This document shows, piece after piece, positions 1 through 64,000 of a stretch of DNA of 64,000 bases (positions within the stretch are counted from its first letter, which is position 1; each line of letters begins with the position of its first letter). This stretch comes from an uncultured Phycisphaerales bacterium (lineage in GTDB: Bacteria > Planctomycetota > Phycisphaerae > Tepidisphaerales > Tepidisphaeraceae). Location of the stretch: positions 3,040,001 through 3,104,000 of the forward strand of contig CAVWVQ010000003.1 of NCBI GenBank assembly GCA_963758525.1, in the 5' to 3' direction. Both the position numbers and the translations under genes were made by a program. The notes below the pieces were generated by a model. That model did not search any database. It saw only the letters and a program-made list of their open reading frames with translations, and was not told the DNA's origin.

Positions 1-1703
1 ATCAGCGCGCCGCCGAGCTTGAGAGTCGTGAATCAGAGCGGCGGATCGACGCTCCCGGCAAACGATCCGGGGTGGGCCGGGGAGATTTCGCTCGACGTCG
101 AGTGGGCGCATGCCATCGCGCCGGCGGCGAATATTCTGCTCGTTGAGGCCAACAGCGCAACCCTCACCGCCCTGCTGGCGGGAGTCAACTACGCCCGGCA
201 CGTGGCGGGCGTCTCGGCGGTCTCGATGAGCTGGGGCGGCAGCGAATTCTTCAGCTTCAACGGCACGGAATTCACCGGCGAAACGCAGTACGACTCCGAC
301 TTCACCACTCCTTCCGGTCACGGCGGCGTCACCTTCATCGCATCGGCCGGCGACAGCGGAACGTTCTCCGGCGTTCAATGGCCGGCAGTGTCCCCAAATG
401 TGTTGTCCGTCGGCGGAACCAGTCTCTACACCAGCGCGGACGGCACCTACAACTCGGAGTATTCGTGGGTGGGAACCAGCGGGGGCTACAGCGAGATTGA
501 GCCAACTCCCTCCTATCAGAACGGCGTCGATTTCGCGGGAACGCGCAGCTCCCCGGACGTCGCGTACGTTGCCGATCCAAATACCGGCGTGGCAGTCTTC
601 GATTCGTATCCTGACGGCGGGTACGTCGGATGGCAGGTGGTGGGCGGCACCAGCGCCGTGCGCCGCAGTGGGCGGGGCTGATTGCGATCGCGAATCAGGG
701 ACGCGCCCTCTCGGGTCTCGGCACGCTCGACGGTGTGTCGCAGACGCTCCCGATCATCTACAGCCTGTACAGCGCGCCGGGGACGAGCGGCTATTCCAGC
801 TACACATCCGACTTCAACGACATCATCGACCCGCGCAACTTCTTCGAAGCCGCCACGCCCGGGTACGACCAACTCACCGGCGTGGGGTCGCCCAAGGCGT
901 TTAATGTGGTCGATGCATTGGCGGACATCTCGCCGGGGAGTCAGCCGATAACGCCCACTCCTCCGACGACGCCGGTGCTGCCTCCTTCGACCATCGAGGC
1001 GACCATCATTTCCTCGCTGCCGGTTTCCGCGGTGGGCGACACCATCGGCTCGATGACGCTGCGGCTGTTCAATACCGGCGCCACCGCGTTCAGCGGGCCT
1101 CTCTCGGTTGCGCTCTACACCACAACCGACGGTTCGATTACTGCGAGTGACACGCCGTTTGAGACCGTGACGCTGGATCAGGTGAATGTCGCCGCCAACA
1201 AAGCATCGAAGGTGGTGGTCCACTTCAAGTATCCCACGAACGTTCCCAATGGCAGCTATCAGTTCGCCGCCGCCGTCACCGCTACCGGCGCCGGCACGGC
1301 ACCGGCCGATGCCGTCGCGTCCGATTCGGTCAGCATTGCGGCCCCGATTGTCGATCTCGACGCCAAGGCACTTCAGAAGAGCACGGCCGTCAATCCAGGC
1401 CATCGCAAGTCGATCGAAATTCGCATCACCAATACCGGCAACTTCACCGCCTCGGGCGTGCTGACGTTGAATCTCTATTCATCGACTGATACCACGCTCG
1501 ACGCCTCGGATCCGATGATTCTCTCGTTCGGAAGGCGCATCGCGCTGCGGCCCGCGCGTTCGATGCTGGTGAACCTCCGCTTCGTGGCGCCGTCGTCGTT
1601 GGCTGCGGGGTCCTACAACCTGATCGCGGCGGCAAGCTCGTCTATTCGGCCGCCCGATGTCGATTCGGGCGACAAGATCGTTGTGATCGCAACGCGGGGA
1701 TGA
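1..1703 (+). CDS. S53 (sedolisin/kumamolisin-like) peptidase with C-terminal CARDB/Ig-like domains; 5' end outside window; frameshift near 659
   Basis: Motifs EISLDVEWAHAIAP, SMSWGG, ASAGDSG, PDVAYVADP and catalytic GGTSA. The expected continuation APQWAGLIAIANQ...GYDQLTGVGSP lies in the 630..1703 frame. Confidence 0.88.
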
Positions 1704-1718
1704 TCCAGCCGAGAGCCG

Positions 1719-3389
1719 TCAGTCACGCGGACCCGGAGGAAGGTCGAATGGAGGCCCGCCAGGCGGCCCGCCGAAACCGGGCGGTCCCCCGCGGCCCCCA
1801 AAGCCTCCGCCGGCGGGATGATTCGGGCGTTGCTTGTCGCGCGGATCTTCCGTGCCCCAATATCCTCCGATCAGATACGGGAAGACGCCGGGTGTGACGT
1901 GATAGTGCCAGCCGCGCTGGGGGTCGAAGTGCAGGTTGAAGCCGTTGAGCGCGTGTTCGCCGCGAGCATCTTTGGCCATCAGATTCTTGCTTTCGTAGGG
2001 ACCGTAGACGGGGAAACCGTCAAAGGCCCAGCCGATCAGCGGCGAGTGCTTGCTGCCGTCGTCGGCCCAGGGGGAATTCAGGCAGATCGGATACTTGTGA
2101 TAGTGGTACAGGTTATCCTGATTCGGATGGCCGCAGCAGCGGTCCATCAGATCGCTGGCATCGCGATTCCCCATGTCGAACGGATTGAAGAAGACCACGC
2201 CGTTGACGGCGATGCCGACGGGCCCCATCGGCAGGGCATGATTGGAGTTGTCTGTCGTCGTGACAAAGTGCCTCGGATTCACCTTCGGATCCAGCGGAAG
2301 GTAAAACGTCTCGTCCTGCTCCTGGATGGAATTGGGGTTCCCATTTCCAGAAGAACGCTCGGCGGGGAACTTAGCAGTGGGGTGATTCGGAATCCCGCGC
2401 GAGTGAATGATCATGGTCGTTTCGTCAAAGCTCACCGTGACGTTGTCCAGCACGACACGATCTGAAGTGACGATCGCGCCCGAATCGTCCTTCTCCCCGG
2501 CATGCAGCACGGCGGTCATGTTTCCCGCAAACGGCGCACTGTAGACAGCGTCGTGATAGAGAAGCCGATCCGCGTTGGACGCGTCGAATTTCTTCGGCGG
2601 CGACTCCTCGTTGTCCTTCGCCCAGTAGAACCAGCGGCCGCCGATGGCGATCAGTTTGCCGGGCGGCGCAGTCGTCTCCACCGTTTGGGTCGCGCGGGGC
2701 TTGGGCGCGTCGACCGGCTCAGGAATCCGGATGAGGCTGAAATCGTCGACAAAGAACTCGGAGTTGGCAGCGTTCGTTGCGGCGCCATGCCCGAAGCCGA
2801 CGCAGAGCCGAAGTTGTGTCACCTGCGGGAACGGGAGCCAAAAATCGAGCTGGTAGGTCCGCCAAGCTTCCGCGCCGTTGCGGTGACGCACGCCGTTGAC
2901 GGTCAGATCCCGGCGAGCTTCCTCCACTTGCGGATAGATTGACATTTCCTTGGCATCGTAGGAAGTGCTCCCATGGTCCCCCAGGAAGAAGACCTTCATA
3001 TACAGGTCGTCATTTCTGACTGCGAAATTTTCCTCCGGCAGCCCGCGAAACGTAAACCGGAACCATCGTCCAGCCGCCGCGTCGATTCCGGTTACCACCT
3101 GCGCAACCTCGCCGGCAGGCGGGCCTCCGCTCTGACGTTTGGCGGATTGCAATGCGACACCGAAGCTCGAAAAATCACGATGCAAGTCTCCGAGGAAGCG
3201 ATACTCAACGGCGCCCGCGAGCGCATAACCAACCGGTGCGCCATCGGGGCCGCGCGTCTCAAAATCTGGGTTGGCAACGAGGTTGCCCGTCGTTGCCGAG
3301 GGCCGGTCCGCAACGGCCGCTCCGAGCAGCCCGACGAACAGCAGCGCGCCGAGGGACTGGACCGATCGTGGAAACTGCAGCCGCATTGG
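1719..3389 (-). CDS. Secreted YHYH-domain protein with N-terminal carbohydrate-binding-like module
   Basis: Signal peptide after MRLQFPRS; NLVANPDFE CBM-like start; GPVGIAVNGV, CCGHP, YHYH, GWAFDGFPVYGP, WHYH; Gly/Pro-rich tail. Confidence 0.82.
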   Translation of the reverse strand, partial: PMRLQFPRSVQSLGALLFVGLLGAAVADRPSATTGNLVANPDFETRGPDGAPVGYALAGAVEYRFLGDLHRDFSSFGVALQSAKRQSGGPPAGEVAQVVTGIDAAAGRWFRFTFRGLPEENFAVRNDDLYMKVFFLGDHGSTSYDAKEMSIYPQVEEARRDLTVNGVRHRNGAEAWRTYQLDFWLPFPQVTQLRLCVGFGHGAATNAANSEFFVDDFSLIRIPEPVDAPKPRATQTVETTAPPGKLIAIGGRWFYWAKDNEESPPKKFDASNADRLLYHDAVYSAPFAGNMTAVLHAGEKDDSGAIVTSDRVVLDNVTVSFDETTMIIHSRGIPNHPTAKFPAERSSGNGNPNSIQEQDETFYLPLDPKVNPRHFVTTTDNSNHALPMGPVGIAVNGVVFFNPFDMGNRDASDLMDRCCGHPNQDNLYHYHKYPICLNSPWADDGSKHSPLIGWAFDGFPVYGPYESKNLMAKDARGEHALNGFNLHFDPQRGWHYHVTPGVFPYLIGGYWGTEDPRDKQRPNHPAGGGFGGRGGPPGFGGPPGGPPFDLPPGPRD

Positions 3390-3507
3390 ATGACCTCCGT
3401 GAGATGGCACTACAGGGCCGATACAACGGATCAATGGACGAGCCCGCCGTTTCGGTAACCGCCGTCATGGAAAAGCTGATCGCAGAAGCGCGCGAACCCG
3501 CTGCCCC

Positions 3508-3605
3508 AAAGCCGCCGGCTCCGCCGGCGGGAATTTCTGCGCGTTCGTACTAATAACACTGCTTCGGGACAACGGGAAGTTCCCGCCGGCAGAGCCGGCG
3601 GCTTT
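3508..3605. repeat. Palindromic doublet (REP-like, or IS200/IS605-end-like hairpins)
   Basis: aaagccgccggctccgccggcgggaa (3508-3533) is inverted at 3580-3605 with one mismatch; each arm is itself a hairpin. Confidence 0.7.
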
Positions 3606-3767
3606 CTGGGGTTCCTGGGGACGATCGCCGGCGGTGTCGCTAAAAGCGTTCAATGAACTCGATAGCACTATTTTCAATCGGGACTGGACGTTCGCGTATA
3701 ACGCGCCAGAGGGGCGACGCGATCGGGGGTGTAACTTTTATTTGTGGCGATTGCAGATTTTGCGATC

Positions 3768-3835
3768 GTAGGGCGGGATTCATCCCGCCGTTTTCTCAGC
3801 CGGCCAACAAATCGGCGGGATGAATCCCGCCCTAC
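3768..3835. repeat. GTAG-class REP doublet
   Basis: GTAGGGCGGGATTCATCCCGCCG (3768-3790) and its perfect reverse complement (3813-3835). Confidence 0.85.
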
Positions 3836-3949
3836 TCGGAGCCGATCGCCACTTTCGAGCGCTACACCCCGCGATCGGCTTTTCCGATCATGCAGCTTGC
3901 AAATCCACGCTGTTGCGGCGACAACAGACGGCCAACCGCACCCTAACGC

Positions 3950-4912
3950 ATGCTTCTGAAAATCAAGCACCAAACCGATCTGACGTACTCCTCGCTGATC
4001 AGTGAATCCGTCATGGAGCTGAGGGTATCCCCGCGCCAGGAGCAGGATCAGCATCGGCTGTCTTTCACCCTGGCGGTGGGCCCGCCGACCTCCGCGCTCA
4101 GCTACTTTGACTGGCTCGGGAATACGGTTCACGCGTTCTCCGTGAATCCGGTGCATCGCCAGATCAAGATCGTCGCGACCAGCGTCGTGGAGACGGATCG
4201 GCCGCGCAAGCAGCCGGAGCGTTTTGCCGACACCTGGCCGCTTCCGCCGGGGTCGTTCGATTACAGCTTCTACGATTTCCTTCAGTTTGGCGGTCCGATC
4301 GTCGACGTGCCCAAGCTCCGCGAATTGATCGAGATCGTTCATCCGCAACCGGGCCAGTCGTTGGGCGAACTGGCGCTGCGCATGCTCCATCTCATCAACG
4401 AGAAATTCACCTATGAGAAGGGCGTCACCACCGCGGCCAGTCCGATCACCGACATCCTCGACGTCGGCTCGGGCGTCTGCCAGGATTTTAGTCATCTGAT
4501 GATCGCCCTGGCCCGCGCGATGAAGATCCCCGCGCGTTATGTCAGCGGGCTGATTCATCCCGACGCCCAGCGATATCGCGGCTTCACCCAGACCCACGCG
4601 TGGTGCGAACTGTACTTTCCCACGGCGGGCTGGATCGGGTTCGACCCTGCTAACAACTGCATCGTCGGCGGCAACTTCGTCAAAGTCGCCATCGGCCGGA
4701 ATTTCAACGACGTGCCGCCCAACAAGGGCCTGTATCGCGGGAACGCGAAGGAATCGATCGATGTGACAGTGCACAGCGAGGAGTTGACGCAGATCCCCTC
4801 GGAGCTGGCGGCCGAGCGCATGGAATCGCTGCCGATCCCAACGCTGTCGGAGGGGAGATTTGGCCCCAGGGCGCTGGCGCTGGCGAATCAGCAGGAACAA
4901 CAGCAGCAATAA
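3950..4912 (+). CDS. Transglutaminase-like protein (bacterial transglutaminase N-domain + core)
   Basis: Triad motifs GVCQDFSH, HAWCE, GFDPAN; ARYVSG; C-terminal QQEQQQQ tail. Confidence 0.92.
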   Translation: MLLKIKHQTDLTYSSLISESVMELRVSPRQEQDQHRLSFTLAVGPPTSALSYFDWLGNTVHAFSVNPVHRQIKIVATSVVETDRPRKQPERFADTWPLPPGSFDYSFYDFLQFGGPIVDVPKLRELIEIVHPQPGQSLGELALRMLHLINEKFTYEKGVTTAASPITDILDVGSGVCQDFSHLMIALARAMKIPARYVSGLIHPDAQRYRGFTQTHAWCELYFPTAGWIGFDPANNCIVGGNFVKVAIGRNFNDVPPNKGLYRGNAKESIDVTVHSEELTQIPSELAAERMESLPIPTLSEGRFGPRALALANQQEQQQQ

Positions 4913-4917
4913 GGGGA

Positions 4918-4966
4918 AGGCACCGGGGGAAGGCACGAAGGCATTGAGGCACCAAGGCACGAAGGG
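4918..4966 (+). repeat. Degenerate tandem octamer repeat (AGGCACGA family)
   Basis: aggcaccg..aggcacga aggcattg aggcacca aggcacga directly after the stop codon at 4912. Confidence 0.7.
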
Positions 4967-5073
4967 GGAGGATGGGGAGGCGTTGCTGGAAATCCGAATG
5001 ACGATACTCGAAATCAGAGTCGAATTTTAATTCGAGGATTCTAGCTTCGACATTTGGACTTTTTTCGTGGCGT

Positions 5074-5879
5074 CTACTTCACTTCCTCCGTCCAAACAGT
5101 GAACTTTTCCAATATGGCTGCGCCAAACGATGTCGTCAGCGCCACGTCGCATGCGTCGCGGCCGCGGGCTTGCAGCACCCGGCCGATGCGCGGCTCGTTG
5201 TGACGGGCATCAAGCGTGTACCAGCGATGGCCGAGATAGACCTCGAACCACGCGGAGAAATCCATTGGGAACGGCGCGGGGGGACGCCGATGTCACCGAG
5301 ATAGCCGGTCGCGTAGCGGGCGGGAATGTTCAGCGCGCGGAGCAGCGTCACGGCCAGGTGCATGAAGTCCCGGCAGACGCCTTTGCGCTCGACGAATACG
5401 TCGTATGCAGTCTTGGTTGACCTGGCAAATTCATAGCCGAAGGTCACGTTGTTGAAGACCCAGTCCATGACCGCCTGGACCCGCTCCCACGTCGGGGGCG
5501 TCTGCCCGAAAAGTCCCCAGGCGGTGTCGAGCATCCGATCCACCTCGCAATATCGGCTGGCGAGCAGGAACTTGAGAATGTCCTTGGGCAATTCATCCAC
5601 CGGGTGCAGGCGGGCACCGTGAATCGTCGCTTCGTGAAGGCCGCTGTCCTGGGCGACGTTGTCGTAGAGAATGCGAAATTTCCCGGCCGGCGCGATCAGA
5701 CGCGCGGCCCGATTCCCGAACCAATCCTTGAAATCCTCAACCTTTACCTTGGGCTCGACGATCAGCCGTTGAGGCTTTTGCAGGACGTGAGCCTGCTCGG
5801 GATGGGTGTAAAGCATCACCAGCATCGAAACCGGAGCGGGAATATCGAAAATCAGCTCGAAGCCGATGTGAATCAGCAT
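5074..5879 (-). CDS. Transglutaminase-like protein, frameshifted in a G/C run near 5280
   Basis: GVCRDFMH and ARYATGYLGDIGVP in 5136..5879; MDFSAWFEVYL...DARHN...GRDACDVA in 5074..5265. One extra C in the run at 5278-5283 joins them. Confidence 0.9.
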
Positions 5880-5922
5880 GATATCTTTCTGGTCTCTGGC
5901 GCGGTCCTTTCCGGCTCTGAGC

Positions 5923-5983
5923 GTAGCGGAGCGCGCAGTGGGGCGTCAACGACTGAATTGCGGCGCCCGCACGCTCGCCCTAC
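5923..5983. repeat. Degenerate GTAG-class REP doublet
   Basis: gtagcggagcgcgc ... gcacgctcgccctac, imperfect inverted arms between divergent genes. Confidence 0.5.
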
Positions 5984-6040
5984 CGGCTTTGCAAGTGGAT
6001 TGGTAGGATATCGGCTCGCGCTCGAAAGGACTCGGGAGAG

Positions 6041-6892
6041 ATGACGTATTGCCTTGGGATCGTAACGAAACATGGGCTGGTGATGGCCTCGGACTCGCGC
6101 ACCAACGCGGGGTACGATCAGGTCAACATCTGCAAGAAGATGCACACGTTCGTTCAGCCCGGCGAACGGGTCTTCGTCGCGCTGACCAGCGGGAGCCTGT
6201 CGCTCACGCAGTCGATTCTCACATTGCTGCGCCGTGACTTCGACGCCGGAAAAGGGTTGGCCTCGGCGAGTTCTCTCTACGACGCGGCCCGGGTGATCGG
6301 CGAGCAGGTTCGCCGCGTCTCGGACATGGACCGCGCTGCGCTGGAACGCGACGACTATCGCTTCAACGTGAACACGATTCTCGGAGGCCAGGTCAAAGGG
6401 GAGCCGCCCAGCCTGATGCTGATTTATCCGCAGGGCAATCCGCTGCAGGTCAGCGAGGATTCGCCCTATCTTCAAATTGGGGAAACCAAATACGGCCGGC
6501 CGATCCTCGATCGCGGTATCCGATACGATGTGACCACCCTCGAAGAAGCCGCCAAGTATGCGCTGCTTTCGCTCGACTCGACCATGAAATCGAATGTTAC
6601 GGTCGGCCCGCCGATCGACCTGCTGGCCTATCTTCCCGACGAACTGGACATCACCCGTCATCGGCGGTTTGAAAACGACGATCCGGATCTGAGCAAGATT
6701 CGCGTGAGGTGGGAAGGCGCATTGCGGCAGGCAATTTCACGACTGCCCGACGTTCGCTTCACAAGCCGTCGCGGCGCGGGACAAGCGCCCAATGACGACA
6801 CAATTCAGCTCGTGGAGCGTGCCGGGCAGTCGCTGGAGCCGACTGCGGAATTGCAGGCTCAACAGGCGCAGGAACGCCGGTCACAACGATAG
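6041..6892 (+). CDS. Proteasome-type (Anbu-like) Ntn-hydrolase protease
   Basis: N-terminal MTYCLG (Thr nucleophile), SDSRTNAG, IYPQGNP, QIGETKYGRPILDR, STMKSNVTVGPPIDL. Confidence 0.92.
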   Translation: MTYCLGIVTKHGLVMASDSRTNAGYDQVNICKKMHTFVQPGERVFVALTSGSLSLTQSILTLLRRDFDAGKGLASASSLYDAARVIGEQVRRVSDMDRAALERDDYRFNVNTILGGQVKGEPPSLMLIYPQGNPLQVSEDSPYLQIGETKYGRPILDRGIRYDVTTLEEAAKYALLSLDSTMKSNVTVGPPIDLLAYLPDELDITRHRRFENDDPDLSKIRVRWEGALRQAISRLPDVRFTSRRGAGQAPNDDTIQLVERAGQSLEPTAELQAQQAQERRSQR

Positions 6893-6896
6893 TCTA

Positions 6897-8715
6897 TTAA
6901 CGAGCGCTGTTCGCCCTTGAACTGACGCGATGAGGGCCGGCGGAGATCCCGTCAACCATGAGCGTCGCGTTCAACTGCTTTGCCTTCACGACTTTTCCGT
7001 CGAGAATCATGTCGTCGCTGGCGCCAGAGCGGGCGGGCAGCTCAACCGCTGCCGTCGCACCCGGCGGCACTTCAATGTCGAGACTTGCGGTGTCACTGTT
7101 CCACGACACACTCACCGCGCCCCGCGGAGTCGGCACCTTGCCGCGAATCCATTTCAATGCGCCGGGCTGCGGAGCAATGAGAATTTTCGTGTAACCCGGC
7201 TCAAGGGGACGTACGCCCAGGACATAACGCGAAATGATGTTTGCCGGCGCAACCCCACGCATGATTCCAGTCCAAATTGTGTTTGGATGCAGAATCCCAC
7301 GCCTCCAGAGTCATGGTGGAGCCCATTTCCATCATGTGCCACCAGCTGTGCACCGTTTTGGCCGTCATGAGCTGGATGGCGTACTCGTCCTTATCCGCGG
7401 CGAACATCGCCTCGAGCAGATACTGTGCGCCGTAAACGCTGCACGCCATCCCGCGCGATTGCACGAAATCGACGACTTTGGCTCTGCAGGGTTCGGGGAC
7501 AAGTCCGAAAGCCAGCGGAAACATGTTCCCATGAAGCGAATAGTGCGCGCTGCCTTCGCCGTCGGTGTAAAGCCCACGTTCTTTGTTGAAGAAGGCGCGA
7601 TTAAATGACTGGTAAACCTGTTTCGCCTTCGATTCCAACTGAGTCGCGTCGGTTTCCTTGTTCGAAAGCGCGCGAAGCAGCGCCATCTGTTGCAGCGCGT
7701 GATAATAGAATGCGTTTACGGCAGTGTTGTATTCCGGCCCCAACTGGCGACCGCGTTTCTCGCCGGGAAATGACTCATCGCCGCTATATCCGTCGCGGTA
7801 GGCCTTCGGCCAATCCACGATCGCTCCGGCGCGCAGCAGGCCGTCCGCGCGGGCCTTGTCCATCAGCAATTTGGATTTGAGTGCATCCCAGTGATCGCGC
7901 GCCAGTTGGATGTCGCCGGTGGCCATGTAATCTTCGGCGGCAATCATCGGCATGTGGAAGCTCCACTCCGTCGGCCAGGTTGGATGCTGCAGCAAATAGT
8001 CGAACGTGCAGCGGGCCACGCGCGGATCGAGATCGCAGGCATAAAACGAAAGCTGATTGATGTAAGCGTCCGCTTCGTATGGCGTTCGCTCGCGGTCGCC
8101 GTCAATGAAAATGCCAAAAGCCGATGTCGCCTCAATCGTGTGTTTGCAAAGATGCCATACGTTGTTCAGCATCTCGTCCGAACTTTCAAAGCCTGAGGCG
8201 CCGTCATTGAACGGTGCGTGAACGAATAACTGGATCGCGCCGGTCTTTTCCAAGCGCGGCAATGACTCGCCCTCGATTTCCGCGTAACGGAATGGAGCGA
8301 TCTCGCCGAGGCCCGGAGTTGGTTCGGACGCATTTCCCTTTGGATGTTTCACTGCAGGAAGATCGAGTTGATAACCTTGCTTGTCGGGCTGCAGTTTCAA
8401 GGTGCCTTCGCGAAAACTAACGGAGCCGCCCGGGCTGCGGTCGATCGCGCCGCCCGCATCCAACTTTTCGCCCAGGCGCACCTTCAATTCGGCCGGCAGG
8501 TCCGCGCCTGAACCGGACGTGGCAAGATCAATCTTCAAGCTGCCGTAAGCGTCTTCGCCAAAATCGGCGAAATAGACCGCGCCACGTTTCTCGAATCGCA
8601 CTGGCGCAACCGGCGTGATGTCCGGCTTGACGCGCTCGACCGCGACCGCCGAAGACGTCAACAACACGAGGATTGAAATCAGATTCAAGATCGAACGGGA
8701 TATTTGCACACACAA
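6897..8715 (-). CDS. Alpha-L-rhamnosidase-like glycosidase (GH78-related), frameshifted near 7250
   Basis: Signal peptide; FADFG, PFRYAEI, DGDRERTPYEAD, TMTLEAWD, NHAWG; the C-terminal GVRPLEPGY...VPTPRG domain is in the 6897..7262 frame. Confidence 0.85.
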
Positions 8716-8822
8716 CTCCAGTCAACAATCTGTATCTGCGCCGCCCCGGATAATTCAGAGCGGAGTAGTCTGACTCCTGCGACTTCCGCCATTGCGTCTT
8801 CGTTGCGAGTTACCGTGCGTTG

Positions 8823-11411
8823 TCACCGAGTAGCGCTTGATCCATTTGTAGCCGGCGGCGATGACGCCGGATCGGGGTCACCGACCCCGACTACAGTGCT
8901 CGATATCCGCGCCGTCGCCGGCGCCAATCCTTCTCGGGTTGCCGTGAGGGTGATCTCGCCGGGTTGCAAGGTTGAACGAACCGCGACGCGATTGATCCCG
9001 CACTCGGTATTCAGATAGAGATTGTTCGTCGAGTTGGGAATACCGCTGTTATATCCCCCACGCCAGATGGCTGGACCCGTAAGCTTGAAATCCACCCGTG
9101 CTTCATCCGTCGGGCAACGGCGACCTTGCGCATCGACCGCTTCGACATCGAACAGCACAACGTCCTCGCCGTCCGCTTTTAGGCCGCCCGGTCCGGTGAT
9201 CGGCGTCAGTTTCAGACTCTTTGCCGGGCCGGCCGTCTCAATCTTCTGCTGAGCGACCACTTTCCCCGACGAGATAGCGACTGCCTTAATCTCGCCTGGG
9301 ACGAAAACAATTTCCGGGAAGGAATAGATGTAGCCGTCGGTGGGCGTGCTCTGCTTTCCCTTCGACTGTCCGTTAACGAACAGCTCCACGGAGTCGCAAT
9401 GGCTGGCGGCAACATACACGGTCTTGTGTGTGCCCCGGGGGTAGGTCCAATGCCCGATGACGTGTAAGTCGGGAGACTCATTCTGCATCACGCGATAGAC
9501 AAAATAAGCTTCCTTCGGCAGACGGACTGAATCCACTTTCCCACTCACCCGGCAGACCTCGCTGGAGTCCTGACGCCCATCAGCATTCGAATCCGAGAAG
9601 TAGATCGAGGCGTAGCCGGCCCACTTGGAATGAGACGGATCGGTGTTTGAAATCTTGTTCAGTTCGTAGTCGTGATAGCGTGTTGCTGCCGCCAGCGCGA
9701 ACGTCTCTGAATTCAGATGCCAGGTGTCATTCGGTCCCGGCTTGAACCCCATGTGCGGCGGTGAAAAATCGTCCCAGAACCGCCGCGAAGATTCTTCCCG
9801 GAAATCCTCCGCCTCAAGGAACGGCGCGCGATCGCGACGCTCGGCGCTGTAGCCGCGGAACAAGTCGGCCGGGCTTTTCAGCTTGTCGGTGCGCGGATCC
9901 TGGCCGATCATCACGCCGAAGTACTCGGCGATCGGCGTCGCTTCGCGATCGTTGAGCGATCGGCAACCCAACGCGCGGCCGCCATGCGGATCGTATTGTT
10001 TGCGCAGGTCCAGCATCTGCTGCAAGTGTGCGGCGCTGATGTGATTGTTGCCCGCTTCCCAGAACAGGATGCTCGGCTGATTGCGGAAATAGATCATCGA
10101 GTCGCGCATCACCTCCACCCGCTGCTCCCACTGGCGACCCTCAACGTCCCCTTCCTTGTCGCCGGCGGGGCATATTTCCACGATGCCCGCGCGGTCAAGT
10201 GCCTCCACATCCACCCGCTGCGGGGAGGTGTGCATCCACCGAACATAGTTGCCATGACTCGCGCGAATCATCGAAGCGGTCAGATCGTGCATCCATTCGG
10301 GATACGCCTGCCCAAGCCCGGCCCAGTCGTTGACCGAGCGCTGCGCGTACCCTTTGAGGTAGACGAACTTGTCGTTGAGCCAGAGGCCCCCCTTCCCCAC
10401 TCCGCCCCTGAACTCACCCTTGCGAAAGCCGGTCTTTATCCTGCAGACATCGACCGGCTTCCCGTCGACCAGGAGGATGGAATAGACATCGTAGAGATAC
10501 GGATCTTCGACGCTCCAGAAGCGCGCGCCCGTCAACGGACCGCTGGCCGTCACCACGTCCTTTTGCCCATTCACCAGGTCCGATGCTTCACCGCCGAACT
10601 TCGCCCGCACAATTCCCGCGCCATCCACCACGAAGACGTTCAGCGTGATCGATTGATTGTCCGTCTCCTCATTGCAGACCTGCGCCTCGACCGTCACTTT
10701 CGCCGTCTTCGCGGCAACATTGAAGTCCTCCGCATACACGTACACGCCCGTCGTTTTGAGGTTCTCGAATAGCGGAAGCGTCTGATAGACCTTGCCAGTC
10801 AGGTGCAGCCACAATCTTCGATTCAGTCCACCATAATTGGGATTGAACGCACTCCCTTCCCACTCGTAGCCCGTACCGGTTGACTCTTCCTGATAATCCT
10901 TCGAGTTGTCCACCTTGACCGCGAGAACATTCTCCTCGTCACCAAAGCGGGCAAATGGCGTCAGATCGAAGCCCGCGCCGGTGATGCCGTTTTCGCATTT
11001 GCCAACCGGCTGGCCGTTCAGAAAGAACCGGCCGGCCTGTCGCATTCCTTCAGATTCGAGGAAGACTTTCCCACCTTTCGCACTGGCCGGTAGTTTGAAG
11101 TGCCTTCGATACCATCCCACCCCCATGTACTCACCGCTCTTGTCGCCGCTGCTGTGACTGATGAACGAGCGGTAGGTGTCCGTGTCGTTCCAGGTGTGTG
11201 GCGTGCTGACGGTGCTCCACTTGCTGTCATCGAAACTCGCCGCTTCCGCGCCAGGGGCATCGCTGCGCACGAACTTCCAGCCTACGTTAAAATCCAGAGT
11301 TTGCCGTGCCGTCAGCGGCGGGGAGTAGGCCGGTCCTTCCGCCATGGCGGGCCGGAGGAAGCAGACCCAAAGAAAGAGGGCAAAGAGAACTGAAATCCGA
11401 TGCGGTTTCAT
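8823..11411 (-). CDS. Glycoside hydrolase family 2 (beta-galactosidase-like, DUF4982-type)
   Basis: Signal peptide; FNVGWKF, GWYRRHF, YGGLNR, RNQPSILFWEAGN, GHWTYP, VELFVNG, LKADGEDV. Confidence 0.88.
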   Translation of the reverse strand: MKPHRISVLFALFLWVCFLRPAMAEGPAYSPPLTARQTLDFNVGWKFVRSDAPGAEAASFDDSKWSTVSTPHTWNDTDTYRSFISHSSGDKSGEYMGVGWYRRHFKLPASAKGGKVFLESEGMRQAGRFFLNGQPVGKCENGITGAGFDLTPFARFGDEENVLAVKVDNSKDYQEESTGTGYEWEGSAFNPNYGGLNRRLWLHLTGKVYQTLPLFENLKTTGVYVYAEDFNVAAKTAKVTVEAQVCNEETDNQSITLNVFVVDGAGIVRAKFGGEASDLVNGQKDVVTASGPLTGARFWSVEDPYLYDVYSILLVDGKPVDVCRIKTGFRKGEFRGGVGKGGLWLNDKFVYLKGYAQRSVNDWAGLGQAYPEWMHDLTASMIRASHGNYVRWMHTSPQRVDVEALDRAGIVEICPAGDKEGDVEGRQWEQRVEVMRDSMIYFRNQPSILFWEAGNNHISAAHLQQMLDLRKQYDPHGGRALGCRSLNDREATPIAEYFGVMIGQDPRTDKLKSPADLFRGYSAERRDRAPFLEAEDFREESSRRFWDDFSPPHMGFKPGPNDTWHLNSETFALAAATRYHDYELNKISNTDPSHSKWAGYASIYFSDSNADGRQDSSEVCRVSGKVDSVRLPKEAYFVYRVMQNESPDLHVIGHWTYPRGTHKTVYVAASHCDSVELFVNGQSKGKQSTPTDGYIYSFPEIVFVPGEIKAVAISSGKVVAQQKIETAGPAKSLKLTPITGPGGLKADGEDVVLFDVEAVDAQGRRCPTDEARVDFKLTGPAIWRGGYNSGIPNSTNNLYLNTECGINRVAVRSTLQPGEITLTATREGLAPATARISSTVVGVGDPDPASSPPATNGSSATR

Positions 11412-11495
11412 GTCGAACCCTCGGTCGGTAAGCGTGTGGGGAATTCCGGTTGGACGGGAGCGGAGATCATCTCGCTTTAATCAATACTGAGTCAC

Positions 11496-12002
11496 TCATT
11501 GGGAAGACGGCATCACCTGAACCAACTTCCGGGTCGATCCGTCAGGGCAGACGGTCCTCTGCGCCTTCTCGTATTCCTTTGCCGTATTCGGCGTCAGCTT
11601 GATCCAGGCAGCGACGCCGGGTCGCTTCACCATCTCATGAAGTTCAACCCTTACGTATCCACGGCGTTCCAACGGCGCGCTTGCAATCTTCTGCCTGTCG
11701 TCCTCGTCGTATCCGGCGAGATAGCTCACAAAAGGCTTCCCATCATCGCATCGATAGACCTCGACGCGATACGCTAGCTTGCCGTTATGATCGAAGGGTG
11801 GAACATTGCCGGCATCGTCCTCGAACCATGTCTTTCCATCATCGTCGGAATAAAAGTCCTTCGCGGTGATGGACGGAAGATTCGCGCCGCTGTGGGAGAG
11901 TTGGCGCCAGATCAGCAGGACGCCGATCACAATCAGCGCGGCGGCGACAATCACCGCGGATGTCCCGTTTTTTGAAAGCAGTCTCCGGATATCCATCGCC
12001 AT
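11496..12002 (-). CDS. Small single-TM protein, prepilin partner copy 1
   Basis: N-terminal TM; FYSDDDGKTWF, VPPFDHNG, CDDG, VKRPG, CPDG shared with ORFs at 29201 and 33632. Confidence 0.85.
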   Translation of the reverse strand: MAMDIRRLLSKNGTSAVIVAAALIVIGVLLIWRQLSHSGANLPSITAKDFYSDDDGKTWFEDDAGNVPPFDHNGKLAYRVEVYRCDDGKPFVSYLAGYDEDDRQKIASAPLERRGYVRVELHEMVKRPGVAAWIKLTPNTAKEYEKAQRTVCPDGSTRKLVQVMPSSQ

Positions 12003-12050
12003 ATTCCCATAACCCAGGATCTGATTTGAATGGAATGATCAGCGTGTCCG

Positions 12051-12995
12051 TCAGGGTAATGTGTCTGGCAGTTCGTTCGTGCCGTACGGGATTCGGTTGT
12101 TGCCGAAAGAGCGTATTCCATAGTTGTTCGCGAAGTCGTAGTTCGCGGACTGGACCATGATGGACTGCTTGAATGGATTCAGTCCGTCGGCCTTTGTCTC
12201 CAAAAAGTCGATGGCTGCGCACGCCTCCCAGACCTGATTGTAACCGTTCGTACCCCAATTGCTCTGGATGTATTGGTACAACTCCCTGCTCTCGACAAAC
12301 TCGACGTGGCCGTCAGTGAAACCCATGTTCCACCCTGCTGATCCAGAGTTGTTCGTGTGAGTGATCGAGTCAGGCCACCAGATGCTGTCGATCACAAGTG
12401 CCCTGTTTCTGGGGAAGGCACTCAACTTTGTAAAGCGTGTTGCGCTGCCATTGGGTCCTGCCCGGAGGTGCGGATTATAAAAGTAACTGGAGACCGCGTT
12501 TGCAGGGGAAGCGGTTGCGCCGGATTGAGTGGAAGGACACCAAAGCCACGGCACATTGGTGTTTGCGCCGTCCACCACCCAGCCGCCGCTTAGATAGCCG
12601 AGCGACACCAACCGGCCAATATTAGCAGTGGTGATGTGCTGCGCCGCGTGGTTATCGTAGTTGTATGAATTGTACCAAGCCCAGGTCTGCGTCCCCAGAG
12701 AACCGATGTCGCCCCAGCCATTGAAGTTGGGGCCTTCCGGACTCGCTTCATTTCGCCATCGCTCAGGCAACCCGCCCTTGTAGTCCAGCGCGTAAGTGAG
12801 GCTGGCCGTTACGATCTGGCGCAAATTGCTTGCACAGGTGATCTGTTGCGCGCTGCGCCGCGCATTGGATAGCGCCGGAAGAAGAATAGAGATGAGCAGC
12901 GCGATGATTCCAATGACGAAAAGCAGTTCGACCAGCGTAAATCCGGTTCGGGATGGTTTTCCGGGTGAAAAACTGAGTCTGCCATCGGCTTTCAT
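12051..12995 (-). CDS. Prepilin-type N-methylation protein (DUF1559/H-X9-DG type)
   Basis: [38 protein letters not shown]-terminal H...NMGFTDGHV. Confidence 0.92.
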
Positions 12996-13040
12996 AAAAC
13001 CTCCAGTTCAAGTCATGTCGCTGGCGCATCTTCGCATTCA

Positions 13041-14693
13041 TCAGGGCGTTAGGCGACTAGTTGTCTTCAAAACGGCGTCGGCCAGCATTGTTCCTTCCAT
13101 CAGGCCCCGCCCCGCTTCGGTGATGGCAACGGTGAGGAACCGGTCATCGGGCCGCAGCGCCGCCTCGATCGGAAATGCGCCGTTCACACTCGAGAACGTC
13201 TTCTGGAAGCGCGCTTGGCCATCGACGATGAGGTACAAATTCCCCCTCGGCTGTTTTGAAGCCTCCGGGAAAATGCTGCTTACCAGGCAATGGAAGCTCG
13301 CCAGTGCAATACCTGGGTGCAATCGGCGAATCGCCGCCAGATCCAGGGTCAGGCCGCGGTTGGTAACCATGTAAAGCACGCTGTGCTCCGGGCCGGCGTA
13401 TCGATTCAGCAGCGGCGCGCTCTTGCCCGACAGCGACGGAATGCGCCCGCCGGTACAGATGTTCTGCACGCTCCTGTTGCTGGTGCTGCGGAATGCGAAC
13501 GTATGCAAAGCCGAATCGACCTGTACCGGCCCGTGAGTTCCGTCAGGAATGAAACACCCATCAAGGATCGGCGTGCCGGTGATCCGGTGATAGATGTTGT
13601 CGCCCGCGACATCCCCCACCTGCTCGAACACCCCCACGTGACCCATCGAATCGATGTCCATTCCGCGCCGCCGGGTGGTGCCGTCGCCGCCCGAGATCAG
13701 GTCGACAACGTCCAACGTGGTCGGCTCATCACTCAAATTTCGGACGAATCGTTGCGGCTGCACACCGGCGGGATCGATCTTCAAATCGGTCCCCGTTGCA
13801 TTGGCAGCCTGACCTTCAGTCAGCACCAGAGTGGCTGACGAATTGCCAATTCGCGGCTCAACGCGCACACTTCCCTTGAAGACCTCGATCGCGTCGGATC
13901 CGTCGGCGCTGACCTCCACGCCAAATTCCGTACCCAGATCGACGACTCGCGTGATAGCTGTTTCAACTGCGAAACCGACAGCGGCGGGCGGCACTTTCGC
14001 CGTAAGCTGACCTGCAGTCAGCTCGACAGCGTTGGCGGCCCGGACTTGGAACCGCGCCGGCGCCTCAACGACCATCGTGGCGCCGGTGTCGAATTTGATC
14101 TCGGCGACACCGCTTTCCAGAACCAGCGGCGTTGCGGGCAGTCGTTGGTCCGCCTGAAGCGCGCCGGTCGTGCCGCTCCATTGTGCATTGACACTTGATG
14201 CGACGGTCGCGAAGGAGCGCGGCCGGGCAATCTGCCAATAAATCGCAAGACCAGCCAGCAGTGGGATCATGATCGAGGCGGCCCAGAGCCAGCGGGATCG
14301 AAGGATGCGAAGTGATCGTGCCGGCGGCACGATAACGGTAGCCGCCGGCAGCGCCGACTGAGTTTCGTCACGTTCGGGCTCAGGATTCAGCGCCGGTAGA
14401 ATCATCGACTCATTGAAATCAACACGTCGCGGCCATTCCGGCAAGTCATCTAGCTTGGTTTGGTCCCCCGCGGGGCCACTGCCGGTGCTGGCGCCTTCCG
14501 AAACCGCTTCAATCAGGGCCGACCCGGTGAGACATAATCGAACAAATGCCGCGCGCTTGGCGGGATCTGTTCTGAGCTGCGCCTGGAGCTTCTCAACGCC
14601 ATCCGTGCCAAGTTCGCCCTCCAGGTAGCAAAGCGACAAGCGCAGGAACTCGGGGTCTGCTTCCGAGAGACGGGCGGGGGGCTGTTTAGACAT
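13041..14693 (-). CDS. FecR-family anti-sigma factor with C-terminal NPCBM/NEW2-like domain
   Basis: N-terminal anti-sigma helix, TM, FecR core (VVDLGTEFGV, EVFKGSV), C-terminal LDLAAIR...DRFLTVAITE; overlaps the sigma stop codon. Confidence 0.88.
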   Translation of the reverse strand: MSKQPPARLSEADPEFLRLSLCYLEGELGTDGVEKLQAQLRTDPAKRAAFVRLCLTGSALIEAVSEGASTGSGPAGDQTKLDDLPEWPRRVDFNESMILPALNPEPERDETQSALPAATVIVPPARSLRILRSRWLWAASIMIPLLAGLAIYWQIARPRSFATVASSVNAQWSGTTGALQADQRLPATPLVLESGVAEIKFDTGATMVVEAPARFQVRAANAVELTAGQLTAKVPPAAVGFAVETAITRVVDLGTEFGVEVSADGSDAIEVFKGSVRVEPRIGNSSATLVLTEGQAANATGTDLKIDPAGVQPQRFVRNLSDEPTTLDVVDLISGGDGTTRRRGMDIDSMGHVGVFEQVGDVAGDNIYHRITGTPILDGCFIPDGTHGPVQVDSALHTFAFRSTSNRSVQNICTGGRIPSLSGKSAPLLNRYAGPEHSVLYMVTNRGLTLDLAAIRRLHPGIALASFHCLVSSIFPEASKQPRGNLYLIVDGQARFQKTFSSVNGAFPIEAALRPDDRFLTVAITEAGRGLMEGTMLADAVLKTTSRLTP

Positions 14694-15210
14694 GCTCTCC
14701 ACCTTTCAGTGCGATCTGTCTGGAAACGCAATCAGCCAGCACCGCGTAAATCCGGCTGAATGTCGTGTAGAGACTCACCACCGGGCGATTTAACTCCTTT
14801 GCCAGATCGGCGTACTTGGCCTTTTCAGTATATCGTCGGTGGATGAGGCCACGCGCGTTGGGAGGGAGTCTGTCCACGCACCGCCGCATGGCGGCGGCCA
14901 TCAGCTCACTGTCGTCCTGATCGTGTCCCTCCCATTCCACTTCCAGGGCTTCCATGAGATCGTCGTCGAGCGAAAGATGGCGCTGCCCCTGTTGGCGAAG
15001 CACGTTCAACGCCCGCAGTCGGGCCGCGGTCCGCAGCCAGTTGAGAAAATGTCCCTCATCGCGAATGCTGTCGCGCTTTTCGATCGCCAGCACGCAGATG
15101 TCCTGAAAGACGTCCTCCGCCAGCTCGTAGCGCCGGACCATCGACCGGATAAAGGCCAGGACCTTCACCCGCTCGGAAACCAGAAGTCGAACTAGCTGGT
15201 CCTCTTTCAT
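14686..15210 (-). CDS. ECF sigma-70 factor (divergon 1)
   Basis: AEDVFQD, FLNWLRTAAR (region 2); CVDRLPPNARGLI...LADCV (region 4). An upstream TTG start (15252) is possible. Confidence 0.92.
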   Translation of the reverse strand: MKEDQLVRLLVSERVKVLAFIRSMVRRYELAEDVFQDICVLAIEKRDSIRDEGHFLNWLRTAARLRALNVLRQQGQRHLSLDDDLMEALEVEWEGHDQDDSELMAAAMRRCVDRLPPNARGLIHRRYTEKAKYADLAKELNRPVVSLYTTFSRIYAVLADCVSRQIALKGGEHV

Positions 15211-15264
15211 CGTGGGCGCATGTGAAGGGCCATTCGAGACGGAACGCAACAACCCCTATCAGTA

Positions 15265-15292
15265 GACTGTCGCAGGCCGGCAAATCAAAACA
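15265..15292 (-). promoter_or_regulatory. Candidate ECF promoter motif A upstream of sigma 1
   Basis: Minus strand TGTTttGaTTTgcCGGCcTGCGACAGTC; 22/28 ungapped match to 15513-15540. Confidence 0.6.
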
Positions 15293-15345
15293 CCAGAGCG
15301 GATTTTTGTGGGCGTGCGCGAATATCCGGAGGGATGCCATTTGAC

Positions 15346-15415
15346 TCTGTAGCCGGGGGCGCTGACCCCGGAATTCTCCTCCACGATGTTCCGGCGTCAG
15401 CGTCGCCGCTACAGA
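15346..15415. repeat. Imperfect GTAG-class REP doublet
   Basis: tctgtagccgggggcgctgaccccgg ... ccggcgtcagcgtcgccgctacaga. Confidence 0.6.
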
Positions 15416-15512
15416 AGAGGGATTCAACCCCGGTTCACCGGAAAAACGCGCACGCCCATAGCGTCGCAGTTCCTCTATGTTCTCACGGTTTGAAAGGGGT
15501 TCCTCTTTTTTT

Positions 15513-15540
15513 TGTTGAGTTTTTACGGCATGCGACAGTC
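15513..15540 (+). promoter_or_regulatory. Candidate ECF promoter motif A upstream of PEP-CTERM gene 1
   Basis: TGTTgaGtTTTtaCGGCaTGCGACAGTC, divergent partner of 15265-15292. Confidence 0.6.
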
Positions 15541-15598
15541 ATCAATAGGAGGCGGTCTGACACCGTGTCGGAGAACGTTCTGAGCAGGCCCCTGGGCG

Positions 15599-15637
15599 TG
15601 TGACAGTTTGGCCATGCCGCGCAGATATCCCATTGAA
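15599..15637 (+). promoter_or_regulatory. Candidate ECF promoter motif B upstream of PEP-CTERM gene 1
   Basis: tgtgacagtttggccatgccgcgcagatatcccattgaa, 36/39 identical to 38242-38280. Confidence 0.6.
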
Positions 15638-15787
15638 GGCCAGAGGTGGCGGATCTCGGTCCGTATGGAGCGCGGAGCATTAGACGTAACGACACCGCGC
15701 CCGTGGCCGGCAGGTGAGCGGCTGGAACGCCCGCACAAGACGGAATGGATGCGCCTGCCTTATGGCGGGGCGACTGGAGAGAGGATC

Positions 15788-18700
15788 ATGACGAATAATC
15801 GCGCAGCTTCGATATCTGCAACCCGCATATCTCCCAAATCACGGAGTCACCGGCAATTAGAAGTCCGACGCCGGCGACTGACTCGCGCTTGTGCGGCCGT
15901 TCTTACCGCTGTCGGAGCGACGGCTGCCTTCAGTCCCGCGATTTGGGCTGCAAATACGGCTTACACAATTCCGGCAGGTTCTTCCGGTAACTTCAGCGCG
16001 GTCACACTCACACCTTCGGGGACGCCCGGCCAGGGCGACCTGTTGATGGATTCGGCAGCCACCACTCCAGCAAGCTTCACTTTGACGCTAGATGAGAACC
16101 TTACCGTCGGCACAATCAAGTTAAACGCTAGCGGCGGCCACACCGGCACTTTCACCTCGGACGGCACGCACGTTTTCACGCTGGACAACACTGGCGGTAC
16201 CGCTACAAACATCTTCGGCGATACGAACGCCTCCATCGGCGAAAACGCCAACTCCGGTGTGTTGACGGTCGGGCCCAACATCGTGATTGCCAACACGAAC
16301 CTCGACATTGGTTCCCCACAGAAGGGTACCGTCTCGATCACCGGGAATATCACTGCATCGACGGCGCAAACTCTCAATCTGGAAAACAACCAGACAACGG
16401 GCACCACAACAATTGACGCAATCTCCGGAAATATTGGGGCATCCGGCAGCGCCATTGCCATCGTTGATGCCTCCACCGGTAGCTCCTTTGCAAATTTCAA
16501 CCTCACCACCGGCACCATCGGCGGTGCCTCTGGAACCGGGGCGGCTGTCACCATCACCAACCAGGCCACCGGCGCTTCGCCGTTCGCTATCTCTTCCACG
16601 CTCGGTGCCACGGTGTCGAGCATCACGCAAAACAGCACCAACTCGATCATGACCATTTCTGGAACCAACTCCAGCTTCACCGGCACGACGAGCATCCAGG
16701 CAGGTACGCTGACCCTGGGCAGCACCACGGCACTGGGGAATTCGGCCGTGAAGTTAGCCAACACAAGCGGTGCGACCCTCAACCTGACCTCTTCCACGAC
16801 GATCGGTTCGCTCGCGGGCGGCGGCACGACGGGGGGAAACGTGACCCTGAATGCGAATACTCTGTCGGTGGGCAGCAACAACACCAGTACATCCTACGCC
16901 GGCGTGATCTCGGGAACCGGCGGCCTGACCAAGATCGGTTCTGGTGTGTTGACACTTACCGGCGCGAACAGTTATCCAGGCTCGACAACGGTAAACGCGG
17001 GCACGCTGAAGCTCGACTTCACCGCTTCGGGCGCACCGACGACCAATATCATCAATAACACCCCCCTGAACCTCGGCGGCGGCACGTTAAGCGTGGTCGG
17101 AAATAGCGCCTCCAGCACTCAGTCGTTCGGGAGCTGGGCGGTCGCAGCAGGAGCTTCCACGATCTCGGCCACCGGCTCGGCCTCGGTTTCGTTGGCGACG
17201 ATCACGCTCACGGCTGGGGCCGGTGTAGTCTTTAGCGGCCCACTTACCACTACTTATGCAACTAATGGGTCCGGCGTCATCACTCCCACAACTGTCAATG
17301 CAACCGGTACCATTACCACCAGCTCGACCGGCCTAACTGCTGCAGTAGCGTCCGGCGGAGGACTTCTCGCGGGCGGTAATAACACGAACAACTATGCAAC
17401 CGTCGGGCTCTATGATTGGGCCTCCACGGACACGGCCGCCGGCGCTGCGGGGAGCACGATTATCGGAGGCTCGCAAGTCAGCGGGTTTTATACAGTTCCT
17501 GGAAACAATGCAGGGAATACCTTTACAACCCCGAACTTGGATATCGCTACGCAACAAGCTCCAACGCTCAACGGGACGAGTGATGTTCGAATCAGTGGTG
17601 GCAATGCAGTGGTTGACTCAATCCGGTTTAATAGCGGACATGCGCCGTATATTACGGTGAGTAACACTCTTGCCACCGGTGGCGTTTTAGTGACGCCCAA
17701 TATGGGTCAGGTGAATGCCGGCATCGACCAGATACGACTGAACGGCGCAGTGAGTACTCAAATCGTGCAGAACAATACCTTGGGCGTATTCGTGCTGGGG
17801 CTGAACGGCAAATCAGACTTCGCCACTGGAAACGCCGGTGATTCGGTGGTGATCTCGGGTTCCGGCGCGGTATTCCTGAATCCCGTCGCGGGGACGGGCA
17901 TCAAATTCAATTATCTCAGTTCAAGTGGTGTGCTGACAAATTCCAGTTCGGGCGTCTACGACTCGGCCCAAATCAACAGCGCGGCGCAGGGACCAACTTA
18001 TATCAATGGCGGCGTCACGGTGATCAATACTGGCGCCGCGCTCTCCAATCCGGCCACCGTTGGAACAACGGGGGGTAGCGTAGGTTCAGTCAATCTGAAT
18101 GGAGGCACACTTATGGGTGCCATTAATAGTTTCAGCCTCATCAGCGCAGGAACAAATGTTGGCAACCGAGCAGTGTTCCTGGGGAGCAATGGTGGTGGAC
18201 TAGCGGCGCAATTCGGCACTACTCTGACGATTCCTGGCGTAATCAGCGGAGCCGCGGGCAGCGGACCGCTCACAATTGGTATTGCCGGCTCCACGGCGAA
18301 CGGCAATGTGGCTGGTTTGGTACCAGGCACCGGAACTGGCACGGCTAACCCGGCGTTTAGCGCCACCGGAACCGTCCTATTGAACAACGCGAATACGTTT
18401 GCAGGTGGTACAACGATCATGACCGGCACACTGCGGACGGCCAACGCGAGCACTCTGGGAAGCGGAACTGTTGCAATCAACAGCACAGCCACCCTGGCAG
18501 TCGGCGCCGATGCCAGCACGGTCGGGAATCTCACAACCGGTGGCCAGACATGGAATACCGGCGGCACGTACACAGCGAAAATTGTTGCAGCCGGGACCGG
18601 CTCCAGCGGCACGCCGACCGCGCAGGCTGGTGGCACGAATTGGGACTTGATCAATATGTCCGGGCTGACGGTCGCATCGACCAATGGCAGCCCCTTCACG

Positions 18701-19078
18701 ATCACGTTGACCGCTCCCAGCGCGACAGGTGGTTTCACAAAGACACTGAATTATGACTGGGTGATTGCCAGCGTGGGAAGTGCGTCGGGGATCTCCAATG
18801 GGACCCTCGCCACAGCCAGCAACACCGGCAATCCCGGGACGTCCGGATTGTTCACCCTGGACACCAGCAACTTCGTCACCGCAAACGGCGGCTCGTTTCC
18901 GATCGCATCGAGCTTCTCGCTCCAGCTTGATGGCCTCAGCGGAAGCCAAACGTTGGATGTCGTCTACAATGCTACCCCCGAGCCCGGGACAGCACTGCTG
19001 GTTCTCGGCGGAGCGCTACCGATGATCTTGGGTCGTCGACGACGAGCAAAACGGATCGAGAACGCAGCAAATGCGTGA
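15788..19078 (+). CDS. PEP-CTERM surface protein 1 with autotransporter-associated beta-strand repeats
   Basis: ATG at 15788 after GGAGAGAGG; long Arg-rich signal; GGLTKIGSGVLTLTGANSY repeats; C-terminal ATPEPGTALLVLGGALPMILGRRRR. Confidence 0.92.
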   Translation: MTNNRAASISATRISPKSRSHRQLEVRRRRLTRACAAVLTAVGATAAFSPAIWAANTAYTIPAGSSGNFSAVTLTPSGTPGQGDLLMDSAATTPASFTLTLDENLTVGTIKLNASGGHTGTFTSDGTHVFTLDNTGGTATNIFGDTNASIGENANSGVLTVGPNIVIANTNLDIGSPQKGTVSITGNITASTAQTLNLENNQTTGTTTIDAISGNIGASGSAIAIVDASTGSSFANFNLTTGTIGGASGTGAAVTITNQATGASPFAISSTLGATVSSITQNSTNSIMTISGTNSSFTGTTSIQAGTLTLGSTTALGNSAVKLANTSGATLNLTSSTTIGSLAGGGTTGGNVTLNANTLSVGSNNTSTSYAGVISGTGGLTKIGSGVLTLTGANSYPGSTTVNAGTLKLDFTASGAPTTNIINNTPLNLGGGTLSVVGNSASSTQSFGSWAVAAGASTISATGSASVSLATITLTAGAGVVFSGPLTTTYATNGSGVITPTTVNATGTITTSSTGLTAAVASGGGLLAGGNNTNNYATVGLYDWASTDTAAGAAGSTIIGGSQVSGFYTVPGNNAGNTFTTPNLDIATQQAPTLNGTSDVRISGGNAVVDSIRFNSGHAPYITVSNTLATGGVLVTPNMGQVNAGIDQIRLNGAVSTQIVQNNTLGVFVLGLNGKSDFATGNAGDSVVISGSGAVFLNPVAGTGIKFNYLSSSGVLTNSSSGVYDSAQINSAAQGPTYINGGVTVINTGAALSNPATVGTTGGSVGSVNLNGGTLMGAINSFSLISAGTNVGNRAVFLGSNGGGLAAQFGTTLTIPGVISGAAGSGPLTIGIAGSTANGNVAGLVPGTGTGTANPAFSATGTVLLNNANTFAGGTTIMTGTLRTANASTLGSGTVAINSTATLAVGADASTVGNLTTGGQTWNTGGTYTAKIVAAGTGSSGTPTAQAGGTNWDLINMSGLTVASTNGSPFTITLTAPSATGGFTKTLNYDWVIASVGSASGISNGTLATASNTGNPGTSGLFTLDTSNFVTANGGSFPIASSFSLQLDGLSGSQTLDVVYNATPEPGTALLVLGGALPMILGRRRRAKRIENAANA

Positions 19079-19125
19079 CCGATGCTAGACGCAAAGATCG
19101 TCAGGGTGCGTGACGCCGCATTGAA

Positions 19126-19311
19126 GTGGCATGGGCATCCTGCCCATGGCCGCGGTACCCGCGGCGTTGGCCGGTACTCCGGCCAAACAAGCAGGAGCGC
19201 AGCGATCTTTTTGCTCTCAAAAGTAGAGGACGCTCCGCTCGGGCGTGTTCGACCGGAGTACCGGCCGATGTCGCGGTGTACCGCGACCATGGCGCAAGAT
19301 GCCCATGACAC
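19126..19311. repeat. 186-bp REPIN/MITE-like palindrome, copy 1
   Basis: Ends gtggcatgggcatcctgcccatgg / ccatggcgcaagatgcccatgacac with long complementary arms; homologous to 44053-44238. Confidence 0.85.
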
Positions 19312-19557
19312 CGTTTGTGCCGCCGAATCCGTCACGCACCCAGATCGTCAAGCCATAGAATGAAACTCAAGCTTACTGCCGACGTAGCGTTTCGGCCGGC
19401 AGGGCCGGCATCCTCGCGGGGTATTTGTTCGTCGTGACCTGCCCGCCGGCGCGCGCGGCGTTCGGACTCACTTCGGACACCGGCCATTATTCCCGCGATA
19501 CTGGAGCCGGCCTGGCCTTCAAGATCGACCGGCTCAACTGATGTATCGCCAATTCCA

Positions 19558-22222
19558 ATGAAACTTCGCATCCTATCAATCGTCGCCTGCGTCGCCCTGC
19601 ACTTGAGCGGCGCGTTCAGCTCGGGCAATGTCGCCGGGGGTGTTCGGGACGGGGGGAAGCCGGTCACGGTGACATCCGACGCCAAGACGATGACCCTGAG
19701 CAACGGGATCGTTTCGATCGTCTGCGATAAGGCATCTCCCGCCGTCCCCCGGATCAACTACACGTACGACAACGGTGCGGGAGAGACGACGTTGCCGCTG
19801 CTTGCAGGCGGAAAGCGCGGTGGAGAGTTTTACTGGGAACTGGGAGGAGTCGGGGGTGGGCCCTTCCAGTGCGAGACCGTGGTGAATCCCGCGATCGGCG
19901 ATTCGGCGCACCTCAAGGGAGAGTATGCGGAAATCGCGCTTTTGGGCCCGTCGCCATCGTCCGGAGTCGCGGAGATTCACTACTCGATGCTGAGGGGATC
20001 GCCGGGGTTTTACATCACGCTCATCCTCAAACACCGCAAGGCGGATCAGGCGATGGGGCTGGGAGAGATTCGCACCAACGTCTATCTGTCGCCGACGTTC
20101 ACGTGGCAGAGCGTCGACCAGGAACGGAGCCATCAATACAACATCGGCGGGCAGTCAGCGGGCGTGGCAGGCGCGCCCAAGGAATGCACCCGCTGGACAT
20201 CGGGCTTTGCGGCCGGCCAGATTGAAGACAAATACAAGTGGAGCGCGCATGTCGGCGAAGAGCGGGCGTGGGGCTGGAGCAGCGTGACCAATGAGCCGGC
20301 CGGCTTCAAGGGGCACAACGTGGGCGTGTGGAACGTCCTGGGAAGCGCGGAATTCTACGCCGGCGGACCGCTCAAATCCGATCTCATGGACGCGCCGATG
20401 GTGAACATGTTCAACAGCAGCCATTACCAGATGGGCCTGGACACTAAATGCGACGCCGGTGAGGAGTGGACAAAGAGCTACGGACCGTACTTTTTCTATT
20501 GCAACAATATTGCCGCCAACGTGTCCAATGCGAGCAAAGCGGCGGCCGCTCTGTTTGCCGATGCCCAAGCGCAGGCCGCGGCCGAGCGATCGGCATGGCC
20601 CTACAAGTGGTTCGTGAACCCGGCGTACATTCCCGCATCGGGCCGTGGGACGATCAAGGGCAGAATCGAGATCGAAGATCGATTCAATCCCAACGCTGCA
20701 CCCGCGGACCTGTGGGTCGGCGTCGCGCGCAAGCCGCGCTCGACGGACGGCGTCGTCGATTTTCAGCAATGGGCCAAGCCATATCAATTCTGGGTGAAGA
20801 CCGACGCAAATGGAAATTTTGTAATTCCTGGTGTCATCGCTGATGACGATTACACGCTCTTCGCCTTCGGCCCTGGCGCGGCGGGAACTTTTCAATCACA
20901 ATCTCTCGGCGACGCCGCGCCGGGCATGATCGATATTCCAATTTCACCGTTCAGCGTGAAAGTGACCGGGGGCGGCACGCGGGATCTCGGCGTTGTCAAA
21001 TGGACGCCTGCGCGCGTGGGCCCCACGGTCTTTGAGATCGGAGTTCCTGACCGAACGGCCCGCGAATTTCGCCACGGCGACGACTATTGGCGAACGGACA
21101 CGAGCCCTGATCCCGCCGCGCCAAATCCTGTGTGGAGCGGCTTCCTCCAGTACCGCTTCGATTTTCCCGCTGGTCCTCATTACACGGTCGGGAAGAGTCG
21201 CTGGGCCACCGACTGGAACTTCATTCAGCCGGTGGTCCCCGATGCTCAGGGCAACTATGGGGGATCGATGTCAACGATCACCTTCAATCTTGCCCGGGCG
21301 CCGCGGCCGGATGCCAAGGCTTCGTTGTACCTCGCGATTGCATCGGACTACATGGGCCCGTTGGTGATCCGCCTGAATGATACCGATATCGCTGGCGCGC
21401 GCGGATTTGTGCCACATTATTCCAAGAGCGACACGAGTATTCGCGAAGAGATCAATGGAGCATTCTCGGATATTCGCTTCACGATTCCCGTGACACTGCT
21501 GAAAAAAGGTCCTAACACGATCACCTTCGACATGCGCAGAGGCGGATATTTCGCCAATCATGCGATGTATGACTACATCCGTTCTCGAACTCACCGGCTA
21601 TGTGCCGCCTGCCCCGGCGGAGGTCATCGCCTACCCGGGCAGCGGTTGCGCGCTCGTGCGCTGGCCCGTGGTTCCAGGCGCCACCAGCTACAATATTCTC
21701 CGTGGAACAGGCGACAGCGGCGCGCATTCCGTTCTGGCCTCCGGCGTCACAGGTCCGGTGTGCGGCAGCGGTCCGACGCACACCAGCTATGTCGACACTG
21801 CTGCATCCAACAGCGGCATCTACACGTATGCCGTGCAGTCCGTCAATACGGTTGGCGCCAGCGGGGATTCCCCAGCCAGCGCGAAGGTGACTCCATCCGC
21901 ATCCGCGGCAACCACTGCGCCGCTCGCGCCGCAAGCAGCGGTGGCTGTCGCAGGGGATCATTCCGTCACGCTCACCTGGAAGCCCTCGGCAGGCGCCAAC
22001 TGCTATACCATCCGACGCTCAATTCTGGTCAGCGACGGCGGCGGCGCTTCGATTCCCCTTCCAGCCATAACTCTCGCCAATGGTGTAGTCGAAACAACCT
22101 TCACCGACGCCAGCTGCACGAACAACACGACTTACGGCTACGCCCTCTCCGCGTCAAACGCCGCCGGCACGAGTGCCGATTGCAGCGAGGTGGTTGCCAC
22201 TACCAATCGGCAAGCGCGGTAA
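19558..22222 (+). CDS. Rhamnogalacturonan lyase (PL4-like) with C-terminal FN3 domains; frameshift near 21585
   Basis: EDKYKWS, YQFWVKTDANGNFVI, FEIGVPDRTAREF, DWNFIQP, MYDYIR(LEL); FN3 modules (GATSYNILRG, VTLTWKPSAGA) in the 21560..22222 frame. Confidence 0.85.
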
Positions 22223-22232
22223 GTCACCTGAT

Positions 22233-22333
22233 GGGAACCTAACGGGACAGGGAACCTAAATGGACAGGTCCGATTGTTTCGAAATCAGATGGGGGAACCT
22301 AGCGGGATAGGCCAGTCGTTCTGAAATCACATG
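22233..22333 (+). repeat. Short degenerate direct repeats between convergent genes
   Basis: gggaaccta-(acgggaca/aatggaca/gcgggata)-gg at 22233, 22250 and 22293; gaaatca(g/c)atg twice. Confidence 0.5.
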
Positions 22334-22410
22334 TGCGCCGGTGTCCATTGGTCGCGTACCAAGACAAGCTCGCGAGGGGCCTGGGGATTGATCGCGGCGA
22401 GGAAGGGAAC

Positions 22411-23778
22411 TCAGATCATCTCCAGCACCAGCAGATTCCAATCCATAAAGCCTTTGTGACTCAACGCCGCTCCGGTGTCGGGGTGGTAGTACTCGTTCAA
22501 CGAGCCGTTTTTGGCCAGATCGGTGGAGAGGAGTCGCAGCGTCTTGTCCGCCAGATCGCTCGCCTCATCGTGGAAGCCAGAATCTCTCAGTCCCTTCCAA
22601 ACAAAATAATTCACGATGATCCAGACGGGGCCGAGCCAGTTACTGGGATTCGAGCTGAAATCAAGACAGTACATGGACTCTTTTGACGAAAGCGATCTGA
22701 CTCCCCAGTTGCCGCGAAGCCGATCATCCGCCAGATAATTGGTCTGCACCAGCGCCTTGGCCTGATCCGCCGTAGCCAGGCCGCACCAGAGCGGCAGGAA
22801 GCCGGTGAAGGTCTGCACCCGCAGGGGCAAACAGTGCCAGGACATATCCATGCCCGTCTTCAAGCCACGAATCAGTTCCTTGCGCCGATCCACGCATTGG
22901 ACGTCGACGGTGTAATAAAATTGATCGCGCGGATCCCAGCAACATTTCTGAATCTTCTCTGCCAGCGCGGCGGCCTGGGCGCCGAGGCGCTGCTGGTCAT
23001 CGGCGCGCTTGAGCCGGCGCGCCAATTCCGTCGCCGCTTTCAGGTCCTCATAAAAAAGGCAGTTCAGCAGCAGATTCGCGGAAGAAAAGAACGGTCGTCC
23101 AAATGTTGTCGGATCGTTGTCGTTTCCGATGGCGACATCGTTTCCCCACACCAGAAGTCCAACCGAACTTTGATTACCGGAAACCCACGAAGCATAAAAA
23201 CGCAGGAGCTTGTCGAAGTACGGAGCCAGCCAGTCCACGGAGCCGGTTTCAGTTGTGGACAGAAGTGCGAGTTGTCCAAAAACCGGCTTGGCTTGATTTT
23301 GCGATTTGTTCCTGTCCTTCTTCAGGGCTCCAAGGGGATCGGCGCTATGCACGTCGATCACCATGGGGATGCGGCCTTCATCCGACTGGTGATCGAAGAA
23401 ATTCCTGAAGCTGCCGATGGCATGCTCGCCCACCTTTTTGCGAAAAGTGGGATCATTTGAGATTGCGGCGAAGCGGAAGAGGCCGCGCGTGGTCCATAAG
23501 GTGTCCCAATCCCAAAGGTTGGTGGCATATGCCTTGCCCGGCAGGCTGCAGGCAATGCTCGGATGCACGAGGAGACCCTGGGCGGGCCGCAATAACTGCG
23601 GCGCAGTTTTGCCAAAGTAATGAAGCAGTTGGTCGGCCGCCTCCTTGCGGGCATCCGAGGACCACGAAGAATCTGAGATCGGCTGAGTGGCTGGTGCCGG
23701 AACCGAGTCGGCGCCTTCACTAACGAGAGATGAAGCACCAAGCAAAGCCGCTCCGGCGACAAATTCACGTCTCGACAT
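22411..23778 (-). CDS. Tat-exported (alpha/alpha)6 glycoside hydrolase (GH63/trehalase-like)
   Basis: SRREFV twin-arginine signal; LWDWD, GNDNDP, NWLGPVW, LNEYYHPDTG, GFMDWN. Confidence 0.82.
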   Translation of the reverse strand: MSRREFVAGAALLGASSLVSEGADSVPAPATQPISDSSWSSDARKEAADQLLHYFGKTAPQLLRPAQGLLVHPSIACSLPGKAYATNLWDWDTLWTTRGLFRFAAISNDPTFRKKVGEHAIGSFRNFFDHQSDEGRIPMVIDVHSADPLGALKKDRNKSQNQAKPVFGQLALLSTTETGSVDWLAPYFDKLLRFYASWVSGNQSSVGLLVWGNDVAIGNDNDPTTFGRPFFSSANLLLNCLFYEDLKAATELARRLKRADDQQRLGAQAAALAEKIQKCCWDPRDQFYYTVDVQCVDRRKELIRGLKTGMDMSWHCLPLRVQTFTGFLPLWCGLATADQAKALVQTNYLADDRLRGNWGVRSLSSKESMYCLDFSSNPSNWLGPVWIIVNYFVWKGLRDSGFHDEASDLADKTLRLLSTDLAKNGSLNEYYHPDTGAALSHKGFMDWNLLVLEMI

Positions 23779-23927
23779 TCTGGGTATAGGGGACAAAGTA
23801 ACCTCAATTCGCAGGATCGGGTCTCCCTCTCGTGCAACATAATGCCGCCTGCTCCGCGGCTCGGCGTCTGGCGCGACATACGCTACGCTTCGACTGCAAC
23901 TGCATCAGCCGCGAATCGTTCTCCTAT

Positions 23928-26624
23928 TCAGTGCCGGACCGAAAATTCGTACGCGCCAGAGCCTACTTCATAGACTGCGCACCCATTTTCCATGTGCACG
24001 AATTGAAGACCGGGCACGGCGCCGGTTGCCTTGCCACTTTCCGTGACTGACCCCGGTTCCACGGCCGGGACATAAATTCTCGCAGTTGTGTTGGGCGGAA
24101 TGGTTACGGCCATCGTCAGGCGATCGCCCGACCGCCTCCATTCACTGGAGATCATGCCTCGCGCGGATTCGTAGCGCGCCTTCGCCCATATGACGTCGCC
24201 AACGGGGGTGGGTCGGATGATAATCTTCTTGAAGGCGATGGAGGCCGGATCACAACGGATGCCGGCAAGGTCGCTGTAAAACCATTCCATGATGTGCCCA
24301 AGCATAAAGTGATCCTGAGACGCGCTCCCGTCCCATCCTTCAGTGAGCGCCGTGGCGCCAGTCTTAATGATGTATCCGTAGCCGGGGCGGTCGGAACGAT
24401 TGTTCAGGTCGAAGATGACATCGGAGCGGCCGCCGTCGGCCAGGGCCTTGAGGAGGTATCGATATCCGACGTCTCCAGCGGTCAGACGGTTGTCGTGTGC
24501 GCGGATCCCCTCCACAAGATTTTGGAGGATTGCGGCCCGATCTTCCTCTGGCGCCAAGCCCATGACCAGCGGAAGAGCGTTGGCCGTCTGGCTGCCCGTG
24601 GCGTAGCTGTGAGTATCGGGATGATAGAGGGACCGGTTGAACGCCTCGCGCACTTTGCCGGCAAGATTGTGATATGCCTCCGCCTCATCGGCCTTGCCCA
24701 GGAGCCTGGCCGTCTGCTCGAGAACCGTCAGGTCGCGGTAGTAAAACGCGGTGGCGGTGAGTGATGTCGGCGTCAACTGGGCATTCCCCGGGCGCTTCGG
24801 ACCCAGATCGAACCAATCGCCCAGCCCCTGGCTGACGAGATGCTCTTTGGCTGTGGAGCCGAGGTAGGCGACGTATCGCTGCATGGTCGGGTACTGCTCG
24901 CGGAGCACCTGGGCGTCGCCGTACCATTGGTAAAGCTGCCAGGGCAGAAGAACAGCGGCGCTGCCCCATTCGGGGGAATCGCGGAAGCCGCCGGAAAAGA
25001 CCACGTATTCCGGCGCGATGTCGGGAACCAGCCCGTTGTCGAGCTGGGCGTCGGCCATGTCCCGGCAGATTTTCGCCGTCAGCGCCGGGATTGAGAAGTT
25101 GTACATGAGCGACGGCCCGGCGAGGTGATCCTGCTCGAGCCAGCCGAGTCGCTCGCGGTGCGGGCAGTCAGTGAGAATACTCATCATGTTGCTGCGCATC
25201 GCCCAGCGGATCAGCGTGTTGGTGCGATTGAACAGCTCGTTGGAGCAAGTGAATTCACCGGCCTCTGGCGAGGTGCTGGAGATGAAATCGCCTTCGACCG
25301 CCTGCGGCTGCACCCCTTCACACTGGAGATAGCGGCAGCCGTAATAGCTGAACCGTGGCGACCACGACTGCGCCTCGCCGCTGCCCAGCGTGTACTGGAA
25401 ATACGCCGGCCCGCCCCCGGAGCTTCCCTGGCTGACCGTACCATCCTTCTTGAGCAACTCGCCGGGAGTGATCTTGACGATTTGCCCTGCGGAGCCGCTG
25501 ACCACGACGTGCGGGATAACGGCGCAATTCTGACCCAGATCGTACACCCAGACGCCCGGCCTCCGCTGCTTGATGAGCTGCCCCTTGAAGACCTGCATCA
25601 CCCGGATTGGCGGAGCCGAATGACTGGTTCCCAGGAGCGTTCCGCCCGGCCCGGTCGTTTCCACGGCCGGCTTCCAGTCGGTATCGTCAAAACCGGGCGC
25701 GTCCCAACCCGGCTGCTCGCGCCGTGCATCGAAGTCCTCACCGCCATAAATGCCGGAGAACGTGATCGGGCCAGGCGCCCACTTCCATGATCGATCGCTG
25801 ATGAGCCGATCGTGGCTGCCATCGGCGTAATCGATCTCGATCTGCGCAATCAGCCTGGGCGGTCCAAAGCTTCCCTTGAATTTCGTGTAGCGCGGCCCCC
25901 CGACGTTATACATCCCGTTGCCGAGCATCACGCCCAGAACGTTGCGGCCCTGTTTCAGTTGCGGCCCGATCTCGTAAGTAATGTAGAGGCAGGTCTTGCG
26001 GTAATTCGTCCAGCCCGGCTCCAGGAGGTCATCGCCGACCTTGTGCCCGTTGAGATGCAGTTCCTGCTGCCCCAATCCGCACAGATAAACCAGCGCACGA
26101 TTCACCGGCTTGTGAACCTCGAATGAGAGCCGGAAGATCGGCAACGCAGCGGCCTGTCCGGGCTTTGTGCTGCCTTGCTCCTGCGCACCGATCCACGTTG
26201 CCTTCCAGTCATCCGCCCCCAAAAGCCCCATCGTCCAGTGGCCGGCGTCGCTTAGGGATGACCGGCCGTCCTTGTCGAACACGCGCACCGTCCAATAGCA
26301 CGCCTGGCCGGAAACAAGCGCTTTACCCGCGTATTCGACTTGAGTCTCATCCGAAGCGACATTGCCGCTGTCCCAGAGGTCGGGCGGTTGGGCGGTGAGG
26401 CCCTCCCGGCTGCTGGCGACAAGAATTTGATAAGCGGTCTGGCGCTGACCGCGCGTCTCGCTGGCCAGCTCCCAACTGAGCCGCGGGCGAGGATTGTCGA
26501 TGCCCAGGGGCGCGTCCCGGAATTCGCATCGCGTTTGTGCAACGCTCAGCGCTGCTGAAGCTTGCGTCCGCGGCGAAAACGTCAGCAGCAATACAACGGC
26601 AAGCAGCTTGATTGGCATTTTCAT
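23928..26624 (-). CDS. Alpha-L-rhamnosidase (GH78)
   Basis: PLGIDNPRPRLSW, QTAYQILVAS, LWDSG, TDCPHRERLGW, LTEGW, DHFMLG; ATG overlaps the upstream TGA (ATGA). Confidence 0.93.
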   Translation of the reverse strand: MKMPIKLLAVVLLLTFSPRTQASAALSVAQTRCEFRDAPLGIDNPRPRLSWELASETRGQRQTAYQILVASSREGLTAQPPDLWDSGNVASDETQVEYAGKALVSGQACYWTVRVFDKDGRSSLSDAGHWTMGLLGADDWKATWIGAQEQGSTKPGQAAALPIFRLSFEVHKPVNRALVYLCGLGQQELHLNGHKVGDDLLEPGWTNYRKTCLYITYEIGPQLKQGRNVLGVMLGNGMYNVGGPRYTKFKGSFGPPRLIAQIEIDYADGSHDRLISDRSWKWAPGPITFSGIYGGEDFDARREQPGWDAPGFDDTDWKPAVETTGPGGTLLGTSHSAPPIRVMQVFKGQLIKQRRPGVWVYDLGQNCAVIPHVVVSGSAGQIVKITPGELLKKDGTVSQGSSGGGPAYFQYTLGSGEAQSWSPRFSYYGCRYLQCEGVQPQAVEGDFISSTSPEAGEFTCSNELFNRTNTLIRWAMRSNMMSILTDCPHRERLGWLEQDHLAGPSLMYNFSIPALTAKICRDMADAQLDNGLVPDIAPEYVVFSGGFRDSPEWGSAAVLLPWQLYQWYGDAQVLREQYPTMQRYVAYLGSTAKEHLVSQGLGDWFDLGPKRPGNAQLTPTSLTATAFYYRDLTVLEQTARLLGKADEAEAYHNLAGKVREAFNRSLYHPDTHSYATGSQTANALPLVMGLAPEEDRAAILQNLVEGIRAHDNRLTAGDVGYRYLLKALADGGRSDVIFDLNNRSDRPGYGYIIKTGATALTEGWDGSASQDHFMLGHIMEWFYSDLAGIRCDPASIAFKKIIIRPTPVGDVIWAKARYESARGMISSEWRRSGDRLTMAVTIPPNTTARIYVPAVEPGSVTESGKATGAVPGLQFVHMENGCAVYEVGSGAYEFSVRH

Positions 26625-29086
26625 GGAGGGCTTACCAGTAGCTCCCGTTGTTCGATCAGCTCGGCGCTGACCTGGTCGACCGAGGAAGTTGCCTTCGCTT
26701 TGGCCACCGCATCGAGAGCTTGCGGCGGCAGGCGGGAGCCCAGAGCTTCGGAATAAGGGAGGATTTTCAACCGGATCGCGGACCACTGTTCGGCGGGAAT
26801 GCGCCACAGAGCGATGGAAAATGGATCGCCGTTATAAAAATTATCGTCGCAGAGCTTGTCCGCGACATAGAGCCGTGCGGCATCGCCGATGTAGTGGATT
26901 CTCAGAATCTCCCGTCGCCCGGAGGAGGCGGGGAGATTCAATTGATAAACGGCAGCGGCGTTCCAAGTGGCGTCATCCATGCCCTTCAGAGCCGTCGCGG
27001 CCGGTCCTGCGGGTCGTTGCCGGCTGAGGGTGACCGCGCGCTTCTCGGGCTGGTCAAGTCCATCCAGCGCGAAGCGGGTGAAAAGGCCGTCGGCGTGGCC
27101 ATCAAGCTTGGCGTTGCCGACCTTGATGCTGGCAAGGGCTGGGAACAACGCGAGATCAGCATTTTTGGCGTCCATCGCTTGCAAGCGAAGCTGTTTGCCG
27201 TCCGGCATGATCGTCTGGTCAAAGAGCACGGCACGGTCACGCCCCGCAAACGGAAGGCGATAAAACTCCCTGGCCTGCTCCGCGGAGAGGATCACGAAAT
27301 TGACGGACCCGCCATTCGCGGCAGCAACGCTTACGGCACGGTTCAGGCCGGGCGCGATGTGCTGGATGACGATGTGCCCAGGCAGGTTTTCCTTTTGCCC
27401 GGAATCGACGGTAACGGTCGAGGGATCGGCCGCGAGTGAGATTTCCGCCGGAATGCCGTCGAGCGCGGCGAAGAAATACCAGACCGCGTTCCCGTCCTGT
27501 AAACGGCACAATGGCTGGGCCGTGGCGTAATCGAGCTTCACGCCGTCGCAATCGAGGTTTATGGGCCAGATGCCGTAACTGCCGTTGGCGATGGCAATCG
27601 GCTGGCTCGGCACGGTTTGGGTTCCTTCCGCGGTTTTGAGCGCGAATTGGACGGCGGGATGATCCGGCAGAGGGACGGTTGGCTGGCGGTTATTGAAGAA
27701 CAGGAACCCGCTTTGGCCGTCCCAGCGGATGCACCAGCGCAGTGTGTCGAAATCCTCCAAATCCTTTGGACGGGCGTCAGGATATACAGGGACCGCGCGG
27801 GCGAGGGCCGGGCCGAAATCATGGAGAAAAAGATGTTGCTCGCGAAGGAGGTGATACTGCTGGCGCACCTCGCCGCAGGCTCCCAGCGGCGCCTGAAAAT
27901 CATAATCCTTGAACGGCATCGCGTTGGGTTTCTGTTCATTGAGGCTGGAGAGCTTGGCGTCCGGATTGTTGCCGCCCTGAAACATGTAGTATCCCTGCAT
28001 GTTGCATCCCGAGCCAAGTTTGACCAGGGCCATGGCGGCGATGTCGTCGGGGATGATTTTGATCCTGCGGACGTAGCTGGACATCATCCCGCCGCCGATT
28101 TCGCAGCAGGCATAGGGGAATAAGGCAATGGTTTTCGAGCGGTCGACGCGCTTGGTCTGCATTTGAGCGCCCATCTCGCCGTCGCGGCTGTCGGAGAAGA
28201 CAAAACCCTTGCGATAATCTTCCAGCGTGCCGCCCCAGAAGCCGACGGAGTATGCGCCGAAGAGTGGGAGCAGATCCTGCCTGGGAATGTCCACGCCGTT
28301 CCAGCCGGTCATGGTGTAGAAGGGGACGTCCACGCCGTCCTCCTGCGCCATTTTTTTCAGGGCGAAGAGATAGCGCAGGCTGCCGCACTCGTTGTCCATC
28401 TGCACGCCGATGACCGGGCCGCCATCTTTCCAGAGGAGGCCTTTCATTTGCCCGGCGGTCTGCTGATAAAAGGGCGCGACGAGGCGCAAGAACGCAGGAT
28501 CGGCGGTCCGCAATTTGGTACCGGACTTTTGCACCCAATCGGGGAAGCCACCGTTGCGGGCTTCGCCGTGACACCACGGCCCCATGCGGACGATGGCGAG
28601 CAAGCCGACATCGTGGCAGAGTTTCAAAAAATCGCGGAGCGACTTCCGTCCGCTCCAGTCGAAGCGGCCTTGCTCCTCCTCCTGGTGAATCCAGAAGACA
28701 TAAGTGGAAACGACCGTGATGCCGCCCGCCTTCATTTTCAGCAGTTCGTCCCGCCACTCATCGGCGGGATAACGGGTGTGGTGAAACTCGCCGACGACGG
28801 GAATCAACCGCTGGCCGTCCAGAAGCAGCGACCGATTGTCGGCGGCCAGGATGTGTCCCTCCGGACTCTTGTTTGCGCCCTGGCCGAGATTAACCGGCGC
28901 AGCGGCGGGCACCTCCGACGGAAGCTCGATGGTCAACGGCTCGGCGTGCGCTGGCGCCTGCGTGAAGATGAGCAGTACGGCCAGAAGACAGGCGGCGGCT
29001 CTTGCGGAGAGATCGGTCGCCCGATATGTCCGCGACTCGGACTCGAGCAGTTCCGCGATATGTTCTTGCGATTTTGCTATTGTCAT
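26621..29086 (-). CDS. Beta-galactosidase (GH35)
   Basis: GEFHHTR, STYVFWIHQE, RMGPWCHGEARNGGFPDW, VIGVQMDNE, CEIGGG, YYMFQGG, YDFQAPLG. Start codon uncertain. Confidence 0.9.
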   Translation of the reverse strand: MTIAKSQEHIAELLESESRTYRATDLSARAAACLLAVLLIFTQAPAHAEPLTIELPSEVPAAAPVNLGQGANKSPEGHILAADNRSLLLDGQRLIPVVGEFHHTRYPADEWRDELLKMKAGGITVVSTYVFWIHQEEEQGRFDWSGRKSLRDFLKLCHDVGLLAIVRMGPWCHGEARNGGFPDWVQKSGTKLRTADPAFLRLVAPFYQQTAGQMKGLLWKDGGPVIGVQMDNECGSLRYLFALKKMAQEDGVDVPFYTMTGWNGVDIPRQDLLPLFGAYSVGFWGGTLEDYRKGFVFSDSRDGEMGAQMQTKRVDRSKTIALFPYACCEIGGGMMSSYVRRIKIIPDDIAAMALVKLGSGCNMQGYYMFQGGNNPDAKLSSLNEQKPNAMPFKDYDFQAPLGACGEVRQQYHLLREQHLFLHDFGPALARAVPVYPDARPKDLEDFDTLRWCIRWDGQSGFLFFNNRQPTVPLPDHPAVQFALKTAEGTQTVPSQPIAIANGSYGIWPINLDCDGVKLDYATAQPLCRLQDGNAVWYFFAALDGIPAEISLAADPSTVTVDSGQKENLPGHIVIQHIAPGLNRAVSVAAANGGSVNFVILSAEQAREFYRLPFAGRDRAVLFDQTIMPDGKQLRLQAMDAKNADLALFPALASIKVGNAKLDGHADGLFTRFALDGLDQPEKRAVTLSRQRPAGPAATALKGMDDATWNAAAVYQLNLPASSGRREILRIHYIGDAARLYVADKLCDDNFYNGDPFSIALWRIPAEQWSAIRLKILPYSEALGSRLPPQALDAVAKAKATSSVDQVSAELIEQRELLVSPP

Positions 29087-29200
29087 CCTGGCACCATTCG
29101 AACCTGCGGCGGCACAAAGCATTCGCTGATCTCCTGCTCCCTCACTCGTCCGGCAGTCGAGCCAGACCTCCTTTACCTGAGGAGGGTATAGGGGACGTTT

Positions 29201-29653
29201 TCACGGATAGACCGGGCGGGCGTCACTTCCATCCGGGCACTTGGGCCGCTCGATGGCTGCGGCCTTTGGATCCGATTCCGATATCCATTTCCCGTCGCCG
29301 GGCCTTTTGACCAAGCCAATGACGATCAAACCAAACGAATGTGGGGCTTCCAGTTGCCTCTTCGCTTCACCGCTGTATTTCTGGAGATATTGCACAAACT
29401 TCTGATTCCGGCCATCGCAGGTGAATACGACGGTGCGCACCGCCTGAGTGCCGTCATGATCGAAGGGAGGCACCTTTTTACTCTCATCGGAAAAGAGGGT
29501 CGCGCCGTCATCGGCGGTATAGAAACTCAACTGTTTTGGTATCGATGGTTCGGAAGTGCGCATGTAACTCCATAGCACGACGAGCGCGACCACGCTGAGC
29601 GATGCCAAGATCGAGACCCCCTGATGCCGGTTCAACCGTTCACGAAGTCCCAT
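29201..29653 (-). CDS. Small single-TM protein, prepilin partner copy 2
   Basis: FYTADDGATLF, VPPFDHDG, CDG, VKRPG, CPDG; starts 6 nt after the prepilin stop. Confidence 0.85.
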   Translation of the reverse strand: MGLRERLNRHQGVSILASLSVVALVVLWSYMRTSEPSIPKQLSFYTADDGATLFSDESKKVPPFDHDGTQAVRTVVFTCDGRNQKFVQYLQKYSGEAKRQLEAPHSFGLIVIGLVKRPGDGKWISESDPKAAAIERPKCPDGSDARPVYP

Positions 29654-29658
29654 GGCAA

Positions 29659-30738
29659 TCACCAATACCACATCTCAAAAAATTTCCAGGTTCCCTCGTG
29701 AATGACCGCCGGAAATCCCTTTGGCAGCGGAAGCGATTGCGGATAACCAATGACGGGCACAGATGCCGCCCAGGGAGGCGACGCCCCGCCGGGGTTATCC
29801 ATTCCGGGGTTCAAAAGCGTTACGCCGCTCAGGTCTATCCACTCGCCGTGACCGTCGCTGAACACTTCATTCACTCCGTCCGTCTTGGGATTGCCGTAGG
29901 TGCCGGGGGAGATATGTACGCCATGATTGGCGATAAAGCCGCTCTGGTAATGCCACGCCACCTTGTCCGCAAACAGGGGCATCGGCGGCGAATCGCTGAC
30001 GCGAACGGGCAATACATCACGAACGAAGGACGGCTGGTTATTCGTCTGGTGGGTCGGAGTCTGGAATACCGCGGAGAAGCCGAGGCCATTGCCGCAGTAG
30101 GCGTAGGACGATTCGATCAAATACGGCGAGCGAGTCTGAAGGTTGGCCGGGAAGGTGTAACCGGGGAATGACCCCCCGTACTGAGCGTTCGGCCAGTGCG
30201 ATACGACTGCCGGGCTTCCCAAGGTGGAGATGGACGATAACGCACTGGGGCATACCCACGTCGAGTCGATTGGGGTGCCGTTGGGCGCGCCGGCCGAATT
30301 CAGAACGTCGGCAAAACCAAATGCGGTATACATCTCATCGGTGACGAATTGGGGATTGAGGTGGGGTCCCACCGACAGATCCTCCACACACAACGGGAAA
30401 TGGCCCTTATATTGGTTGGCGTACATGATCGCCAACTGACCCAGCGAGCGAAGGTTGGCGGCACACGCCGTCCTTCTGGCCATTTCCCTGGCCTTGGACA
30501 GTGCTGGCAGCAAGAGGCCAATCAGCACCGCAATGATGGCAATAACGACCAGGAGTTCTACGAGAGTAAAACCGTGCCGGGGCGAGGCACCGAGGCGCAA
30601 AGGCGCCCGCCGCGGCGGGTAAACCGCGGCACGAATGAAGAAGCGTTCGCGTCGGCTCACTGCGGGCAATTCGACAAGCTTAATGGCTCGTGGGCTGAAT
30701 CGCCGCAAGGCCGAAACTCGGGTTCGAACATGGCACAT
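29659..30738 (-). CDS. Prepilin-type N-methylation protein (DUF1559/H-X9-DG type) with extended leader
   Basis: [52 protein letters not shown] upstream. Confidence 0.92.
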
Positions 30739-30835
30739 TTGTCAGACTCCTGCGTGCGGGCCGAATCGGATCTCATCCACATCCGGTCTCTTCCACCTGT
30801 TTCCGTCCGGGGACTGTGGCCGCACACTCACGGCC

Positions 30836-33620
30836 TCAATTGGCGGCTTTATTGTCGGCGACTGCTGATTCAAAGCTGAAATGGCCGGAGGTTGCCGAAA
30901 AGACGGCCGTTCCACCTTCACTTCGAAGCAGTTGGACCCCTTTTGCCGCGGTGGCGGCCATGCCACTCTCACGCACTGAACCACTGTCCGTCGTCGGAAT
31001 ATAAATCACAGCTGAGGTGTTGGCCGGAATCGTGACGTCGAGATTAAAACGCGAACCCTCGACGCTCCATGACGACTCGATCGGTCCACGCACCGAGTCA
31101 TAGCGGGCCGCTGCATGCTTCAATCCAGCCGGTGGAACCGGCTTGATCCGAATCTCCTCGTAACCGGGCTTCAGCGCCGAGATGCCGGCAACGCTGTCGT
31201 ACAGCCAGGCGAGTATGCCGGCGTACATGTCATGGTTGTGACTGCGGGTCTTTTCATACTTCCAGTCTTCGGCAATCGTGGTAGCGCCCTGATTGATCAT
31301 ATACGTATAACTCGGCGAGGATGTCTGCATGATCATGGTCTGTACAAGATCATTCTCTCCCGCCTCGCCAAGCGCCTGCCAGACCGCGGAGACTCCTATG
31401 TCGCCGGCCGTGATGTGGTCCGCCAATACCGGGCCAAACTCACCGGGGCGGCCGACGCTCGGCGAACCGTTTGCTCGTGGATGCACAATCCCAGCGACCA
31501 GGGCTTGGCGCACACCGGCGATCGAGTTTTCCGGAACAATGTCAAAATACAGGGGCAAAGCTTCATCGGCCTGGTTGATCGGCACATACGCTTGCGCCTC
31601 TACGTCGAAGTGCGCTTTCTGGTACGCGGCCCGCACGCGCTCAAAATCCTGGCGAAATCGTTTCGCGTCATCACTCTTGCCGAGCACCGCCGCGATTTCG
31701 GCCATCAACCGCGTATCGAAAACGTAGACAGCGCCCTCCACATTGGCCACCGAGTTGCCTGCCGGCGCCATCCAGTCGCCCAGTCCGTATTTGATCAATC
31801 CGTCGGATTCCTTGGTTTTAAGGTACGCCATGTACCTCTTCATCGTCTCATATTGGTCCGCAAGAATTTTTGCGTCGCCGTAGGCTTGGTAAAGCGCCCA
31901 AGGCGAGATGATTGCCGATGATCCCCAGCACGGCGCGTCATCGTATTTGTCGCCGGGGGGAGTATGAATGGTGTAGAACCATTGAGGCGCGATGTTAGGA
32001 CACAGCCCTCCGACTCGTTGCGCATCCCGGACGTCGCGCATGATCTTCGTAAACAGTGTCTGCTCGTCCCAGCAATAGAGAGAAGATGGGAGCGTGGTCC
32101 ACACCACCTCCTGCCAGCCAAGCCGTTCGTAATTCGGGCCATCCGTATGAATCGATCCGGTGTTGCTGAGGATGGTCTGCTTTGCAAGATCGTGAATCTG
32201 AACGTAGCGAGCGTCCGAGGCCTCAAATGTACTGACATCGCGGGCCGCGGTGCAGACAAAGAACGCGGTGACGTCGGTGACCACAGGGAGTGTTCCGCCC
32301 AGTTCTTTGGTCGTTGCATTTCGAAGCTCGACGTAGCGAAACCCTGTCGAATTGAACTGCAGTCCCCACGTTTCCGGGCCGCCGCCTTTCAAGGTGTATT
32401 CTGATTTTTCCGCCCGGCCGCCGTTCACGCGGCCTTTGGCGTTGAGACATTCGCCCGGCTGAATCTCCACCGTCGCGCCGGCGTCTCCATCGACGGTGAT
32501 CTGGAATTGCCCGCTCATGTTTTGCCCAAAATCGTATACACAAATGCCGGATGCGGGGTGAGTCACCTTCTGAGCGGCGAAAGTCTGCCGCGCCACGATT
32601 GGCGGAGCATTCTGCGACACAAGCACCCCCGGCGCCGGCTCGGCGACTGCCGCGTTGACCCATTTGGCATCATCAAAACCCGGCGATGTCCACCCCAACT
32701 GCTCGAGACGGGCGTCGTATTTCTCGGAACCGTGGATCTCCGAGTGAATCAACGGGCTTGCCGCGACCTTCCATGACGGGTCACTGACAATATCCTGGCT
32801 CGTGCCATCGTCAAAAATCGCGTGCAACTGGGCACGCAGTCGCATCGGGCCGAAGTTGCGCGTACCTAGACGATCAAGTTTGTCCCCCAGCCATCCGTTG
32901 GCGAGCATGACGCCGATGGCATTCGCGCCCTCGCGAACCTGACCCGTCACGTCGAAGGTCACATAATCAATCGTGCGATCGTAATCGGTCCACGCCGGGT
33001 CCATGACATGATTGCCGACCTTCGTGCCGTTAATGAATGATACAAACTGGCCCAGGCCGCTGATGTAAAGGAACGCCTGTTTGACGGGCTTTCTTACTTG
33101 AAACACTTTGCGAAAAATCGATGGAGGACTGGACGCGGTCAGGCTCGATTTCGCTGGGGGGGGTTTGATCCACATGATTCCCGCCGCCCAATCGTCCGCC
33201 GTGAAAAATGAGGTAACGAAACGCTTTGGTGAACTCGGTGGAGATGGCTGATCGTTGCCGTCCCAGATTCTCACTGTCCACCAATAGGAACTGGTTTTCG
33301 CCAGAGGGGTGCCCGCGTACTCGACGCCATACTCGCGTGACGAGGCGACCTTGCCGCTGTCCCACACAATTCCCTTGCCATCGGTCAAGCCGCTCTCGTT
33401 CGACGCCACAACAATCTCATAGGCTGATTGTTTCGCCCCGCGCCGGGTCGGTGCCAATCCACCCGAATCGCGGCTTTCGAGTGTCGATGCCAAGCTGTTC
33501 AAAGTTATCGATAACGCGCGTTTCGCCAGGCGGCGACGGCGCCGCGTTGCAGGGGAGTTTAATGAGACCGATTACCGCGCTAATGAAGAGACCAGCGGTT
33601 GCGATACGATTGCTCTGCAT
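30836..33620 (-). CDS. Alpha-L-rhamnosidase (GH78), frameshifted near 33440
   Basis: Signal MQSNRIAT...LGIDTRKPRFGW in one frame; KQSAYEIVVAS, VWDSGKV, TDGPNYERLGW, SHNHDMY in the 30836..33502 frame. Confidence 0.88.
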
Positions 33621-33631
33621 GGTTGGGGCAA

Positions 33632-34123
33632 TCAAGGAAACACCTGTTCCGGCGGCTTGGATGCCGAGGCGTCGGGACATTTCGCGTTCATGAGAGCCTT
33701 GGCGCCGGGGTCGCTCGGATGCACCCATTCAGTCGCGCCCGGTGCCTTCACGAGAAGGCCATCCATCGGACCTGGACCGCCGTCGGCGACAGGCGCCTTC
33801 CCCTCTACCTGCTGCTTGGCCAGATCGGTGTATTTTTCGACATACTGGACCCAACGATTTCGACCGCCGTCGCAGGAAAAGACATACGCGCGCACTGCCG
33901 GTTTTCCGTCGTGGTCGAAGGGCGGCACCAGAGTCATCGCATCTACGAACAGTGTTGCACCGTCATCGCAAGTATAGAACGACTGTGTCTGGACGTGCGG
34001 CAGTTCAGGACGCCCGCCTTGCATCAGAGTTCGTGATGATCCGTATATCGCAACCATAATGGCAATGACGACCACACCTCCGCAAAGATAGGGACGACTA
34101 TTCAATAGGCTGCGGACTTCCAT
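33632..34123 (-). CDS. Small single-TM protein, prepilin partner copy 3
   Basis: GGAGG RBS before MEVRSLL; FYTCDDGATLF, VPPFDHDG, CDGG, VKAPG, CPD. Confidence 0.85.
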   Translation of the reverse strand: MEVRSLLNSRPYLCGGVVVIAIMVAIYGSSRTLMQGGRPELPHVQTQSFYTCDDGATLFVDAMTLVPPFDHDGKPAVRAYVFSCDGGRNRWVQYVEKYTDLAKQQVEGKAPVADGGPGPMDGLLVKAPGATEWVHPSDPGAKALMNAKCPDASASKPPEQVFP

Positions 34124-34181
34124 TTGGCCTCCGGCAGAAACATACCGCGGGCAGGAACTCCTCGAACTCATCGGCAGGGAA

Positions 34182-35441
34182 TCAGGGAGCCCCCATGTTG
34201 TACATATCCATAAACCGGGGGCCGATTGAGCCAATGGTCTGATTGCCGGGGTCGAGGTCCGCGTTGAAGATGGACAACTCGTCAAACATTCCCACCCAGA
34301 CGGCATTCCCGGGAAATTGTCCTACGCAAAAATTCCTGGACGTGGCCGCGGCTTTTTTCGGATAACGGCTCTCAAAGTCGATCCACAGTTTGGTCATGCC
34401 GGTGTTCGCGGCTATCAAAACTCCATTCAAATACGCCTTCATCAGCCCGGCGCGGCTGTCCTTGGTAAACGCCCACATCATCCAGTTCGAATCGGTGCCA
34501 TAGGTGAAGGCGGGATAAATCCCATCGGGCGCAACCGTGGAGTTACCGGTTTCCCATCCGACGACGGCGTTCCCCTGATTAGGACAGGTAATGTCGATGG
34601 CCGGACGCGAGGTGCTTCCTCCAAAGGGACTCCACCAGAGGAACTTGGTCCCGGCAAAGGTCTGGTTCATCTGCGGTGTGATGCAAATCCAGGCAACAAT
34701 GGTGATTGCCTGGGTTTTTTTCAGCATCTTTCCCATCATCGCGGATTGTTTTGGATCGGCGATGAAGAGGGCTGTGTTGCCGCTGCCACTTGGGTTGTAA
34801 GTGCCATCAAAATACAAGGCGGGCTTGCCTCTGAACCGCCCGTCGAAGTGCCACATATTCGTCAGCGCAGCCGTGTTCGTTTCGGGCATGAACCACGTAG
34901 CGCTTTGGGTGTTCATCAGCACGCCATCCAACGCAGAGGCGTTGTAACTGGGAAAATACTGATTCTGCACCGCCATGTTCGTGATCGCGACGCCACCCCG
35001 ATCGTTCTGAAGATTCCAGTGGAGGACGATATCCGGGTCCATCGACAAATCGCGGCTGGAGGCCTGCCAGCGGACGTAGCGCGCCTGCTCGCGGGCCTTG
35101 GAAAGTGCGGGCATCAGCAGACTGATCAGGACCGCGATAATGCCAATGACAACAAGAAGCTCTACGATCGTAAAACCGCGTCGCTGTGATGGACGACGCG
35201 AAGAGGCACCAAGGCACGAAGGCACGAAGGCACAAAGGGGGGGACGGGGGGATCGGGAGTTGGGTCTCTCTGAATGCTCTAGTTTCAACTGTTCCACTGC
35301 TCTACTATCTCGCGCAGCGTGGGGCACGGACGCACGAAGGAAAGAGTGATCGCGTCGGCTCGCCGCAGGCGGCTCGACACGCGTTAAACCTCGGGCGCCG
35401 AAGCGCCGCAAGGCTGAAAGTCGGCGTTGCACATTGCACAT
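34182..35441 (-). CDS. Prepilin-type N-methylation protein with LamG/ConA-like C-terminal domain and extended leader
   Basis: [67 protein letters not shown] (LamG pattern). Confidence 0.9.
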
Positions 35442-35520
35442 TGTCAGATTCCTGACCGCGATGGGATCAGACGACATTGGGTCTCCCTCCGCCTTTCCTG
35501 CTCAACATCCCTGCATCAGC

Positions 35521-37152
35521 TTACCGCGTTTCACCGATTAACTTTGCATCTGTCCAAAGAATCGCGTCAAAAGAGGTTCCATCGCCGCCGTCGGTCACCG
35601 CGAACGTGAGAAATCGCTCGGCGGGATCGAGGGGGACATCAACCGTGAACGGGGCACGCCTGTTGTCGAACTTGCGTTGCTCGAAAACCAGTTTGTCTCC
35701 GAGCAGAACGTAAACATCCGCCAGTGGCCTTATTTTGCCGGCGGCATCGCTATTGCCGACGACGCACTGCAGCCGCTTCAGGAGATAGGTGGGATGCAGT
35801 CGCCGGATTGCGGCCAGGTCGATGGTCAGGCCGCCATTGCTGCTCATGAACAGGATGCTGTGCGGGGGCGCTGCGTAATCGATGCCGCCGAGCACGGTCC
35901 GGACGGGCGGGTACTTCGAGACACCACGAATGGGGCCGCCTGTCCAAATCTGGTTGTAGACCGCGTTCTGTGTGCGTGGGAAGAGATGTCTTTGCCCAAT
36001 CGAATTCACCTCGACAGGGCCTTTGGCGCCATCAGGGATAAAACAGCCGTCAACAACCAGCGATCCGCTCACTCGATGATACTGATAGTCCCCTTTTACA
36101 AACTCGACCGGTTCGAATGTGCCCAGTGCATGCCTGGCGTAATCGATTGCCATCCCGCTCCGGTGGGTCGTGCCATCGCCGCCGGAGATGAGATCGACGA
36201 GGTCCAGCGCCGCGGGCTCGCCGCCCAGTTGCCGGACAAATTTCTGAGGTTGCGCTCCGGCAGGATCGAGTTTCAAATCGATCCCCGTCGCATTGGCGGC
36301 CTGACCTTCAGTCAGCATCAGAGTGGTTGACGAATTCCCGATGCGCGGCTCAACGCGCACACTTCCCTTGAAAACCTGGATCGCGTCCGATCCGTCCTCG
36401 CTCACCTCCACGCCAAATTCGGTACCCAGATCGACCACTCGAGACGACCCCGCTTCGATGGTAAAGCCGTGAGCGGGAGGCGGCACGACAGCAGTCGCCT
36501 TGCCGAAAGTGAGTTCAACGGCATTGGCGGATCGAATCTGAAAGCGCGCCGGCCCCTCCACGATCATCGTCGCGCCACTCTCGTATTTGATCCCCGCAAC
36601 GCCGGAGCGGAGATAGAGCAACTCTGAAGGAATGGCGCCTCCCGGCTTGGGTGCTCCGCCGGAGGTATCCCATTGCGCATCGTAGGATGCTGTCAGCGTC
36701 GCGAAGCGCTGTGGTGAATGGACGAGCCGGTAAATGCCGATCGCCAGCAGCAGCGGAACAATCGCGGCGGCGATCAATTGCCATCGCGGTCGCAGCAGCG
36801 ATCGCATCAGGGAATTCCATCGCGCTGCTTGGGGCGGCGGTAATTGCTCCTCTGCCGGCTCATGTGTTGGTTCGTCCGCTTCTGTTTCTTGGTCGGTGGC
36901 TGGCTCCTCGATTATCGCCGGGAGCACCATCGACTCGCTTTGCAGCAGCGATCTGCGATCCTCTTCGTCCCGCCGAAATGCTTCGGCGCCGTCGAGCATG
37001 TCTCGCAGGTGACTGTGCAGGATTGCGTCGCGCACGAATCTGCGAACGTTGGCCGGGTCCTCCTTGATCCAGGCGTTCACCTGCGCGGCAACCTCCGGTG
37101 ATGGCGAACCATCCAGAACCGCCGAGATGAGATCGTTCCACTGGTCGTTCAC
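35521..37152 (-). CDS. FecR-family anti-sigma factor with C-terminal NPCBM/NEW2-like domain
   Basis: Paralogue of 13041..14693; VVDLGTEFGV; ERFLTFAVTDGGDGTSFDAILWTDAKL. GTG start after GAGG preferred (ORF open to 37173). Confidence 0.88.
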   Translation of the reverse strand: MNDQWNDLISAVLDGSPSPEVAAQVNAWIKEDPANVRRFVRDAILHSHLRDMLDGAEAFRRDEEDRRSLLQSESMVLPAIIEEPATDQETEADEPTHEPAEEQLPPPQAARWNSLMRSLLRPRWQLIAAAIVPLLLAIGIYRLVHSPQRFATLTASYDAQWDTSGGAPKPGGAIPSELLYLRSGVAGIKYESGATMIVEGPARFQIRSANAVELTFGKATAVVPPPAHGFTIEAGSSRVVDLGTEFGVEVSEDGSDAIQVFKGSVRVEPRIGNSSTTLMLTEGQAANATGIDLKLDPAGAQPQKFVRQLGGEPAALDLVDLISGGDGTTHRSGMAIDYARHALGTFEPVEFVKGDYQYHRVSGSLVVDGCFIPDGAKGPVEVNSIGQRHLFPRTQNAVYNQIWTGGPIRGVSKYPPVRTVLGGIDYAAPPHSILFMSSNGGLTIDLAAIRRLHPTYLLKRLQCVVGNSDAAGKIRPLADVYVLLGDKLVFEQRKFDNRRAPFTVDVPLDPAERFLTFAVTDGGDGTSFDAILWTDAKLIGETR

Positions 37153-37249
37153 TACATAACCTCGCGCGATCACGCGCTTCCAAAAACCGTTTAGCGGCTG
37201 CCCTCGGGGCAGCGTGCTTCTGGCACGTGTGCGTCATCGCGCACGTTCA

Positions 37250-37774
37250 TCAGATGCTCCTGGAACTGTGAAGCTTCCGCTCGACACAATTCCGCAAGGC
37301 CGCACGGAGCCGGCACATCGCCATCTTTGCCGAGCTGACGCTGGTGCGCAGCGCCTGGGCCACTTTTTCGTAACGCAGGTCGTCGACATACCGCAACTGC
37401 AGAAGTTTCTGAGTCTTCGGCGAGGCCTGTTTCATGCAGGCCTGCAGCGCCTCCAGCAGCGGCCCTGGATCCTCTACCTCCGCGGCAAAAGCTTCGCCGA
37501 TCCGATCGCAACTGTCGTCGTCAAAGAATTGCTGATAGGTGGCCTGTCGCCGGCGGTAGGCGAGCAGCTCATTGCGTGCAATCCCAATCGCCCAACCAGA
37601 AAATGGCCGGGCGGGGTCGTACTCCGAGTACTTTCGCACCACCACCATCGCGATGTCCTGCAGAATGTCGTGCGCGTCGTGGAAGTCATTGGTCATGGAA
37701 CGGACGTAGGCTGCCACCGAAGGCAGGCATGCGGTCCATTGCCGGGCTACTTCTTCCTTGGAATCCAACGCCAA
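37250..37774 (-). CDS. ECF sigma-70 factor (divergon 2)
   Basis: DAHDILQD, YDPARPFSGWAIGIARN, LQACMKQ...LRYVDD...RLRAALRNCV. Confidence 0.93.
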   Translation of the reverse strand: MALDSKEEVARQWTACLPSVAAYVRSMTNDFHDAHDILQDIAMVVVRKYSEYDPARPFSGWAIGIARNELLAYRRRQATYQQFFDDDSCDRIGEAFAAEVEDPGPLLEALQACMKQASPKTQKLLQLRYVDDLRYEKVAQALRTSVSSAKMAMCRLRAALRNCVERKLHSSRSI

Positions 37775-37831
37775 TCGACGCTCCAGCCGAGATGGGGCGA
37801 GGTTACTCGCCCGCCACTACGCCCCCCTATT

Positions 37832-37859
37832 TATCTGCGCAAGGTCCAAAAACGTCACG
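37832..37859 (-). promoter_or_regulatory. Candidate ECF promoter motif B upstream of sigma 2
   Basis: Minus strand cGTGAC-gtttttggacctt-GCGCAGATA, the same bipartite motif as 38242 and 15599. Confidence 0.55.
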
Positions 37860-37913
37860 TAATTCCGGATTTCCCAATTCCGAGAGCGGAATTAGCCCGG
37901 ATCATTCAGGAGA

Positions 37914-38177
37914 ACCACGGATTACCCGGCGCTGGCTGCGCCCGCAACCCAAAGCAAAGAAACTGACCGTGGATGAACGCAGGGAATAAGATTGAACCGC
38001 TGATAAACGCCGATAAACGCAGATTGATCCAGAGACTTCGGTGATTCATTCAATCTGCGTTCATTCGCGTTCATCTGCGGTTCCCTTTCTTCCGTCTGCG
38101 CGCCCGTCAAAGCCTCGGCATCTGCACCTAAACTACGCTCCCTCCGACACATCCGTGCCATCCGTGTAATCCGTGGT
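37914..38177. repeat. Nested inverted short tandem repeats
   Basis: Inner arms 37994-38027 / 38050-38083 (10-nt period, 29/34 complementary); outer arms accacggattac (37914) / atccgtgccatccgtgtaatccgtggt (38151-38177). Confidence 0.75.
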
Positions 38178-38241
38178 CAATCCGGGTTTTGCAGGGATTC
38201 GAATGATTTTTATTGGGCAAGACAAAGGATTCTGAGAATTA

Positions 38242-38280
38242 TGTGACGGTTTGGGCACGCCGCGCAGATATCCCATTGAA
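38242..38280 (+). promoter_or_regulatory. Candidate ECF promoter motif B upstream of PEP-CTERM gene 2
   Basis: tGTGAC-ggtttgggcacgcc-GCGCAGATAtcccattgaa. Confidence 0.62.
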
Positions 38281-38408
38281 AGCCGGAGGTTGAGGAAATC
38301 GGCCCGTCTGGACGGCCGCAGAAGTCAGGTTCAACGGTTGGGGGGACACCCCGTACCAGCCGGGATAGACGCGGCCTGCTTTATGGCGGAGCAACGAGAG
38401 GACAGAAA

Positions 38409-41400
38409 ATGACGAGGAACAATCGCGCACTTTCGACACCTGCCAACCGCAAGTCGGATTCATTACGGACTCGGACTCAATCAGAACTCCGTCGTCGGCG
38501 GCTGACCTGCGCTTGTGCGGCCATTGCTGCTGGGTCGGCGGGCCTGAGCTCGCTTATCGCCCGCGCGGCCAGTAACGACGCCTGGGGCACGGCGCCCTCC
38601 AGCCAAAACTTTAGCGGCACGAATTGGACAACCGGAACGACAACTCCGGGCGCAAACACGGGGAGCGCCGCCAGCGGCGACGCCCTATATTTTGGCAATT
38701 CGACGATTACGACCCTCAACAACGATGACTCGAACTATTCGTTTTCGGGTCTCATTTTCAACGCGGGTGCGGCGGCGGGGTTCACCATCAACGGCAACAG
38801 CTTTACCCTGACTGGTAATGTCACCAATAGCAGCACCAATCTTGAGGCAATCAATGCCCCAATTGCGACGATCGCCGCCCGCACCTTTACGATGACTTCG
38901 GGCGGAGGCAACATCAGCCTCGGCGGCAATATCAGTGGCACGGGCGGCGGGCTGACACTGGCGGGCACCGGGGTGCTGGCCCTCTCCGGTTCCAACTCCT
39001 TTACGGGAGTCGTTAGCATCGGCTCCACTGCCACGCTCCAGTTACAGGCCAATTCCAGCAACACTGCCAGCGGAATTTCCAGCGTGCTGCCCACGCAGAA
39101 TATGCTAATCGCGGCGCTCCCCTCCGGTGCGACCATTCAGTTGCGCGCGGATAGCTCGATTGCCTCCAATGGCGTCGTCGCTTTCGACAGTGGCGCCACC
39201 ACCTTTGGCAATAGCGGGGCCGGTCTCAAACTCACCGGCAACCTGAACTTCGACGTCAATCAGTTGACGACCGGTTCGGTCCCGACAACGTTGCAGTTCG
39301 GCGCAACCAGCGCCGTCTGGCAGGTTGGGACAGGCACGACCACATTTAACGTGACGGGCGGTGCTGGTTATTCTTTGCAAATAGGCTCTCTCAATGTTGG
39401 TAATAATCAGGCTGTCGTTTTCAATCCGACCACCGCCAACATGATCGTCGGAGCAATCGGCAACACGTCAGGAACCATTACCAAAAACGGTGCCGGCACG
39501 CTCACGCTCAACGGCAACAATAGCTACACTGGCAATACCGTAGTCAGCGCAAGCGCAGGCATCCTCATCCTGAGCGGCGCCAACAATAATGGCGCTATCG
39601 CCACGACTACGGTGAACAATGGCGCGACGCTGCAATTGCAGGCCAACAACGGCAATACCTCCAACTTCACCACCGCGTCCACGGCGCTCGGAACGGCCTC
39701 AGGCAAGCTGGCCCTGAACGATGGATCGACGCTGCAACTGCGTTCCGACACCAGTGTGACCTTTAACGGAACCGACAACCTCCCCAGCCTCAACAGCAAG
39801 ACGATCACGATCGATGTGAATAATATCACGGCCGGTACCACCAACGGTGTCAGCAACTTAGGAACCCCCCAAGGCCGGACCCTGAGCCTGGCCACCGCCA
39901 CAACCGGCCTCGGCTCGACCGGCCAATTCAACATCACTGGCGGCGACGGCTACACCCTGGCCTTCGGCCCGCTTGCCGCTGCCAATGGAACCGGCCAAAC
40001 CTGGACCTTCAATCCGACCAGCGCGTCGGCCACCATCGCCAGCTACACCAGTAATGTGTCGGTGGCTTCCAATACACTCGCGCTTGCCGGCACCTCGACG
40101 GGCAACGCTGTCCTGGGCGCGATCACCAATGGCTCGGCAACAGCCATTGCCGTGACCAAATCCGGTACCAGTACATGGACCCTCGGCGGAACGAACACCT
40201 ATACCGGCGCTACGACCGTCAACGGCGGCACGCTGAACATCACCGGCTCGACCGGCTCGGGATCGGCGGTCGCGGTCAACGGCGGCGGTACTCTCAGCGG
40301 TACCGGCACGGTCGGCGGCGCGGTGACGGTCGCCGGCGGCACTTCATCGTCCACGTACGGCACGATCAGCGTGGGACAAGGCCCCTTGACCTTAAGCAGC
40401 CTCACCCTGGGTGGAAGCACCAACAGCTCGAACAGCAATTTCTCCCAATTGAACCTTGCGACAGCGACCGGCAATACCTCGGCAGCCGAAATCGCTGTCA
40501 CCGGCGCTCTCACCACAAACAACGCGGGCGCCACCATTACCATCAATCCTGCGGGCATCGCTGGCGGCCAAACCTACGAACTGGTAAGCTTCAGCGGCAG
40601 CGGGACTTACGACGGCTCGGCTTTCGCCACGGGAAGCGGCCAGTCGTCGATCGACGGGTTCACCCTCAGTACTTCCAACCCGAGCTTTGGCGTCAGCGAC
40701 TCGCTGACGGTAACCGCCGCCAGCAACGGCCTCCTCGAACTGGTCACGACCGGCCAAACCTATGCGAACCTCTGGTGGTATGGCAACCTGGGCACGGCAT
40801 GGAACGCCAACAACGGATCGATCGGCAACTTCACCCAGGATGCGGCGGGAACCACGCCCGCCCAGGCCCTTCCCAGCAGCGGCACCACGGTCAACTTCTC
40901 GGCCACCGGCGCGAATAACACGGGCCCCATCACCCTGGGCCAGGCCTTCACCATCGCGGGCCTCAATTTCCTCGCCGCGGACACCAATTCAGCCGCCTTC
41001 CCCGCGATCAACATCACCGATTCCAGCAACAGCCTGACGATCGGGACCAGCACCGGCATCACCGACGCCAATAATGCCGGAGTGACGTTGTCCGTGCAGA
41101 ACTTGATTCCCAGCGTGTCCCAAACCTGGACCAACAGCTCCGGGGCCCTCTTCACCATCGGCAACGTCGCGGGACCTGGAACAGCAGGAACCACGACATT
41201 AACTCTCACCAACAGCAGCAGCGGCGGGACGACCATTAGCGGCGTGATCGGCAACGGCACGCCTTCCGGCGCCTTGGCCCTCATCGTCAAGAATACCGGC
41301 GCGGGCGTGACCACCCTCTCCAATACGAATAATACCTACAGCGGCGGCACCACCCTGAACGGAGGCACTTTGACTTCCGCGGTGACCGGCGGCTTCGGGA

Positions 41401-44051
41401 CAGGCTTCGTGACAGTCACTCCGACGGGCATGACGAACAATGCGGCGGACAATGCGACCCTGAACACCACGGGCAGCATCGCTTCCTCAGCGGCAGTCAC
41501 GGTCAATTCGGAAGCGAACGATGGCGGCTTCGGCATCGGCACAATCAACTTCAACAGCACAACGCCGACGATTGCCAGCCTGTCGGGCAACGGCAGCGTG
41601 GTGCTTAACAATGCCGGCGGCACGACGCTGACAGTGAGCGGCGGCGGGACTTTCTCCGGCGCGATCAGCCAGGGCAACGGCGGAACCGGTAGCCTGACCA
41701 TATCTGGCGGCACGCTGACCTTGTCCGGCGCAAACGCTTACACGGGCACGACTTCGGTCACGGCCGGCACCCTCAGCCTCACCGGTTCACTGACCAGCAA
41801 TGTCTCGACCAGCAGCACCGGCGTAGTCACGGAAAGCAGCGGCGGAGTCATCGGCGGTGCCAGCGCAACCTTTACGCAAGGCAGCCCCGGCAAAACGTCG
41901 ACTCTCGCGGGCGCCAACAGCTACGGCGGCACGACGACGGTCAGCACGGGTACGTTAGTCCTTTCAGGCAGCAACAGTTCGTCGGGGGCGACGACGGTGT
42001 CCGGGGGAACACTGCAATTGGCCAACACGGCGAGCGATGGCGGCCTGGCCAGCGGCACCCTAAGCCTGAGCGGCGGCACACTCCAGGCCACCGTGGCGGT
42101 TCCCTCCATCACGAATGCGGTCTCCCTGACGGCCAACAGCACGATATCGGGATCTCAAGCCCTGACGCTGGCCGGTGTGCTTACCAACTCGGGCGCCAGT
42201 TCGACCCTCACGGTGAATAATTCGGCCGCCACCGCGATCACCGGCGGCAATGTCTATCTGTCGGAGGCAACCGGCACGGGCCGGACGCTCACGATCAACG
42301 GCTCGGGCGCCGTCACGATTGGCGACGCTATCGCGAATTACAGCGGCGGGGCGGGCACGGCCAGCGCGCTGACCTACAGCGGCAGCGGCACTCTAACGCT
42401 CTCGGGCAACAACAGTTATACGGGCAATACGTCGGTCACCACAGGCATCCTCGTCCTGAGCGGGGCCAACAGCAACGGCTCTTCCGCCACGACTTCGGTA
42501 AGCAATGGCGCGACGCTCCAATTGCAGGCTAACAACAGCAATATCACGTCAAACGCTTCTTCCGCGCTCGGCACCGGTTCAGGCAAGCTGGCCCTGAACG
42601 ATGGATCGACGCTGCAACTGCGTTCCGACACCAGCGTGACCTTTAACGGCACGGACGCCCTCGGCGGCCTCAATGGCAGGACGATCACGATCGATGTGAA
42701 TAATATCACGGCCGGTACCGCCAACGGTGTCAGCAACTTAGGAACCCCCCAAGGCCGGACCCTGAGCCTGGCCACCGCCACAACCGGCCTCGGCACGACC
42801 GGCCAATTCAACATCACTGGCGGCGACGGCTACACCCTGGCCTTCGGCCCGCTTGCCGCTGCCAATACAAGCGGCCAAACCTGGACCTTCAATCCGACCA
42901 GCGCGTCGGCCACCATCGCCAGCTACACCAGTAATGTGTCGGTGGCTTCCAATACACTCGCGCTTGCCGGCACCTCGACGGGCAATGCTGTCCTGGGCGC
43001 GATCACCAATGGCTCGGCAACAGCCATTGCCGTGACCAAATCCGGCGCCAGCACCTGGACGCTCTCTGGTGCAAATACGTATTCCGGCGGGACAACGATT
43101 GCCGGCGGCACGCTCGCTTTGTCCCCGGCTTCGGGCACCAACAACATCGGGTCTTCCAAGTTCATCAACGTCGGCAGCGGAGCCTTCTTCAACGTCACTG
43201 CCGTCAACGGAACCGCGAACAACAGTTTCGCGTTGAACGGCACGCAAACCCAAACCACCAGCCAGATCCTCGGCGGCGTCGGCACTGTGACCGGAGCGGT
43301 TGCGATCGCCAACGGAGCGACGCTTTCCGCCGGCACCAACAGCGGCACGGGAAAGGTGAATGTCGTCAGTTCCCCCGCGAGTTCCACGCTGGTTCCCGCC
43401 ACCGGCAGCACGGATACCATCGGCACGCTGAACACTGGCAACCTGACCTTGGGAGCCGCCACCGGCGCGAGCGGAAATCTGGCTGTTAAGATTTCCGACA
43501 TGCCTTCGTCCGGAACTCCGACCGCGGGCGCCGCTGGCACCAACTATGATACGGTGGCCGCGCAAACGATCACCGTGCCCTCTAATTCGCCAACACCGCC
43601 GGCAAACCCCTTCAACGTGCAACTGCTGGGGTACGGGAAGGTCTCCAGCGTCGTGACGGCAAATGCCGCCTCGGCGAATTTTAATCCGGCTTCCACCTAT
43701 GTCTGGCAGATCGCCTCGTACACCTCCACCAATATTCCCGGAGCCGCCGACGGCACGACCGTCATCCTGACCAGCGGCGGTGGCCAGAGTCCCGTGACGA
43801 CGGGGTCGAACTCGGTCGCGGGTCTGTTCAGCCTCGACACCAGCGGTTTTGCCAGCGCGAACTCAATCCCCGGAGCCCAGCAGGGCGCGTTCTATCTGGA
43901 AGACGTTGGAACCACTGGCACCGCCGGAACATTGGACGTGGTCTACAACGCCACGCCGGAGCCGGGCACGGCGATGCTGCTGCTGGCTGGGGGATTACCG
44001 ATGCTGGTCGCTCGTCGCCGCCGTCGAAAGGCGGTCGCGGACGCAAGTTGA
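38409..44051 (+). CDS. PEP-CTERM surface protein 2 (1880 aa) with autotransporter-associated beta-strand repeats
   Basis: Arg-rich leader similar to protein 1; many LTLSGxNxYTGxTxV repeats; C-terminal ATPEPGTAMLLLAGGLPMLVARRRRR. Confidence 0.93.
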   Translation: MTRNNRALSTPANRKSDSLRTRTQSELRRRRLTCACAAIAAGSAGLSSLIARAASNDAWGTAPSSQNFSGTNWTTGTTTPGANTGSAASGDALYFGNSTITTLNNDDSNYSFSGLIFNAGAAAGFTINGNSFTLTGNVTNSSTNLEAINAPIATIAARTFTMTSGGGNISLGGNISGTGGGLTLAGTGVLALSGSNSFTGVVSIGSTATLQLQANSSNTASGISSVLPTQNMLIAALPSGATIQLRADSSIASNGVVAFDSGATTFGNSGAGLKLTGNLNFDVNQLTTGSVPTTLQFGATSAVWQVGTGTTTFNVTGGAGYSLQIGSLNVGNNQAVVFNPTTANMIVGAIGNTSGTITKNGAGTLTLNGNNSYTGNTVVSASAGILILSGANNNGAIATTTVNNGATLQLQANNGNTSNFTTASTALGTASGKLALNDGSTLQLRSDTSVTFNGTDNLPSLNSKTITIDVNNITAGTTNGVSNLGTPQGRTLSLATATTGLGSTGQFNITGGDGYTLAFGPLAAANGTGQTWTFNPTSASATIASYTSNVSVASNTLALAGTSTGNAVLGAITNGSATAIAVTKSGTSTWTLGGTNTYTGATTVNGGTLNITGSTGSGSAVAVNGGGTLSGTGTVGGAVTVAGGTSSSTYGTISVGQGPLTLSSLTLGGSTNSSNSNFSQLNLATATGNTSAAEIAVTGALTTNNAGATITINPAGIAGGQTYELVSFSGSGTYDGSAFATGSGQSSIDGFTLSTSNPSFGVSDSLTVTAASNGLLELVTTGQTYANLWWYGNLGTAWNANNGSIGNFTQDAAGTTPAQALPSSGTTVNFSATGANNTGPITLGQAFTIAGLNFLAADTNSAAFPAINITDSSNSLTIGTSTGITDANNAGVTLSVQNLIPSVSQTWTNSSGALFTIGNVAGPGTAGTTTLTLTNSSSGGTTISGVIGNGTPSGALALIVKNTGAGVTTLSNTNNTYSGGTTLNGGTLTSAVTGGFGTGFVTVTPTGMTNNAADNATLNTTGSIASSAAVTVNSEANDGGFGIGTINFNSTTPTIASLSGNGSVVLNNAGGTTLTVSGGGTFSGAISQGNGGTGSLTISGGTLTLSGANAYTGTTSVTAGTLSLTGSLTSNVSTSSTGVVTESSGGVIGGASATFTQGSPGKTSTLAGANSYGGTTTVSTGTLVLSGSNSSSGATTVSGGTLQLANTASDGGLASGTLSLSGGTLQATVAVPSITNAVSLTANSTISGSQALTLAGVLTNSGASSTLTVNNSAATAITGGNVYLSEATGTGRTLTINGSGAVTIGDAIANYSGGAGTASALTYSGSGTLTLSGNNSYTGNTSVTTGILVLSGANSNGSSATTSVSNGATLQLQANNSNITSNASSALGTGSGKLALNDGSTLQLRSDTSVTFNGTDALGGLNGRTITIDVNNITAGTANGVSNLGTPQGRTLSLATATTGLGTTGQFNITGGDGYTLAFGPLAAANTSGQTWTFNPTSASATIASYTSNVSVASNTLALAGTSTGNAVLGAITNGSATAIAVTKSGASTWTLSGANTYSGGTTIAGGTLALSPASGTNNIGSSKFINVGSGAFFNVTAVNGTANNSFALNGTQTQTTSQILGGVGTVTGAVAIANGATLSAGTNSGTGKVNVVSSPASSTLVPATGSTDTIGTLNTGNLTLGAATGASGNLAVKISDMPSSGTPTAGAAGTNYDTVAAQTITVPSNSPTPPANPFNVQLLGYGKVSSVVTANAASANFNPASTYVWQIASYTSTNIPGAADGTTVILTSGGGQSPVTTGSNSVAGLFSLDTSGFASANSIPGAQQGAFYLEDVGTTGTAGTLDVVYNATPEPGTAMLLLAGGLPMLVARRRRRKAVADAS
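39699..43045 (+). repeat. Near-identical intragenic direct repeat (39699-40165 vs 42579-43045)
   Basis: Same sequence at an exact offset of 2880 nt, with few substitutions. Confidence 0.92.
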
Positions 44052-44052
44052 T

Positions 44053-44238
44053 GTGGCATGGGCATCCTGCCCATGGCCGCGATACTCCGCGGCGTTGGTC
44101 GGCACGCTGGCCAACCAGCAGGAGCGCAGCGATCTTCTCCGTTCCCCAAGCAGAAGAACGCTGCGCTCGGGTTTGTTCGACCGGAGTACCGATCGATGTC
44201 GCGGGGTACCGCGACCATGGGCAAGATGCCCATGCCAC
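44053..44238. repeat. 186-bp REPIN/MITE-like palindrome, copy 2
   Basis: gtggcatgggcatcctgcccatgg ... ccatgggcaagatgcccatgccac, starting 2 nt after the PEP-CTERM stop. Confidence 0.87.
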
Positions 44239-44311
44239 GAACGCCGCCGCGCTCGCGCTGAATCCGTGATGCGCGCCGGCCCGGGTCACCGCTGTGTTTT
44301 GAGGTTTTGCC

Positions 44312-45367
44312 ATGTCTCGACAACGGGGATTATATATTCTTGATCCGAACTCCTTCGGGCTGATCTATGGCCCCGATGAGCAACGCGACATTGCGGCGCA
44401 CGTGGAGATCACGGCTGCGCCCCTCTCGGCACGCGAGGCGCTCGCCCGGCCGGAGCTACTGGCAGAAGCGGATGTGATCTTCTCCGGCTGGAAGGGGCCG
44501 ATGCTCGACGATGCGTTCTTCGCCGCCGCTCCAAAACTCAAGGCCATTTTCTACGGCGCGGGCTCGATGGGGTACATCCTCACTCCGGCCGTCTGGGAGC
44601 GGGGCATCGTCGTGACCAGCGCGCTGGAAGCCAACGCGGTTCCCGTCGCTGAGTACGCGCTGGCAACGATTCTCTTTTCTCTCAAGCACGGGTGGAAGCT
44701 GGCCAGGATGACAAAGGCCGGCCGCTGCCACCCCGGTCGGGATCACGTCCCCGGTTGTTACGGGAGCACGGTGGGATTGGCTTCGCTGGGGGCGATTGCC
44801 CGGAAGTTGCTGGAGTTGCTGCGGCCATTTGACTTGAATGTGCTCGTGTACGACCCGTTCCTTGCCGAGCATGACGCGGCGGCGCTGGATATCGAGCTGG
44901 TCTCACTGGACGCCATTTTCCAGCGAGCCGACGTGGTGTCGCTGCACACGCCGATTTTTCCCGAAACATTCGGGATGATCACCGGCGATCACCTCGACAG
45001 CATGAAGCCCGGAGCGACGTTCATCAACACCGCGCGCGGGGAACTGGTGCGCGAGGACGAGATGATCGAGGTTCTCTCCCTGCGGCCGGATCTGCAGGCG
45101 GTGCTGGACGTGACGTTTCCCGAACCTCCCGCAGCCGATTCACCGCTCTATACCCTTGAGAACGTCGTGCTCACGCCGCACATCGCTGGATCGGCCGGCA
45201 ACGAGTGTCGGCGGATGGGGCGATGCATGGTCGAGGAATTGGAGCGCTACCTGTCGGGCGAGCCCCTCAAGTATGCGCTGACGGAGAACTCGGTGCTGCG
45301 ATCATCGCATCGGCCGCTGGGGGCGCCCATTCCGCCCGCAGCGCGACAGCCGGCAATGGCGCTCTGA
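44312..45367 (+). CDS. D-isomer-specific 2-hydroxyacid dehydrogenase
   Basis: NAVPVAEY, GLASLGAIAR, VSLHTP, FINTARG, LDVTFPEP, TPHIAGS. Confidence 0.93.
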   Translation: MSRQRGLYILDPNSFGLIYGPDEQRDIAAHVEITAAPLSAREALARPELLAEADVIFSGWKGPMLDDAFFAAAPKLKAIFYGAGSMGYILTPAVWERGIVVTSALEANAVPVAEYALATILFSLKHGWKLARMTKAGRCHPGRDHVPGCYGSTVGLASLGAIARKLLELLRPFDLNVLVYDPFLAEHDAAALDIELVSLDAIFQRADVVSLHTPIFPETFGMITGDHLDSMKPGATFINTARGELVREDEMIEVLSLRPDLQAVLDVTFPEPPAADSPLYTLENVVLTPHIAGSAGNECRRMGRCMVEELERYLSGEPLKYALTENSVLRSSHRPLGAPIPPAARQPAMAL

Positions 45368-45468
45368 GCGATCCGGGGAGGAAGTGATGTTGCAAGTACT
45401 ATTTGTGTCAGGCTCCCTTGAAATCATTGAACGCTGCGCAACGCGGAGCAGCTACGACCGTAATCCAA

Positions 45469-45505
45469 CGCACGGAGGCACCGAGGCACGGAGGCACGAA
45501 GGGAA
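45469..45505 (+). repeat. Tandem octamer repeat (AGGCACGA family)
   Basis: gcacggaggcaccgaggcacggaggcacgaaggg just upstream of the ATG at 45515. Confidence 0.7.
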
Positions 45506-45514
45506 GGAAGCGAA

Positions 45515-46762
45515 ATGCATATCCTCGTGATGGCGCTTGCATGCCTGATGGCGGGCGATTTGGTCTCGGTTGCCTCCGCCGCTGGTCCTGACACGGCCGC
45601 TGGCGAGACGCCGCAAGCACTCCAAGAGGCATCACCGCAGGCCGTGCGAAAGGCGGGCCCTTTTGTTCATCCGGGCTTGCTGAGCACCGAACAAGACTTT
45701 CGGCGGATGAAGGCCATGGTGGATGCGGGGCGCGAGCCTTGGAAATCTGACTGGGAGAAGCTGATCGCCAACCCGCATGCCTCCCTCAAATGGGAGCCGC
45801 GTCCGGCCCAGGTCATTTACCGGGGAAAAGCAAGAGGTCAGACGGCGAGGGAAAACTATGTGCAGTTATACCGGGATACGGCCACGGCCTACTCATTGGC
45901 GTTGAGGTGGCGCATTTCCGGAGATCCCGCGTATGGGCGCCAGGCGGTGGTGGTTCTCAATGCGTGGGCTGCAACGCTGACGAAGATTTCCGGCGATTCG
46001 AATGCCTGCCTGGCCCTCGGCATTTATGGGTACCAATTCGCCTGCGCCGCCGAGATCATGCGCACCTTTGACGCTTGGGATCGACAGGATTTTGCCCGAT
46101 TCCAGGAAATGATGCTGCGGGTGTTCTACCCGGCCAACTCCGATTTTCTCATTCGCCACAACAACACCAAGATCGACCATTACTGGTGCAACTGGGACGC
46201 CTGCAATATGTGCTCCATGCTCGCCATCGGGGTGCTCTGCGACAAGCGGCCGATCTATGACGAGGCCGTGGATTATTTCAAGCATGGAAAGGGAAACGGG
46301 GCAATCGAGCAAGCAGTTTATTTCATTCATCCAGACGGTCTTGGCCAATGGCAGGAGAGCGGGCGCGATCAGGCCCACACCATGATGGGAGTTGGTCTGC
46401 TGGCAACTTTCTGCCAGATGGCCTGGAACCAGGGGGATGATCTATATGGGTACGACAACAATCGTTTGCTGTCGGGCGCCGAGTATGTCGCAAAGTACAA
46501 CCTGGGCGAAGACGTCCCCTATCAAACTTACAAGAACAGCCTCGCGACTCAGCCGGAGATCAGCTCGTTCGGCAGGGGCGGCCAGCGGCCGATATGGGAA
46601 ATCCTCTACAACCATTACGTGAAGCTCAAGGGACTGCCCGCGCCGTACGTAACCCGGGCCGCCGAATCCGTCCGGCCCGAAGGCGGCGCCGGGGATTATG
46701 GCCCGAACAGCGGCGGTTTTGACATGCTCGGGTATGGCACGCTGACCTTCACGTTGAACTAG
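45515..46762 (+). CDS. Alginate-lyase-family ((alpha/alpha)n toroid) secreted protein
   Basis: FVHPG, HYWCNWD, GQWQESGRDQAH, AEYVAKYNLG, GYGTLTF. Confidence 0.85.
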   Translation: MHILVMALACLMAGDLVSVASAAGPDTAAGETPQALQEASPQAVRKAGPFVHPGLLSTEQDFRRMKAMVDAGREPWKSDWEKLIANPHASLKWEPRPAQVIYRGKARGQTARENYVQLYRDTATAYSLALRWRISGDPAYGRQAVVVLNAWAATLTKISGDSNACLALGIYGYQFACAAEIMRTFDAWDRQDFARFQEMMLRVFYPANSDFLIRHNNTKIDHYWCNWDACNMCSMLAIGVLCDKRPIYDEAVDYFKHGKGNGAIEQAVYFIHPDGLGQWQESGRDQAHTMMGVGLLATFCQMAWNQGDDLYGYDNNRLLSGAEYVAKYNLGEDVPYQTYKNSLATQPEISSFGRGGQRPIWEILYNHYVKLKGLPAPYVTRAAESVRPEGGAGDYGPNSGGFDMLGYGTLTFTLN

Positions 46763-47592
46763 GCTCTGTCTGACGGATCGAGAACCCTCAGGTATTTCAG
46801 CATGATAGCGAGTTTGGCGAAGCTCAAGAAGTTAAGAGCCAGCTTCTCATAGCGTGTTCCCAGCCGACGACATTCCTTGAGCCATCCGATAGCACACTCG
46901 ATGCGGCTTCGTTTGCGGTAGCTGCTTTTATCGAATCGCTCGCCCTTTGGTCGTGGCTGATTGGATTTGCGCGGGATGACGGCTTCGATCCCGCAATCGG
47001 CCAGGAACTGGCGAACGGTTTCGTAGCTGTACCCTTTGTCGCCCGCGATCTTCCCCGGCCAGCCGATGTGCAGGGGCGCTGCACCGCGTGCATCACCTTG
47101 TGGAGCTGCGTGGATTCGTGCGTTTGCCCCGCGGTAACGGTGACGGCGAGCACAAGGCCCTTTCCGTCAGTAACCACGTGGAACTTTGATCCCCATCCGC
47201 CGCGCGAGCGGCCCAGCGCGTGGTCGGCCGGTTCGAAGTCGAGGCCGCGCCCCCTTTGCGCGCCCGGCGGCAGCGCGAGAAGCACGCACATTGGAGCCGT
47301 CGACGAGCCAGAGATCCCAATCGATCTTGCCCTCCTTGTTGAGTCGAATCCGCAGTGCTTTGAGGATGCGATCGAAGAAGCCTTCGCGCCGCCAGCGGTT
47401 GAAGCGATCATAGACGCTCTTCCATTTCCCGTAGCGTTCGGGCATGTCTCGCCATGGAGCTCCGGAGCGAAGAATCCAGAGCATCCCATTGAGCGTGATG
47501 CGGTGGTCGTTCCATCGTCCGCCACGTTTTTGTACGGGGAAAAGTGCCTTGATCAGGTTCCAGTGATCATCCGTGAGTTCATAGCGCGCCAT
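46759..47592 (-). CDS. IS5-family DDE transposase, split across frames
   Basis: MARYELTDDHW...GAPWRDMPERYG...VDGSNVRA; ALGRSRGGWGSKFH; AGDKGY...IECAIGWLKECRRLGTRYEK. One shift near AAAGGGGG (~47255) may be programmed; a second lies near 47065. Confidence 0.9.
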
Positions 47593-47681
47593 GTGTCCTC
47601 CATGTGGAGAACATCATGACGATCATAGAAGAATGCGCAACACCTAACGAGCGCCGAACATTCGATCCGTCAGACAGAGCC
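46762..47681 (-). mobile_element. IS5-family insertion sequence (IS427-like), 920 bp
   Basis: Perfect 20-bp TIR ggctctgtctgacggatcga (46762-46781 / 47662-47681) flanked by TA on both sides. Confidence 0.95.
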
Positions 47682-47940
47682 TAATGCGCCAGCTCCGGAG
47701 CAAATCGCGGAAGGAATCGGCTATACAGGATGAACAGGATGGTGGTCCCCCCCGAGTACGAGGGGAGGAGGCAGGAAATCGCCTCCCGGATTTTCCGGCA
47801 CGCCGGTCCGACAACTCGGCTTCAGTTGCACGGCCGCGATCTCAGACTCGAAGCCCGCGCAACGAATTTCGCGGACGCAAGTTCTTGGCCGCGGCGTCAG
47901 GGAAAGACGGGAGCAATGTTCTTCGGTACACTCAAAACTC

Positions 47941-48783
47941 ATGGCAGACTCGCCGCCACTGGAAACTGAATTTGGGATGGTGCAGGCCCATTACGACCTG
48001 AGCGATCAGTTCTTCGCGCTATTTCTCGATCCCTCGCTGGCATACACCTGCGCGTACTTTCAATCGCCGCAATCGACGCTGGCCGAAGCGCAAATGGCGA
48101 AGATGGATCTGTCGCTGGGCAAGTGCGAGCTCAAGCCGGGGCAACGGCTCCTGGAGATCGGTTGCGGCTGGGGCGCGATGGCGGTGCGGGCCTGGGAGAA
48201 GCATGGCGTGAGCGTCACCGGGCTGACGCTCAGCCGCAATCAGCATGCACACTGCCAAGCGCTGGCGGCGGGGCGCGAGGGTCTGGACTTCCGGCTCGAA
48301 GGATGGGAGACGTTTCACGAAAAAGTGGATCGGATCGTCGCCATCGGTGCGTTCGAGCACTTCGGCGCCGCGAAACACGCCGCTTTCTTCGAGCGATGCC
48401 GCTCGCTCCTGCCGGCTGACGGGGTATTGGTGCTGCACATGATCACGGTGGGCAAGCCGTGCAACACGTTCGCCTTTAAGCGGTTTCTGCACTTTCTGGA
48501 TGCGAAGATCTTTCCCGGCTCATATCTGCCGCCGCCGCCTGAGCGGGTGATTGAGTTCGCCCGCAACGGCGGGTTTGAGCCGGTGCACATGGAGAGTCTT
48601 CGGCCGCATTATGCGCGGACGCTCGATTGCTGGGCAGAGAATCTGCAGCGGGAGCGAGCACGCGCCGTCGAGATCGCCGGGAAGCGGACGTACAACGACT
48701 ACGTCAAATACCTCACGGGTTGCGCGGCCTATTTCCGAAGCGGCGAATGCAACCTGCACCAGTTCAAGCTGCGGATGGCGTGA
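47941..48783 (+). CDS. SAM-dependent cyclopropane fatty-acyl/mycolic-acid-synthase-like methyltransferase
   Basis: QAHYDLSDQFFALFLD, YTCAYF, LLEIGCGWG, GAFEHFG, IFPG, HYARTL. Confidence 0.92.
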   Translation: MADSPPLETEFGMVQAHYDLSDQFFALFLDPSLAYTCAYFQSPQSTLAEAQMAKMDLSLGKCELKPGQRLLEIGCGWGAMAVRAWEKHGVSVTGLTLSRNQHAHCQALAAGREGLDFRLEGWETFHEKVDRIVAIGAFEHFGAAKHAAFFERCRSLLPADGVLVLHMITVGKPCNTFAFKRFLHFLDAKIFPGSYLPPPPERVIEFARNGGFEPVHMESLRPHYARTLDCWAENLQRERARAVEIAGKRTYNDYVKYLTGCAAYFRSGECNLHQFKLRMA

Positions 48784-48860
48784 TTGATTGACATCATCCC
48801 CGGCATCGGCACAATCCGCACTGCACCGGGGCGGTTGCGGAATTAGCGAGGGATGGATTC

Positions 48861-49175
48861 ATGCTACTGACGAAGCACGAAGGGGCGACCTTTCAAAATC
48901 AGACGATCTATATCAGCGGCCAGGCATTTATCCGCTGCAATTTCGTCGCCTGCACGCTGGTACTGCGGGAGACGACGTATCATCTCGAACAATGCACGTT
49001 CGACCGCTGCAACTGGCATGTGAACTGGATGCTCCTCTGGGGAAGCCGCGAGTCGGTGGCCGACATCAAGGCACTCGTGACGCTCATCGAACAGGCTCAG
49101 CAACAACTCGGCCCGGCTCAGGACGGCAGCGCTCCCAGGGCCGAGGGAACTGGGCCTACCCCATTCGCTGGATAA
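48861..49175 (+). CDS. Hypothetical protein (short beta-helix-like CxF repeats)
   Basis: GAGG RBS; typical codon usage; FQNQTIYISGQAFIRCNFVACTL...CTFDRC. Confidence 0.7.
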   Translation: MLLTKHEGATFQNQTIYISGQAFIRCNFVACTLVLRETTYHLEQCTFDRCNWHVNWMLLWGSRESVADIKALVTLIEQAQQQLGPAQDGSAPRAEGTGPTPFAG

Positions 49176-49189
49176 TCCCGCTGCTCCTG

Positions 49190-50805
49190 ATGTTCTGCCC
49201 GTCCGCGCAGGCGCTGGAGCCGGATCAAATTGCGCTGATCGTGAACGACAAGTCGCAGGGGAGCCGGATGCTGGCGGACTTCTACGCGCAGCAGCGGCAG
49301 ATTCCGGCAGGACGCGTTATCACGCTCTCGATTCCGCAGCCGGACGCGTCGAGTCCGTTGGAGGAGATTCCCTTTGATGATTACGAGTCGAGGCTCGCGC
49401 AGCCGGTCCGGGACTTTCTAAACCGCAATGGGCTCAAGGACCGCGTGAAGTGCCTTGTGACGTTCTGGGGAGTGCCGCTGCGTGCTGCCAGGCGGGAGCT
49501 GACGGCCGCGGAGCGTGACGAGCAGCTTGCGATCGGGAACGATTGCAAAGCGCTGCGGCCTCAGATCGAGCAGGAGGTTCGCGCGCTGGAGGCGCTGGCC
49601 CGAGCAGTGAATCCGAAATTTGCGCCGGCGATACCGCCGGCGACCGTCGATGAGGCGCAGGCATTGCTGCGTCGCGCGGACGACGCGCTGGTGGCTGCGG
49701 TGACGGCGCTGGCGGCGATGCCGCCCGGCGCCAACGGGCGGGGCTGTTCGAGCAGCTGACGGGTCTGGCCGCGGAAATCGGGGGCAAGCCCGCTTCAATC
49801 CTGCGGCTCGCGATCCCTCCATTTTCGCAGCTGGCGGCGCAGCCCGTTACCGGTGAACAGCTTGCTGATGCCCGGCATCAACTGGAATTGGCGCGGCAAC
49901 GACTGGCGCCGCTGGACCTTCGCACGCCAGGCGACCGGGCCGCGCAGCGCAACATCACGCGCGACACTCTGGGCCATCTGAATCTGCTGCGCGTGCTGGA
50001 CAACCAGTATCGGCTGCTGCAACCCGAACAAAGCGAGTCCGCCATCGACAGTGAGCTGGCGCTGATCTGGTGGGGGAGTTATCCGCGGTTTCGCTGGCAG
50101 CGCAATCCCCTCTATTGTCATTACGACGGCCCGCAGCCGCCGGGTCCGACGTTGATGGTCATGCGCATCGACGCGCCGACGATTCCGGCAGTACACAATC
50201 TGATCACATCAAGCGTCGCGGTGGAAGCAACGGGTCTGCAGGGAAAAGTGGCGATCGACGCGCGCGGCAAGCTTCCGACGGACGGATATGGAGTGTATGA
50301 CCAGTCGCTCCGCAACCTGGCGGCGCTGCTTCGCCAGCACACGAATCTGGATGTGGTGCTGGACAACCGCGAGGCGCTGTTTCCCCCGCATTCTTTGAAC
50401 GACGTCGCGCTGTATTGCGGCTGGTACAACCTCAGGCACTACGTGCCGTCTTGTCGATTCAGCCGGGGGGCGGTCGGCTTCCATGTTGCCAGCTTCGAAC
50501 TGGTTTCCCTCCACTCACCCGATGAAACCGGCTGGGTTGCAGGGCTGATGAATGATGGCATCACCGCCACGCTCGGGCCGGTCGCGGAGCCGTATCTGGA
50601 ATCGTTTCCCAGGGCCGACGAATTTTTCCCCTTGCTGCTGACGGGAAAGCTGCCGCTGGCGGAGGTCTATTGGCGGACCACCCCAATGGCAAGTTGGATG
50701 CAGGACTGCATCGGCGATCCGCTGTATCGGCCCTATGCGGTCAATCCGCCGCTTGCGACCGATGATTTGCCGGCGAATTTGCGCGGGGCTTTGCAGAAGA
50801 GATAG
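49190..50805 (+). CDS. TIGR03790-like protein, frameshifted near 49740
   Basis: ALEPDQIALIVN, GVPLR, AIDSELAL, MVMRIDAP, LYCGWY, GAVGFHVASFE, GPVAEPYL, IGDPLYRPY. Start approximate. Confidence 0.85.
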
Positions 50806-50857
50806 TTGATTCAACTTCCGGCTGCTCATGGCCGATAAAGAGTTGAAAGGTCAGCCC

Positions 50858-51022
50858 ATGCCGATTCAACTCATTTGTCCGAATCTTCGATGTCGCAAGT
50901 TTTTGTCGGTTCCGGATGAGGTGCGCGGGAAGCTGGTGAAGTGCCAGCATTGCCAGACGATGTTTCGGGTGCCGGATGGCCAAAAGAAGCCCGACCCGTT
51001 GCCGGTGGGGGCGAAGCGGTAG
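50858..51022 (+). CDS. Small zinc-ribbon protein
   Basis: CPNLRC...GKLVKCQHC. Confidence 0.8.
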   Translation: MPIQLICPNLRCRKFLSVPDEVRGKLVKCQHCQTMFRVPDGQKKPDPLPVGAKR

Positions 51023-51089
51023 GGGAGTCGATCGATTCATCGACGCGGTTGACCCAGAGGGACGGACTCTCTGGGTCGTTTGCTGCGCT

Positions 51090-51278
51090 TCAGGCGCGAT
51101 CTAGCGCCTTCCGCGGACGGCCGCGGCCACGTTTGGCGGCTTCCCACAACGCCCGGTCTTTGCGCGACAGCGGACGCGTCTCACGGTAGTCGGTACCCTT
51201 GGCGAGTCTCGCCGCTTCAGCGTCCCGCTCTCCCGCGTTCATCTCGAAAAATGACTTCGCCGATTTCCTGTTTCGCAT
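51090..51278 (-). CDS. Small antitoxin-like protein, possibly C-terminally truncated
   Basis: Strong GAGGTG RBS; ends at RGRGRPRK with no following DNA-binding domain. Confidence 0.55.
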   Translation of the reverse strand: MRNRKSAKSFFEMNAGERDAEAARLAKGTDYRETRPLSRKDRALWEAAKRGRGRPRKALDRA

Positions 51279-51282
51279 TTGA

Positions 51283-51415
51283 TCACCTCTGGTTTCTGCG
51301 ATATTGCTTCAATCTGCGTCCGTCGAGCGGCATTGCATGAATGATGCAGACGCCCTTGGCGTCGGCGTTATCAGCGAGTTCGCCGAGATCCGCAACAACG
51401 GGCGCATGGCAAACG
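51283..51415 (-). pseudogene. Possible 3' remnant of a toxin-like gene
   Basis: Start-less frame ...DLGELADNADAKGVCIIHAMPLDGRRLKQYRRNQR*, whose stop overlaps the RBS of the next gene. Confidence 0.35.
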
Positions 51416-51418
51416 ATG

Positions 51419-52607
51419 CTACTTCGACGGACGCTCTTTCAGATCAGCCTGCGCTTCCTGAAGCGAGAGGACCGCGAACGTCGTCGCCAGGACGGGCTTG
51501 CTCTCCATCCACTTCTGGGTGCCGTTGAAGCTGCCGTCGTCTTTTTGGACGGCGGCGAGTTTGTCGATCAACTCGATTCGCCAATCGTGCTTATTGCCCT
51601 TCGAGTCGGTGATGATCGGCTCGCCGTAGGCGCGCAGGCGCGGGCGAGCGTGTGATAATAATAGAACAAACCGCTGTCACCAGCGCCGGGTCATTGGCGT
51701 TCATGCCGGGGTTCACGTCGAGCGTCCAGTTGTTGCTCACCCATTTCCAGGCAGCTTTGACGCGGGGATCATCTTTGGTCAGCCCGGCATACATCATGCT
51801 TTTGAGCCCGGCATAGGTCATTGAGCCGTAGCTGCGGAGCAGTTTTCGGCCGTCGGGACCGGTGTACTCGCCGGCCGGGGAGCTTCCGCCGTCGGCGGGG
51901 AAGTAGACGAAGCCGCCGTCGTCGCCGGCCCATTTCTGATCGTTGGTTTCGGAGTTGTTCTGGCAGCGGGTGACAAATTTGAGCGCGGCCTGAAAGGCCG
52001 GATCATCGCTCTTCATGCCCGCGTCCTTCAGAGCGTCGAGGGCGAAGTTCGTGTTGCTGTCGTCGGCGCGGCCCTGGCGGCCGTATCCGAATCCCCCGAA
52101 GTTTGGGTTGCTCGGATCGACTTTTTTGCTCTGCTCCGGCAGGCCTTCGATTTTGTCCGTCCATTGCAGATCGCGGAGATACTTCACCGCCTTGTCGAGG
52201 TGGTCCTTGTATTCTGCCTCTTTTGAAACGGCGATCGCACTGACCGCAATCGCGGTGTTGTAGGTCGCCAGCATATCGGCGGAGATGCTGCCGTCGGGCT
52301 TCTGATAGGAGAGGAGTTTGTCGAAGCCCTTGTCGAGAAACGGATTTTCCGGGTCGTAGTGAGAGTTCTGCATGAACGCCTTGAGGACCAGCGCCGTGAT
52401 CGCGGGCGGGTCAGACGGCTGCTGCCAGCCGAAGTCGGGGTTCTGATGGGCTTTGAGATAGAGAAGGCCCTTTTCGATGGACGCCTCGGCGCGATCGGCG
52501 GGGGGTGAAGGTTGTGTGGTCACATCGTTGTTCGCCAGCGTTGATAAGGCCGTAGCGAGTAAGAGGGCGATCGATGCGGATGTCGCTAGATAACGGGGAC
52601 ACGGCAT
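51419..52607 (-). CDS. Secreted prenyltransferase/squalene-cyclase-repeat protein, frameshifted near 51680
   Basis: QNPDFGW, QKPDGSI, GGFGYG, DGGFVY, SYGSMTYAGLKS; the C-terminus (...KWMESKPVLATTFAVLSL...RPSK*) ends at 51419 in another frame. Confidence 0.85.
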
Positions 52608-52700
52608 GGTTGATTTCTCCTCTGTCCAACTATCGTAGGCGCAGGATATGAATGCTAACAGAGTCGAGACGGTGGCGGGAAATTATTGCACTCGCGCGAA

Positions 52701-54639
52701 CTAAAACGGCAACGACTGATCCATCCAATCGTCACTGCGGAGCACCTGTTTTCGATTGAACCGCGCGAATCGCTCGGCCTTGGCCTGTGCCATGGCGATA
52801 AGTCGTCCCGCACCGATGGTGCGCCAGGCCTTTCGCGCGATCGGTGCGTGACGCAGAAACAGGTCGTCTTCGGCGCAGGCAAAGAGCTGGGCGCACCCAG
52901 GATCTCCCTGACGGGCGGCTCTGCCGAAGAGCTGGCGGTCGACGCGGCCCGAGCCGTGGGGTTCGGTGGCGATCACGTGGAGACCGCCCATCTCGGCGAC
53001 GCCTTTGGCGAGCTTGATGTCGGTGCCGCGGCCGGCCATGTTGGTGGCGACGGTGATCATGCCGCGGGTGCCGGCTTCAGAGACGATCGAGGCTTCGCGC
53101 GCGGTCTGGGTGGCGTTGAGCACGCGATGCACTTTGCTTAAATCGGTGAGCCGTTTGCTCACTTCCTCCGACGCCAGCACGCTGCGGGTTCCGACGAGAA
53201 CGGGGACACCCTTCTCGTTCAGTTCGCAGACGCGCTGGATGACGGCCGTCCATTTTTCTTCCATCGTATCGAACATGCGCAGCGGAAGCAGCGTGCGGAT
53301 GCACGGGCGGTTGGTCGGAATGCGCACAACGGGGCGCTGATAGATCTGCCAGAGCTCGCCGGCAGATTCCCATGCGGTGCCGGTCATGCCGCTCATGTCA
53401 GGATACTGGCGGAAGAAGCGCTGGAAGCTGAGACGGGCGAGGTTTTCCTTGTCAGCGGTGACATTGACTCCCTCCTTGACCTCGATCGCCTGGTGCAGCC
53501 CGTGCCGCCAGCTTCGATCGGCCATCACGCGGCCCGTGAACTCGTCGATGATCTGCACCTTCCCGTCTTCGGCGACGAGATAATGCTCGTCGCGGACGAA
53601 ACAATGGCGTCCGCACAGCGCCTGCGTCACCAGCTCTTCGCGCCGGCGCTTGCCTTTCCAGAAGCCGGAGGCGGCCGAGAGTTGTTCCAGGCGTTCCTGT
53701 CCATTGGCGGTCAGATCGACGCTGCGAACCGTGCGGTCGATGGTGAAGTCGCGACCGAATTGAAGCTGCTGGGCCAGCTCGTCGGCGGCGCGGTAGTGCG
53801 TGGCATTGGGCTCGTCATCGGGAGAATTGGAAATGATCAGCGGGGTCACCGCTTCGTCGATGAGAAGGCTGTCCGCTTCGTCGACCAGGGCGCGCGCCAG
53901 GCCGGGAACCATCAGCCGCCCCGCAAAGCTGGAGGCGCCGCCGGCGAGTTGACGCACGGAGGTCTGGGTGCTGGTGCGGAGCGTGCCGAGCTGAAGCTGA
54001 TCGCGGAGGAAATCGGCCACCAGCTCCTTGCTCGTGCAGTAGACCACGTCGCGGCGGTAGTGATCGATGCGCTCATTGGCGGGAAGATCATGGACGATGG
54101 CTCCGGCACGCAATCCGAGCATGCGGTAGACCGGCCCCATCTCGTGAGCGTCGCGTTCCACCAGATAATCGTTGACGGTAATCACGTGCACGGGCCGTCC
54201 GCGCCAGGCGAGCAGCGAAGCGGCGAGCGAAGCGGTGAGCGTCTTGCCTTCCCCGGTTGCCATTTCCGCGACGGCGCCGCCGATCATCGCCAGCGCCCCC
54301 ATGATCTGCACGTGGAAGGGCCGCATTCCCAGCGCCCGCCACGCCGCCTCGGCGCCAGGGCCATGGCGCGATCTTCGGCCTCTCCCTCAAGCCGGCCGCG
54401 CCGCGCCAGCGCCGCGCATCGGCCACCGCGTCGCGAAACCGTTCGGCGCCCAGCTCGCGGATCTGAGGCTCGAGCTGCTCGATCCGATCCGCCTGCGCGC
54501 GAAGGCGCGCCAACATCGGCCGGCGGTTCTTAAACCATCCATGCACCCCGTTGGCGGCGGCGTCGAGTCCCTTGAGTTCCGGCGCTTTTACCCGCCGGGC
54601 GTCAAAGATCGCGTAAAGTTCGTCAGTGGCGGAAGTCAT
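52701..54639 (-). CDS. Short accessory SecA-like DEAD ATPase (~645 codons), frameshifted at 54340-54410
   Basis: MATGEGKT, TVNDYL, VDEADSLLIDEA, GLHQAIEVKE, GMTGTA, TNMAGRGTDI, RVDRQLFGRAARQGDPG; N-terminus MTSATDEL starts at 54639. Confidence 0.9.
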
Positions 54640-54645
54640 TGGGGG

Positions 54646-54902
54646 GAAGGCACGAAGGCACGAAGGCACGAAGGCACGGAGGGAAGAGGGAACGAGAAGC
54701 ACGAAAGGGACGAGAGGCACGAAGGCACGTAGGCACGTAGGCACGGAGGGGAAGATAGGCGGTGAAGGGGGAGGAAATTCATCGAGTTACTCATGGCCTT
54801 CTCTGATTGCTCGTAAGTGCGCGAAAACTTTGACCGAGGAAGGCACGATGCGAAAATCCGGGCCTGACTCTGATTTTCCCTTCGTGCCTCCGTGCCTTCT
54901 TC
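54646..54902. repeat. Intergenic insert bounded by inverted AGGCACGA tandem repeats
   Basis: (aggcacga)n arrays at 54648-54750 and inverted cttcgtgcctccgtgccttc at 54880-54899. Confidence 0.8.
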
Positions 54903-54904
54903 CT

Positions 54905-57096
54905 TTACATCCACGGACTGTTCTTCGTCTGAATCAACTGGAGGAACTTTCGCTTCCATTGCACGAACAACGGCGTGCTGTCGAGAGTGAAACGCACGTA
55001 CACGCGCTGGCCGGGATAGTACTTGCCGCTGGGATTCGAGACGGGGACGTCCACCTCAAACTGCTCGTTCTGCGATTTAGTGGGATCCTTGGGATCCACC
55101 GGCTCGTCTTCGCCGCCGGGCTGGGCGACGGCGGGGCTCGGGAGGTCGCGCGTGGCGGCGCCGATCGGACGCGGCGCGCCGGCGGGAACCGCCGTTCCAA
55201 GATCGCCGGCAAATTGCACCGCCGTCTTGTTCACGTGCCCGATGATCAACTGCGATTCAATCTGCTCCAGCAGCACCTTCACGGTCAGCTCGGTATTGCG
55301 GGCGATCGTGCAGATCTCCTGGCCCTTCTGGAGATAGCGACCTTCATACAGATTGATGTCGGGAGCGATCAGCTCGCCATCGATGGTCGCCCGCACGGTC
55401 AGTTCGTCCCGGCGGCGCTGCATTTCGTCGAGTTGCACCTGCAGCGTGTCAACCACTTCCTGGTCGATCGCCTCTTGAGCCGTGTCCTCGGCGCCGAGGC
55501 GAGCATCTTGATCCGAGCCGCCTGCAACTCGGCCTGCTTCTGCGCGATCTGGCTGTCGAGCTCGGGATCACGGCAGATCAGCAGCAGATCGCCGGGCGTT
55601 TTGTCATGCGGACCGTGAACCCATTGATGATCGTGCGCAATCACCTCCGTGACAAAGCCGCCGCGCCGCGCGTTGAGCTTGTCGTGCGCGGTTGCTTCGG
55701 CGATGCCGACCTGTCCGACGTGCATCGGGAAGCGGATCAGCCCGATGACGATGATCGCGATCGCCGCCACCGCCAGGCAGAACGCCGTCGCGCGGCCGCG
55801 CTTGCGATGCAGTTCCGGGTCGAGCGCAAGATACTTGAAGACTTTGACGACCGGGACCACAAGCCAGGTGATCAATCCGCCGATCGCCATCAGCATTCCC
55901 AGCACAGGGATCTGGTAGGCCACGAGCAGGATGATGAGCACGCCGATGAACGTGCGATAGATGGATGACGAAATCGCGTAGGCAAACAGCCAGAAGCGCT
56001 GCAACGGCGGAGGGAGCGGCTGCTGGAGCTTGATGCGGAACACATGCCGCTTGATCAGGCCCATCGCATATTCGGTGCTCTTCTGGCGGAGATTGGGGAT
56101 CTCCAGGAAATCGGAAAGGATGTAATAGCCGTCGTAACGGAGCAGAGGGTTGGCGTTGAAGATGACCGTCGTGACGCTCGCGACAAGCATCGCGTTGAAC
56201 GCAAGCTGGCGGACGAGATGCGTCTCGTTGGTGTTGCGCCAGACGAACGCGCAGAGGGCGGCGAAGAAGAGCTCGACGATCATGCCCGCCGCGCCGACGA
56301 AGATGCGCTGCCATTTGCTTGGGAAAGACCACGCACTGGACGCGTCAACATAGGGCGTGGGAACGAAGACCAGGAACATAATTCCCAGCTCGTGGCATTC
56401 GCCGCCAAAGCGCCGGCAGGAAAAGGCATGGCCCAGCTCATGGATGAGTTTGATGAAGACGAAGACGCTCCAAAGCCACAGCAGGTTGATCGTATTCCCC
56501 TTGATATCGACGGCGTGGCGCGCAGAGTCCTGCAGCCCGTGGGGGCCATTCCACTGGGGGGCGATCACCACCAGCGCCGAGATGATCACCGCCAGCCAGA
56601 CCACCACCCCGAGCTTGCTGAACATGACGCGGGCCAGCGGCATCCACCGGCGGAGAAACCGGTCCGGATCCCACAGCGGAATGCGCGGGAAGAGCACGTT
56701 CATCAGCCGGCCCTGCATCTTGCGCTTGGTGAGCTGCTTGTGCCGGCGGAGCAGAACCGTGGCGTCGGGCGTAACGTCGGCCTCGATCAGATTGGCCGAG
56801 TAAAGATGCGACAGAATCTGGATCACTTCCGGCTGCGTAGGCGCATCGTCGGCAAGCTGTCCGCCGCACAATTCCCACGCTTCTTCGACGGTTCGCGACC
56901 CGTCGAGCAGTCCGACGAATCGGTAAGCCGGGTCGCTGAGCCGGTGAAACTGATTGCCCGCCGGGTCGCGTACGACGTACCAGCGGTCGCCGCGATAGAA
57001 CTGACGCGAGATATGGGCGCTGACGCGCAGCCGCACGCGCAGCTCCGCAACGCGGTACCAGGACTCGGAAAAAGTGGGCCGTAGTTGGAGAGTCAT
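54905..57096 (-). CDS. PqqD-like N-domain / M50 site-2 metalloprotease / HlyD-like fusion (~730 codons), frameshifted near 55490
   Basis: FVGLLDGSRTVEE (PqqD/RRE-like), HELGH, FNANPLLRYDGYY, multiple TMs; coiled coil and VRATIDG...PGQRVYVRF in the 54905..55456 frame. Confidence 0.88.
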
Positions 57097-57114
57097 CTGG
57101 GGTTCAGTGTGATT

Positions 57115-57630
57115 GAGGGTTCAGGGTGTCAGGGTTCAGGGTGTCAGGGTTCAGGTAGGGAGGACGGGTTAAGATCCAGGGTTGGGCGCAGGGAAGCGAC
57201 GGTCGCTGGGGGCGAGTTGTTGTTCCAAAGTTCTTTCCAGTCCGTTAAGCATTTTTACGCACTCGGTATAGCGCTCGCGGTAGTCGTTATACGTTTCTTC
57301 TGTCAGGTAGCCTTTCAGCATCGCTATGTACAAGTGATGAACCGCTTCCAGCGATTCGCCCCTTGCACGGTTTGCGCCTTCAATTTTATTCCGCACATGC
57401 CGATCGCTGTGCTTCTCGGCCAGTTGCGCCGGAGCGCTGTTCGAACAGCGCCTTATCTGGGACACCAGCTCAAACCGTTCTTCCCTTGGCCATTTCGCGG
57501 ACAGCTGACAAACCTCCAAGTGCAACACGCACAACTTCTGATAAATGCTCAGATCCTCAATCCGCTTAAATCCCACCACAACCATCCCCTCCGAAATCCT
57601 GAACCCGGACCCCTGACACCCTGAACCCTC
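57115..57630. mobile_element. Repeat-bounded cassette carrying a four-helix-bundle gene (candidate intervening element)
   Basis: gagggttcagggtgtcagggttcagggtgtcagggttcagg (57115-57155) is inverted at 57598-57630; the outer 20 nt match perfectly. Confidence 0.65.
57169..57585 (-). CDS. Four-helix-bundle protein (23S rRNA IVS protein / TIGR02436-like)
   Basis: GGAGG RBS; FKRIEDLSIYQK, WPREERFELVSQIRRCSNSAPAQLAE, ARGESLEA, KGYL, KMLNGL. Confidence 0.93.
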   Translation of the reverse strand: MVVVGFKRIEDLSIYQKLCVLHLEVCQLSAKWPREERFELVSQIRRCSNSAPAQLAEKHSDRHVRNKIEGANRARGESLEAVHHLYIAMLKGYLTEETYNDYRERYTECVKMLNGLERTLEQQLAPSDRRFPAPNPGS

Positions 57631-57632
57631 TC

Positions 57633-59581
57633 TCACATCCACAACTTGAGCTTCAGGAAGTCGATCAGCCGGTGCGTCCAGATCCAGGCGACGCTGCGCT
57701 TGGCGACGTCGACGCGCGCTTCGCCTTTCATGCCGGGGCGCAGGTGGGGACGGCTTTGCCGGTGAGGGTGACGTAGACGCGGAAATTGTTGGTCCCTTCT
57801 TTCGGATCGGGAATGGGGATGATGCGCTCGACGACAAAATCGAACGAGTCGCCCGGCTGGGCGTTGGTGGCGAGGGTTCCGTGCTGGCCGATGTGAATGT
57901 TCTGGATGTCGCGGTCATCGACGGTCAGTTCGCCGCGCAGGTCGTGATCGCTGCCGATTTCGAAGAGCACGTCGCCGGTCTTGACCGGGGAATCGAGTTT
58001 ATCTTCCAGGTCACCCTTGAGGATCTCCGCGTCGACCGGGGCGACGATCGTGCCGCGGGCGATTTGGGCGCTGAGAAAATCCACTTCGTTTTTAGCTTCT
58101 TCACCTTCCGAGATGGAAACCTGTTCCTCGGCGGTCTTTTCCTCGGCGCGGTAGCGGGCGGCTTCCTTGGTCTTGGTGTTCACGCGGGCCTGCGCCTCGG
58201 CCAATTTCAGCTTCATGTCGGTGGTGTCGAGCATGGCCAGGGTCTGGCCCGCCTTGATCATGTCACCTTGACGGAGCGGCTTGCCATCCGGGCCCTTGCC
58301 CACTTCGCTGATAAAGCCTTCGAAGGGCGCGGGAATCTGGCAATGCGCCCGCGAGGCAAACTCGAACGAGGCGCTGACGTGGTACATCGGCCTGATGACG
58401 AAGATGCCGACGAGGATCAGCGCGACGCCGATGGCGATCAGCTTGCCGAGCATATGCTGCGGGCCAACGGCACGCTTGGCGAGTTCGCGGATGCTGATCC
58501 CGGCTTTGGTGATCAGCCAGCGATCGTTCTGAAATCGGTCGTACAGTTGTGGAGCCAGCAGATCGATGGCGATGCTCAGCGCCTGCCCGACGTTAGGCCC
58601 CAGTTTTTCCTGCGCGGGGAATTCGGCGGTGATGACGCCGATGATCTCATCGCGCCGCCGCAGCGGCAGCGAGAGGACAGCGGCGCCGCCCTGCTCGCGG
58701 GAAAACGCGGCGGCTTCGCGCGTGACGTTCTGGGTGTTTTGCCCGGCGGGATCGAACTGAACGATTTCGTCCTGATCCGCGCATTCCTCCATCACCTTCT
58801 CGAGCGAGACGATCAGTTCCTGTTTCTTGTCGAATTCCTCAGTGTGCGAGATCGCCTTGACGCGGACGTTTCGCCCCTTCACCCAGCCCATGGTCACGCG
58901 CGACGCGTGCGCCCGGCCGGCCAGCTCGTTGCACAGATTCATCGCCGCCGACTCAAACCCTTCGGCCGTCGCGACGGAGGTGGAGAGCTGCAGCACGTGC
59001 TGATGGCTCTCGGCAATCAACTTGCTCTGCTCGGCAAGGCGGCGCAGGGTGAACAACTCGAAATATCCGGCCACGAGCTTCATCGAGTTGAGGCGCTGGC
59101 GGGCGCGTTCCAGATCGAGGCAGCGGGCGATGACCGCGGAGACGGCCACCACCTCGTTGTCCGCGCGCAGGAGCGTGACGAGGCAGAACTGTGTTTCGTG
59201 AGTGTCGCCGGTCATTCCCAGTTCGATTGCGCCGTCCTTCATCTGCTGCACGCAGGGAACGACCAATTCCTGGAACGCCGACACGGCCGCGGTGCGAACC
59301 TGGGCGCTGCTGTTGTCATGGCGGAGATGCGCGAGAAGGCGGAGGGAGACCGATTCGTCCGCGCGTTCGATGAGAAAGCCGACGGCTTCGGTTCCCGCAA
59401 CGGTCGTCGCCTGCGTGCTGATCAGCTCAGTGACGAATGCGGGGAGATCCCGGGCGTCGATCAGGCGCTGCGCCAGCTCCGAGCGGTGCCCGCTGGGTTG
59501 CGCGGTTCCCTGCGCCTGTTCGGCTTCAGAACTTTGCGATGATTCGACTATCCCTTCAGCCACGAATTGCTCCTTGCTCAC
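57633..59581 (-). CDS. GAF-like domain + HlyD/RND periplasmic adaptor (~650 codons), frameshifted near 57755
   Basis: GAF-like LSLPLRRRDEIIGVITAE, TM, APFEGFI..GQTLAMLD, IVAPVDA, VKTGDVLFEI; C-terminus LRPGMKGEARVDV...FLKLKLWM* ends at 57633. Confidence 0.88.
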
Positions 59582-59656
59582 TTGCGCTTGCGTGCCGCAT
59601 GCAGATCAGATCAGTTGCGGAGCTGCCCTGCGGGGCAGCCGCTAAACTTTGCCGGT

Positions 59657-60523
59657 TCAGTGCTCCGCGGAGTTGACAGATGCGACGGCGTCCGACGTCT
59701 TCACCTGCACCTGCAATCCCGATTGCCGGCCGGCGGCGTTTGCGAGTTGCAGGCGGACTTTTTGGCGATCGCTCCGGGCATCAGCCTCGGGCGCCACGAA
59801 AATGACCTGCGCCTCGAGCCACTTGTCTTCGCTGGCGTAACGCACGTCCATCATCTGCTGCTTGTGAATGTTTTTCACGACGCCTGTCGGCAGCTCTACT
59901 TCGACATACAGCGGATCGTTCTGGATGATGGTCATGATCGGCTTGGAGACATCCGAAGAGGCAGCTTCGCCGACATGCGTGTTGATCTTCGATACCACGC
60001 CCGCCACCGGACTGCTCAACTGTTTCAGTTTGATCTTCGCCTGCTCCTGCTCGACCTCCGCCATGGCCTTCTGCTTTTCCTGCTCGGCAAGCTGGATGCG
60101 AATGGCCGCGATCACCTCATTGACCTTGGCTTCTTCCAGTTCGCTCTCGCCGACGACGTTATCCTTCCGCATTTCCTGTTTGCGCTTGAGTTCAACCACC
60201 TTGGCGTCGTGATCTGCCTTGGCGGCGATGATCTGCAGATCGGAGTTGGCCTCGACTTGGGCCACTTTCACGGCGGCCTCCTCCAAGACGCAATCCTGCA
60301 CCGCGATCAGTTGGCCGGCCGTTACCACGTCGCCTTCCTTGACCGGCTCTTCGCTCACCACGCCGGGGCCGTTAAACGACACGTCCCGCGACTCGGAAGG
60401 CTTGGTGAAACCGGGATACAGCGTTTCATCGCCTTGCGCGACAACTGTCCCGGCACAAAGCAGCACCAGCCCGGCCCCGCAGCGGCCCCAAGCACCAAAT
60501 CCAGCAAATGTCTTCAAAGCCAT
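59657..60523 (-). CDS. HlyD/RND-type periplasmic adaptor (membrane fusion protein)
   Basis: Signal peptide; VKEGDVVTAGQLI, coiled coil, LSSPVAGVV, DPLYVEV, FVAPEADARS. Confidence 0.9.
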   Translation of the reverse strand: MALKTFAGFGAWGRCGAGLVLLCAGTVVAQGDETLYPGFTKPSESRDVSFNGPGVVSEEPVKEGDVVTAGQLIAVQDCVLEEAAVKVAQVEANSDLQIIAAKADHDAKVVELKRKQEMRKDNVVGESELEEAKVNEVIAAIRIQLAEQEKQKAMAEVEQEQAKIKLKQLSSPVAGVVSKINTHVGEAASSDVSKPIMTIIQNDPLYVEVELPTGVVKNIHKQQMMDVRYASEDKWLEAQVIFVAPEADARSDRQKVRLQLANAAGRQSGLQVQVKTSDAVASVNSAEH

Positions 60524-60765
60524 GAAATCTCCGACGCCAGTTCGCGTATGATTCATCTGAACAGGACCGAGGCCGGGTAAAAGCCCCTAAGCCCCACCTG
60601 CTGTCGCCACACCGAAGCTCAGTTCACTACTTCTGGATCGACATCGCGAAGAAAGCGTCTTGAGGGCGACTGGTAATTCCGCGCATTAATCGCAGAGCCA
60701 GTTTATCAGGCAACTTACCCTCGCGCCAATCCCATGCAACCGTACGCCCGCCCGAGCGGTTCGGT

Positions 60766-61143
60766 TCAACCATATCCGAGCTGATCCAAATCGCCCTCAT
60801 CCAGCCCGAAGTGATGGCCGATTTCGTGCAGCACGGTTTTGCGGACGCGGTCCACCAGATCAGCCTCGTTTGCGCTCGCCAACTCTATGTCATTTTGGAA
60901 GATATAGATCACAGCGGGCATCGGCGGCGCCTCCACGGAGCGACGGGTCAGCGGTGAACCTTGGTACAGTCCCAGCAACAGCCTGCCGTCTTCCAGCCCC
61001 ACACTGCGCCGCTGGGTTGCCGTCGGGCGGTCCCGAATTTCGACCGGCACCTCTTCCAGAGCGGCGGCAAACTCCCCAGGCACCTCCGATAATACCTGCT
61101 CGACGAATGCCGAGAATTGCGCTTTGCCGACGTGGTATGCCAT
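60766..61143 (-). CDS. Zincin-like metallopeptidase (DUF1025 type)
   Basis: LLGLYQG, TVLHEIGHHFGLDE. Confidence 0.9.
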   Translation of the reverse strand: MAYHVGKAQFSAFVEQVLSEVPGEFAAALEEVPVEIRDRPTATQRRSVGLEDGRLLLGLYQGSPLTRRSVEAPPMPAVIYIFQNDIELASANEADLVDRVRKTVLHEIGHHFGLDEGDLDQLGYG

Positions 61144-61236
61144 CGCTAGTATCTCTTCATTACGCCGATTGCGGGTGTTTCGCGTGCCGCCAACCGACGA
61201 CGCGCGGCTATCGGATGGTTCATTCCTCTGGCTGAG

Positions 61237-62253
61237 GTGTTCATGCGCGCTTCGATGCTGTCGTTTTTGATCATATGCGCCGCCGGATGCAACGGCACCA
61301 GCTTTCTCATTACGCCCGTTCCCACCACCTATAAGCTCGACGAAGTGCAGGCTGAGCCGGGAATTGGATTCTTCGGCGGAAAAGTGGCGATTATTGAAGT
61401 TGAGGGCCTGCTTTCTGACAGCAGGAGCAGCGGACTGCTCTCACTGTCGCAGGGCGAGAATACGCTGAGCCTTTTCAAGGAAGAGCTGGAGCACGCCCAG
61501 CGCGATTCGTCGGTGAAAGCGGTGGTATTGCGGGTGAATTCCCCGGGTGGAACGGTCACCAGCGCGGATGCGATGTACGATCTGGTCAATCGGTTTCGCA
61601 GAAAGACGGGCAAGCCGGTAGTGGCGTCCATTCAGGAAGTGGGCGCCAGCGGCGCCTACTACGTATCCTGCGCCGCCGATAAGATTGTCGCGCAGCCGAC
61701 GAGCGTGGTGGGGAGCATCGGCGTGATTTTCGAATCGCTGGAGTTTGAAGGAACGCTCGCGAAACTGGGAATCCAGCCGGTGACCGTGAAAAGCGGCACG
61801 CTGAAGGATATGGGTTCCCCGTTCAAAGCGGTCGAGCCTGTTGAACGCGAGGTGATGCAGTCGATGATCGAGGAGTATTTCGCCCGGTTCATCGGCGTGG
61901 TCCGCGGCAATCGCAAAATCGACGAAGCGCCGAATCCTGATTTGTCGACCTATCGAAAGGCTCCATATGCCGGCATTTTCAGCGGCCGTGTTTTCAGCGG
62001 CGCGCGCGGGGCCGAGATGGGGCTTGTCGATCAGACCGGCTTGCTGGAAGATGCGATCGATCTTGCCCGCACGATGGCGCACGCGCCGAATGCGTCCGTC
62101 ATACAATATAAGAGGCCGTACGGCTATTCTGGTTCGATCTATGCGAGCAGCGAGGTGAGACCGCCGGAGACGGGCGTCACGCGGCTGCAACTGCCGGGCG
62201 CGGACAGCGTGCTTCCCGGCGGTTTCTATTATCTGTGGCGCGCCGGACTGTGA
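61237..62253 (+). CDS. sppA: Signal peptide peptidase SppA (S49), probable lipoprotein
   Basis: LRVNSPGG, GASGAYY, GSIGVI, KSGTLKD, GRVFSG, GLVDQTG; lipobox AAGC. Confidence 0.9.
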   Translation: MFMRASMLSFLIICAAGCNGTSFLITPVPTTYKLDEVQAEPGIGFFGGKVAIIEVEGLLSDSRSSGLLSLSQGENTLSLFKEELEHAQRDSSVKAVVLRVNSPGGTVTSADAMYDLVNRFRRKTGKPVVASIQEVGASGAYYVSCAADKIVAQPTSVVGSIGVIFESLEFEGTLAKLGIQPVTVKSGTLKDMGSPFKAVEPVEREVMQSMIEEYFARFIGVVRGNRKIDEAPNPDLSTYRKAPYAGIFSGRVFSGARGAEMGLVDQTGLLEDAIDLARTMAHAPNASVIQYKRPYGYSGSIYASSEVRPPETGVTRLQLPGADSVLPGGFYYLWRAGL

Positions 62254-62272
62254 CGCCCGCCCGAAGGACTGC

Positions 62273-63286
62273 ATGATTTCGCTCACGTGCACCAATTGCC
62301 GCACGGTTCTGGAGATTGACGACGCCTTTGCCGGCGGCGTCTGTCGGTGCCAGCACTGCGGAACAATTCAGACGGTGCCGTCGCATCTCAAATCGAAGGC
62401 GCGCACGACGGCTTCCAATCAATCGCTGCCCGGCTCTAAAGCACTCTATCAGCACCGGACGGGGACCGACGCGGGCACTGGCCTGGAAGACCTTGCGGGC
62501 GCCGTAGCCAGCAGCGGACTTCATTCGAGCCGCCTGCGGTCGGGCACGGCGACAACCGCCGCGCCCAGGCGCGCCGGCGCCGCAAGCAAGAAGAAGAGCC
62601 CCCTGCTGCTGATCCTCATTGGAGCGGTTGTTCTCGCGACCGTCGCGGGCGGGATCATCATCTACGTCTTCATGCAGGGCTCCTCCAGCCAGCCCGCTCC
62701 CCAGCCGCAGGCGGTGAATCCGACTCCCGCCAACCCGGCTCCCGACACGCCGGCAACTCCATCGGGGCCGTCGTTCTGCGGCGTTCCGCTCATCGACACC
62801 AATGTCGTGTACATCCTCGATCGGGGGACTTCCATTGAGCAGTTCTTCGATCCGCTCAAGGCCGCCCTCTATCGCTCATTGGATCTGCTGGGCCCGACAG
62901 GGCAGTTCGCGGTGATCCTCAGCGACAATGGATCGTCGCCGGTCGTGTATCCGAAGACGGGCCTGGCCAACGCAACACCAGGCGAGGTTGAAAAGGCTCG
63001 CAGTGTTCTGGATGACGCGATCGCCAGCGGGGCCAGCAAACTCGCCCCGGCGATCAAAGAAGCCGTCGCCAGAAAACCCGCCGTCATCATCGTCGTCACC
63101 GCCAAGTTTATCCTTGATGAAGGTGACGCCGAATCGCTGATTCAAAATTCCCAGCGCGGCATCCGCATCCATACCTTCATCCTCGGCAGCAGCACCGCCA
63201 CCGACGCTCTCGAGCAGGCCGCCTCCAGAAGCGGGGGGATTTTTCGGCGGGTCAGTGAGAGCGATTTGCGGAGGTTTGGGTCTTAA
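62273..63286 (+). CDS. Zinc-ribbon + TM + vWA-like domain protein
   Basis: CTNC...CQHC N-terminus, TM, Pro-rich linker, VVYILDRGTS, IHTFILG, ASRSGGIFRRV. Confidence 0.8.
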   Translation: MISLTCTNCRTVLEIDDAFAGGVCRCQHCGTIQTVPSHLKSKARTTASNQSLPGSKALYQHRTGTDAGTGLEDLAGAVASSGLHSSRLRSGTATTAAPRRAGAASKKKSPLLLILIGAVVLATVAGGIIIYVFMQGSSSQPAPQPQAVNPTPANPAPDTPATPSGPSFCGVPLIDTNVVYILDRGTSIEQFFDPLKAALYRSLDLLGPTGQFAVILSDNGSSPVVYPKTGLANATPGEVEKARSVLDDAIASGASKLAPAIKEAVARKPAVIIVVTAKFILDEGDAESLIQNSQRGIRIHTFILGSSTATDALEQAASRSGGIFRRVSESDLRRFGS

Positions 63287-63429
63287 TGCTGCTCCGGTAA
63301 CGTGAATGCCAACATTTTTCCGCACGGTATTTCCTGTGTTGGCCGATGATGATTAGGGAAGACGGTGGGCCATTTTATCGGACGTTGGCCTGCGCGATCT
63401 GCCAAGTCTTTTTGCCGAGAGAGAGATCC

Positions 63430-64000
63430 GTGCCTGCACCTCGTCGCTCAGCAGCATCCGCTTCATCCCGCGGGAAGACCGCGGTTTCCCCGCGCAGAAA
63501 ATTCGTCGTGTTCGCCAGCCTCGTCGCCGCGCTGACGCTTACCAGCGCACTGTTGCTGGCGCTGGCTCCCGAATCGCTCCGTCCCGACGCGGCGCGAAGC
63601 CTTTTTGCCAGCGGCTCGCCGCAGTCGTTTGATGTGGTCTTTGACACCAGCGCACCGATCCGCGACGGCCGATGGCGCTACATCTTTATCCACCAGAGCC
63701 GCTCCGTCTCTGGCGACGCGCTGACCGTCGGCCAATCGCCCGACGGCGCCCCGGATCATTTTGTCATTGGCAACGGGGATGGCTGCCAGGATGGGGAGAT
63801 TCAGATTACGCAGCGGTGGACGCAGCAGGACACGCCCGGTGATATTCCAGGTCTTCCCCGCACGCAGCCCAACTTTATCAGCGTTTGCCTCGTGGGGGAT
63901 TTTGATCTGGCTCCCCCGACCCCGGCGCAGCAGCGCAGACTGGTGCAACTGCTCAACTCCCTGCAGCGGCGGCTCGACATTCCCCGCACAAACGTCACTT
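63430..64000 (+). CDS. N-acetylmuramoyl-L-alanine amidase (Amidase_2/PGRP-like), runs off the window
   Basis: Not in the ORF track. Hand translation from GTG 63430 gives a TM segment, WRYIFIHQS, DHFVIGNG, QRW, ISVCLVGDFD, PTPAQ. Confidence 0.82.
   Translation, partial: MPAPRRSAASASSRGKTAVSPRRKFVVFASLVAALTLTSALLLALAPESLRPDAARSLFASGSPQSFDVVFDTSAPIRDGRWRYIFIHQSRSVSGDALTVGQSPDGAPDHFVIGNGDGCQDGEIQITQRWTQQDTPGDIPGLPRTQPNFISVCLVGDFDLAPPTPAQQRRLVQLLNSLQRRLDIPRTNVT

Follow-up and report, generated by a model that had tools for sequence, protein, structure and literature searches.

Two glycan-utilisation clusters of a planctomycete carry pilin genes and no TonB-dependent receptor

Two glycan-degradation gene clusters of an uncultured Phycisphaerales bacterium combine an ECF sigma factor and an anti-sigma factor of the FecR-like kind with prepilin genes and with genes for small membrane proteins, here called partners, and they lack a TonB-dependent receptor. 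They lie in a 64,000-nucleotide stretch of the genome, hereafter the window, and together hold eight glycan enzymes, two ECF/FecR units, three pilin and partner pairs and two PEP-CTERM repeat proteins (Table 1). The best reading of these clusters is that the pilins capture polysaccharide. We regard the whole model, in which duplicated glycan clusters are governed by an ECF/FecR sugar switch and a polymer-binding pilin head is assembled with the aid of the partner, as evenly balanced between right and wrong.

Table 1. Features of the two clusters, with positions in the window
Feature	Positions	Strand	Evidence
GH78 alpha-L-rhamnosidase, two frames (catalytic 7201-8715, C-terminal domain 6897-7262)	6897..8715	-	PF17389 E 2e-41, PF17390 E 1e-17
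GH2 beta-galactosidase-like, N-terminus signal-peptide-like	8823..11411	-	PF02837, PF00703, PF02836; GalA model under cut-off
Partner 1, single-pass membrane protein, small beta-rich domain	11496..12002	-	no Pfam/NCBIfam match; model pLDDT 89.9, helix 13-37
Prepilin 1 (N_methyl + DUF1559), large variable head	12051..12995	-	PF07963, PF07596 over cut-off
FecR-like anti-sigma factor 1	13041..14702	-	PF04773; 49% identity with FecR 2, including a homologous C-terminal region
ECF sigma factor 1, Rhodopirellula/Verrucomicrobium family	14686..15210	-	TIGR02989 124.7 bits (cut-off 124.55)
5' leader DNA common to both PEP-CTERM genes	15599..15669 (second copy 38242-38312)	+	repeat D6, 85% identical
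PEP-CTERM surface protein 1, PATR repeats	15788..19078	+	PF12951, TIGR02601; PEP, hydrophobic stretch, Arg cluster read in sequence
Long hairpin 3' of PEP-CTERM gene 1	19095..19350	+	-171 kcal/mol, z -14; related copy behind gene 2
PL4 rhamnogalacturonan-lyase-like protein	19558..22242	+	PF14683, PF14686
GH63/MGH1-like hydrolase, N-terminus twin-arginine-like	22411..23796	-	PF22422, PF03200; sequence
GH78 alpha-L-rhamnosidase, intact	23928..26624	-	five GH78 domains
GH35 beta-galactosidase	26621..29086	-	PF01301 E 3e-52
Partner 2	29201..29671	-	34% identity with partner 1
Prepilin 2	29659..30738	-	PF07963 over cut-off, PF07596 below
GH78 alpha-L-rhamnosidase; likely leader 33417-33620 out of frame with body 30836-33502	30836..33620	-	
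Partner 3	33632..34123	-	34% identity with partner 1
Prepilin 3, LamG (concanavalin-A-like) head	34182..35477	-	PF07963; PF13385 27.9 bits (cut-off 27.6)
FecR-like anti-sigma factor 2, C-terminal NPCBM domain	35521..37173	-	PF04773, PF08305
ECF sigma factor 2	37250..37774	-	TIGR02989 127.8 bits
PEP-CTERM surface protein 2, PATR repeats	38409..44051	+	PF12951, TIGR02601, TIGR02595 over cut-off
Long hairpin 3' of PEP-CTERM gene 2	44062..44300	+	
D-2-hydroxyacid dehydrogenase, subfamily tied to pilin/partner modules	44312..45367	+	PF02826
Alginate-lyase-family protein	45515..46762	+	PF05426 E 5e-19

In the first unit, the PEP-CTERM gene diverges from genes for the ECF sigma factor, FecR, prepilin, partner, GH2 and GH78, in that order, and is followed by PL4. 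The PEP-CTERM gene of the second unit likewise diverges from ECF, FecR-NPCBM, LamG prepilin, partner and GH78, after which come prepilin 2 with partner 2, the third such pair, and then GH35, GH78 and GH63-like genes. The original prediction of one architecture built twice is borne out, with all named parts in their places, and Pfam domains support its glycosidase set of three GH78, GH2, GH35 and GH63-like enzymes. Clustered CAZymes and a regulator are present in the region by Pfam and NCBIfam profiles. Two of the three GH78 genes are spread over two frames, while the third is intact. Of the lyases placed behind the PEP-CTERM genes, PL4 is where it was expected, but the alginate-lyase-family gene is not adjacent, as the dehydrogenase gene intervenes. 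NPCBM ends, predicted for both FecR proteins, are matched by Pfam in FecR 2 alone; the C-terminal region of FecR 1 is homologous to the same region of FecR 2. For the PEP-CTERM proteins (PEP motif, transmembrane helix and basic tail), TIGR02595 exceeds its cut-off in protein 2 and the motif was read directly in protein 1; the genome has two exosortases. An Rfam search of positions 6000-48000 gave zero matches, and no RNA holder is listed for 11400-15300.

The two units likely arose by duplication because a DNA repeat comparison finds sequence common to both at an offset of 22.5 kb, and we reject an independent double origin. The 5' leader repeat has two copies genome-wide, both at the PEP-CTERM genes of the window, and we therefore rejected it as a regulon motif.

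The locus had been predicted to hold no TonB-dependent receptor or other transporter, and a Pfam scan of 23 ORFs of the region found none that had been missed: TonB barrel, SusD, ABC and MFS domains are all absent from them. The genome has seven TonB-barrel matches, all outside the window, and zero matches to SusD (PF07980) at 90.9% completeness, with control matches in B. thetaiotaomicron. The single cobalamin riboswitch of the genome is upstream of a gene for a TonB-dependent receptor and not of a pilin gene. The absence of a receptor is partly expected, since these ECF46-like anti-sigma factors bear a sugar-binding domain of their own. In the polysaccharide utilisation loci (PULs) of Bacteroidota, SusC/SusD occupy the slot right after ECF/FecR, and the pilin and partner had been proposed to fill it here. 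Pilins lie within 5 kb of the FecR locus at 6/9 same-family loci, at 4/11 in one relative genome (G040) and at 0/20 in another (G031), and partners lie near 0/40 of these FecR loci. Other secreted proteins occupy this position in relatives, and it is no fixed transporter slot, which weakens the proposal. What does recur, here and in relatives, is the presence of pilin-like genes, some with lectin-like heads, in glycan clusters free of TonB-dependent receptors.

All three prepilins exceed the cut-offs of PF07963 and TIGR02532, and each has the class III cleavage motif, including Glu at +5. DUF1559 (PF07596) scores 24.2 in pilin 1 (cut-off 23.3) and 18.6, under the cut-off, in pilin 2, and has no match in pilin 3; TIGR04294 (H-X9-DG) has seven matches in the genome and none in the window, where pilins 1 and 2 nevertheless show a DGH motif resembling it. 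The model of pilin 1 has a helix at residues 21-71, and each of the 15 structures that match it best is a type IV pilin or a pseudopilin (best VIA Z 5.2, rmsd 3.4, 123 aligned); a Foldseek search gave no match at E <= 0.001. Across the genome the pilin heads are highly diverse, and some pilin genes are short or interrupted by IS110. LamG heads are found on pilin 3 of the window and on 3/61 other pilins. Pfam and structure searches matched no lectin fold in the heads of pilins 1 and 2, and no PDB sequence match was found for the pilin 3 head or for the FecR alignment.

Among the top matches listed, 16 loci were picked by pilin similarity alone. All eight of these listed loci at which the alignment to pilin 1 covers at least 158 residues, in four related genomes, have GH/PL/CE-type genes within 6.5 kb, from PL4, PL8, PL10, PL11, PL22, PcRGLX-like, pectate-lyase-like and GH115 families, compared with 2/7 of the listed loci that align in the N-terminal helix only. 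A partner was present at 0/16 of the listed loci, including 0/8 of those with a head homologue. Because polysaccharide-type enzymes accompany every head homologue among the matches listed and a partner accompanies none, the glycan link appears to belong to the pilin and not to the partner, and the strength of the head-substrate link could be inflated by shared ancestry of the loci.

With independent CAZyme queries, 4/16 CAZyme clusters of the genome lie within 10 kb of a partner compared with 1.0 expected (p 0.008), the remaining 12/16 having no partner nearby; with all pilins pooled, the count is 4/16 against 1.9 expected (p 0.08). Among genes within 5 kb of a partner, 0/57 match these queries. 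CAZymes account for 15/95 genes near partners and 10/143 in a random 20-kb control (p 0.050; E-value limits 1e-6 and 1e-8 for the test and 1e-10 and 1e-8 for the control, the test count becoming 14/95 at 1e-10), and regions with CAZymes number 5/18 in both sets. A first genome-wide test (odds ratio 6-9) was set aside as circular, its queries coming mostly from partner loci. CAZyme enrichment is modest genome-wide, and the PEP-CTERM link is stronger: PATR proteins occur in 11/18 partner regions and 1/18 control regions, and 12/13 PATR/PEP-CTERM proteins in the genome lie within 10 kb of a pilin. The dehydrogenase is found in 6/18 partner regions and 0/18 controls, and its other seven close paralogues all have both a pilin and a partner at a distance of 6 kb or less. 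The PATR and dehydrogenase links, both stronger than the CAZyme link, would suit export or adhesion too.

If export is the function, each pseudopilin, together with its partner, would stay in the periplasm and serve the type II secretion system (T2SS) as a piston or adaptor specific to its cargo, driving out the neighbouring enzymes or PEP-CTERM proteins, and products would be taken up via porins and inner-membrane carriers. The PATR/PEP-CTERM association, the strongest neighbour link, points this way, together with a full T2SS cluster in the genome, the Sec- or Tat-like leaders of the window's enzymes as read from their sequences, and passages of PMC13274419 that interpret the pseudopilin of its cluster likewise. 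We judge this reading a live but rather unlikely rival, given the LamG heads on four pilins and the finding that pilin 1 head homologues stand beside unrelated enzyme folds of one substrate class, which suits choice of ligand over choice of cargo. It is quite improbable that the genes form an adhesion or surface-variation cassette, a mobile kit of pilin, partner and PATR adhesin under ECF control in which glycosidases would occasionally ride along under shared regulation and the pilin would play no part in handling substrate. At least 10/18 other partner loci of the genome are without a CAZyme, which together with the nil enrichment by region, the diversity of heads and the short or broken pilin genes would fit such a kit, but the enzymes at all eight head-homologue loci among the matches listed, the independent cluster test and a PUL-like layout of such clusters in several genera argue against it.

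The partner has 28 copies in the genome, and its family comprises 2,877 representatives at 50% identity. A transmembrane segment is present in 117/121 members and a prepilin motif in 0/121, and we rejected the partner as a pilin. Partner 1 has one Asp-box-like motif, two cysteines and one transmembrane helix in the model. For its fold, Foldseek gave no match at E <= 0.001, the best VIA Z was 2.8 and ESM Atlas returned unnamed clusters only, which does not prove a new fold; PDB sequences matched via the Asp-box-like motif only (best E 0.005). We found no published description of the family in the literature covered. Partner similarity correlates with pilin head similarity (r 0.40, p 0.0005; 18 pairs), suggesting that the two duplicate as a unit; the partner tree is a quick one with 29 open branches, and no order of events is taken from it. 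In relatives, the partner is mostly single-copy and pilin-free, and in most of them it occupies a conserved locus by itself; for this reason it has the look of a helper in assembly and not that of a SusD. This isolation and its absence from the loci chosen by pilin similarity among the matches listed led us to reject a SusD-like binder. Further partner loci of relatives include glycosidases in 9/20 cases, often with LacI/AraC regulators and ABC or MFS transporters. Complex prediction for pilin 1 with partner 1 scored 0.15 against a mark of 0.32 and carries no weight either way.

Both ECF sigma factors exceed the TIGR02989 cut-off. FecR_C (PF16344) has zero matches, no cognate TonB-dependent receptor is near, and the anti-sigma factors' C-terminal ends are NPCBM or LamG-like. 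Since these proteins are without FecR_C and carry their own sugar-binding domain, signalling would need no receptor. The FecR-like and NPCBM anti-sigma factor at +1 with a single transmembrane segment agrees with the definition of ECF46 in the part of the PMC7826278 supplement covered here. Genome-wide, 11/11 FecR genes have a pilin at most 4.5 kb away, more than chance would give, while 5.1% of other genes have one within 5 kb, the FecR genes being paralogues and not independent. Although this proximity and the position of the pilin directly after FecR in both window units would suit a relay in which the pilin substitutes for a TonB-dependent transducer and passes an outside signal to FecR, such a role is highly improbable in view of the missing FecR_C, the NPCBM or LamG-like ends of the anti-sigma factors, the lack of pilins at the G031 FecR loci and the mostly LacI/AraC control of pilin clusters in relatives.

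For polysaccharide capture, the following sequence can be proposed. The FecR-type anti-sigma factor likely senses a periplasmic oligosaccharide through its own sugar-binding domain and would then free the ECF sigma factor, switching on exported pectin-type enzymes and, with them, a variant pilin and the PEP-CTERM protein of the surface. Probably with the partner's help, the pilin would be incorporated into a filament that the cell uses in common, either the type IV pilus or that of type II secretion; besides the T2SS, two more assembly clusters lie elsewhere in the genome, one of them PilB/PilT/PilC-like. Once assembled, the head likely binds polymer, and dextran binding to pili-like fibres is described in passages of PMC5394234. 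Retraction could bring the polymer through a secretin or just hold the cell on its substrate; single pilQ deletions have been reported in P. limnophila (PMC11958385). A more specific proposal, that orphan DUF1559-type pilins are the planctomycete counterpart of SusC/SusD, serving as substrate-specific tips of a retractile type IV filament that imports polysaccharide via a secretin, with the partner as tip-selecting loader, we consider unlikely. If import is true, the clusters name the genes behind 'fishing rod' uptake.

As in the SusC/SusD PULs of Bacteroidota, an ECF sigma factor and an anti-sigma factor resembling FecR stand at the head of exported glycosidases and lyases directed at a single class of glycan, but the window has a pilin, a partner and a PEP-CTERM protein instead of SusC, SusD and FecR_C. 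The ECF46 text (PMC7826278 supplement, part covered) describes a planctomycete ECF with a single-pass FecR-like anti-sigma factor bearing a carbohydrate-binding domain and with a rhamnosidase in context, as here; it differs in that the window has NPCBM, not LamG, and 'pilin' is absent from that part. The pilins share the class III leader, and pilin 1 also the DUF1559 segment, of the N_methyl + DUF1559 (SBP_bac_10) family, which passages of PMC10632474 and PMC4807772 describe in Planctomycetota as dozens of paralogues of unknown function; unlike the family in those passages, the present ones are tied to a partner, some have LamG heads and one head subfamily tracks pectin/uronate loci. The pilus 'fishing rod' idea, in which pili made of dedicated pilin-like proteins would catch polysaccharide and draw it into the periplasm of Planctomycetes, is itself already published (PMC5394234, PMC12078418, PMC12673574), but the relevant passages name no genes and a review calls the mechanisms and players unknown. 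Whole-polysaccharide uptake by Planctomycetota and the role of DUF1559 are questions posed in passages of PMC12673574, PMC11131199 and PMC10632474. To these the locus brings testable parts, namely the pectin/uronate-tracking head subfamily, LamG-headed pilins, a switch for induction and the partner family, itself undescribed, and whether capture and import or cargo-specific export is true, a function would be assigned to the pilin and partner families. Verruconatronum alginivorum (PMC13274419) similarly has a pseudopilin, one of 67 paralogues, in an alginate-induced enzyme cluster; it belongs to Verrucomicrobiota, its pseudopilin is interpreted in terms of T2SS export with TonB uptake invoked, and the passages concerned mention no partner or ECF/FecR. 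TfpX/TfpY/TfpZ (FimB; passages of PMC11841053) offer an analogous layout to the partner, being non-pilin membrane proteins with a periplasmic domain that promote pilus assembly, but they have three N-terminal transmembrane helices compared with one in the partner model. In Akkermansia, also a PVC bacterium, the MUL2 locus (PMC13174399) ties a type IV-like pilus to glycan attachment and uptake through a single conserved locus for the machinery, with PilM and an archaeal-type pilin, whereas the window represents a system of many orphan pilins beside enzymes.

Two ECF sigma factor genes, both above the TIGR02989 cut-off in the family scan, were found in the window. ORF calling and family scans show that each is followed by a FecR-like gene, a prepilin-like gene and a gene for a partner of 150-170 residues (an unnamed single-pass membrane protein), with a large PATR-repeat protein carrying a PEP-CTERM tail divergently oriented to it, which bears out the original prediction that this architecture occurs twice. 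A third prepilin and partner pair sits within the enzyme run of unit 2, and the enzymes comprise three GH78 (two split over frames), GH2, GH35, GH63-like and PL4 members plus an alginate-lyase-family protein; a 2-hydroxyacid dehydrogenase gene behind the second PEP-CTERM gene was absent from the predicted list. Because FecR genes, leaders and PATR gene starts of the two units are 71-85% identical at an offset of ~22.5 kb, both units most likely derive from a single duplication. Behind each of the PEP-CTERM genes lies a related hairpin of ~200-250 bases (the first with a z of -14), with strong matches at these two sites only and none in Rfam.

The predicted lack of transporters was confirmed by the family scan, which found no transporter domain in the 23 scanned ORFs of the region. 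SusD has no match in the source genome (G000), and its seven TonB-barrel matches are all outside the window, one of these genes standing behind the genome's cobalamin riboswitch. No TonB-receptor domain was found in 95, 91, 75 and 59 neighbour proteins scanned (first 700-1000 residues of long proteins). All 11 FecR genes of G000 have a pilin within 4.5 kb; for other genes, the share with a pilin inside 5 kb is 5.1%. In other genomes, where several loci stop at contig ends, a pilin lies within 5 kb of FecR at 6/9 same-family loci, 4/11 in genome G040 and 0/20 in genome G031, and the partner at 0/40. These loci weaken the proposal that pilin and partner fill the position after FecR. In G040 the gene following FecR mostly encodes a LamG/Ig protein, in G031 a galactose-oxidase-like one; since it varies among genomes in this way, we consider this slot a regulated output position. 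The absence of a receptor is expected as regards signalling alone, not import. G031 (L127-L146) has at least 34 ECF/FecR pairs, with a large galactose-oxidase-like protein next in 11 of 19 scanned loci, and a fragmented record labelled Verrucomicrobiae (L150) has the order ECF, FecR, partner, pilin, partner.

We propose that an oligosaccharide would free the ECF sigma factor, that enzymes, adhesin, pilin and helper would then be produced, and that the pilin would be built into a shared filament, its putative glycan-binding head keeping polymer at the cell. We give this capture reading as a whole an even chance; its bold extension, putative polysaccharide import by filament retraction through a secretin, is unlikely.

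Iterated profiles identified 28 partner genes (one a fragment), 68 pilin-like frames, 11 FecR and 34 ECF genes in G000, with 54 frames left once machinery clusters and motif-less matches were removed. Within 2.5 kb of the 27 full-length partners, a pilin is upstream in 24, downstream in two and lacking in one. Partner similarity tracks pilin-head similarity (18 pairs, r 0.40, p 0.0005), so the two duplicate together, a correlation that is not proof of co-evolution. The pilins are orphans. Located elsewhere in G000 are three machinery clusters, namely a complete T2SS, one that is PilB/PilT/PilC-like and a third one (gene names assigned from gene order and motifs), and the genome has two exosortases. 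A less likely alternative to capture is that enzymes or PEP-CTERM proteins are exported in a cargo-specific manner; passages of PMC13274419 place a pseudopilin within an alginate-induced cluster in Verrucomicrobiota and interpret it as export.

The window's 2-hydroxyacid dehydrogenase and seven paralogues form a subfamily tied to the module, often between PEP-CTERM gene and pilin. In four pilin genes the true cleavage motif is preceded in frame by a second, degenerate prepilin-like motif, accompanied in some by copies of a short genome-wide repeat. All four copies found in G000 of a 1.7-kb IS110 element have entered pilin-like genes at the prepilin cleavage motif, and a pilus machinery cluster holds two of the four. 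The element's end provides an in-frame basic leader ahead of the hydrophobic helix. These insertions suggest an element targeting class III signal sequences.

Coordinates of features in the window and on contig C3 of the source genome (G000:C3)
Feature	Position	Remark
Transglutaminase-like genes (two), proteasome-type protease	window 3950-6892	by left edge
Hairpins	window 19095-19350; 44062-44300
Pilins with degenerate second motif	window 29659-30738; 34182-35477; G000:C3:4929957; 3889852
2-hydroxyacid dehydrogenase	window 44312-45367
IS5-family transposase remnant	window 47167-47592	island's right edge
Operon: HlyD-like, GAF-HlyD, M50 peptidase-like, short SecA-like, squalene-hopene-cyclase-like genes	window 51591-60556	frame break near 55400
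CRISPR-Cas genes, GSU0053/GSU0054 type, with Cas3 and Cas1	G000:C3:1780145-1800044	L056
Counterpart of stand-alone partner position	G000:C3:2339518-2341386	in relatives L071, L072, L079 between HldE-like gene and small conserved genes
IS110 copies	G000:C3:2706497-2708196 (L040); 3871507-3873206 (L042); 4128498-4130197; 4130672-4132371	all outside window

Partner homologues numbered 493 in the first search and 2,877 as representatives at 50% identity, with no Pfam domain among the 120 matches listed. The structure model (pLDDT 89.9) has a single membrane helix along with a small beta-rich domain, and structure searches found no fold match. An alignment of 121 members shows a hydrophobic segment in 117, an Asp-box-like motif in 110 and two cysteines that are each present in 102-103; no member has a prepilin motif. 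The partner occurs in 23 of 24 same-family genomes (the miss being G004), mostly in one to three copies with a maximum of seven, and phylum-wide in 4/250 genomes, all of the same class, with the best 14 candidates per genome scored. In the relatives' 20 best-match loci, no pilin lies within 2.5 kb of the 19 full-length partner copies, and many of these stand-alone partners adjoin, in a conserved neighbourhood, a gene with PfkB and CTP transferase domains that we take to be HldE-like; at the G000 counterpart the neighbours are present and the partner is absent. A further set of 20 loci holds 23 copies, 22 of them with a pilin at that distance (14 upstream, 3 downstream, 5 opposite). Pilins are present in 41/41 genomes, at 8 to at least 64 per relative. 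The ratio of one partner to dozens of pilins favours a helper of assembly that the pilins share over a substrate-specific binder; by analogy with TfpY, as described in PMC11841053, we infer such a helper with occasional dedicated copies. Partner domains inside long open frames of 1244 (L073, G013) and 608 residues (L085, G021) are possible fusions.

As a control, 18 other partner regions were compared with 18 random 20-kb regions of G000 (proteins of at least 280 residues). CAZymes make up 15/95 versus 10/143 proteins (p 0.050) and occur in 5/18 regions of both sets, while PATR proteins were found in 11/18 versus 1/18 regions (p 0.0009) and the 2-hydroxyacid dehydrogenase in 6/18 versus 0/18 (p 0.019). 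In an independent test with queries exclusively from other genomes, 4/16 CAZyme clusters have a partner no more than 10 kb away, against a null mean of 1.0 (p 0.008), and 4/16 have a pilin of any kind at that distance, against a null of 1.9 (p 0.08). The predicted statistical link of the pair with CAZymes is thus real but modest. Glycosidases (GH31, GH9, GH10, GH2, GH53, GH130, GH88, GH127) occur at 9/20 further partner loci of relatives (91 of 94 large proteins scanned), often accompanied by LacI or AraC together with transporters of the ABC or MFS type.

For the head-substrate comparison, which gave the clearest result, 16 loci were picked from the best rows of the pilin search by pilin similarity alone, leaving out G004; none has a partner. 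Eight align to pilin 1 (window 12051-12995) over at least 158 residues, all with GH/PL/CE-type genes within 6.5 kb; these genes, from four genomes, are mostly of the kind used on pectin or uronate glycans and belong to different families (PL4, PL8, PL10, PL11, PL22, PcRGLX-like, pectate-lyase-like, GH115). Seven align in the N-terminal helix only, two of them with such genes, and at the remaining locus the pilin was not called. LamG heads occur in pilin 3 of the window and in 3/61 other pilins, each of which has a partner next to it. An adhesion cassette with the glycan enzymes as passengers is improbable, and a signal relay very improbable.

Polysaccharide-pulling pili have already been proposed in passages of PMC5394234, PMC12078418 and PMC12673574, and in Akkermansia the MUL2 locus connects the use of glycans with a type IV-like pilus (PMC13174399). 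Part of PMC11131199 terms the polysaccharide import mechanism unknown, the available text of PMC11266412 does not mention pili, and that of PMC1569441 and PMC13514998 adds nothing on pilins; the published accounts available in part assign no function to DUF1559. We found no account of the partner or cassette in mainly open literature, where a family without a name is difficult to trace. New from the window are the undescribed partner family and the link of pilin head to substrate. The cluster is real, repeated and partly conserved: it resembles a Bacteroidota PUL in its organization, and differs in carrying a pilin where SusC/SusD stand.

Follow-up and report, generated by a model that had tools for sequence, protein, structure and literature searches.

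We describe a family of small proteins, here called FAM, that is encoded three times in the window (the whole stretch of 64,000 nucleotides that was analysed) and that we take, with a probability of roughly 0.45, to be a membrane-anchored putative partner of the pilin-like protein encoded directly upstream, amplified in glycan-utilisation operons. The earlier note had suggested a dedicated pilin chaperone, assembly factor or co-subunit. The link with prepilin genes on which that idea was built is real and non-random, but FAM is not needed by every pilin, because it mostly stands alone in related genomes and because related pilins are found with and without it.

The three homologous ORFs reported earlier are genuine, and all lie on the minus strand (Table 1); aligned, the trio carries every motif that had been listed, whereas the plus-strand reading at the same coordinates is riddled with stops. 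Identity to the first copy is 34%, with 40 invariant alignment columns. The first copy probably starts at the ATG at 11996, giving 166 aa, since this is the family consensus start and agrees with a database copy (P0004, 166 aa, 100% identity). The gap from the stop of a same-strand prepilin-type gene to the FAM start is 48, 5 and 58 nt for copies 1, 2 and 3, and a glycoside hydrolase gene follows each copy after 78-129 nt. A custom HMM for the prepilin N-terminus found exactly three prepilin ORFs in the window, the ones that precede FAM. Against DUF1559/SBP_bac_10 (PF07596, cut-off 23.3 bits), prepilin 1 scores 24.2 bits and prepilin 2 stays below the cut-off at 18.6 bits; prepilin 3 has no DUF1559 match and reaches 27.9 bits for Laminin_G_3 (cut-off 27.6). 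The true starts of prepilins 2 and 3 probably lie downstream of 30738 and of the annotated ORF start, respectively, because the prepilin motif begins at ORF residue 55 in the one and near residue 100 in the other. No terminator-like site was found in the gaps between the pilin, FAM and glycoside hydrolase genes, promoter and terminator scans gave counts at or below shuffled expectation, and a search of the window with Rfam gave no match. Among sequencing runs, none of RNA was listed, and two of DNA contain 0.11-0.15 of the sampled words.

Table 1. FAM genes and their neighbours in the window
Feature	Coordinates	Strand	Remarks
FAM copy 1	11496..12002	-	168 aa; N-terminal peptide, membrane helix, Asp-box domain; AF2 pLDDT 90.7
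FAM copy 2	29201..29653	-	150 aa, N-terminus MGLRERLN
FAM copy 3	33632..34123	-	163 aa, N-terminus MEVRSLLN
Prepilin-type gene 1	12051..12995	-	N_methyl + DUF1559/SBP_bac_10 head; GFTLVELL at residues 19-26
Prepilin-type gene 2	29659..30738	-	N_methyl; weak DUF1559
Prepilin-type gene 3	34182..35477	-	N_methyl + Laminin_G_3 head
GH2 beta-galactosidase-like gene	8823..11411	-	84 nt downstream of FAM 1
FecR-type anti-sigma factor	13041..14702	-	upstream of pilin 1
ECF sigma factor, TIGR02989 type	14686..15252	-	first gene of cassette 1
GH63/MGH1-like glycoside hydrolase gene	22411..23796	-	end of cassette 2
GH78 alpha-L-rhamnosidase gene	23928..26807	-	same strand, next in cassette 2
GH35 gene	26621..29122	-	downstream of FAM 2
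GH78 alpha-L-rhamnosidase gene	30836..33502	-	downstream of FAM 3
FecR-type anti-sigma factor + C-terminal NPCBM carbohydrate-binding domain	35521..37173	-	upstream of pilin 3

FAM is a large family, with 2510 representatives at 50% identity, and occurs in a few families of Phycisphaerae; the window itself comes from a soil planctomycete of the Tepidisphaeraceae. The layout is an N-terminal peptide, M-G-I-R-E-x-L/I-N-x-x-P, a single hydrophobic helix (residues 13-36) and a domain of ~115 aa. The extreme N-terminus is well conserved across 198 sequences (R 92%, N 73%, P 62%). Matches in the ESM Atlas were only to "hypothetical protein" clusters from Planctomycetota, and full-text literature searches outside the subscription journals gave no paper on FAM or on a partner of DUF1559 proteins. 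Four weak or truncated hits (G021:C81, G037:C113, G022:C208 and G017:C23) were left out of the FAM set. Fused forms were also sought: three longer proteins turned up among 7998 candidates scored, all with different partners, and we read them as gene-calling accidents.

That FAM belongs to no named family is correct in that no Pfam or NCBIfam family was matched at E <= 0.01, but the FY[ST]xDDGxTxF motif can be named, as a single BNR/Asp-box (PF02012). The consensus S-x-D-x-G-x-T-W falls at FAM residues 52-59 (YSDDDGKTWF, 51-60), is modelled as a beta-hairpin and is conserved among the 198 sequences (G 100%, the D residues 97-98%, T 88%). PF02012 was matched weakly at this site by 40/43 members (best E 0.004), with 15.4 bits for P0001 against a gathering cut-off of 27 bits, and sequence matches in the PDB were to sialidase Asp-boxes only. 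The Asp-box is described as occurring in several unrelated folds (PMC2716378), and a beta-propeller was rejected for FAM, which has one Asp-box per protein and a model that matched no propeller chain. Nor is FAM a type IV pilin or pseudopilin: it matches neither N_methyl (PF07963) nor TIGR02532, its N-terminus reads MGIRExLN, and it is the upstream genes that carry the prepilin motif.

The AF2 model of the domain is confident (pLDDT 90.7), with five to seven strands and three helices, and matched no solved fold. The Foldseek comparison proposed earlier gave 0 matches in the PDB at E <= 0.001 (best E 0.64), and VIA-align against 48,161 PDB representatives gave six chains at Z >= 2, the best being OspA (Z 2.9, 55 residues aligned, rmsd 3.4); none of 807 Foldseek-ranked chains that were compared again reached Z >= 2. 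Aromatic and polar residues (W59, F60, F70, D71, H72, K75, W137) abound on the conserved surface of the model. The suggestion that two conserved Cys could form a periplasmic disulfide has gained ground, as the pair covaries in the way a disulfide would: among 191 sequences, both are present in 153, both absent in 32 and only one is found in 6.

The claim that FAM always follows a prepilin gene holds for the three copies in the window but fails beyond it. In the host genome, 20 of 27 copies lie strictly behind a prepilin gene, a further three come after a pilin gene that is split or truncated (23 in all) and one follows a tandem FAM copy. This is far above expectation, because the prepilin motif occurs in only about 74 of roughly 5900 genes; a rough binomial calculation gives 8e-33 for 20/27, a value that overstates the case because the FAM copies, being products of duplication, are not independent. 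The genome-wide check recommended in the earlier note bore out the link elsewhere, with FAM directly behind a prepilin gene in 19/66 copies from other related genomes and in 26 of the 45 copies that could be scored in metagenomes, but it also showed a stand-alone majority in the other genomes, where 44/66 copies adjoin no pilin gene. FAM is present in 23/24 genomes of the Tepidisphaeraceae, for the most part as a single copy standing by itself and in many cases convergent with a housekeeping gene that is HldE-like; no stand-alone copy lies beside the host's own HldE-like gene. The genomes of relatives contain 25-120 prepilin motifs but 1-2 FAM copies, and even in the host only about 19-23 of the 74 prepilin ORFs are followed by FAM. 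An all-against-all BLAST found no other small downstream family behind the remaining host prepilin genes.

Pilin heads and FAM proteins have diverged in a correlated way. The Mantel r between their distances was 0.34 over 37 pairs, 0.49 over the host's 19 own pairs and 0.63 over the 18 others, with 0/5000 permutations as high in each case; the nearest neighbour agreed in 13/37 pairs. The four LamG-type pilins cluster together, as do their FAM partners. Two pairs whose pilin ORFs were poorly delimited were excluded from the Mantel test and from the pilin alignment (A3), which also excludes the four LamG-type pilins. Because pairs arose by duplication, both the adjacency counts and these correlations partly reflect shared history rather than interaction. 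In the pilin tree, closely related host pilins occur with and without FAM, with 12 label changes, of which well-supported branches require at least 6. A complex prediction for pilin 1 (first row of A3, residues 8-303) and FAM 1, run without controls and with a separate alignment supplied for each protein, gave ipSAE values of 0.12/0.03, where the mark is 0.32, a result that weighs on neither side of the question of binding. The AF2 model of pilin 1 is itself poor (pLDDT 64.3) and is confident only in the N-terminal helix and a small sheet.

How might a pilin partner of this kind act? Pilin and FAM genes have multiplied jointly in the host into about 23 pairs, in operons that also encode regulators (ECF-sigma/FecR, LacI or AraC), giant PATR-repeat proteins and enzymes of glycan breakdown, and the same genome encodes candidates for pilin assembly (at least four GspE/PilB-type ATPases, PilM-like genes and PilN). 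The predicted helix, the confidently modelled domain and the covarying Cys pair fit a topology compatible with pilins. FAM would sit in the inner membrane with its N-terminus in and its C-terminus out, beside the N-terminal helix of the pilin, where it may retain, display or dock a pilin-like subunit that is specific to one substrate and belongs to a fibre for glycan capture or secretion. The invariant face of FAM (Asp-box, PFDHxGK and VKKPGxxxW) could bind an element common to all partners, for instance the conserved stem of the pilins or the machinery that assembles them. Residues conserved among paralogs cannot explain specificity towards different pilin heads; a variable helical segment (residues ~98-125) might instead match the cognate head. 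In most relatives, the lone copy would act in trans for many pilins.

Part of this evidence would suit a general component of an assembly system of the pilus or type II secretion-like kind, in a role like that of PilN, PilO or GspM, which we regard as unlikely. The N-terminal peptide would then dock on a cytoplasmic protein of the PilM/GspL type, the outer domain would be periplasmic, and the pilin-adjacent copies would be specialised duplicates of a housekeeping factor. The single conserved copy in 23/24 family genomes, usually alone, is what such a factor would look like, as are the size and the predicted bitopic layout. The strongly conserved extreme N-terminus, with [LI]-N-x-x-P resembling the INLLP of PilN, and the presence in the host of four PilM-like genes with only one clear PilN point the same way. 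Yet FAM matches no PilN, PilO or GspM HMM, the genome's own PilN adjoins a PilM and an ATPase, and in the loci examined no FAM gene has ATPase or platform genes for neighbours. The FAM model also appears to lack a ferredoxin-like fold: its six matches at Z >= 2 include no PDB chain of that fold and no structure of PilN, PilO or GspM, although the absence of a match need not mean a different fold.

The genomic setting invites a different reading, that FAM is an independent protein of glycan loci, a small membrane-anchored binding or sensing module working with FecR or in uptake, and that its place next to pilins reflects block copying. The operons that contain the pairs are catabolic and regulated, by ECF/FecR at 7 loci and by LacI or AraC at others, one locus (C3:2681784) has the order sigma, FecR, FAM, pilin, and pilins and FAM have frequently separated in evolution. 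The conserved aromatic and polar surface recalls sugar-binding sites, and the Asp-box is described as typical of glycosidase propellers, although the same source treats it as a structural hairpin and not a binding site (PMC2716378). Against this, the conserved residues do not differ between loci that target different sugars, nor in the stand-alone copies next to housekeeping genes, and hence cannot read out which substrate a locus serves; sigma or FecR genes occur at only 7 FAM loci; and the constant neighbour of FAM is the upstream gene, not the enzymes. We regard this reading, too, as unlikely. A role as tether or escort of the downstream enzyme, with FAM anchoring a glycoside hydrolase in the membrane or helping in its export, would account for the hydrolase gene close behind each window copy, but is highly improbable: across the host genome, the downstream gene may encode GH2, GH35, GH78, an esterase, DUF7133/ThuA, GSDH, an SSF transporter or another pilin, may lie on the opposite strand or may be absent, and stand-alone copies have no such neighbour.

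A pilin partner in these operons would bear on how planctomycetes feed. Dextran is bound by planctomycetes on pili-like fibres, and uptake of whole polysaccharides is proposed for them (PMC5394234); a 2025 review describes the mechanisms and players as still unknown (PMC12673574). Planctomycete CAZyme gene clusters are portrayed as functionally uncharacterised, with about a third of genes unassigned (PMC11131199), and some papers on CAZymes of Phycisphaerae or Planctomycetota make no mention of pilins. In P. limnophila, no paralog family is larger than that of the DUF1559 pilin-like proteins, whose function is given as unknown (PMC10632474). Our analysis places pilin-like genes and a new and very common putative partner family in regulated glycoside hydrolase operons, and yields concrete candidate genes, defined cognate and non-cognate pairs and a domain without recognisable fold that is worth solving. 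If FAM is a pilin partner, it may shed light on the capture of large sugars by these bacteria; if it is only a general envelope protein, the smaller gain is that the family receives a name and that thousands of "hypothetical proteins" can be annotated correctly.

Among known systems, PilN, PilO and GspM resemble FAM in size (~160-200 aa), in the layout predicted for it, where a short N-terminal stretch in the cytoplasm is followed by a single membrane helix and a domain in the periplasm, and in their link to pilin systems; PilN binds PilM through its INLLP peptide. FAM differs in gene context, lying behind a pilin gene or by itself and outside any pilMNOPQ or gsp cluster, and it does not match the PilN profile (PF05137) at E <= 10, which finds a different gene (C3:4126293). 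With the sialidase-type BNR/Asp-box propellers FAM shares the S-x-D-x-G-x-T-W motif as a beta-hairpin, but it has one motif in a domain of ~115 aa, and its PF02012 match spans 10 residues and lies below the cut-off. In the archaeal "bindosome" of Sulfolobus, sugar-binding proteins carry pilin-type signal peptides and the small helper proteins are themselves pilin-like. Pilin-type N-termini on sugar-uptake proteins are a feature that may be shared with the host system, where the Pfam name of DUF1559 is SBP_bac_10; unlike the bindosome helpers, FAM has no prepilin motif, and it belongs to a different domain of life.

The SusC/SusD pairs of Bacteroidota offer a likeness of organisation only, as a pair of envelope genes found in numerous paralogous copies within sugar-specific sigma/anti-sigma enzyme operons. 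There is no homology, and a pilin-like protein with a small, predicted inner-membrane protein replaces the outer-membrane barrel with its lipoprotein lid. It is conceivable, if distinctly unlikely, that in Planctomycetota the pilin-like protein and FAM together make up a modular unit for substrate-specific glycan capture, which would be a functional counterpart of SusC/SusD. Every sugar operon would then supply a pilin-like head of its own, to be built into the polysaccharide-binding fibres that planctomycetes display, along with a dedicated FAM adapter, an inner-membrane protein of new fold whose conserved N-terminal peptide would let it load or dock the head on a common pilus or secretion machine; stand-alone FAM would be the ancestral general adapter. 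Similar in arrangement is a family of small lipoproteins in another planctomycete (G171), encoded directly behind DUF1559 genes at 7/29 prepilin ORFs. Like FAM, these are small envelope proteins (about 150-170 aa) with many copies in the same slot, but their sequence is unrelated (hhalign probability 0.2), they are anchored by a lipobox rather than a membrane helix, and their weak CarboxypepD_reg/transthyretin-like Pfam matches point to a beta-sandwich. From the occupation of the same slot by an unrelated family, a small envelope partner behind such pilin genes looks, by analogy, like a recurring arrangement.

The three homologous ORFs singled out in the earlier note are real genes, but they are coded on the minus strand; a plus-strand reading of their coordinates is full of stops. 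They encode members of an unnamed family of small, putatively membrane-anchored proteins, here called FAM. For copy 1, the ATG at 11996 is the more likely start, because the family consensus begins M-G/D-I-R and the matching database copy (P0004) is 166 residues long. The window proteins have 34% identity to the first copy, and the 40 invariant columns in the alignment of the three contain every motif listed in that note. Each copy lies on the same strand behind a prepilin-type ORF with an N_methyl motif (pilins 1 to 3), and these are exactly the prepilin ORFs recognized in the window by a purpose-built prepilin N-terminus HMM. Genes for an ECF sigma factor and FecR anti-sigma factor, and for a FecR protein with an NPCBM domain, are found 5´ of the pilins, glycoside hydrolase (GH) genes lie 3´ of FAM, and no terminator-like sites were found in the pilin/FAM/GH intergenic gaps of the window.

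Prepilin genes 2 and 3 are preceded by a common leader of about 70-124 nt, 76% identical between the two window copies and also present upstream of a third FAM-linked prepilin gene. Within it is a degenerate version of the 5´ part of the prepilin coding sequence, GGTTTnACGCTTGTCGAGCTGCC, with the in-frame reading '..KLVELPAVS..'. One possibility is that it was left by recombination at the conserved 5´ end of pilin genes; another is that it serves as a regulatory leader. GC-rich short repeats (35-60 nt) just 5´ of these two prepilin coding regions have dozens of genome-wide matches at 80-97% identity, some of them tandem arrays in an 8-nt register. The cassettes are flanked by two very long plus-strand ORFs, which by analogy with other loci may encode PATR-type giant surface proteins.

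Coordinates of the genes and sequence features discussed (C2 and C3, contigs of the window's genome, G000; L numbers, individual loci)
Feature	Location	Remarks
FAM copy 1	window 11496-12002 (-)	168 residues; 3´ GH2
FAM copy 2	window 29201-29653 (-)	150 residues; 3´ GH35, GH78, GH63-like
FAM copy 3	window 33632-34123 (-)	163 residues; 3´ GH78
Pilin 1	window 12051-12995 (-)	DUF1559/SBP_bac_10 head, above cut-off; 48 nt to FAM
Pilin 2	window 29659-30738 (-)	DUF1559/SBP_bac_10 match, score under cut-off; 5 nt to FAM
Pilin 3	window 34182-35477 (-)	Laminin_G_3 head; 58 nt to FAM
Very long ORFs	window 38409-44051 (+), 15608-19078 (+)	1880 aa, 1156 aa
Common leader	window 30629-30752, 35332-35454; G000:C3:4930164-4930267 (L112)	upstream of prepilin genes 2, 3 and the third
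GC-rich repeats	window about 30585-30635, 35191-35252	
Tandem array of GC-rich repeat	C3:1223299-1223366	example
FAM copy with in-frame TAG	G000:C3:686726-687211	
Short FAM fragments	C3:2688238-2688339, C3:5029732-5029923	
Split prepilin genes	C2:176949-177991, C3:3871414-3874211	each in two ORFs
Truncated prepilin gene	C3:1834506-1835186	
2-Hacid_dh_C genes	L098:2602-3675, L107:8716-9960, L109:9310-10365, L110:2261-3331, L111:4392-5507	window's genome
Stand-alone FAM/HldE-like loci	L057:1419-2930, L059:3675-5156, L069:3536-5020	examples
HldE-like gene, window's genome	C3:2339905-2341461	no FAM beside it
Lipoprotein genes, genome G171	L145:2546-2998, L157:872-1363, L158:2507-2968, L156:868-1329, L152:789-1307, L133:2334-2819, L148:980-1690	

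The window's genome (6.47 Mb, 6 contigs) carries 27 full-length FAM copies and 2 fragments. With crude ORF calls and the purpose-built HMM, and with genes -60 to 300 nt apart counted as adjacent, 20 of the 27 lie directly behind a prepilin ORF, 3 further copies follow a split or truncated pilin gene and 1 stands in tandem behind another copy, leaving 3 true exceptions. Seen from the pilin side, FAM is the next gene for only 19/74 prepilin ORFs; 12 sit in ordinary pilin arrays, and no other small family was found to recur behind the remaining prepilin ORFs of this genome. Two prepilin genes upstream of FAM are split and one is truncated, an in-frame TAG occurs in one FAM copy, and there are two short family fragments, all of which points to turnover of the module or to assembly errors.

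Among species representatives other than this genome, FAM follows a prepilin gene in 19 of 66 cases and another copy in 3, and stands alone in 44. Relatives with 1-2 FAM copies still have 25-120 N_methyl matches. The stand-alone copy of relatives keeps its neighborhood: in the 6 loci checked it is convergent with an HldE-like gene (PfkB kinase + cytidylyltransferase), in a tail-to-tail arrangement. Metagenome contigs yielded 87 full-length copies on 80 loci: 26 after a prepilin gene, 3 in tandem, 16 stand-alone with 1100 nt or more of sequence in front of them, and 42 unscorable. These counts thus confine the earlier claim that the family always directly follows a prepilin gene to the window and, nearly, to its genome; for the family as a whole it does not hold.

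Distances between pilin heads correlate with those between FAM domains (Mantel r = 0.34 for 37 pairs, 0.49 for the 19 from the window's genome and 0.63 for the 18 others, with 0/5000 permutations as high in each set), although part of this correlation would be expected from shared duplication history alone. Pilin head and FAM have the same nearest neighbor in 13/37 pairs, and the FAM copies adjoining LamG-type pilins form one group. In the FAM tree, stand-alone and pilin-linked labels are clustered (0/500 shuffles as low), yet with at least 4-7 label changes, and linked and unlinked pilins are interleaved in the pilin tree of the window's genome (12 changes, at least 6 forced). Overall, pilin and FAM are duplicated and retained as one unit even at large divergence (down to about 30-45% identity), with changing flanking genes, and the pair is also formed and broken repeatedly.

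FAM has a conserved extreme N-terminus, M-G-I-R-E-x-[LI]-N-x-x-P (R 92%, N 73%, P 62%; 198 sequences), followed in an AlphaFold2 model made with a 43-row alignment by a hydrophobic helix (residues 13-36) and a putatively periplasmic domain of about 115 residues (about 45-168; mean pLDDT 90.7, pTM 0.72). The stretch FYSDDDGKTWF is one BNR/Asp-box (S-x-D-x-G-x-T-W) on a predicted hairpin. PF02012 matches this site in 40/43 members with scores under the cut-off, and the PDB sequence matches are only 10-residue stretches on sialidase Asp-boxes. Since the Asp-box is described, in an excerpt of one source, as a structural hairpin occurring in several folds (PMC2716378), it names a motif here and not a function. 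FAM failed the membership tests for the pilin, PilN and BNR repeat families; its Asp-box is single and sub-threshold. PPFDHxGK, VKKPGxxxW and CPDG are also near-invariant, and residues about 98-125 form a variable segment. The two conserved cysteines (C85 and C152) covary: of 191 sequences, 153 have the pair, 32 lack it and 6 have a single one. This fits the possible periplasmic disulfide raised previously. The model matched no solved structure in Foldseek (best E 0.64) and none of 48,161 representatives in VIA-align (best Z 2.9), and no chain among 807 re-examined reached Z 2. Failure of a predicted model to match is not in itself proof of a new fold, but these values lie well below those that the tool gives as typical for unmatched models.

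No Pfam or NCBIfam model matches FAM at E <= 0.01, and every named database relative (including the Atlas) is a 'hypothetical protein' with no Pfam domain on record, in agreement with the first impression of a family without a name. When 1.84 billion cluster representatives were searched with a family profile, 2510 matched at E <= 0.001; of these, 1661 reached E <= 1e-10 and 776 reached E <= 1e-30. FAM is therefore a large, unannotated family. Related loci are assigned to Tepidisphaeraceae/Tepidisphaerales, class Phycisphaerae, phylum Planctomycetota. FAM is present in 23/24 genomes of Tepidisphaeraceae, mostly in 1-2 copies, the maximum being 7. Sampling across the class showed FAM in 18/20 genomes of the window's own family, in 17/20, 3/4, 2/7, 2/7 and 1/14 genomes of five others, and in 0/78 genomes from another fifteen families. 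Fusions are very rare, with 3 longer proteins found.

We suggest, with a probability of about 0.45, that FAM is an N-in, C-out inner-membrane partner of pilin-like proteins. In the mechanism we infer, the invariant face would bind something common, for instance the assembly machine or the pilin's conserved stem, and the variable helices would fit the cognate pilin head. Much as PilN docks on PilM, FAM might attach to a cytoplasmic component of the machine through its conserved N-terminal peptide. The window's genome has pilin-assembly machines (at least 4 GspE/PilB-type ATPases, four PilM-like genes and a PilN). That FAM is itself a general PilN/GspM-like machine part seems unlikely to us. As a partner of pilin-like proteins, a stand-alone FAM copy would serve many pilins, and the dedicated copies of the window's genome would have been amplified together with sugar-specific pilin-like genes.

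Two types of regulated catabolic cluster contain the pairs of this genome. In one, ECF sigma and FecR genes precede pilin, FAM and then glycoside hydrolases, and sigma and/or FecR genes are found at 7 FAM loci; in the other, genes for a giant PATR-repeat protein and a 2-hydroxyacid dehydrogenase-like protein precede pilin, FAM and then enzymes or a transporter. FAM could also be an independent protein with a sensing or binding role in such sugar loci, which we consider improbable. The constant neighbor of FAM in the window's genome is the upstream gene while the downstream gene varies, and we would give very little weight to FAM being a helper of the downstream enzyme. The second cluster type is an odd recurrent operon design: at 5 FAM loci the gene immediately 5´ of the prepilin gene codes for a 2-Hacid_dh_C protein of the D-2-hydroxyacid dehydrogenase type (351-414 aa), and the PATR-repeat protein (659-1699 aa) is in the same cluster at 10 loci.

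In another planctomycete genome (G171, 44 DUF1559 matches), a small lipoprotein family with the lipobox LSGCGG lies behind 7/29 prepilin ORFs. It has no relation to FAM, and its weak CarboxypepD_reg matches (best E 8e-6) are under the cut-off. Because this unrelated family fills the same slot behind DUF1559 genes, a pilin-like gene with a small envelope partner is suggested to be a general design in the phylum.

We regard FAM as a candidate accessory protein of pilins, belonging to an unannotated family without a recognizable fold. The searchable literature holds no description of FAM or of any DUF1559 protein partner, and the function of DUF1559 is given as not known in part of one report (PMC10632474). 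Planctomycete fibers bind dextran, according to an excerpt of one study (PMC5394234), and the players in planctomycete polysaccharide uptake are called unknown in a section of another (PMC12673574); pilin/FAM pairs are therefore testable candidates for this uptake. Among known systems, FAM is like PilN, PilO and GspM in size and topology; its genomic role resembles that of the small lipoproteins encoded behind DUF1559 genes, and the pilin/FAM pair is like SusC/SusD in operon logic.

Follow-up and report, generated by a model that had tools for sequence, protein, structure and literature searches.

A gene set like the one analysed here was found in silico by Kamneva, Poudel and Ward in 2015, who, in the accessible part of their paper (PMC4452313), proposed the short SecA as a co-opted ATPase and the M50 protein as a pore; because that proposal exists, the claim of an earlier note on this DNA that no mechanistic description was known is not supported. 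Their loci combine a SecA without the wing/scaffold domain with M50-HlyD, GAF-HlyD and HlyD proteins, have an optional OEP and no ABC transporter, and occur in the same phyla as the module described here; cargo, RRE domain and leader are not named in that part of the paper. Here, one module is accompanied by about 80 scattered genes for candidate leader-bearing cargo, with neither a TolC nor a giant gene at the locus itself. The kind of module is thus already known from 2015.

A planctomycete extracellular motif (PF07595; LEPR-XLL, NF012209) dates from Studholme 2004, as cited in the accessible text of PMC8567305, and none of the papers found assigns an export machinery to this leader. According to the same text, proteomics of Tuwongella immobilis detected 20 of its 52 such leader proteins. 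A 75 kDa second SecA lacking the SW domain was seen only in the SDS fraction, while membrane fractions alone yielded an 86 kDa 7-TM M50 protein and an 80 kDa HlyD protein; these three are equated with the module by size and Pfam labels only. In Chlorobium chlorochromatii, LEPRxLL giants have been found in the periplasm, as stated in the available portion of a preprint (bioRxiv 10.64898/2026.03.19.712371). Among the papers found, by a search that most subscription journals lay outside, none links the LEPR-XLL/PF07595 leader to the module and none tests the module.

Type I secretion (HlyB-HlyD-TolC) resembles the module in its inner-membrane HlyD-type adaptors, in TolC (linked in 16 of 80 module loci) and in adhesin/RTX-type cargo; the locus has HlyD-type proteins, with three adaptor domains, but no ABC motor or pore. 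Peptidase-containing ABC transporters (PCATs) couple leader cleavage to export, a coupling that we propose here by analogy. Unlike both, the module lacks an ABC ATPase and a C39 domain; it combines three unlike adaptors with a SecA-type motor and a site-2 zinc protease, and its leader is N-terminal. The daptide proteases MpaP/DapP (NF041824) also join an N-terminal RRE to an intramembrane site-2 protease, which removes a leader whose motif, ELExMEAP, likewise contains acidic-Leu-Glu (bioRxiv 10.1101/2023.03.08.531785, accessible part); the module fusion, however, adds TM helices and a C-terminal adaptor, and its candidate substrates are large proteins rather than short modified peptides. SecA2 systems similarly use a second SecA, with a DEAD motor plus PPXD, for special cargo, but SecA2 proteins retain both scaffold and finger and work through SecY or SecY2 (available text of PMC4452313), whereas the short SecA breaks off early in the scaffold helix and is linked with adaptors and a protease. 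A DEAD motor plus PPXD is also found in the SecA-N68 fragment (PDB 5k9t) and in wing-less SecA domains within Omnitrophota giant proteins (accessible part of bioRxiv 10.1101/2023.11.21.568195).

Gene order and domains of the locus

The window, a 64,000-nucleotide stretch from a soil planctomycete, carries four module genes in the order adaptor, GAF-adaptor, RRE/M50/adaptor fusion and short SecA (Table 1), the co-oriented run that the earlier note had described. That note had also reported no ABC or RND pump, and the open reading frames scanned (47.9 to 64 kb of the window) indeed include no ABC, RND or MFS pump. No secY was found among the flanking open reading frames scanned, and an upstream promoter/terminator scan gave nothing exceeding shuffles. 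The genome carries one copy of the module. As in the 2015 gene set, a SecA_DEAD protein without most of SecA_SW exists beside a canonical SecA elsewhere, M50/HlyD, GAF/HlyD and HlyD proteins are co-encoded, and the locus has no ABC gene.

Table 1. Features of the module locus, in window coordinates.
Feature	Position	Strand	Basis or content
Small periplasmic adaptor (HlyD/MFP type)	59657..60556	-	Pfam HlyD_D23 E=7.6e-11, HlyD_3 E=1.2e-10; hydropathy
GAF-adaptor: cytoplasmic GAF-type region, one TM, periplasmic adaptor	57633..59581	-	Pfam, Atlas, hydropathy
Four-helix-bundle gene (TIGR02436 / 23S rRNA IVP family)	57169..57585	-	Between GAF-adaptor and M50 genes
RRE (PqqD fold), M50/site-2 zinc protease, extra TM helices, periplasmic adaptor	54905..57096	-	Pfam M50, PqqD, HlyD_3
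Short SecA (~645 aa)	52701..54639	-	NBD1, PPXD, NBD2, first third of scaffold helix

The small adaptor has an intact reading frame and an N-terminal signal-like segment without a strong TM, and is present in 36 of the 39 loci that have at least 5 kb on both sides. The GAF-adaptor has a single TM at 378-396 and is intact at 632-683 aa in the relatives compared; its GAF call comes from Pfam (E=0.006) and Atlas (score 0.95-0.96), and BLAST gave no internal similarity between the two halves of the region, so a second GAF domain is without support. The GAF region probably regulates or helps recruit. The four-helix-bundle gene is bracketed by 35-nt inverted repeats (57108-57142 and 57603-57637), the gap between the GAF-adaptor and M50 genes measures 26-290 nt in 6/6 relatives, and the gene is likely a passenger insertion outside the machine.

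An RRE domain joined to an M50 protease with HExxH and NPDG-type motifs, here HELGH and NPLLRYDG, is present in the fusion, and the active-site residues H220, E221, H224, N315, N317, P318 and D323 are invariant in 84/84 sequences. In the predicted model of an intact same-genus ortholog (pLDDT 92), the RRE part matches lasso-peptide RREs (Z 9.1-9.2), the protease part RseP/SpoIVFB (Z 9.0-9.7) and the adaptor part MexA (Z 16.3); Foldseek with the full model returned only adaptors among the matches listed. The fusion scores 155.7 bits against the daptide family NF041824, below its cut-off of 300, and no solved M50 protein acting as a protein channel was found.

Judged by comparison with other genomes only, three of the four genes are frameshifted in this assembly and intact in most relatives: the short SecA near 54340-54420, the M50 fusion near 55490 and the GAF-adaptor near 57740, its true C-terminus lying in another frame. 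No RNA run was listed, and only small shares (0.11 and 0.09) were seen in DNA sequencing runs.

The short SecA

The short SecA ends 52 residues past the EDDL motif, about 25-30 residues into the scaffold helix. The early stop is as the earlier note had it, at a distance somewhat greater than its figure of about 45 aa, and its reading that wing domain, two-helix finger and zinc tail are lost is borne out by the lack of a SecA_SW match and by the stop in the scaffold helix. No intact short SecA has the two-helix finger, the wing or most of the scaffold, and the C-terminus lies 69-88 residues past RQGDxG in 68 of 70 measurable sequences, the other two being frameshifted. The polypeptide clamp is complete, with both clamp strands conserved; Walker A, DExD, motif VI, the C-loop Arg (R373, the equivalent of B. 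subtilis R322) and the PP-loop Arg/Trp are invariant in 70/70 short SecAs. According to the accessible part of a cryo-EM study (PMC9926265), movement of the clamp by itself is probably enough to drive the chain, with the two-helix finger serving only as a guide.

The separate full-length secA that the earlier note had suggested looking for is at C3:175589-179575 and encodes 1328 aa. An unrooted tree, in which a same-genus ortholog replaced the frameshifted gene, split 34 short from 11 long SecAs by a 100/100 branch and grouped the short SecA with those of other phyla, apart from the canonical SecA of its own genome. Divergence from the same-genus ortholog is dominated by third positions. The short SecA is thus not a decayed copy of the housekeeping gene. 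Two observations were set aside: G072, the only seeming exception to the pairing of short SecA with M50, proved to be a canonical SecA, and pairwise identities of SecA correlate with those of M50 (rho 0.81) through shared ancestry.

Leader-bearing proteins and co-occurrence across genomes

In 84 reading frames scattered over the genome, a basic, non-hydrophobic ExLExRxLLS leader lies close to the start. The DNA pattern of the leader has 67 matches in the genome, against 0-5 for 20 permuted patterns, and 84 of 86 matches to the protein motif fall in an open frame, no more than 170 codons from its beginning. Upstream of the motif the median is 7 K+R against 1 D+E, and a hydrophobic stretch occurs in 1 of 83 leaders. 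These leaders are divergent from the curated families and mostly below their cut-offs (PF07595: 0/16 pass, 4/16 match below; NF012209: 2/16 pass). The N-terminal ExLExRxLL[AS] consensus is present on extracellular-type proteins: candidate cargo proteins are up to 3,600 aa long, 16 of the 19 sampled had Pfam matches, for the most part to extracellular-type domains (Ig-like, CBM, RTX, SdrD, PA14, GH16 and ice-binding), and PEP-CTERM was found in 0 of 84 leader-bearing proteins. It is likely that about 80 large extracellular-type proteins with a short N-terminal tag and no normal signal peptide use the module as their export route.

The genes of the module co-occur across many phyla, as the earlier note had expected of similar clusters. 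In other genomes, the short SecA lies directly behind the M50 gene in 62 of 66 informative loci and the GAF-adaptor lies in front of it in 67 of 68, so the arrangement is not due to chance. All short SecAs identified (n=40) are in M50-positive genomes; the profile used, at E<=1e-215, also catches canonical SecAs and misses distant short ones. Leader genes flank 7 of 80 module loci and also two stand-alone short SecA genes (L192 and L194), and giant genes border many module loci. Among 301 Planctomycetota, a leader density of at least 1.6/Mb was reached by 26 of 93 M50-positive and 0 of 208 M50-negative genomes (2 and 7 for a control pattern); among 300 Verrucomicrobiota, a strict leader occurred in 9/68 M50-positive genomes versus 1/232. 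The p-values of these comparisons overstate the association, because related genomes are not independent, and the loose leader pattern cannot classify low-count genomes because its background is 1-3 per genome. The association has exceptions: 34 of 93 M50-positive Planctomycetota show no leader excess over control, M50-positive genomes are higher in leaders within only 11 of 17 families, and 17 of 25 Verrucomicrobiota with close M50 fusions have no strict leader. Seven of ten re-checked genomes with distant M50 fusions have only canonical SecA, among them complete, single-contig genomes such as G073, which has six leader matches against one for the control; not every RRE-M50-adaptor fusion therefore requires a short SecA. 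Overall, we are fairly confident that the module handles leader proteins.

The genome has about nine OEP genes. An orphan TolC (C3:4178446-4180173), with no pump within 9 kb, is the best candidate partner and is closest to module-linked TolCs (E=1e-77 versus 3e-35). It is not a dedicated marker, because its subfamily occurs in 228 of 301 genomes; a module-type TolC profile was rejected as a marker on the same count.

Export model and rival explanations

We propose that the four genes likely supply the components, in the inner membrane and the periplasm, of a dedicated ABC-less exporter for ExLExRxLLS-leader (LEPR-XLL/planctomycete-extracellular) proteins, and give the full one-step, SecA-powered model a probability of roughly 0.55. 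The cytoplasmic RRE domain would bind the leader, and cleavage close to the conserved LLS would fall to the M50 zinc site, by analogy with the daptide RRE-site-2 protease and SpoIVFB. The short SecA would dock on the M50/GAF-adaptor complex, not on SecY, hold the unfolded chain with its PPXD/NBD clamp and drive it forward, N-terminus first, while the three unlike adaptor domains would form one mixed ring coupled to a TolC encoded elsewhere.

The short SecA might instead be a SecA2-like substrate-specific adaptor or motor feeding SecYEG, with the M50 protein trimming the leader and the adaptor/TolC ring taking cargo from the periplasm. The periplasmic pools of LEPRxLL giants reported for Chlorobium accord just as well with such a two-step route, some fusions have no short SecA beside them, and the predicted short-SecA model is nearest SecY-engaged SecA (TM 0.81-0.82 to 5eul/6itc versus 0.68-0.71 to free forms), a comparison subject to the bias of predictors on multi-state proteins. 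Yet every intact short SecA lacks the finger, the wing and most of the scaffold, and secA sits directly behind the M50 gene almost throughout. SecY signal sequences, moreover, need a hydrophobic core, which all but one of the leaders lack. We regard the two-step route as unlikely. Transport by an ABC protein encoded elsewhere, as in type I secretion, with the module only holding, unfolding or releasing cargo by cutting an N-terminal retention tag, appears distinctly improbable. The genome does have four fused TMD-NBD ABC genes and two TolC genes that adjoin ABC and adaptor genes, RTX repeats occur in 3 of 19 sampled cargo, and in the accessible part of the Chlorobium preprint the giants are attributed to T1SS components; but none of the four fused ABCs has a C39-like motif, 16 of the 19 cargo have no RTX repeats, and the module supplies three adaptors itself. 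An ABC ATPase, moreover, occurs in only 3 of 80 module loci and never inside the co-oriented run, which removes the constant ABC partner that the earlier note had named as a counter-argument.

M50 proteases and GAF domains generally serve in signalling, a sensory role was suggested for the GAF protein (PMC4452313, accessible part), and many module-positive genomes show no leader excess, all of which would suit a signalling or envelope quality-control device, acting by regulated intramembrane proteolysis via GAF/adaptor domains and unrelated to bulk leader-protein export. That reading seems very improbable, as no leader-rich genome in the sample was without an M50 fusion, TolC and giant genes accompany many loci (TolC in the 16 noted above), and a clamp-intact SecA has no obvious signalling role. 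We give hardly any credence to decay of the cluster into a non-functional state in this organism, despite frameshifts in three of its four genes. These fit the error rate of the assembly, because 23 of 101 control orthologs (0.2 breaks/kb) are also broken, including genes that we take, from reading their sequences, to encode EF-G and PNPase; the module would be expected to carry 1.4 breaks (P(>=3)=0.16). SecA is broken at other places in two further few-contig assemblies (G002 and G018), and the third-position pattern of divergence likewise argues against decay.

The ABC-less export model joins a proposed planctomycete export signal of 2004 without known machinery to a SecA/HlyD/M50 gene set of 2015 without known cargo. 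One module serving about 80 candidate cargo proteins in one genome offers a clean secretome read-out, and cultured carriers include Tuwongella and Methylobacterium extorquens AM1 (accessible part of PMC4452313) as well as Dyella, Marinobacterium and Labrenzia, whose loci were matched here. If the model is true, SecA can move proteins without SecY or a two-helix finger, which would offer a natural test of disputed SecA power-stroke models, and a site-2 protease would serve as a secretion gate. Tentatively, at slightly under even odds, the module may represent a distinct class of secretion system, in which the RRE would read the leader, the site-2 protease would cut it, and a SecY-independent SecA clamp would drive the chain N-terminus first through a pore of M50 and adaptor helices and on through the mixed adaptor ring and TolC; a single copy would then be a main route for tens to >100 surface proteins per genome in Tepidisphaeraceae, and elsewhere the system would export the largest known bacterial proteins.

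A conserved locus without a pump

The co-oriented run of small adaptor, GAF-adaptor, RRE-M50-adaptor fusion and short SecA described in the earlier note is real: the four genes share a strand, and no pump gene was found in the flanking open reading frames scanned around them. The window covers C3:3040001-3104000. Each of the four genes is single-copy (tblastn, E ≤ 1e-5) in the 6.47-Mb, 6-contig genome, and the closest named homologs of the M50 fusion come from Tepidisphaeraceae/Phycisphaerales. The separate full-length secA that the note called for is also present (L051); its wing region is much enlarged, a trait already on record for planctomycetes (PMC4452313, excerpt).

The M50 fusion was found in 24/24 same-family genomes (23/23 without G004, flagged unpublished) and in 34/41 of all genomes searched. 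We surveyed the best 80 of 569 loci from species genomes, a set closest to the query that favours the SecA-linked branch in its counts: short SecA followed M50 in 62 of the 66 loci whose flanks were long enough, the GAF-adaptor preceded M50 in 67/68 and the small adaptor occurred in 36/39, bearing out the proposed co-occurrence of the four genes. TolC was present at 16/80 of these loci, RND at 1/80 and ABC at 3/80, which excludes an ABC ATPase as a constant partner. We conclude that the module is real and conserved.

The GAF-adaptor/M50 gap spans 26–290 nt in 6 relatives, whereas here it holds a four-helix-bundle gene enclosed by 35-nt inverted-repeat arms (89% complementary, built of short tandem units), which could loop out of the transcript as a hairpin. 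In 5 of the first 6 loci shown from the same family, the zincin-like gene and the SppA/VWA pair stood at the same place beside the module. SppA, a signal-peptide peptidase, might break down leaders once they are released.

Features of the module, its surroundings and distant loci on the same contig (C3)
Feature	Position	Strand	Remark
1880-aa protein	window 38409-44051		passenger-associated transport repeats, PEP-CTERM-like tail
TIGR03790 gene	window 48788-50805		
104-aa ORF	window 48861-49175		overlaps beginning of longer TIGR03790 frame; zero Pfam or NCBIfam matches
Prenyltransferase/squalene-cyclase-repeat gene	window 51591-52607		
Short SecA	window 52701-54639	minus	
RRE-M50-adaptor fusion	window 54905-57096	minus	
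Four-helix-bundle gene	window 57108-57637 (with arms)		IVP/TIGR02436, weak Avd match; between M50 fusion and GAF-adaptor genes
GAF-adaptor	window 57633-59581	minus	one TM
Small adaptor	window 59657-60556	minus	HlyD-type
Zincin-like gene and SppA/VWA pair	window 60766-63286		zincin-like gene upstream, co-oriented; pair divergent
Canonical SecA (L051)	G000:C3:175589-179575		1328 aa, away from module
Orphan OEP	C3:4178446-4180173		candidate outer channel
Largest leader protein (L172)	G000:C3:4590181-4601067		about 3,600 aa; RHS repeats, PPC, CBM, Ig-like domains
Leader-gene cluster	G000:C3:4957000-5008000		about ten genes, near-identical leaders, Ig-like tails

Motor and protease components

The short SecA ends 69–88 residues past RQGDxG in 68/70 measurable sequences, about 25–30 residues into the scaffold helix, and canonical SecA extends about 515 residues further. 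In an unrooted tree of 34 short SecAs (24 of the 70 aligned and 10 newly fetched) and 11 long ones, a 100/100 branch separated the two sets. A model of an intact ortholog (pLDDT 90) comprised NBD1, PPXD, NBD2 and a single C-terminal helix; R373, R378 and W380 were invariant in 70/70 short SecAs. Mapping onto Bacillus subtilis SecA showed that all clamp elements (residues 219–224 and 351–356, PP loop 326–331 and C-loop R322; PMC9926265, excerpt) are retained. The same paper concludes that movement of the clamp is probably sufficient to drive the chain, with the finger as a guide. The short SecA thus keeps the polypeptide-moving parts without the SecY-entering finger, and it may work without SecY.

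The modelled fusion (pLDDT 92) matched, over residues 19–106, the RREs that bind leaders in lasso peptide systems (Z 9.1–9.2), RseP and SpoIVFB over 143–399 (Z 9.0–9.7) and MexA over 458–703 (Z 16.3); the first two sets of Z values are middling, yet consistent with Pfam, which identified PqqD in 9/14 fusions and M50 in 14/14. Zinc ligands and catalytic Glu were invariant in 84/84 fusions, which favours a role in proteolysis over that of a pore without activity. Among characterised proteins, the daptide RRE–site-2 protease, which removes a leader, comes nearest to the fusion.

Leader proteins and their co-occurrence with the module

The back-translated leader pattern matched the genome 67 times, against 0–5 for 20 permuted patterns, and 84/86 protein-motif matches lay near a frame start; a few very short leader frames may be chance. 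The motif is probably a divergent form of the known PF07595/LEPR-XLL type. The leader is basic, without a hydrophobic core, and conservation ends directly past LLS. The mature sequences contain much G/A/S/T and little Cys, Lys or Arg, with a TM-like stretch in 1/73. Among 19 leader proteins that we sampled with a bias to long ones, 16 had Pfam matches, mostly to extracellular-type domains. The near-identity of the leaders in the cluster of about ten leader genes, together with their Ig-like tails, suggests a recent expansion in tandem. About 27 PEP-CTERM-like C-termini occur genome-wide and none on a leader protein of this genome, indicating that two separate sorting tags coexist. Same-family genomes (G004 included) had 9–120 leader matches versus 0–3 for the control.

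The M50 fusion occurred in 93 of 301 Planctomycetota. All contrasts among leader, M50 and SecA are inflated by kinship; with that proviso, leader density reached at least 1.6/Mb in 26/93 M50-positive and 0/208 negative genomes (reversed-pattern control, 2 and 7), M50-positives were higher in 11/17 families compared internally, and 34/93 lacked a leader excess. Among 300 Verrucomicrobiota (centre genome excluded), a stricter pattern was found in 9/68 positives and 1/232 negatives, and 17/25 genomes with close M50 fusions had zero strict matches. All 40 short SecAs identified by score, frame length, adjacency or sequence were in M50-positive genomes; a loose-threshold re-search of 10 M50-positives gave a short SecA in 3 and only the canonical one in 7. 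These counts indicate that leader and short SecA each imply the module, and that more distant forms of the fusion exist without either. Distant fusions without short SecA were seen in G169, G183, G196, G073, G127, G158 and G292, three of which (family f46) also have zero leader matches. This hints at a second branch that uses a different signal or motor; 44/301 Verrucomicrobiota carry a distant group of similar kind.

Published experiments touch on the same parts. In Tuwongella immobilis, 20/52 leader proteins were detected, 8 of them in the SDS fraction only (PMC8567305). An excerpt of its Table S3 places a second, 75-kDa SecA (SecA_DEAD and PP_bind only) solely in the SDS fraction, canonical SecA in all fractions, and an 86-kDa 7-TM M50 and an 80-kDa HlyD protein in membrane fractions; we liken these to the module by size and Pfam labels alone. 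Two LEPRxLL giants of Chlorobium chlorochromatii are made, reach the periplasm and pass to a partner cell; in the excerpted text the authors report known transport signals to be absent, assign the giants to T1SS parts and describe one secA as recently acquired (bioRxiv 10.64898/2026.03.19.712371).

An export model and its alternatives

To the observed anatomy and co-occurrence we add an export model whose physical steps we infer throughout and which we slightly favour (probability about 0.55). The RRE would read the leader, M50 would cut it, and the clamp of the short SecA would push the chain, with the N-terminus leading, across an assembly of M50 and adaptors and on to TolC. Of about nine OEP genes in the genome, one orphan is by far the nearest to module-linked TolCs, but its subfamily occurs in 228/301 genomes; it is no more than a candidate for the outer channel.

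Two-step export via SecYEG is unlikely, the module's own SecA being without the finger. Transport by an ABC protein in trans, where the module would serve for retention or release, would sit with the T1SS assignment in Chlorobium; the scarcity of ABC genes at surveyed loci speaks against it, and we consider it distinctly improbable. Signalling alone seems more doubtful still.

Decay of the module is very improbable. Frameshifts split 3/4 of its genes, and a control set from a same-genus genome gave 23/101 broken orthologs in this assembly (0.198 breaks/kb), a rate at which 1.4 breaks are expected in the module (P(≥3) = 0.16). Divergence from the ortholog was 0.43–0.53 at third and 0.08–0.26 at second codon positions. 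We read the frameshifts as probable assembly errors. The TIGR03790 and prenyltransferase/squalene-cyclase-repeat genes also appear frameshifted, in agreement with the assembly error rate.

The earlier note knew of no mechanistic description, but the gene set has been published with the same basic hypothesis (PMC4452313, excerpt); a literature search did not find the leader–machine link in print. With one module and about 80 candidate cargo proteins in a single genome, the case for a direct test of the export model is strong.

Follow-up and report, generated by a model that had tools for sequence, protein, structure and literature searches.

A four-helix-bundle gene between inverted heptamer arms in a planctomycete operon, and the gene-less arm pairs of the same genome

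A cassette of roughly 520 bases, made of an intact four-helix-bundle gene between inverted arms of tandem GGGTTCA-type units, was found on the minus strand (57,097-57,632) of the window, which is the whole stretch of 64,000 nucleotides analysed here, taken from an uncultured Phycisphaerales bacterium (genome G000). The genome holds one copy of the gene against about 40 gene-less GGGTTCA pairs, and each of six genomes with a close gene has only a single one, which speaks for the cassette as the gene-bearing founder of the gene-less pairs, with a protein that would drive their spread via its own repeat. We give this founder reading an even chance.

Structure of the Cassette and Its Operon

The layout proposed in the original prediction, with inverted GGGTTCA arms around an intact gene, was confirmed and is non-random (Table 1). 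The arms (33 and 41 nt) form the top inverted repeat within 55500-59500; their longest perfect complement is 20 nt at the outer ends (57630 against 57115), and the predicted energy of the arm duplex is -72.5 kcal/mol. Folding of the RNA, which had been suggested as a check, gave -223.7 kcal/mol for 571 nt (z -5.53; 0/100 shuffles as good). The spacing was also as described: the 5' arm begins 2 nt past the upstream TGA that ends at 57633, and 18 nt separate the 3' arm from the downstream ATG at 57096, which has no GGAG-type motif; we add to this description the detached unit that ends only 3 nt ahead of the ATG. The missing Shine-Dalgarno (SD) motif was rejected as a sign of coupling, since among the 4475 genes predicted by a simple caller of our own just 1062 carry such a motif. 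For the cassette gene the likely start is the GTG at 57579, 8 nt after GGAGG, the ATG at 57585 lying only 2 nt after it.

The arms are built from tandem 7-8-mers, not short palindromic REPs, and four G-tracts are present in the 5' arm. No promoter-like site was found in the cassette, no rRNA match within 54000-60000, where it lies between protein-coding genes, and no fitting family in Rfam (one weak snoRNA match stayed below threshold). No target duplication is visible in the sequence, as had been stated; a near-identical empty site for exact comparison was not found. Sequencing run X1 gave only short pieces, with no joint across the cassette. Its record 5 is a near-identical contig over window 56909-57096 (1 difference in 188 nt), with a match that ends exactly at the downstream ATG and 45 letters left over, and may represent a strain with a different junction.

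Table 1. Features of the cassette and its surroundings (window positions).
Feature	Position	Strand	Basis or remark
TGA stop of upstream GAF/HlyD-type adaptor gene (host)	57633..57635	-	C-terminus conserved in 29 relatives
5' arm, four purine-rich GGGTTCA/GGGTGTCA-type units, 2 nt after stop	57598..57630	-	sequence, inverted-repeat search
GGAGG, SD-like motif of cassette gene	57588..57592	-	sequence
Four-helix-bundle gene TIGR02436/PF05635, intact; likely start GTG 57579 (alternatives ATG 57585, GTG 57576)	57169..57579	-	profiles, fold
3' arm, five pyrimidine-rich units, reverse complement of 5' arm	57115..57155	-	sequence, fold
Detached extra TGAACCC unit, 3 nt ahead of downstream ATG	57100..57106	-	sequence
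ATG of downstream M50-type peptidase/HlyD gene (host), without SD motif	57094..57096	-	sequence, profiles
Gene-less element, GAAGGCAC unit, next junction of same operon	54640..54900	-	22-nt empty spacer there in G002

The host operon runs in the order HlyD-type, GAF/HlyD-type, cassette, M50-type peptidase/HlyD, and SecA-like; its genes (window 52701-60556) encode two HlyD-type adaptors, an M50-type peptidase fused to an adaptor, and a SecA-like ATPase, which looks like an uncharacterised export system. A search of 61 genomes found the peptidase in 49. Apparent single-base frame breaks interrupt three operon genes, at about 57740, 55470, and 54400; the first two have single long frames or conserved C-termini in relatives, and the breaks are probably long-read assembly errors. 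The GAAGGCAC element lies at the M50-SecA-like junction; in other genomes this place is taken by a 22-nt spacer (G002), by a REP-like hairpin that directly follows the stop (G001), or by another heptamer pair (G024). Further GAAGGCAC arms occur in the window at 35210-35233 and 45474-45497, with no same-family partner under the pattern used.

The Cassette Protein

The protein scored 76 bits against the TIGR02436 profile (cut-off 24) and 84.8 against PF05635 (cut-off 33.8), the latter being the sole cargo domain. Its predicted structure consists of four long helices (pLDDT 93.9), and the best fold match of this model is Xcc0516 (2GSC; TM 0.92, E 1.7e-5). The likeness to the diversity-generating retroelement (DGR) accessory protein Avd, noted earlier, was recovered as a weaker match of the model (4DWL; TM 0.64-0.76, 10-11% identity), and the score against the Avd profile NF033474 was 21.5, compared with a cut-off of 80 bits. 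Seven pairwise comparisons gave pS of 0.67-0.90 against pN of 0.16-0.20, indicating that the gene is under purifying selection. The protein matched none of the phage records, and its tree, built by a quick method from 44 rows, is mostly unresolved. The cassette gene is a member of the TIGR02436 family; it is not an rRNA intervening sequence (IVS), not a REPIN, and not Avd.

The Same Junction in Related Genomes

Thirty loci among 52 matches were read at the orthologous junction, and the 29 besides the window were classed by eye. None of these holds a TIGR02436 gene of the cassette type, in agreement with the expectation that the gene is no fixed member of the operon, and the empty sites that had been called for were found as eight plain spacers of 12-65 nt (one of them from G004, on which none of the conclusions rests); a fixed operon member is rejected. 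Eleven junctions carry paired 7-8-mer arrays of ten different units, and the other ten carry inserts of 97-448 nt, several of them REP-like. G001 and G002, of the same genus as G000, have gene-less GGGTTCA arms there; in L037 the junction is occupied by another four-helix-bundle gene (26% identity), accompanied by a unit of its own. The cassette itself is present at this junction in two loci from other searches, L073 (M50 88.5% identical) and L040 (65%). In the M50 tree L040 is not sister to G000-G002, with weak support, and judged from these sequences the trees do not settle gain versus loss at the junction.

The acp-fabZ junction is gene-bearing in G001 and G002, while G000 lacks such arms there. 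When some 390 kb of G001 and about 400 kb of G002 were compared with G000, the few junctions recognisable as orthologous had diverged too far for exact ends to be placed; three gene-less pairs of G001 correspond to plain spacer in G000. A search for exact empty sites within the genome returned only self-matches and GCGAAGAC copies among the matches listed.

Insertion Contexts and Subfamily-Unit Pairing

From 52 loci screened, two duplicates, three near-identical copies, and seven more distant loci were dropped, leaving 40 with at least 57% identity (window included). A GGGTTCA 5' arm was found in 31 of them, a 3' arm in 32, and both in 25; seven of the nine loci without a 5' arm share an unrelated upstream insert, and the remaining two comprise one with a single unit and one that lacks a flank. 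The group of cassette genes around L085:1-1104 (also L084, L090, L092-L094, L099, L101) mostly lacks an adjoining 5' arm, and a divergent ORF of at least 368 aa without Pfam match, possibly an unknown insertion element, lies directly upstream.

An upstream gene is clear and co-directional in 27 of the 31 loci, with 16 different upstream contexts, so that on sequence grounds the unit looks mobile, as suspected before. At these 27 loci the gene-bearing cassettes sit tightly between stop and start: the arm starts -1 to +14 nt from the upstream stop (-1 to +5 in 24), and the next start follows mostly 1-23 nt beyond the 3' arm. The gene is retained at some sites across distant lineages and hence moves rarely. 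Among eight G000 junctions orthologous to GGGTTCA cassette sites, three hold some array, one of them with a GGGTTCA unit; this is above the background of about 8%, and such junctions are possible hot spots.

Other family members have arms as well, which the original prediction had made a test. By eye, seven of the eight family loci of the genome have paired arms, each with a different unit, and GAATGAC-type arms accompany 19 of 20 loci of a second subfamily, whose gene in G000 lies at C3:3373154-3373492. Among five loci of only 42-48% identity, AGGTTAG/AGGTGAG arms replace GGGTTCA in four.

Heptamer Arrays across the Genome

The genome contains 484 arrays of period 7 or 8, compared with 6-46 for six other periods. 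Eleven unit families gave 756 arms, with 196 pairs purine-first and 25 in the reverse order, which merged into 173 loci; 42 of these are GGGTTCA loci, one with the gene and 41 gene-less. Measured against gene calls made with our simple caller, 52/125 outer ends are no more than 20 nt from a stop, where uniform placement would give 10.7%, and 17/131 are equally close to a start (8.9% expected); for GGGTTCA alone the counts are 22/40 and 8/34, respectively (the start enrichment is mild, p 0.009). A register-free count of unit variants was discarded as dominated by one long GGAGCCA array.

The GGGTTCA loops are mostly unrelated to one another. With a DNA profile of 34 cassette genes, no gene remnant was detected in the 25 gene-less GGGTTCA loops of at least 40 nt, 22 shorter loops falling outside this search. 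Mixed pairs occur at 35 loci, with the purine arm leading and the pyrimidine arm belonging to a different family (none in the reverse order); they suggest nested insertion or independently placed arms, although degenerate same-family partners could have escaped detection. Behind the RNase III gene stands a long gene-less GGGTTCA pair (G000:C5:211309-211474) that begins within the stop codon of that gene. At G000:C3:275448-275795 a GxxExxY gene (PF13366, PD-(D/E)XK) is framed by GCGAAGAC arms, a nuclease-bearing parallel to the GGGTTCA cassette; there are 23 GCGAAGAC loci, and near-identical gene-less copies with a 104-nt loop occur among them.

Co-occurrence of Gene and Repeat

A single draw of 401 genomes from the class included six with a close gene, at one match each (one of these matches includes a TGA). 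The (GGGTTCA)3 array occurs in all six (7-118 matches) and in 11 of the 395 gene-negative genomes (Fisher p 2e-9, which, like the p-value below, is overstated because related genomes are not independent and genomes are incomplete). Within the taxonomic family the arrays were found in 5/5 gene-positive versus 4/59 gene-negative genomes, and all five relatives carry them also on contigs other than that of the cassette. One of the 11 array-only genomes has 22 matches; five of the 11 were re-searched at E 1e-6 and gave no close gene, and two of these five have distant family genes with other units.

The GAATGAC subfamily and its unit repeat this co-occurrence more loosely. Among 101 genomes, at least five matches were found in 16/29 gene-positive versus 9/72 gene-negative genomes (p 2e-5, at a threshold chosen after the data were seen); seven of the 29 gene-positive genomes have no exact match, and no gene was found in the richest genome (G430, 120 matches). 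Co-occurrence is also expected if the cassette carries its arms along.

Comparison with Known Systems

The cassette resembles the ORF-bearing IVSs of 23S rRNA (S23p; Coxiella burnetii, Leptospira) in protein family and terminal stem. PMC4990558 describes a stem of 28 bp and heptamers in the arm (GACAGAT) for the Coxiella IVS, which is cut by RNase III, is patchily distributed like the cassette, and contains an ORF that looks decayed. In contrast, the cassette lies between protein-coding genes rather than inside an rRNA gene, its gene is preceded by a good SD motif and evolves under purifying selection, and it has dozens of gene-less relatives with the same unit.

The GGGAATC pairs of Xanthomonas are gene-less (70 pairs in Xcc) and are likewise convergent period-7 arrays, in which, read on the sense strand, the G-rich arm closely follows a stop and the other arm closely precedes a start (PMC4692102); this arrangement recurs here, as convergent period-7 arrays with a purine arm no more than 50 nt past a stop. 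The available parts of the papers on Xanthomonas and Beggiatoaceae name no cognate protein (PMC4692102, PMC4679880), unlike the case of the cassette. The supplement of the former lists an Xcc array 6 nt after the bccP stop that overlaps the start of XCC0516, with no partner listed; in the text available, XCC0516 appears only as a row of that supplementary table and not in the main text. In Beggiatoaceae the TAACTGA arrays lie before starts, and the available text raises a binding protein as a mobile element and leaves it unnamed (PMC4679880).

Like REPIN/RAYT systems, as described in the accessible text of PMC3337134 and PMC3733652, one gene flanked by repeats stands beside many gene-less inverted pairs, and several families have their own genes. 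RAYTs are listed as single-copy, and a single-copy cognate gene with many gene-less inverted pairs was found here too. Unlike RAYTs, the protein is not an HUH (Y1) transposase and has no known catalytic site; the arms are tandem heptamers instead of palindromic REPs, and the loops are mostly unique. Avd (PDB 4DWL, 8UB7; PMC10053308) has the same four-helix fold, but the protein is far below the Avd family cut-off and there is no reverse transcriptase in the window. Unlike MITEs or insertion sequences, the GGGTTCA family lacks near-identical dispersed copies, which were seen only in the GCGAAGAC family.

The literature search, which did not reach most subscription journals and bioRxiv supplements, found no paper that connects PF05635 subfamilies with families of dispersed heptamers. 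Gene-less pairs (Xanthomonas) and heptamer-armed rRNA IVSs have been published separately, and the link to a PF05635 protein is unpublished as far as searched.

Proposed Mechanism and Alternatives

The best reading, one that could equally well prove right or wrong, is that a non-catalytic, Avd-like protein is paired with a repeat family of its own in the manner of RAYTs and REPINs. The protein, as an Avd-like non-catalytic oligomer, would bind its cognate unit in single-stranded nucleic acid and serve as a specificity adaptor guiding a borrowed enzyme. The chemistry would be supplied in trans, by a reverse transcriptase as first guess, because Avd serves one, and by an HUH transposase as second. 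The genome has six reverse transcriptase matches, none within the window, which by their motifs we take to resemble group II intron enzymes, and none of the 19 Y1_Tnp loci checked (of 23) has such arms nearby; no gene of either kind among these is linked to the arms. Lacking a promoter-like site, gene-bearing copies would persist only when sense-oriented inside operons, and the role of the stem would be to render the insert tolerable, not to couple translation. The founder reading draws on the match between unit and subfamily, the many insertion sites, the excess of gene-less pairs, the co-occurrence across genomes, the anchoring to stops, the loops free of gene remnants, and the heptamer array beside XCC0516. 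Against it stand the mostly unrelated loops, unlike copies of one master element, the arrays in 11 genomes without a close gene, and the absence of an inverted partner for the XCC0516 array in the supplement of PMC4692102.

More broadly, each Avd-like subfamily might be the adaptor for its own 7-8-base unit, with a borrowed enzyme writing arms behind stops, which would explain much of the heptamer DNA and the ORF-bearing IVSs alike; this extension is doubtful.

Passive hitch-hiking, which we consider unlikely, supposes a host-useful gene that changes site by recombination between arrays, or a unit that travels and then decays, the gene-less pairs being leftovers or slippage products. It agrees with the single-copy gene under purifying selection, with the array-only genomes, with the gene-less arms of the same unit at the cassette junction in G001 and G002, and with the HPr-ptsI junction, which has gene-less GGGTTCA arms in G000 and is gene-filled in L096. 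However, the 25 testable gene-less loops hold no gene remnant, there are about 40 gene-less pairs per gene, and of eight junctions filled by GGGTTCA cassettes elsewhere only one has a GGGTTCA unit in G000. Slippage alone explains neither the purine-first excess (196 vs 25) nor the anchoring to stops.

A host regulatory network, in which an RNA-binding regulator would recognise arrays selected after stops and act, via G-quadruplex or hairpin, on transcript ends or ribosome release, is distinctly improbable. The arrays are indeed anchored to stops, the 5' arm has its four G-tracts, and the gene is conserved and single-copy; in Xanthomonas the heptamers are transcribed, adopt G4 structures in vitro, and more often mark transcript ends (PMC4692102), and for TAACTGA of Beggiatoa a regulator that binds the repeat has been suggested (PMC4679880). 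Selected sites are at variance with ten units at one junction in 11 relatives and none in eight others, with three gene-less G001 pairs that face plain spacer in G000, and with the absence of G-tracts from most unit families of the genome (GAATGAC, ATTGCAA, GAAGGCAC).

The original prediction itself took the cassette for an mRNA-level intervening element, whose stem would join stop and start or be excised, here considered as excision by RNase III, leaving the operon coupled. We regard this as having little probability. The tight stop-to-start fit of gene-bearing cassettes stood, with a co-directional upstream gene at 27/27 loci, as did the strong predicted stem; accB and accC overlap (TAATG) in G000 and are separated by a cassette in L066, GGGTTCA ends are mildly enriched at starts, an RNase III gene is present in the genome, and RNase III cuts the heptamer-armed Coxiella IVS (PMC4990558, as far as available). 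Coupling as a general function did not hold, however. Across the genome, the elements lie close to stops much more often than to starts; arrays occupy 155/1937 co-directional, 45/564 divergent, and 38/448 convergent gaps (8.0, 8.0, and 8.5%, in the order reported), with no enrichment inside operons; of the 93 co-directional elements, just 14 have both ends within 25 nt. G-U and A-C mismatches are balanced on the mRNA strand (71 vs 69 in 89 pairs; 14 vs 15 in 25 gene-bearing cassettes). The 35 mixed-family pairs, in which degenerate partners were perhaps missed, also tell against coupling. None of the eight empty orthologous junctions has an overlapping stop and start, and as these are only 12-65 nt long, any insert would be close to both ends. 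The tight two-sided fit may have another cause, since a promoter-less gene survives only in operons with short gaps.

By the TIGR02436 description, IVS excision proceeds without re-ligation, so the mRNA would be split, not coupled. There is also the idea, for which we did not find the primary paper, that a REP-like stem after a stop stalls ribosomes. Coupling may hold at single sites such as accB-accC but is not the rule.

Implications

The proposed pairing of an Avd-like protein with its own repeat ties together three puzzles, namely a very large PF05635 family with solved structures but no function, the excess of dispersed heptamers in bacteria, and ORF-bearing rRNA IVSs. In its subfamily-to-unit form it assigns a different cognate repeat to each of two proteins from the genome. 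If, as is likely, the protein promotes the spread of its repeat, the 7-base repeats of many bacteria, so far unexplained, would have an origin. If this is true, PF05635 proteins are sequence-specific adaptors, and Avd is likely an offshoot recruited by DGRs. The broader reading, if true, would define a new class of mobile DNA whose arms travel with or without a gene, and the PF05635 family would explain much of bacterial dispersed heptamer DNA as well as the ORF-bearing rRNA IVSs.
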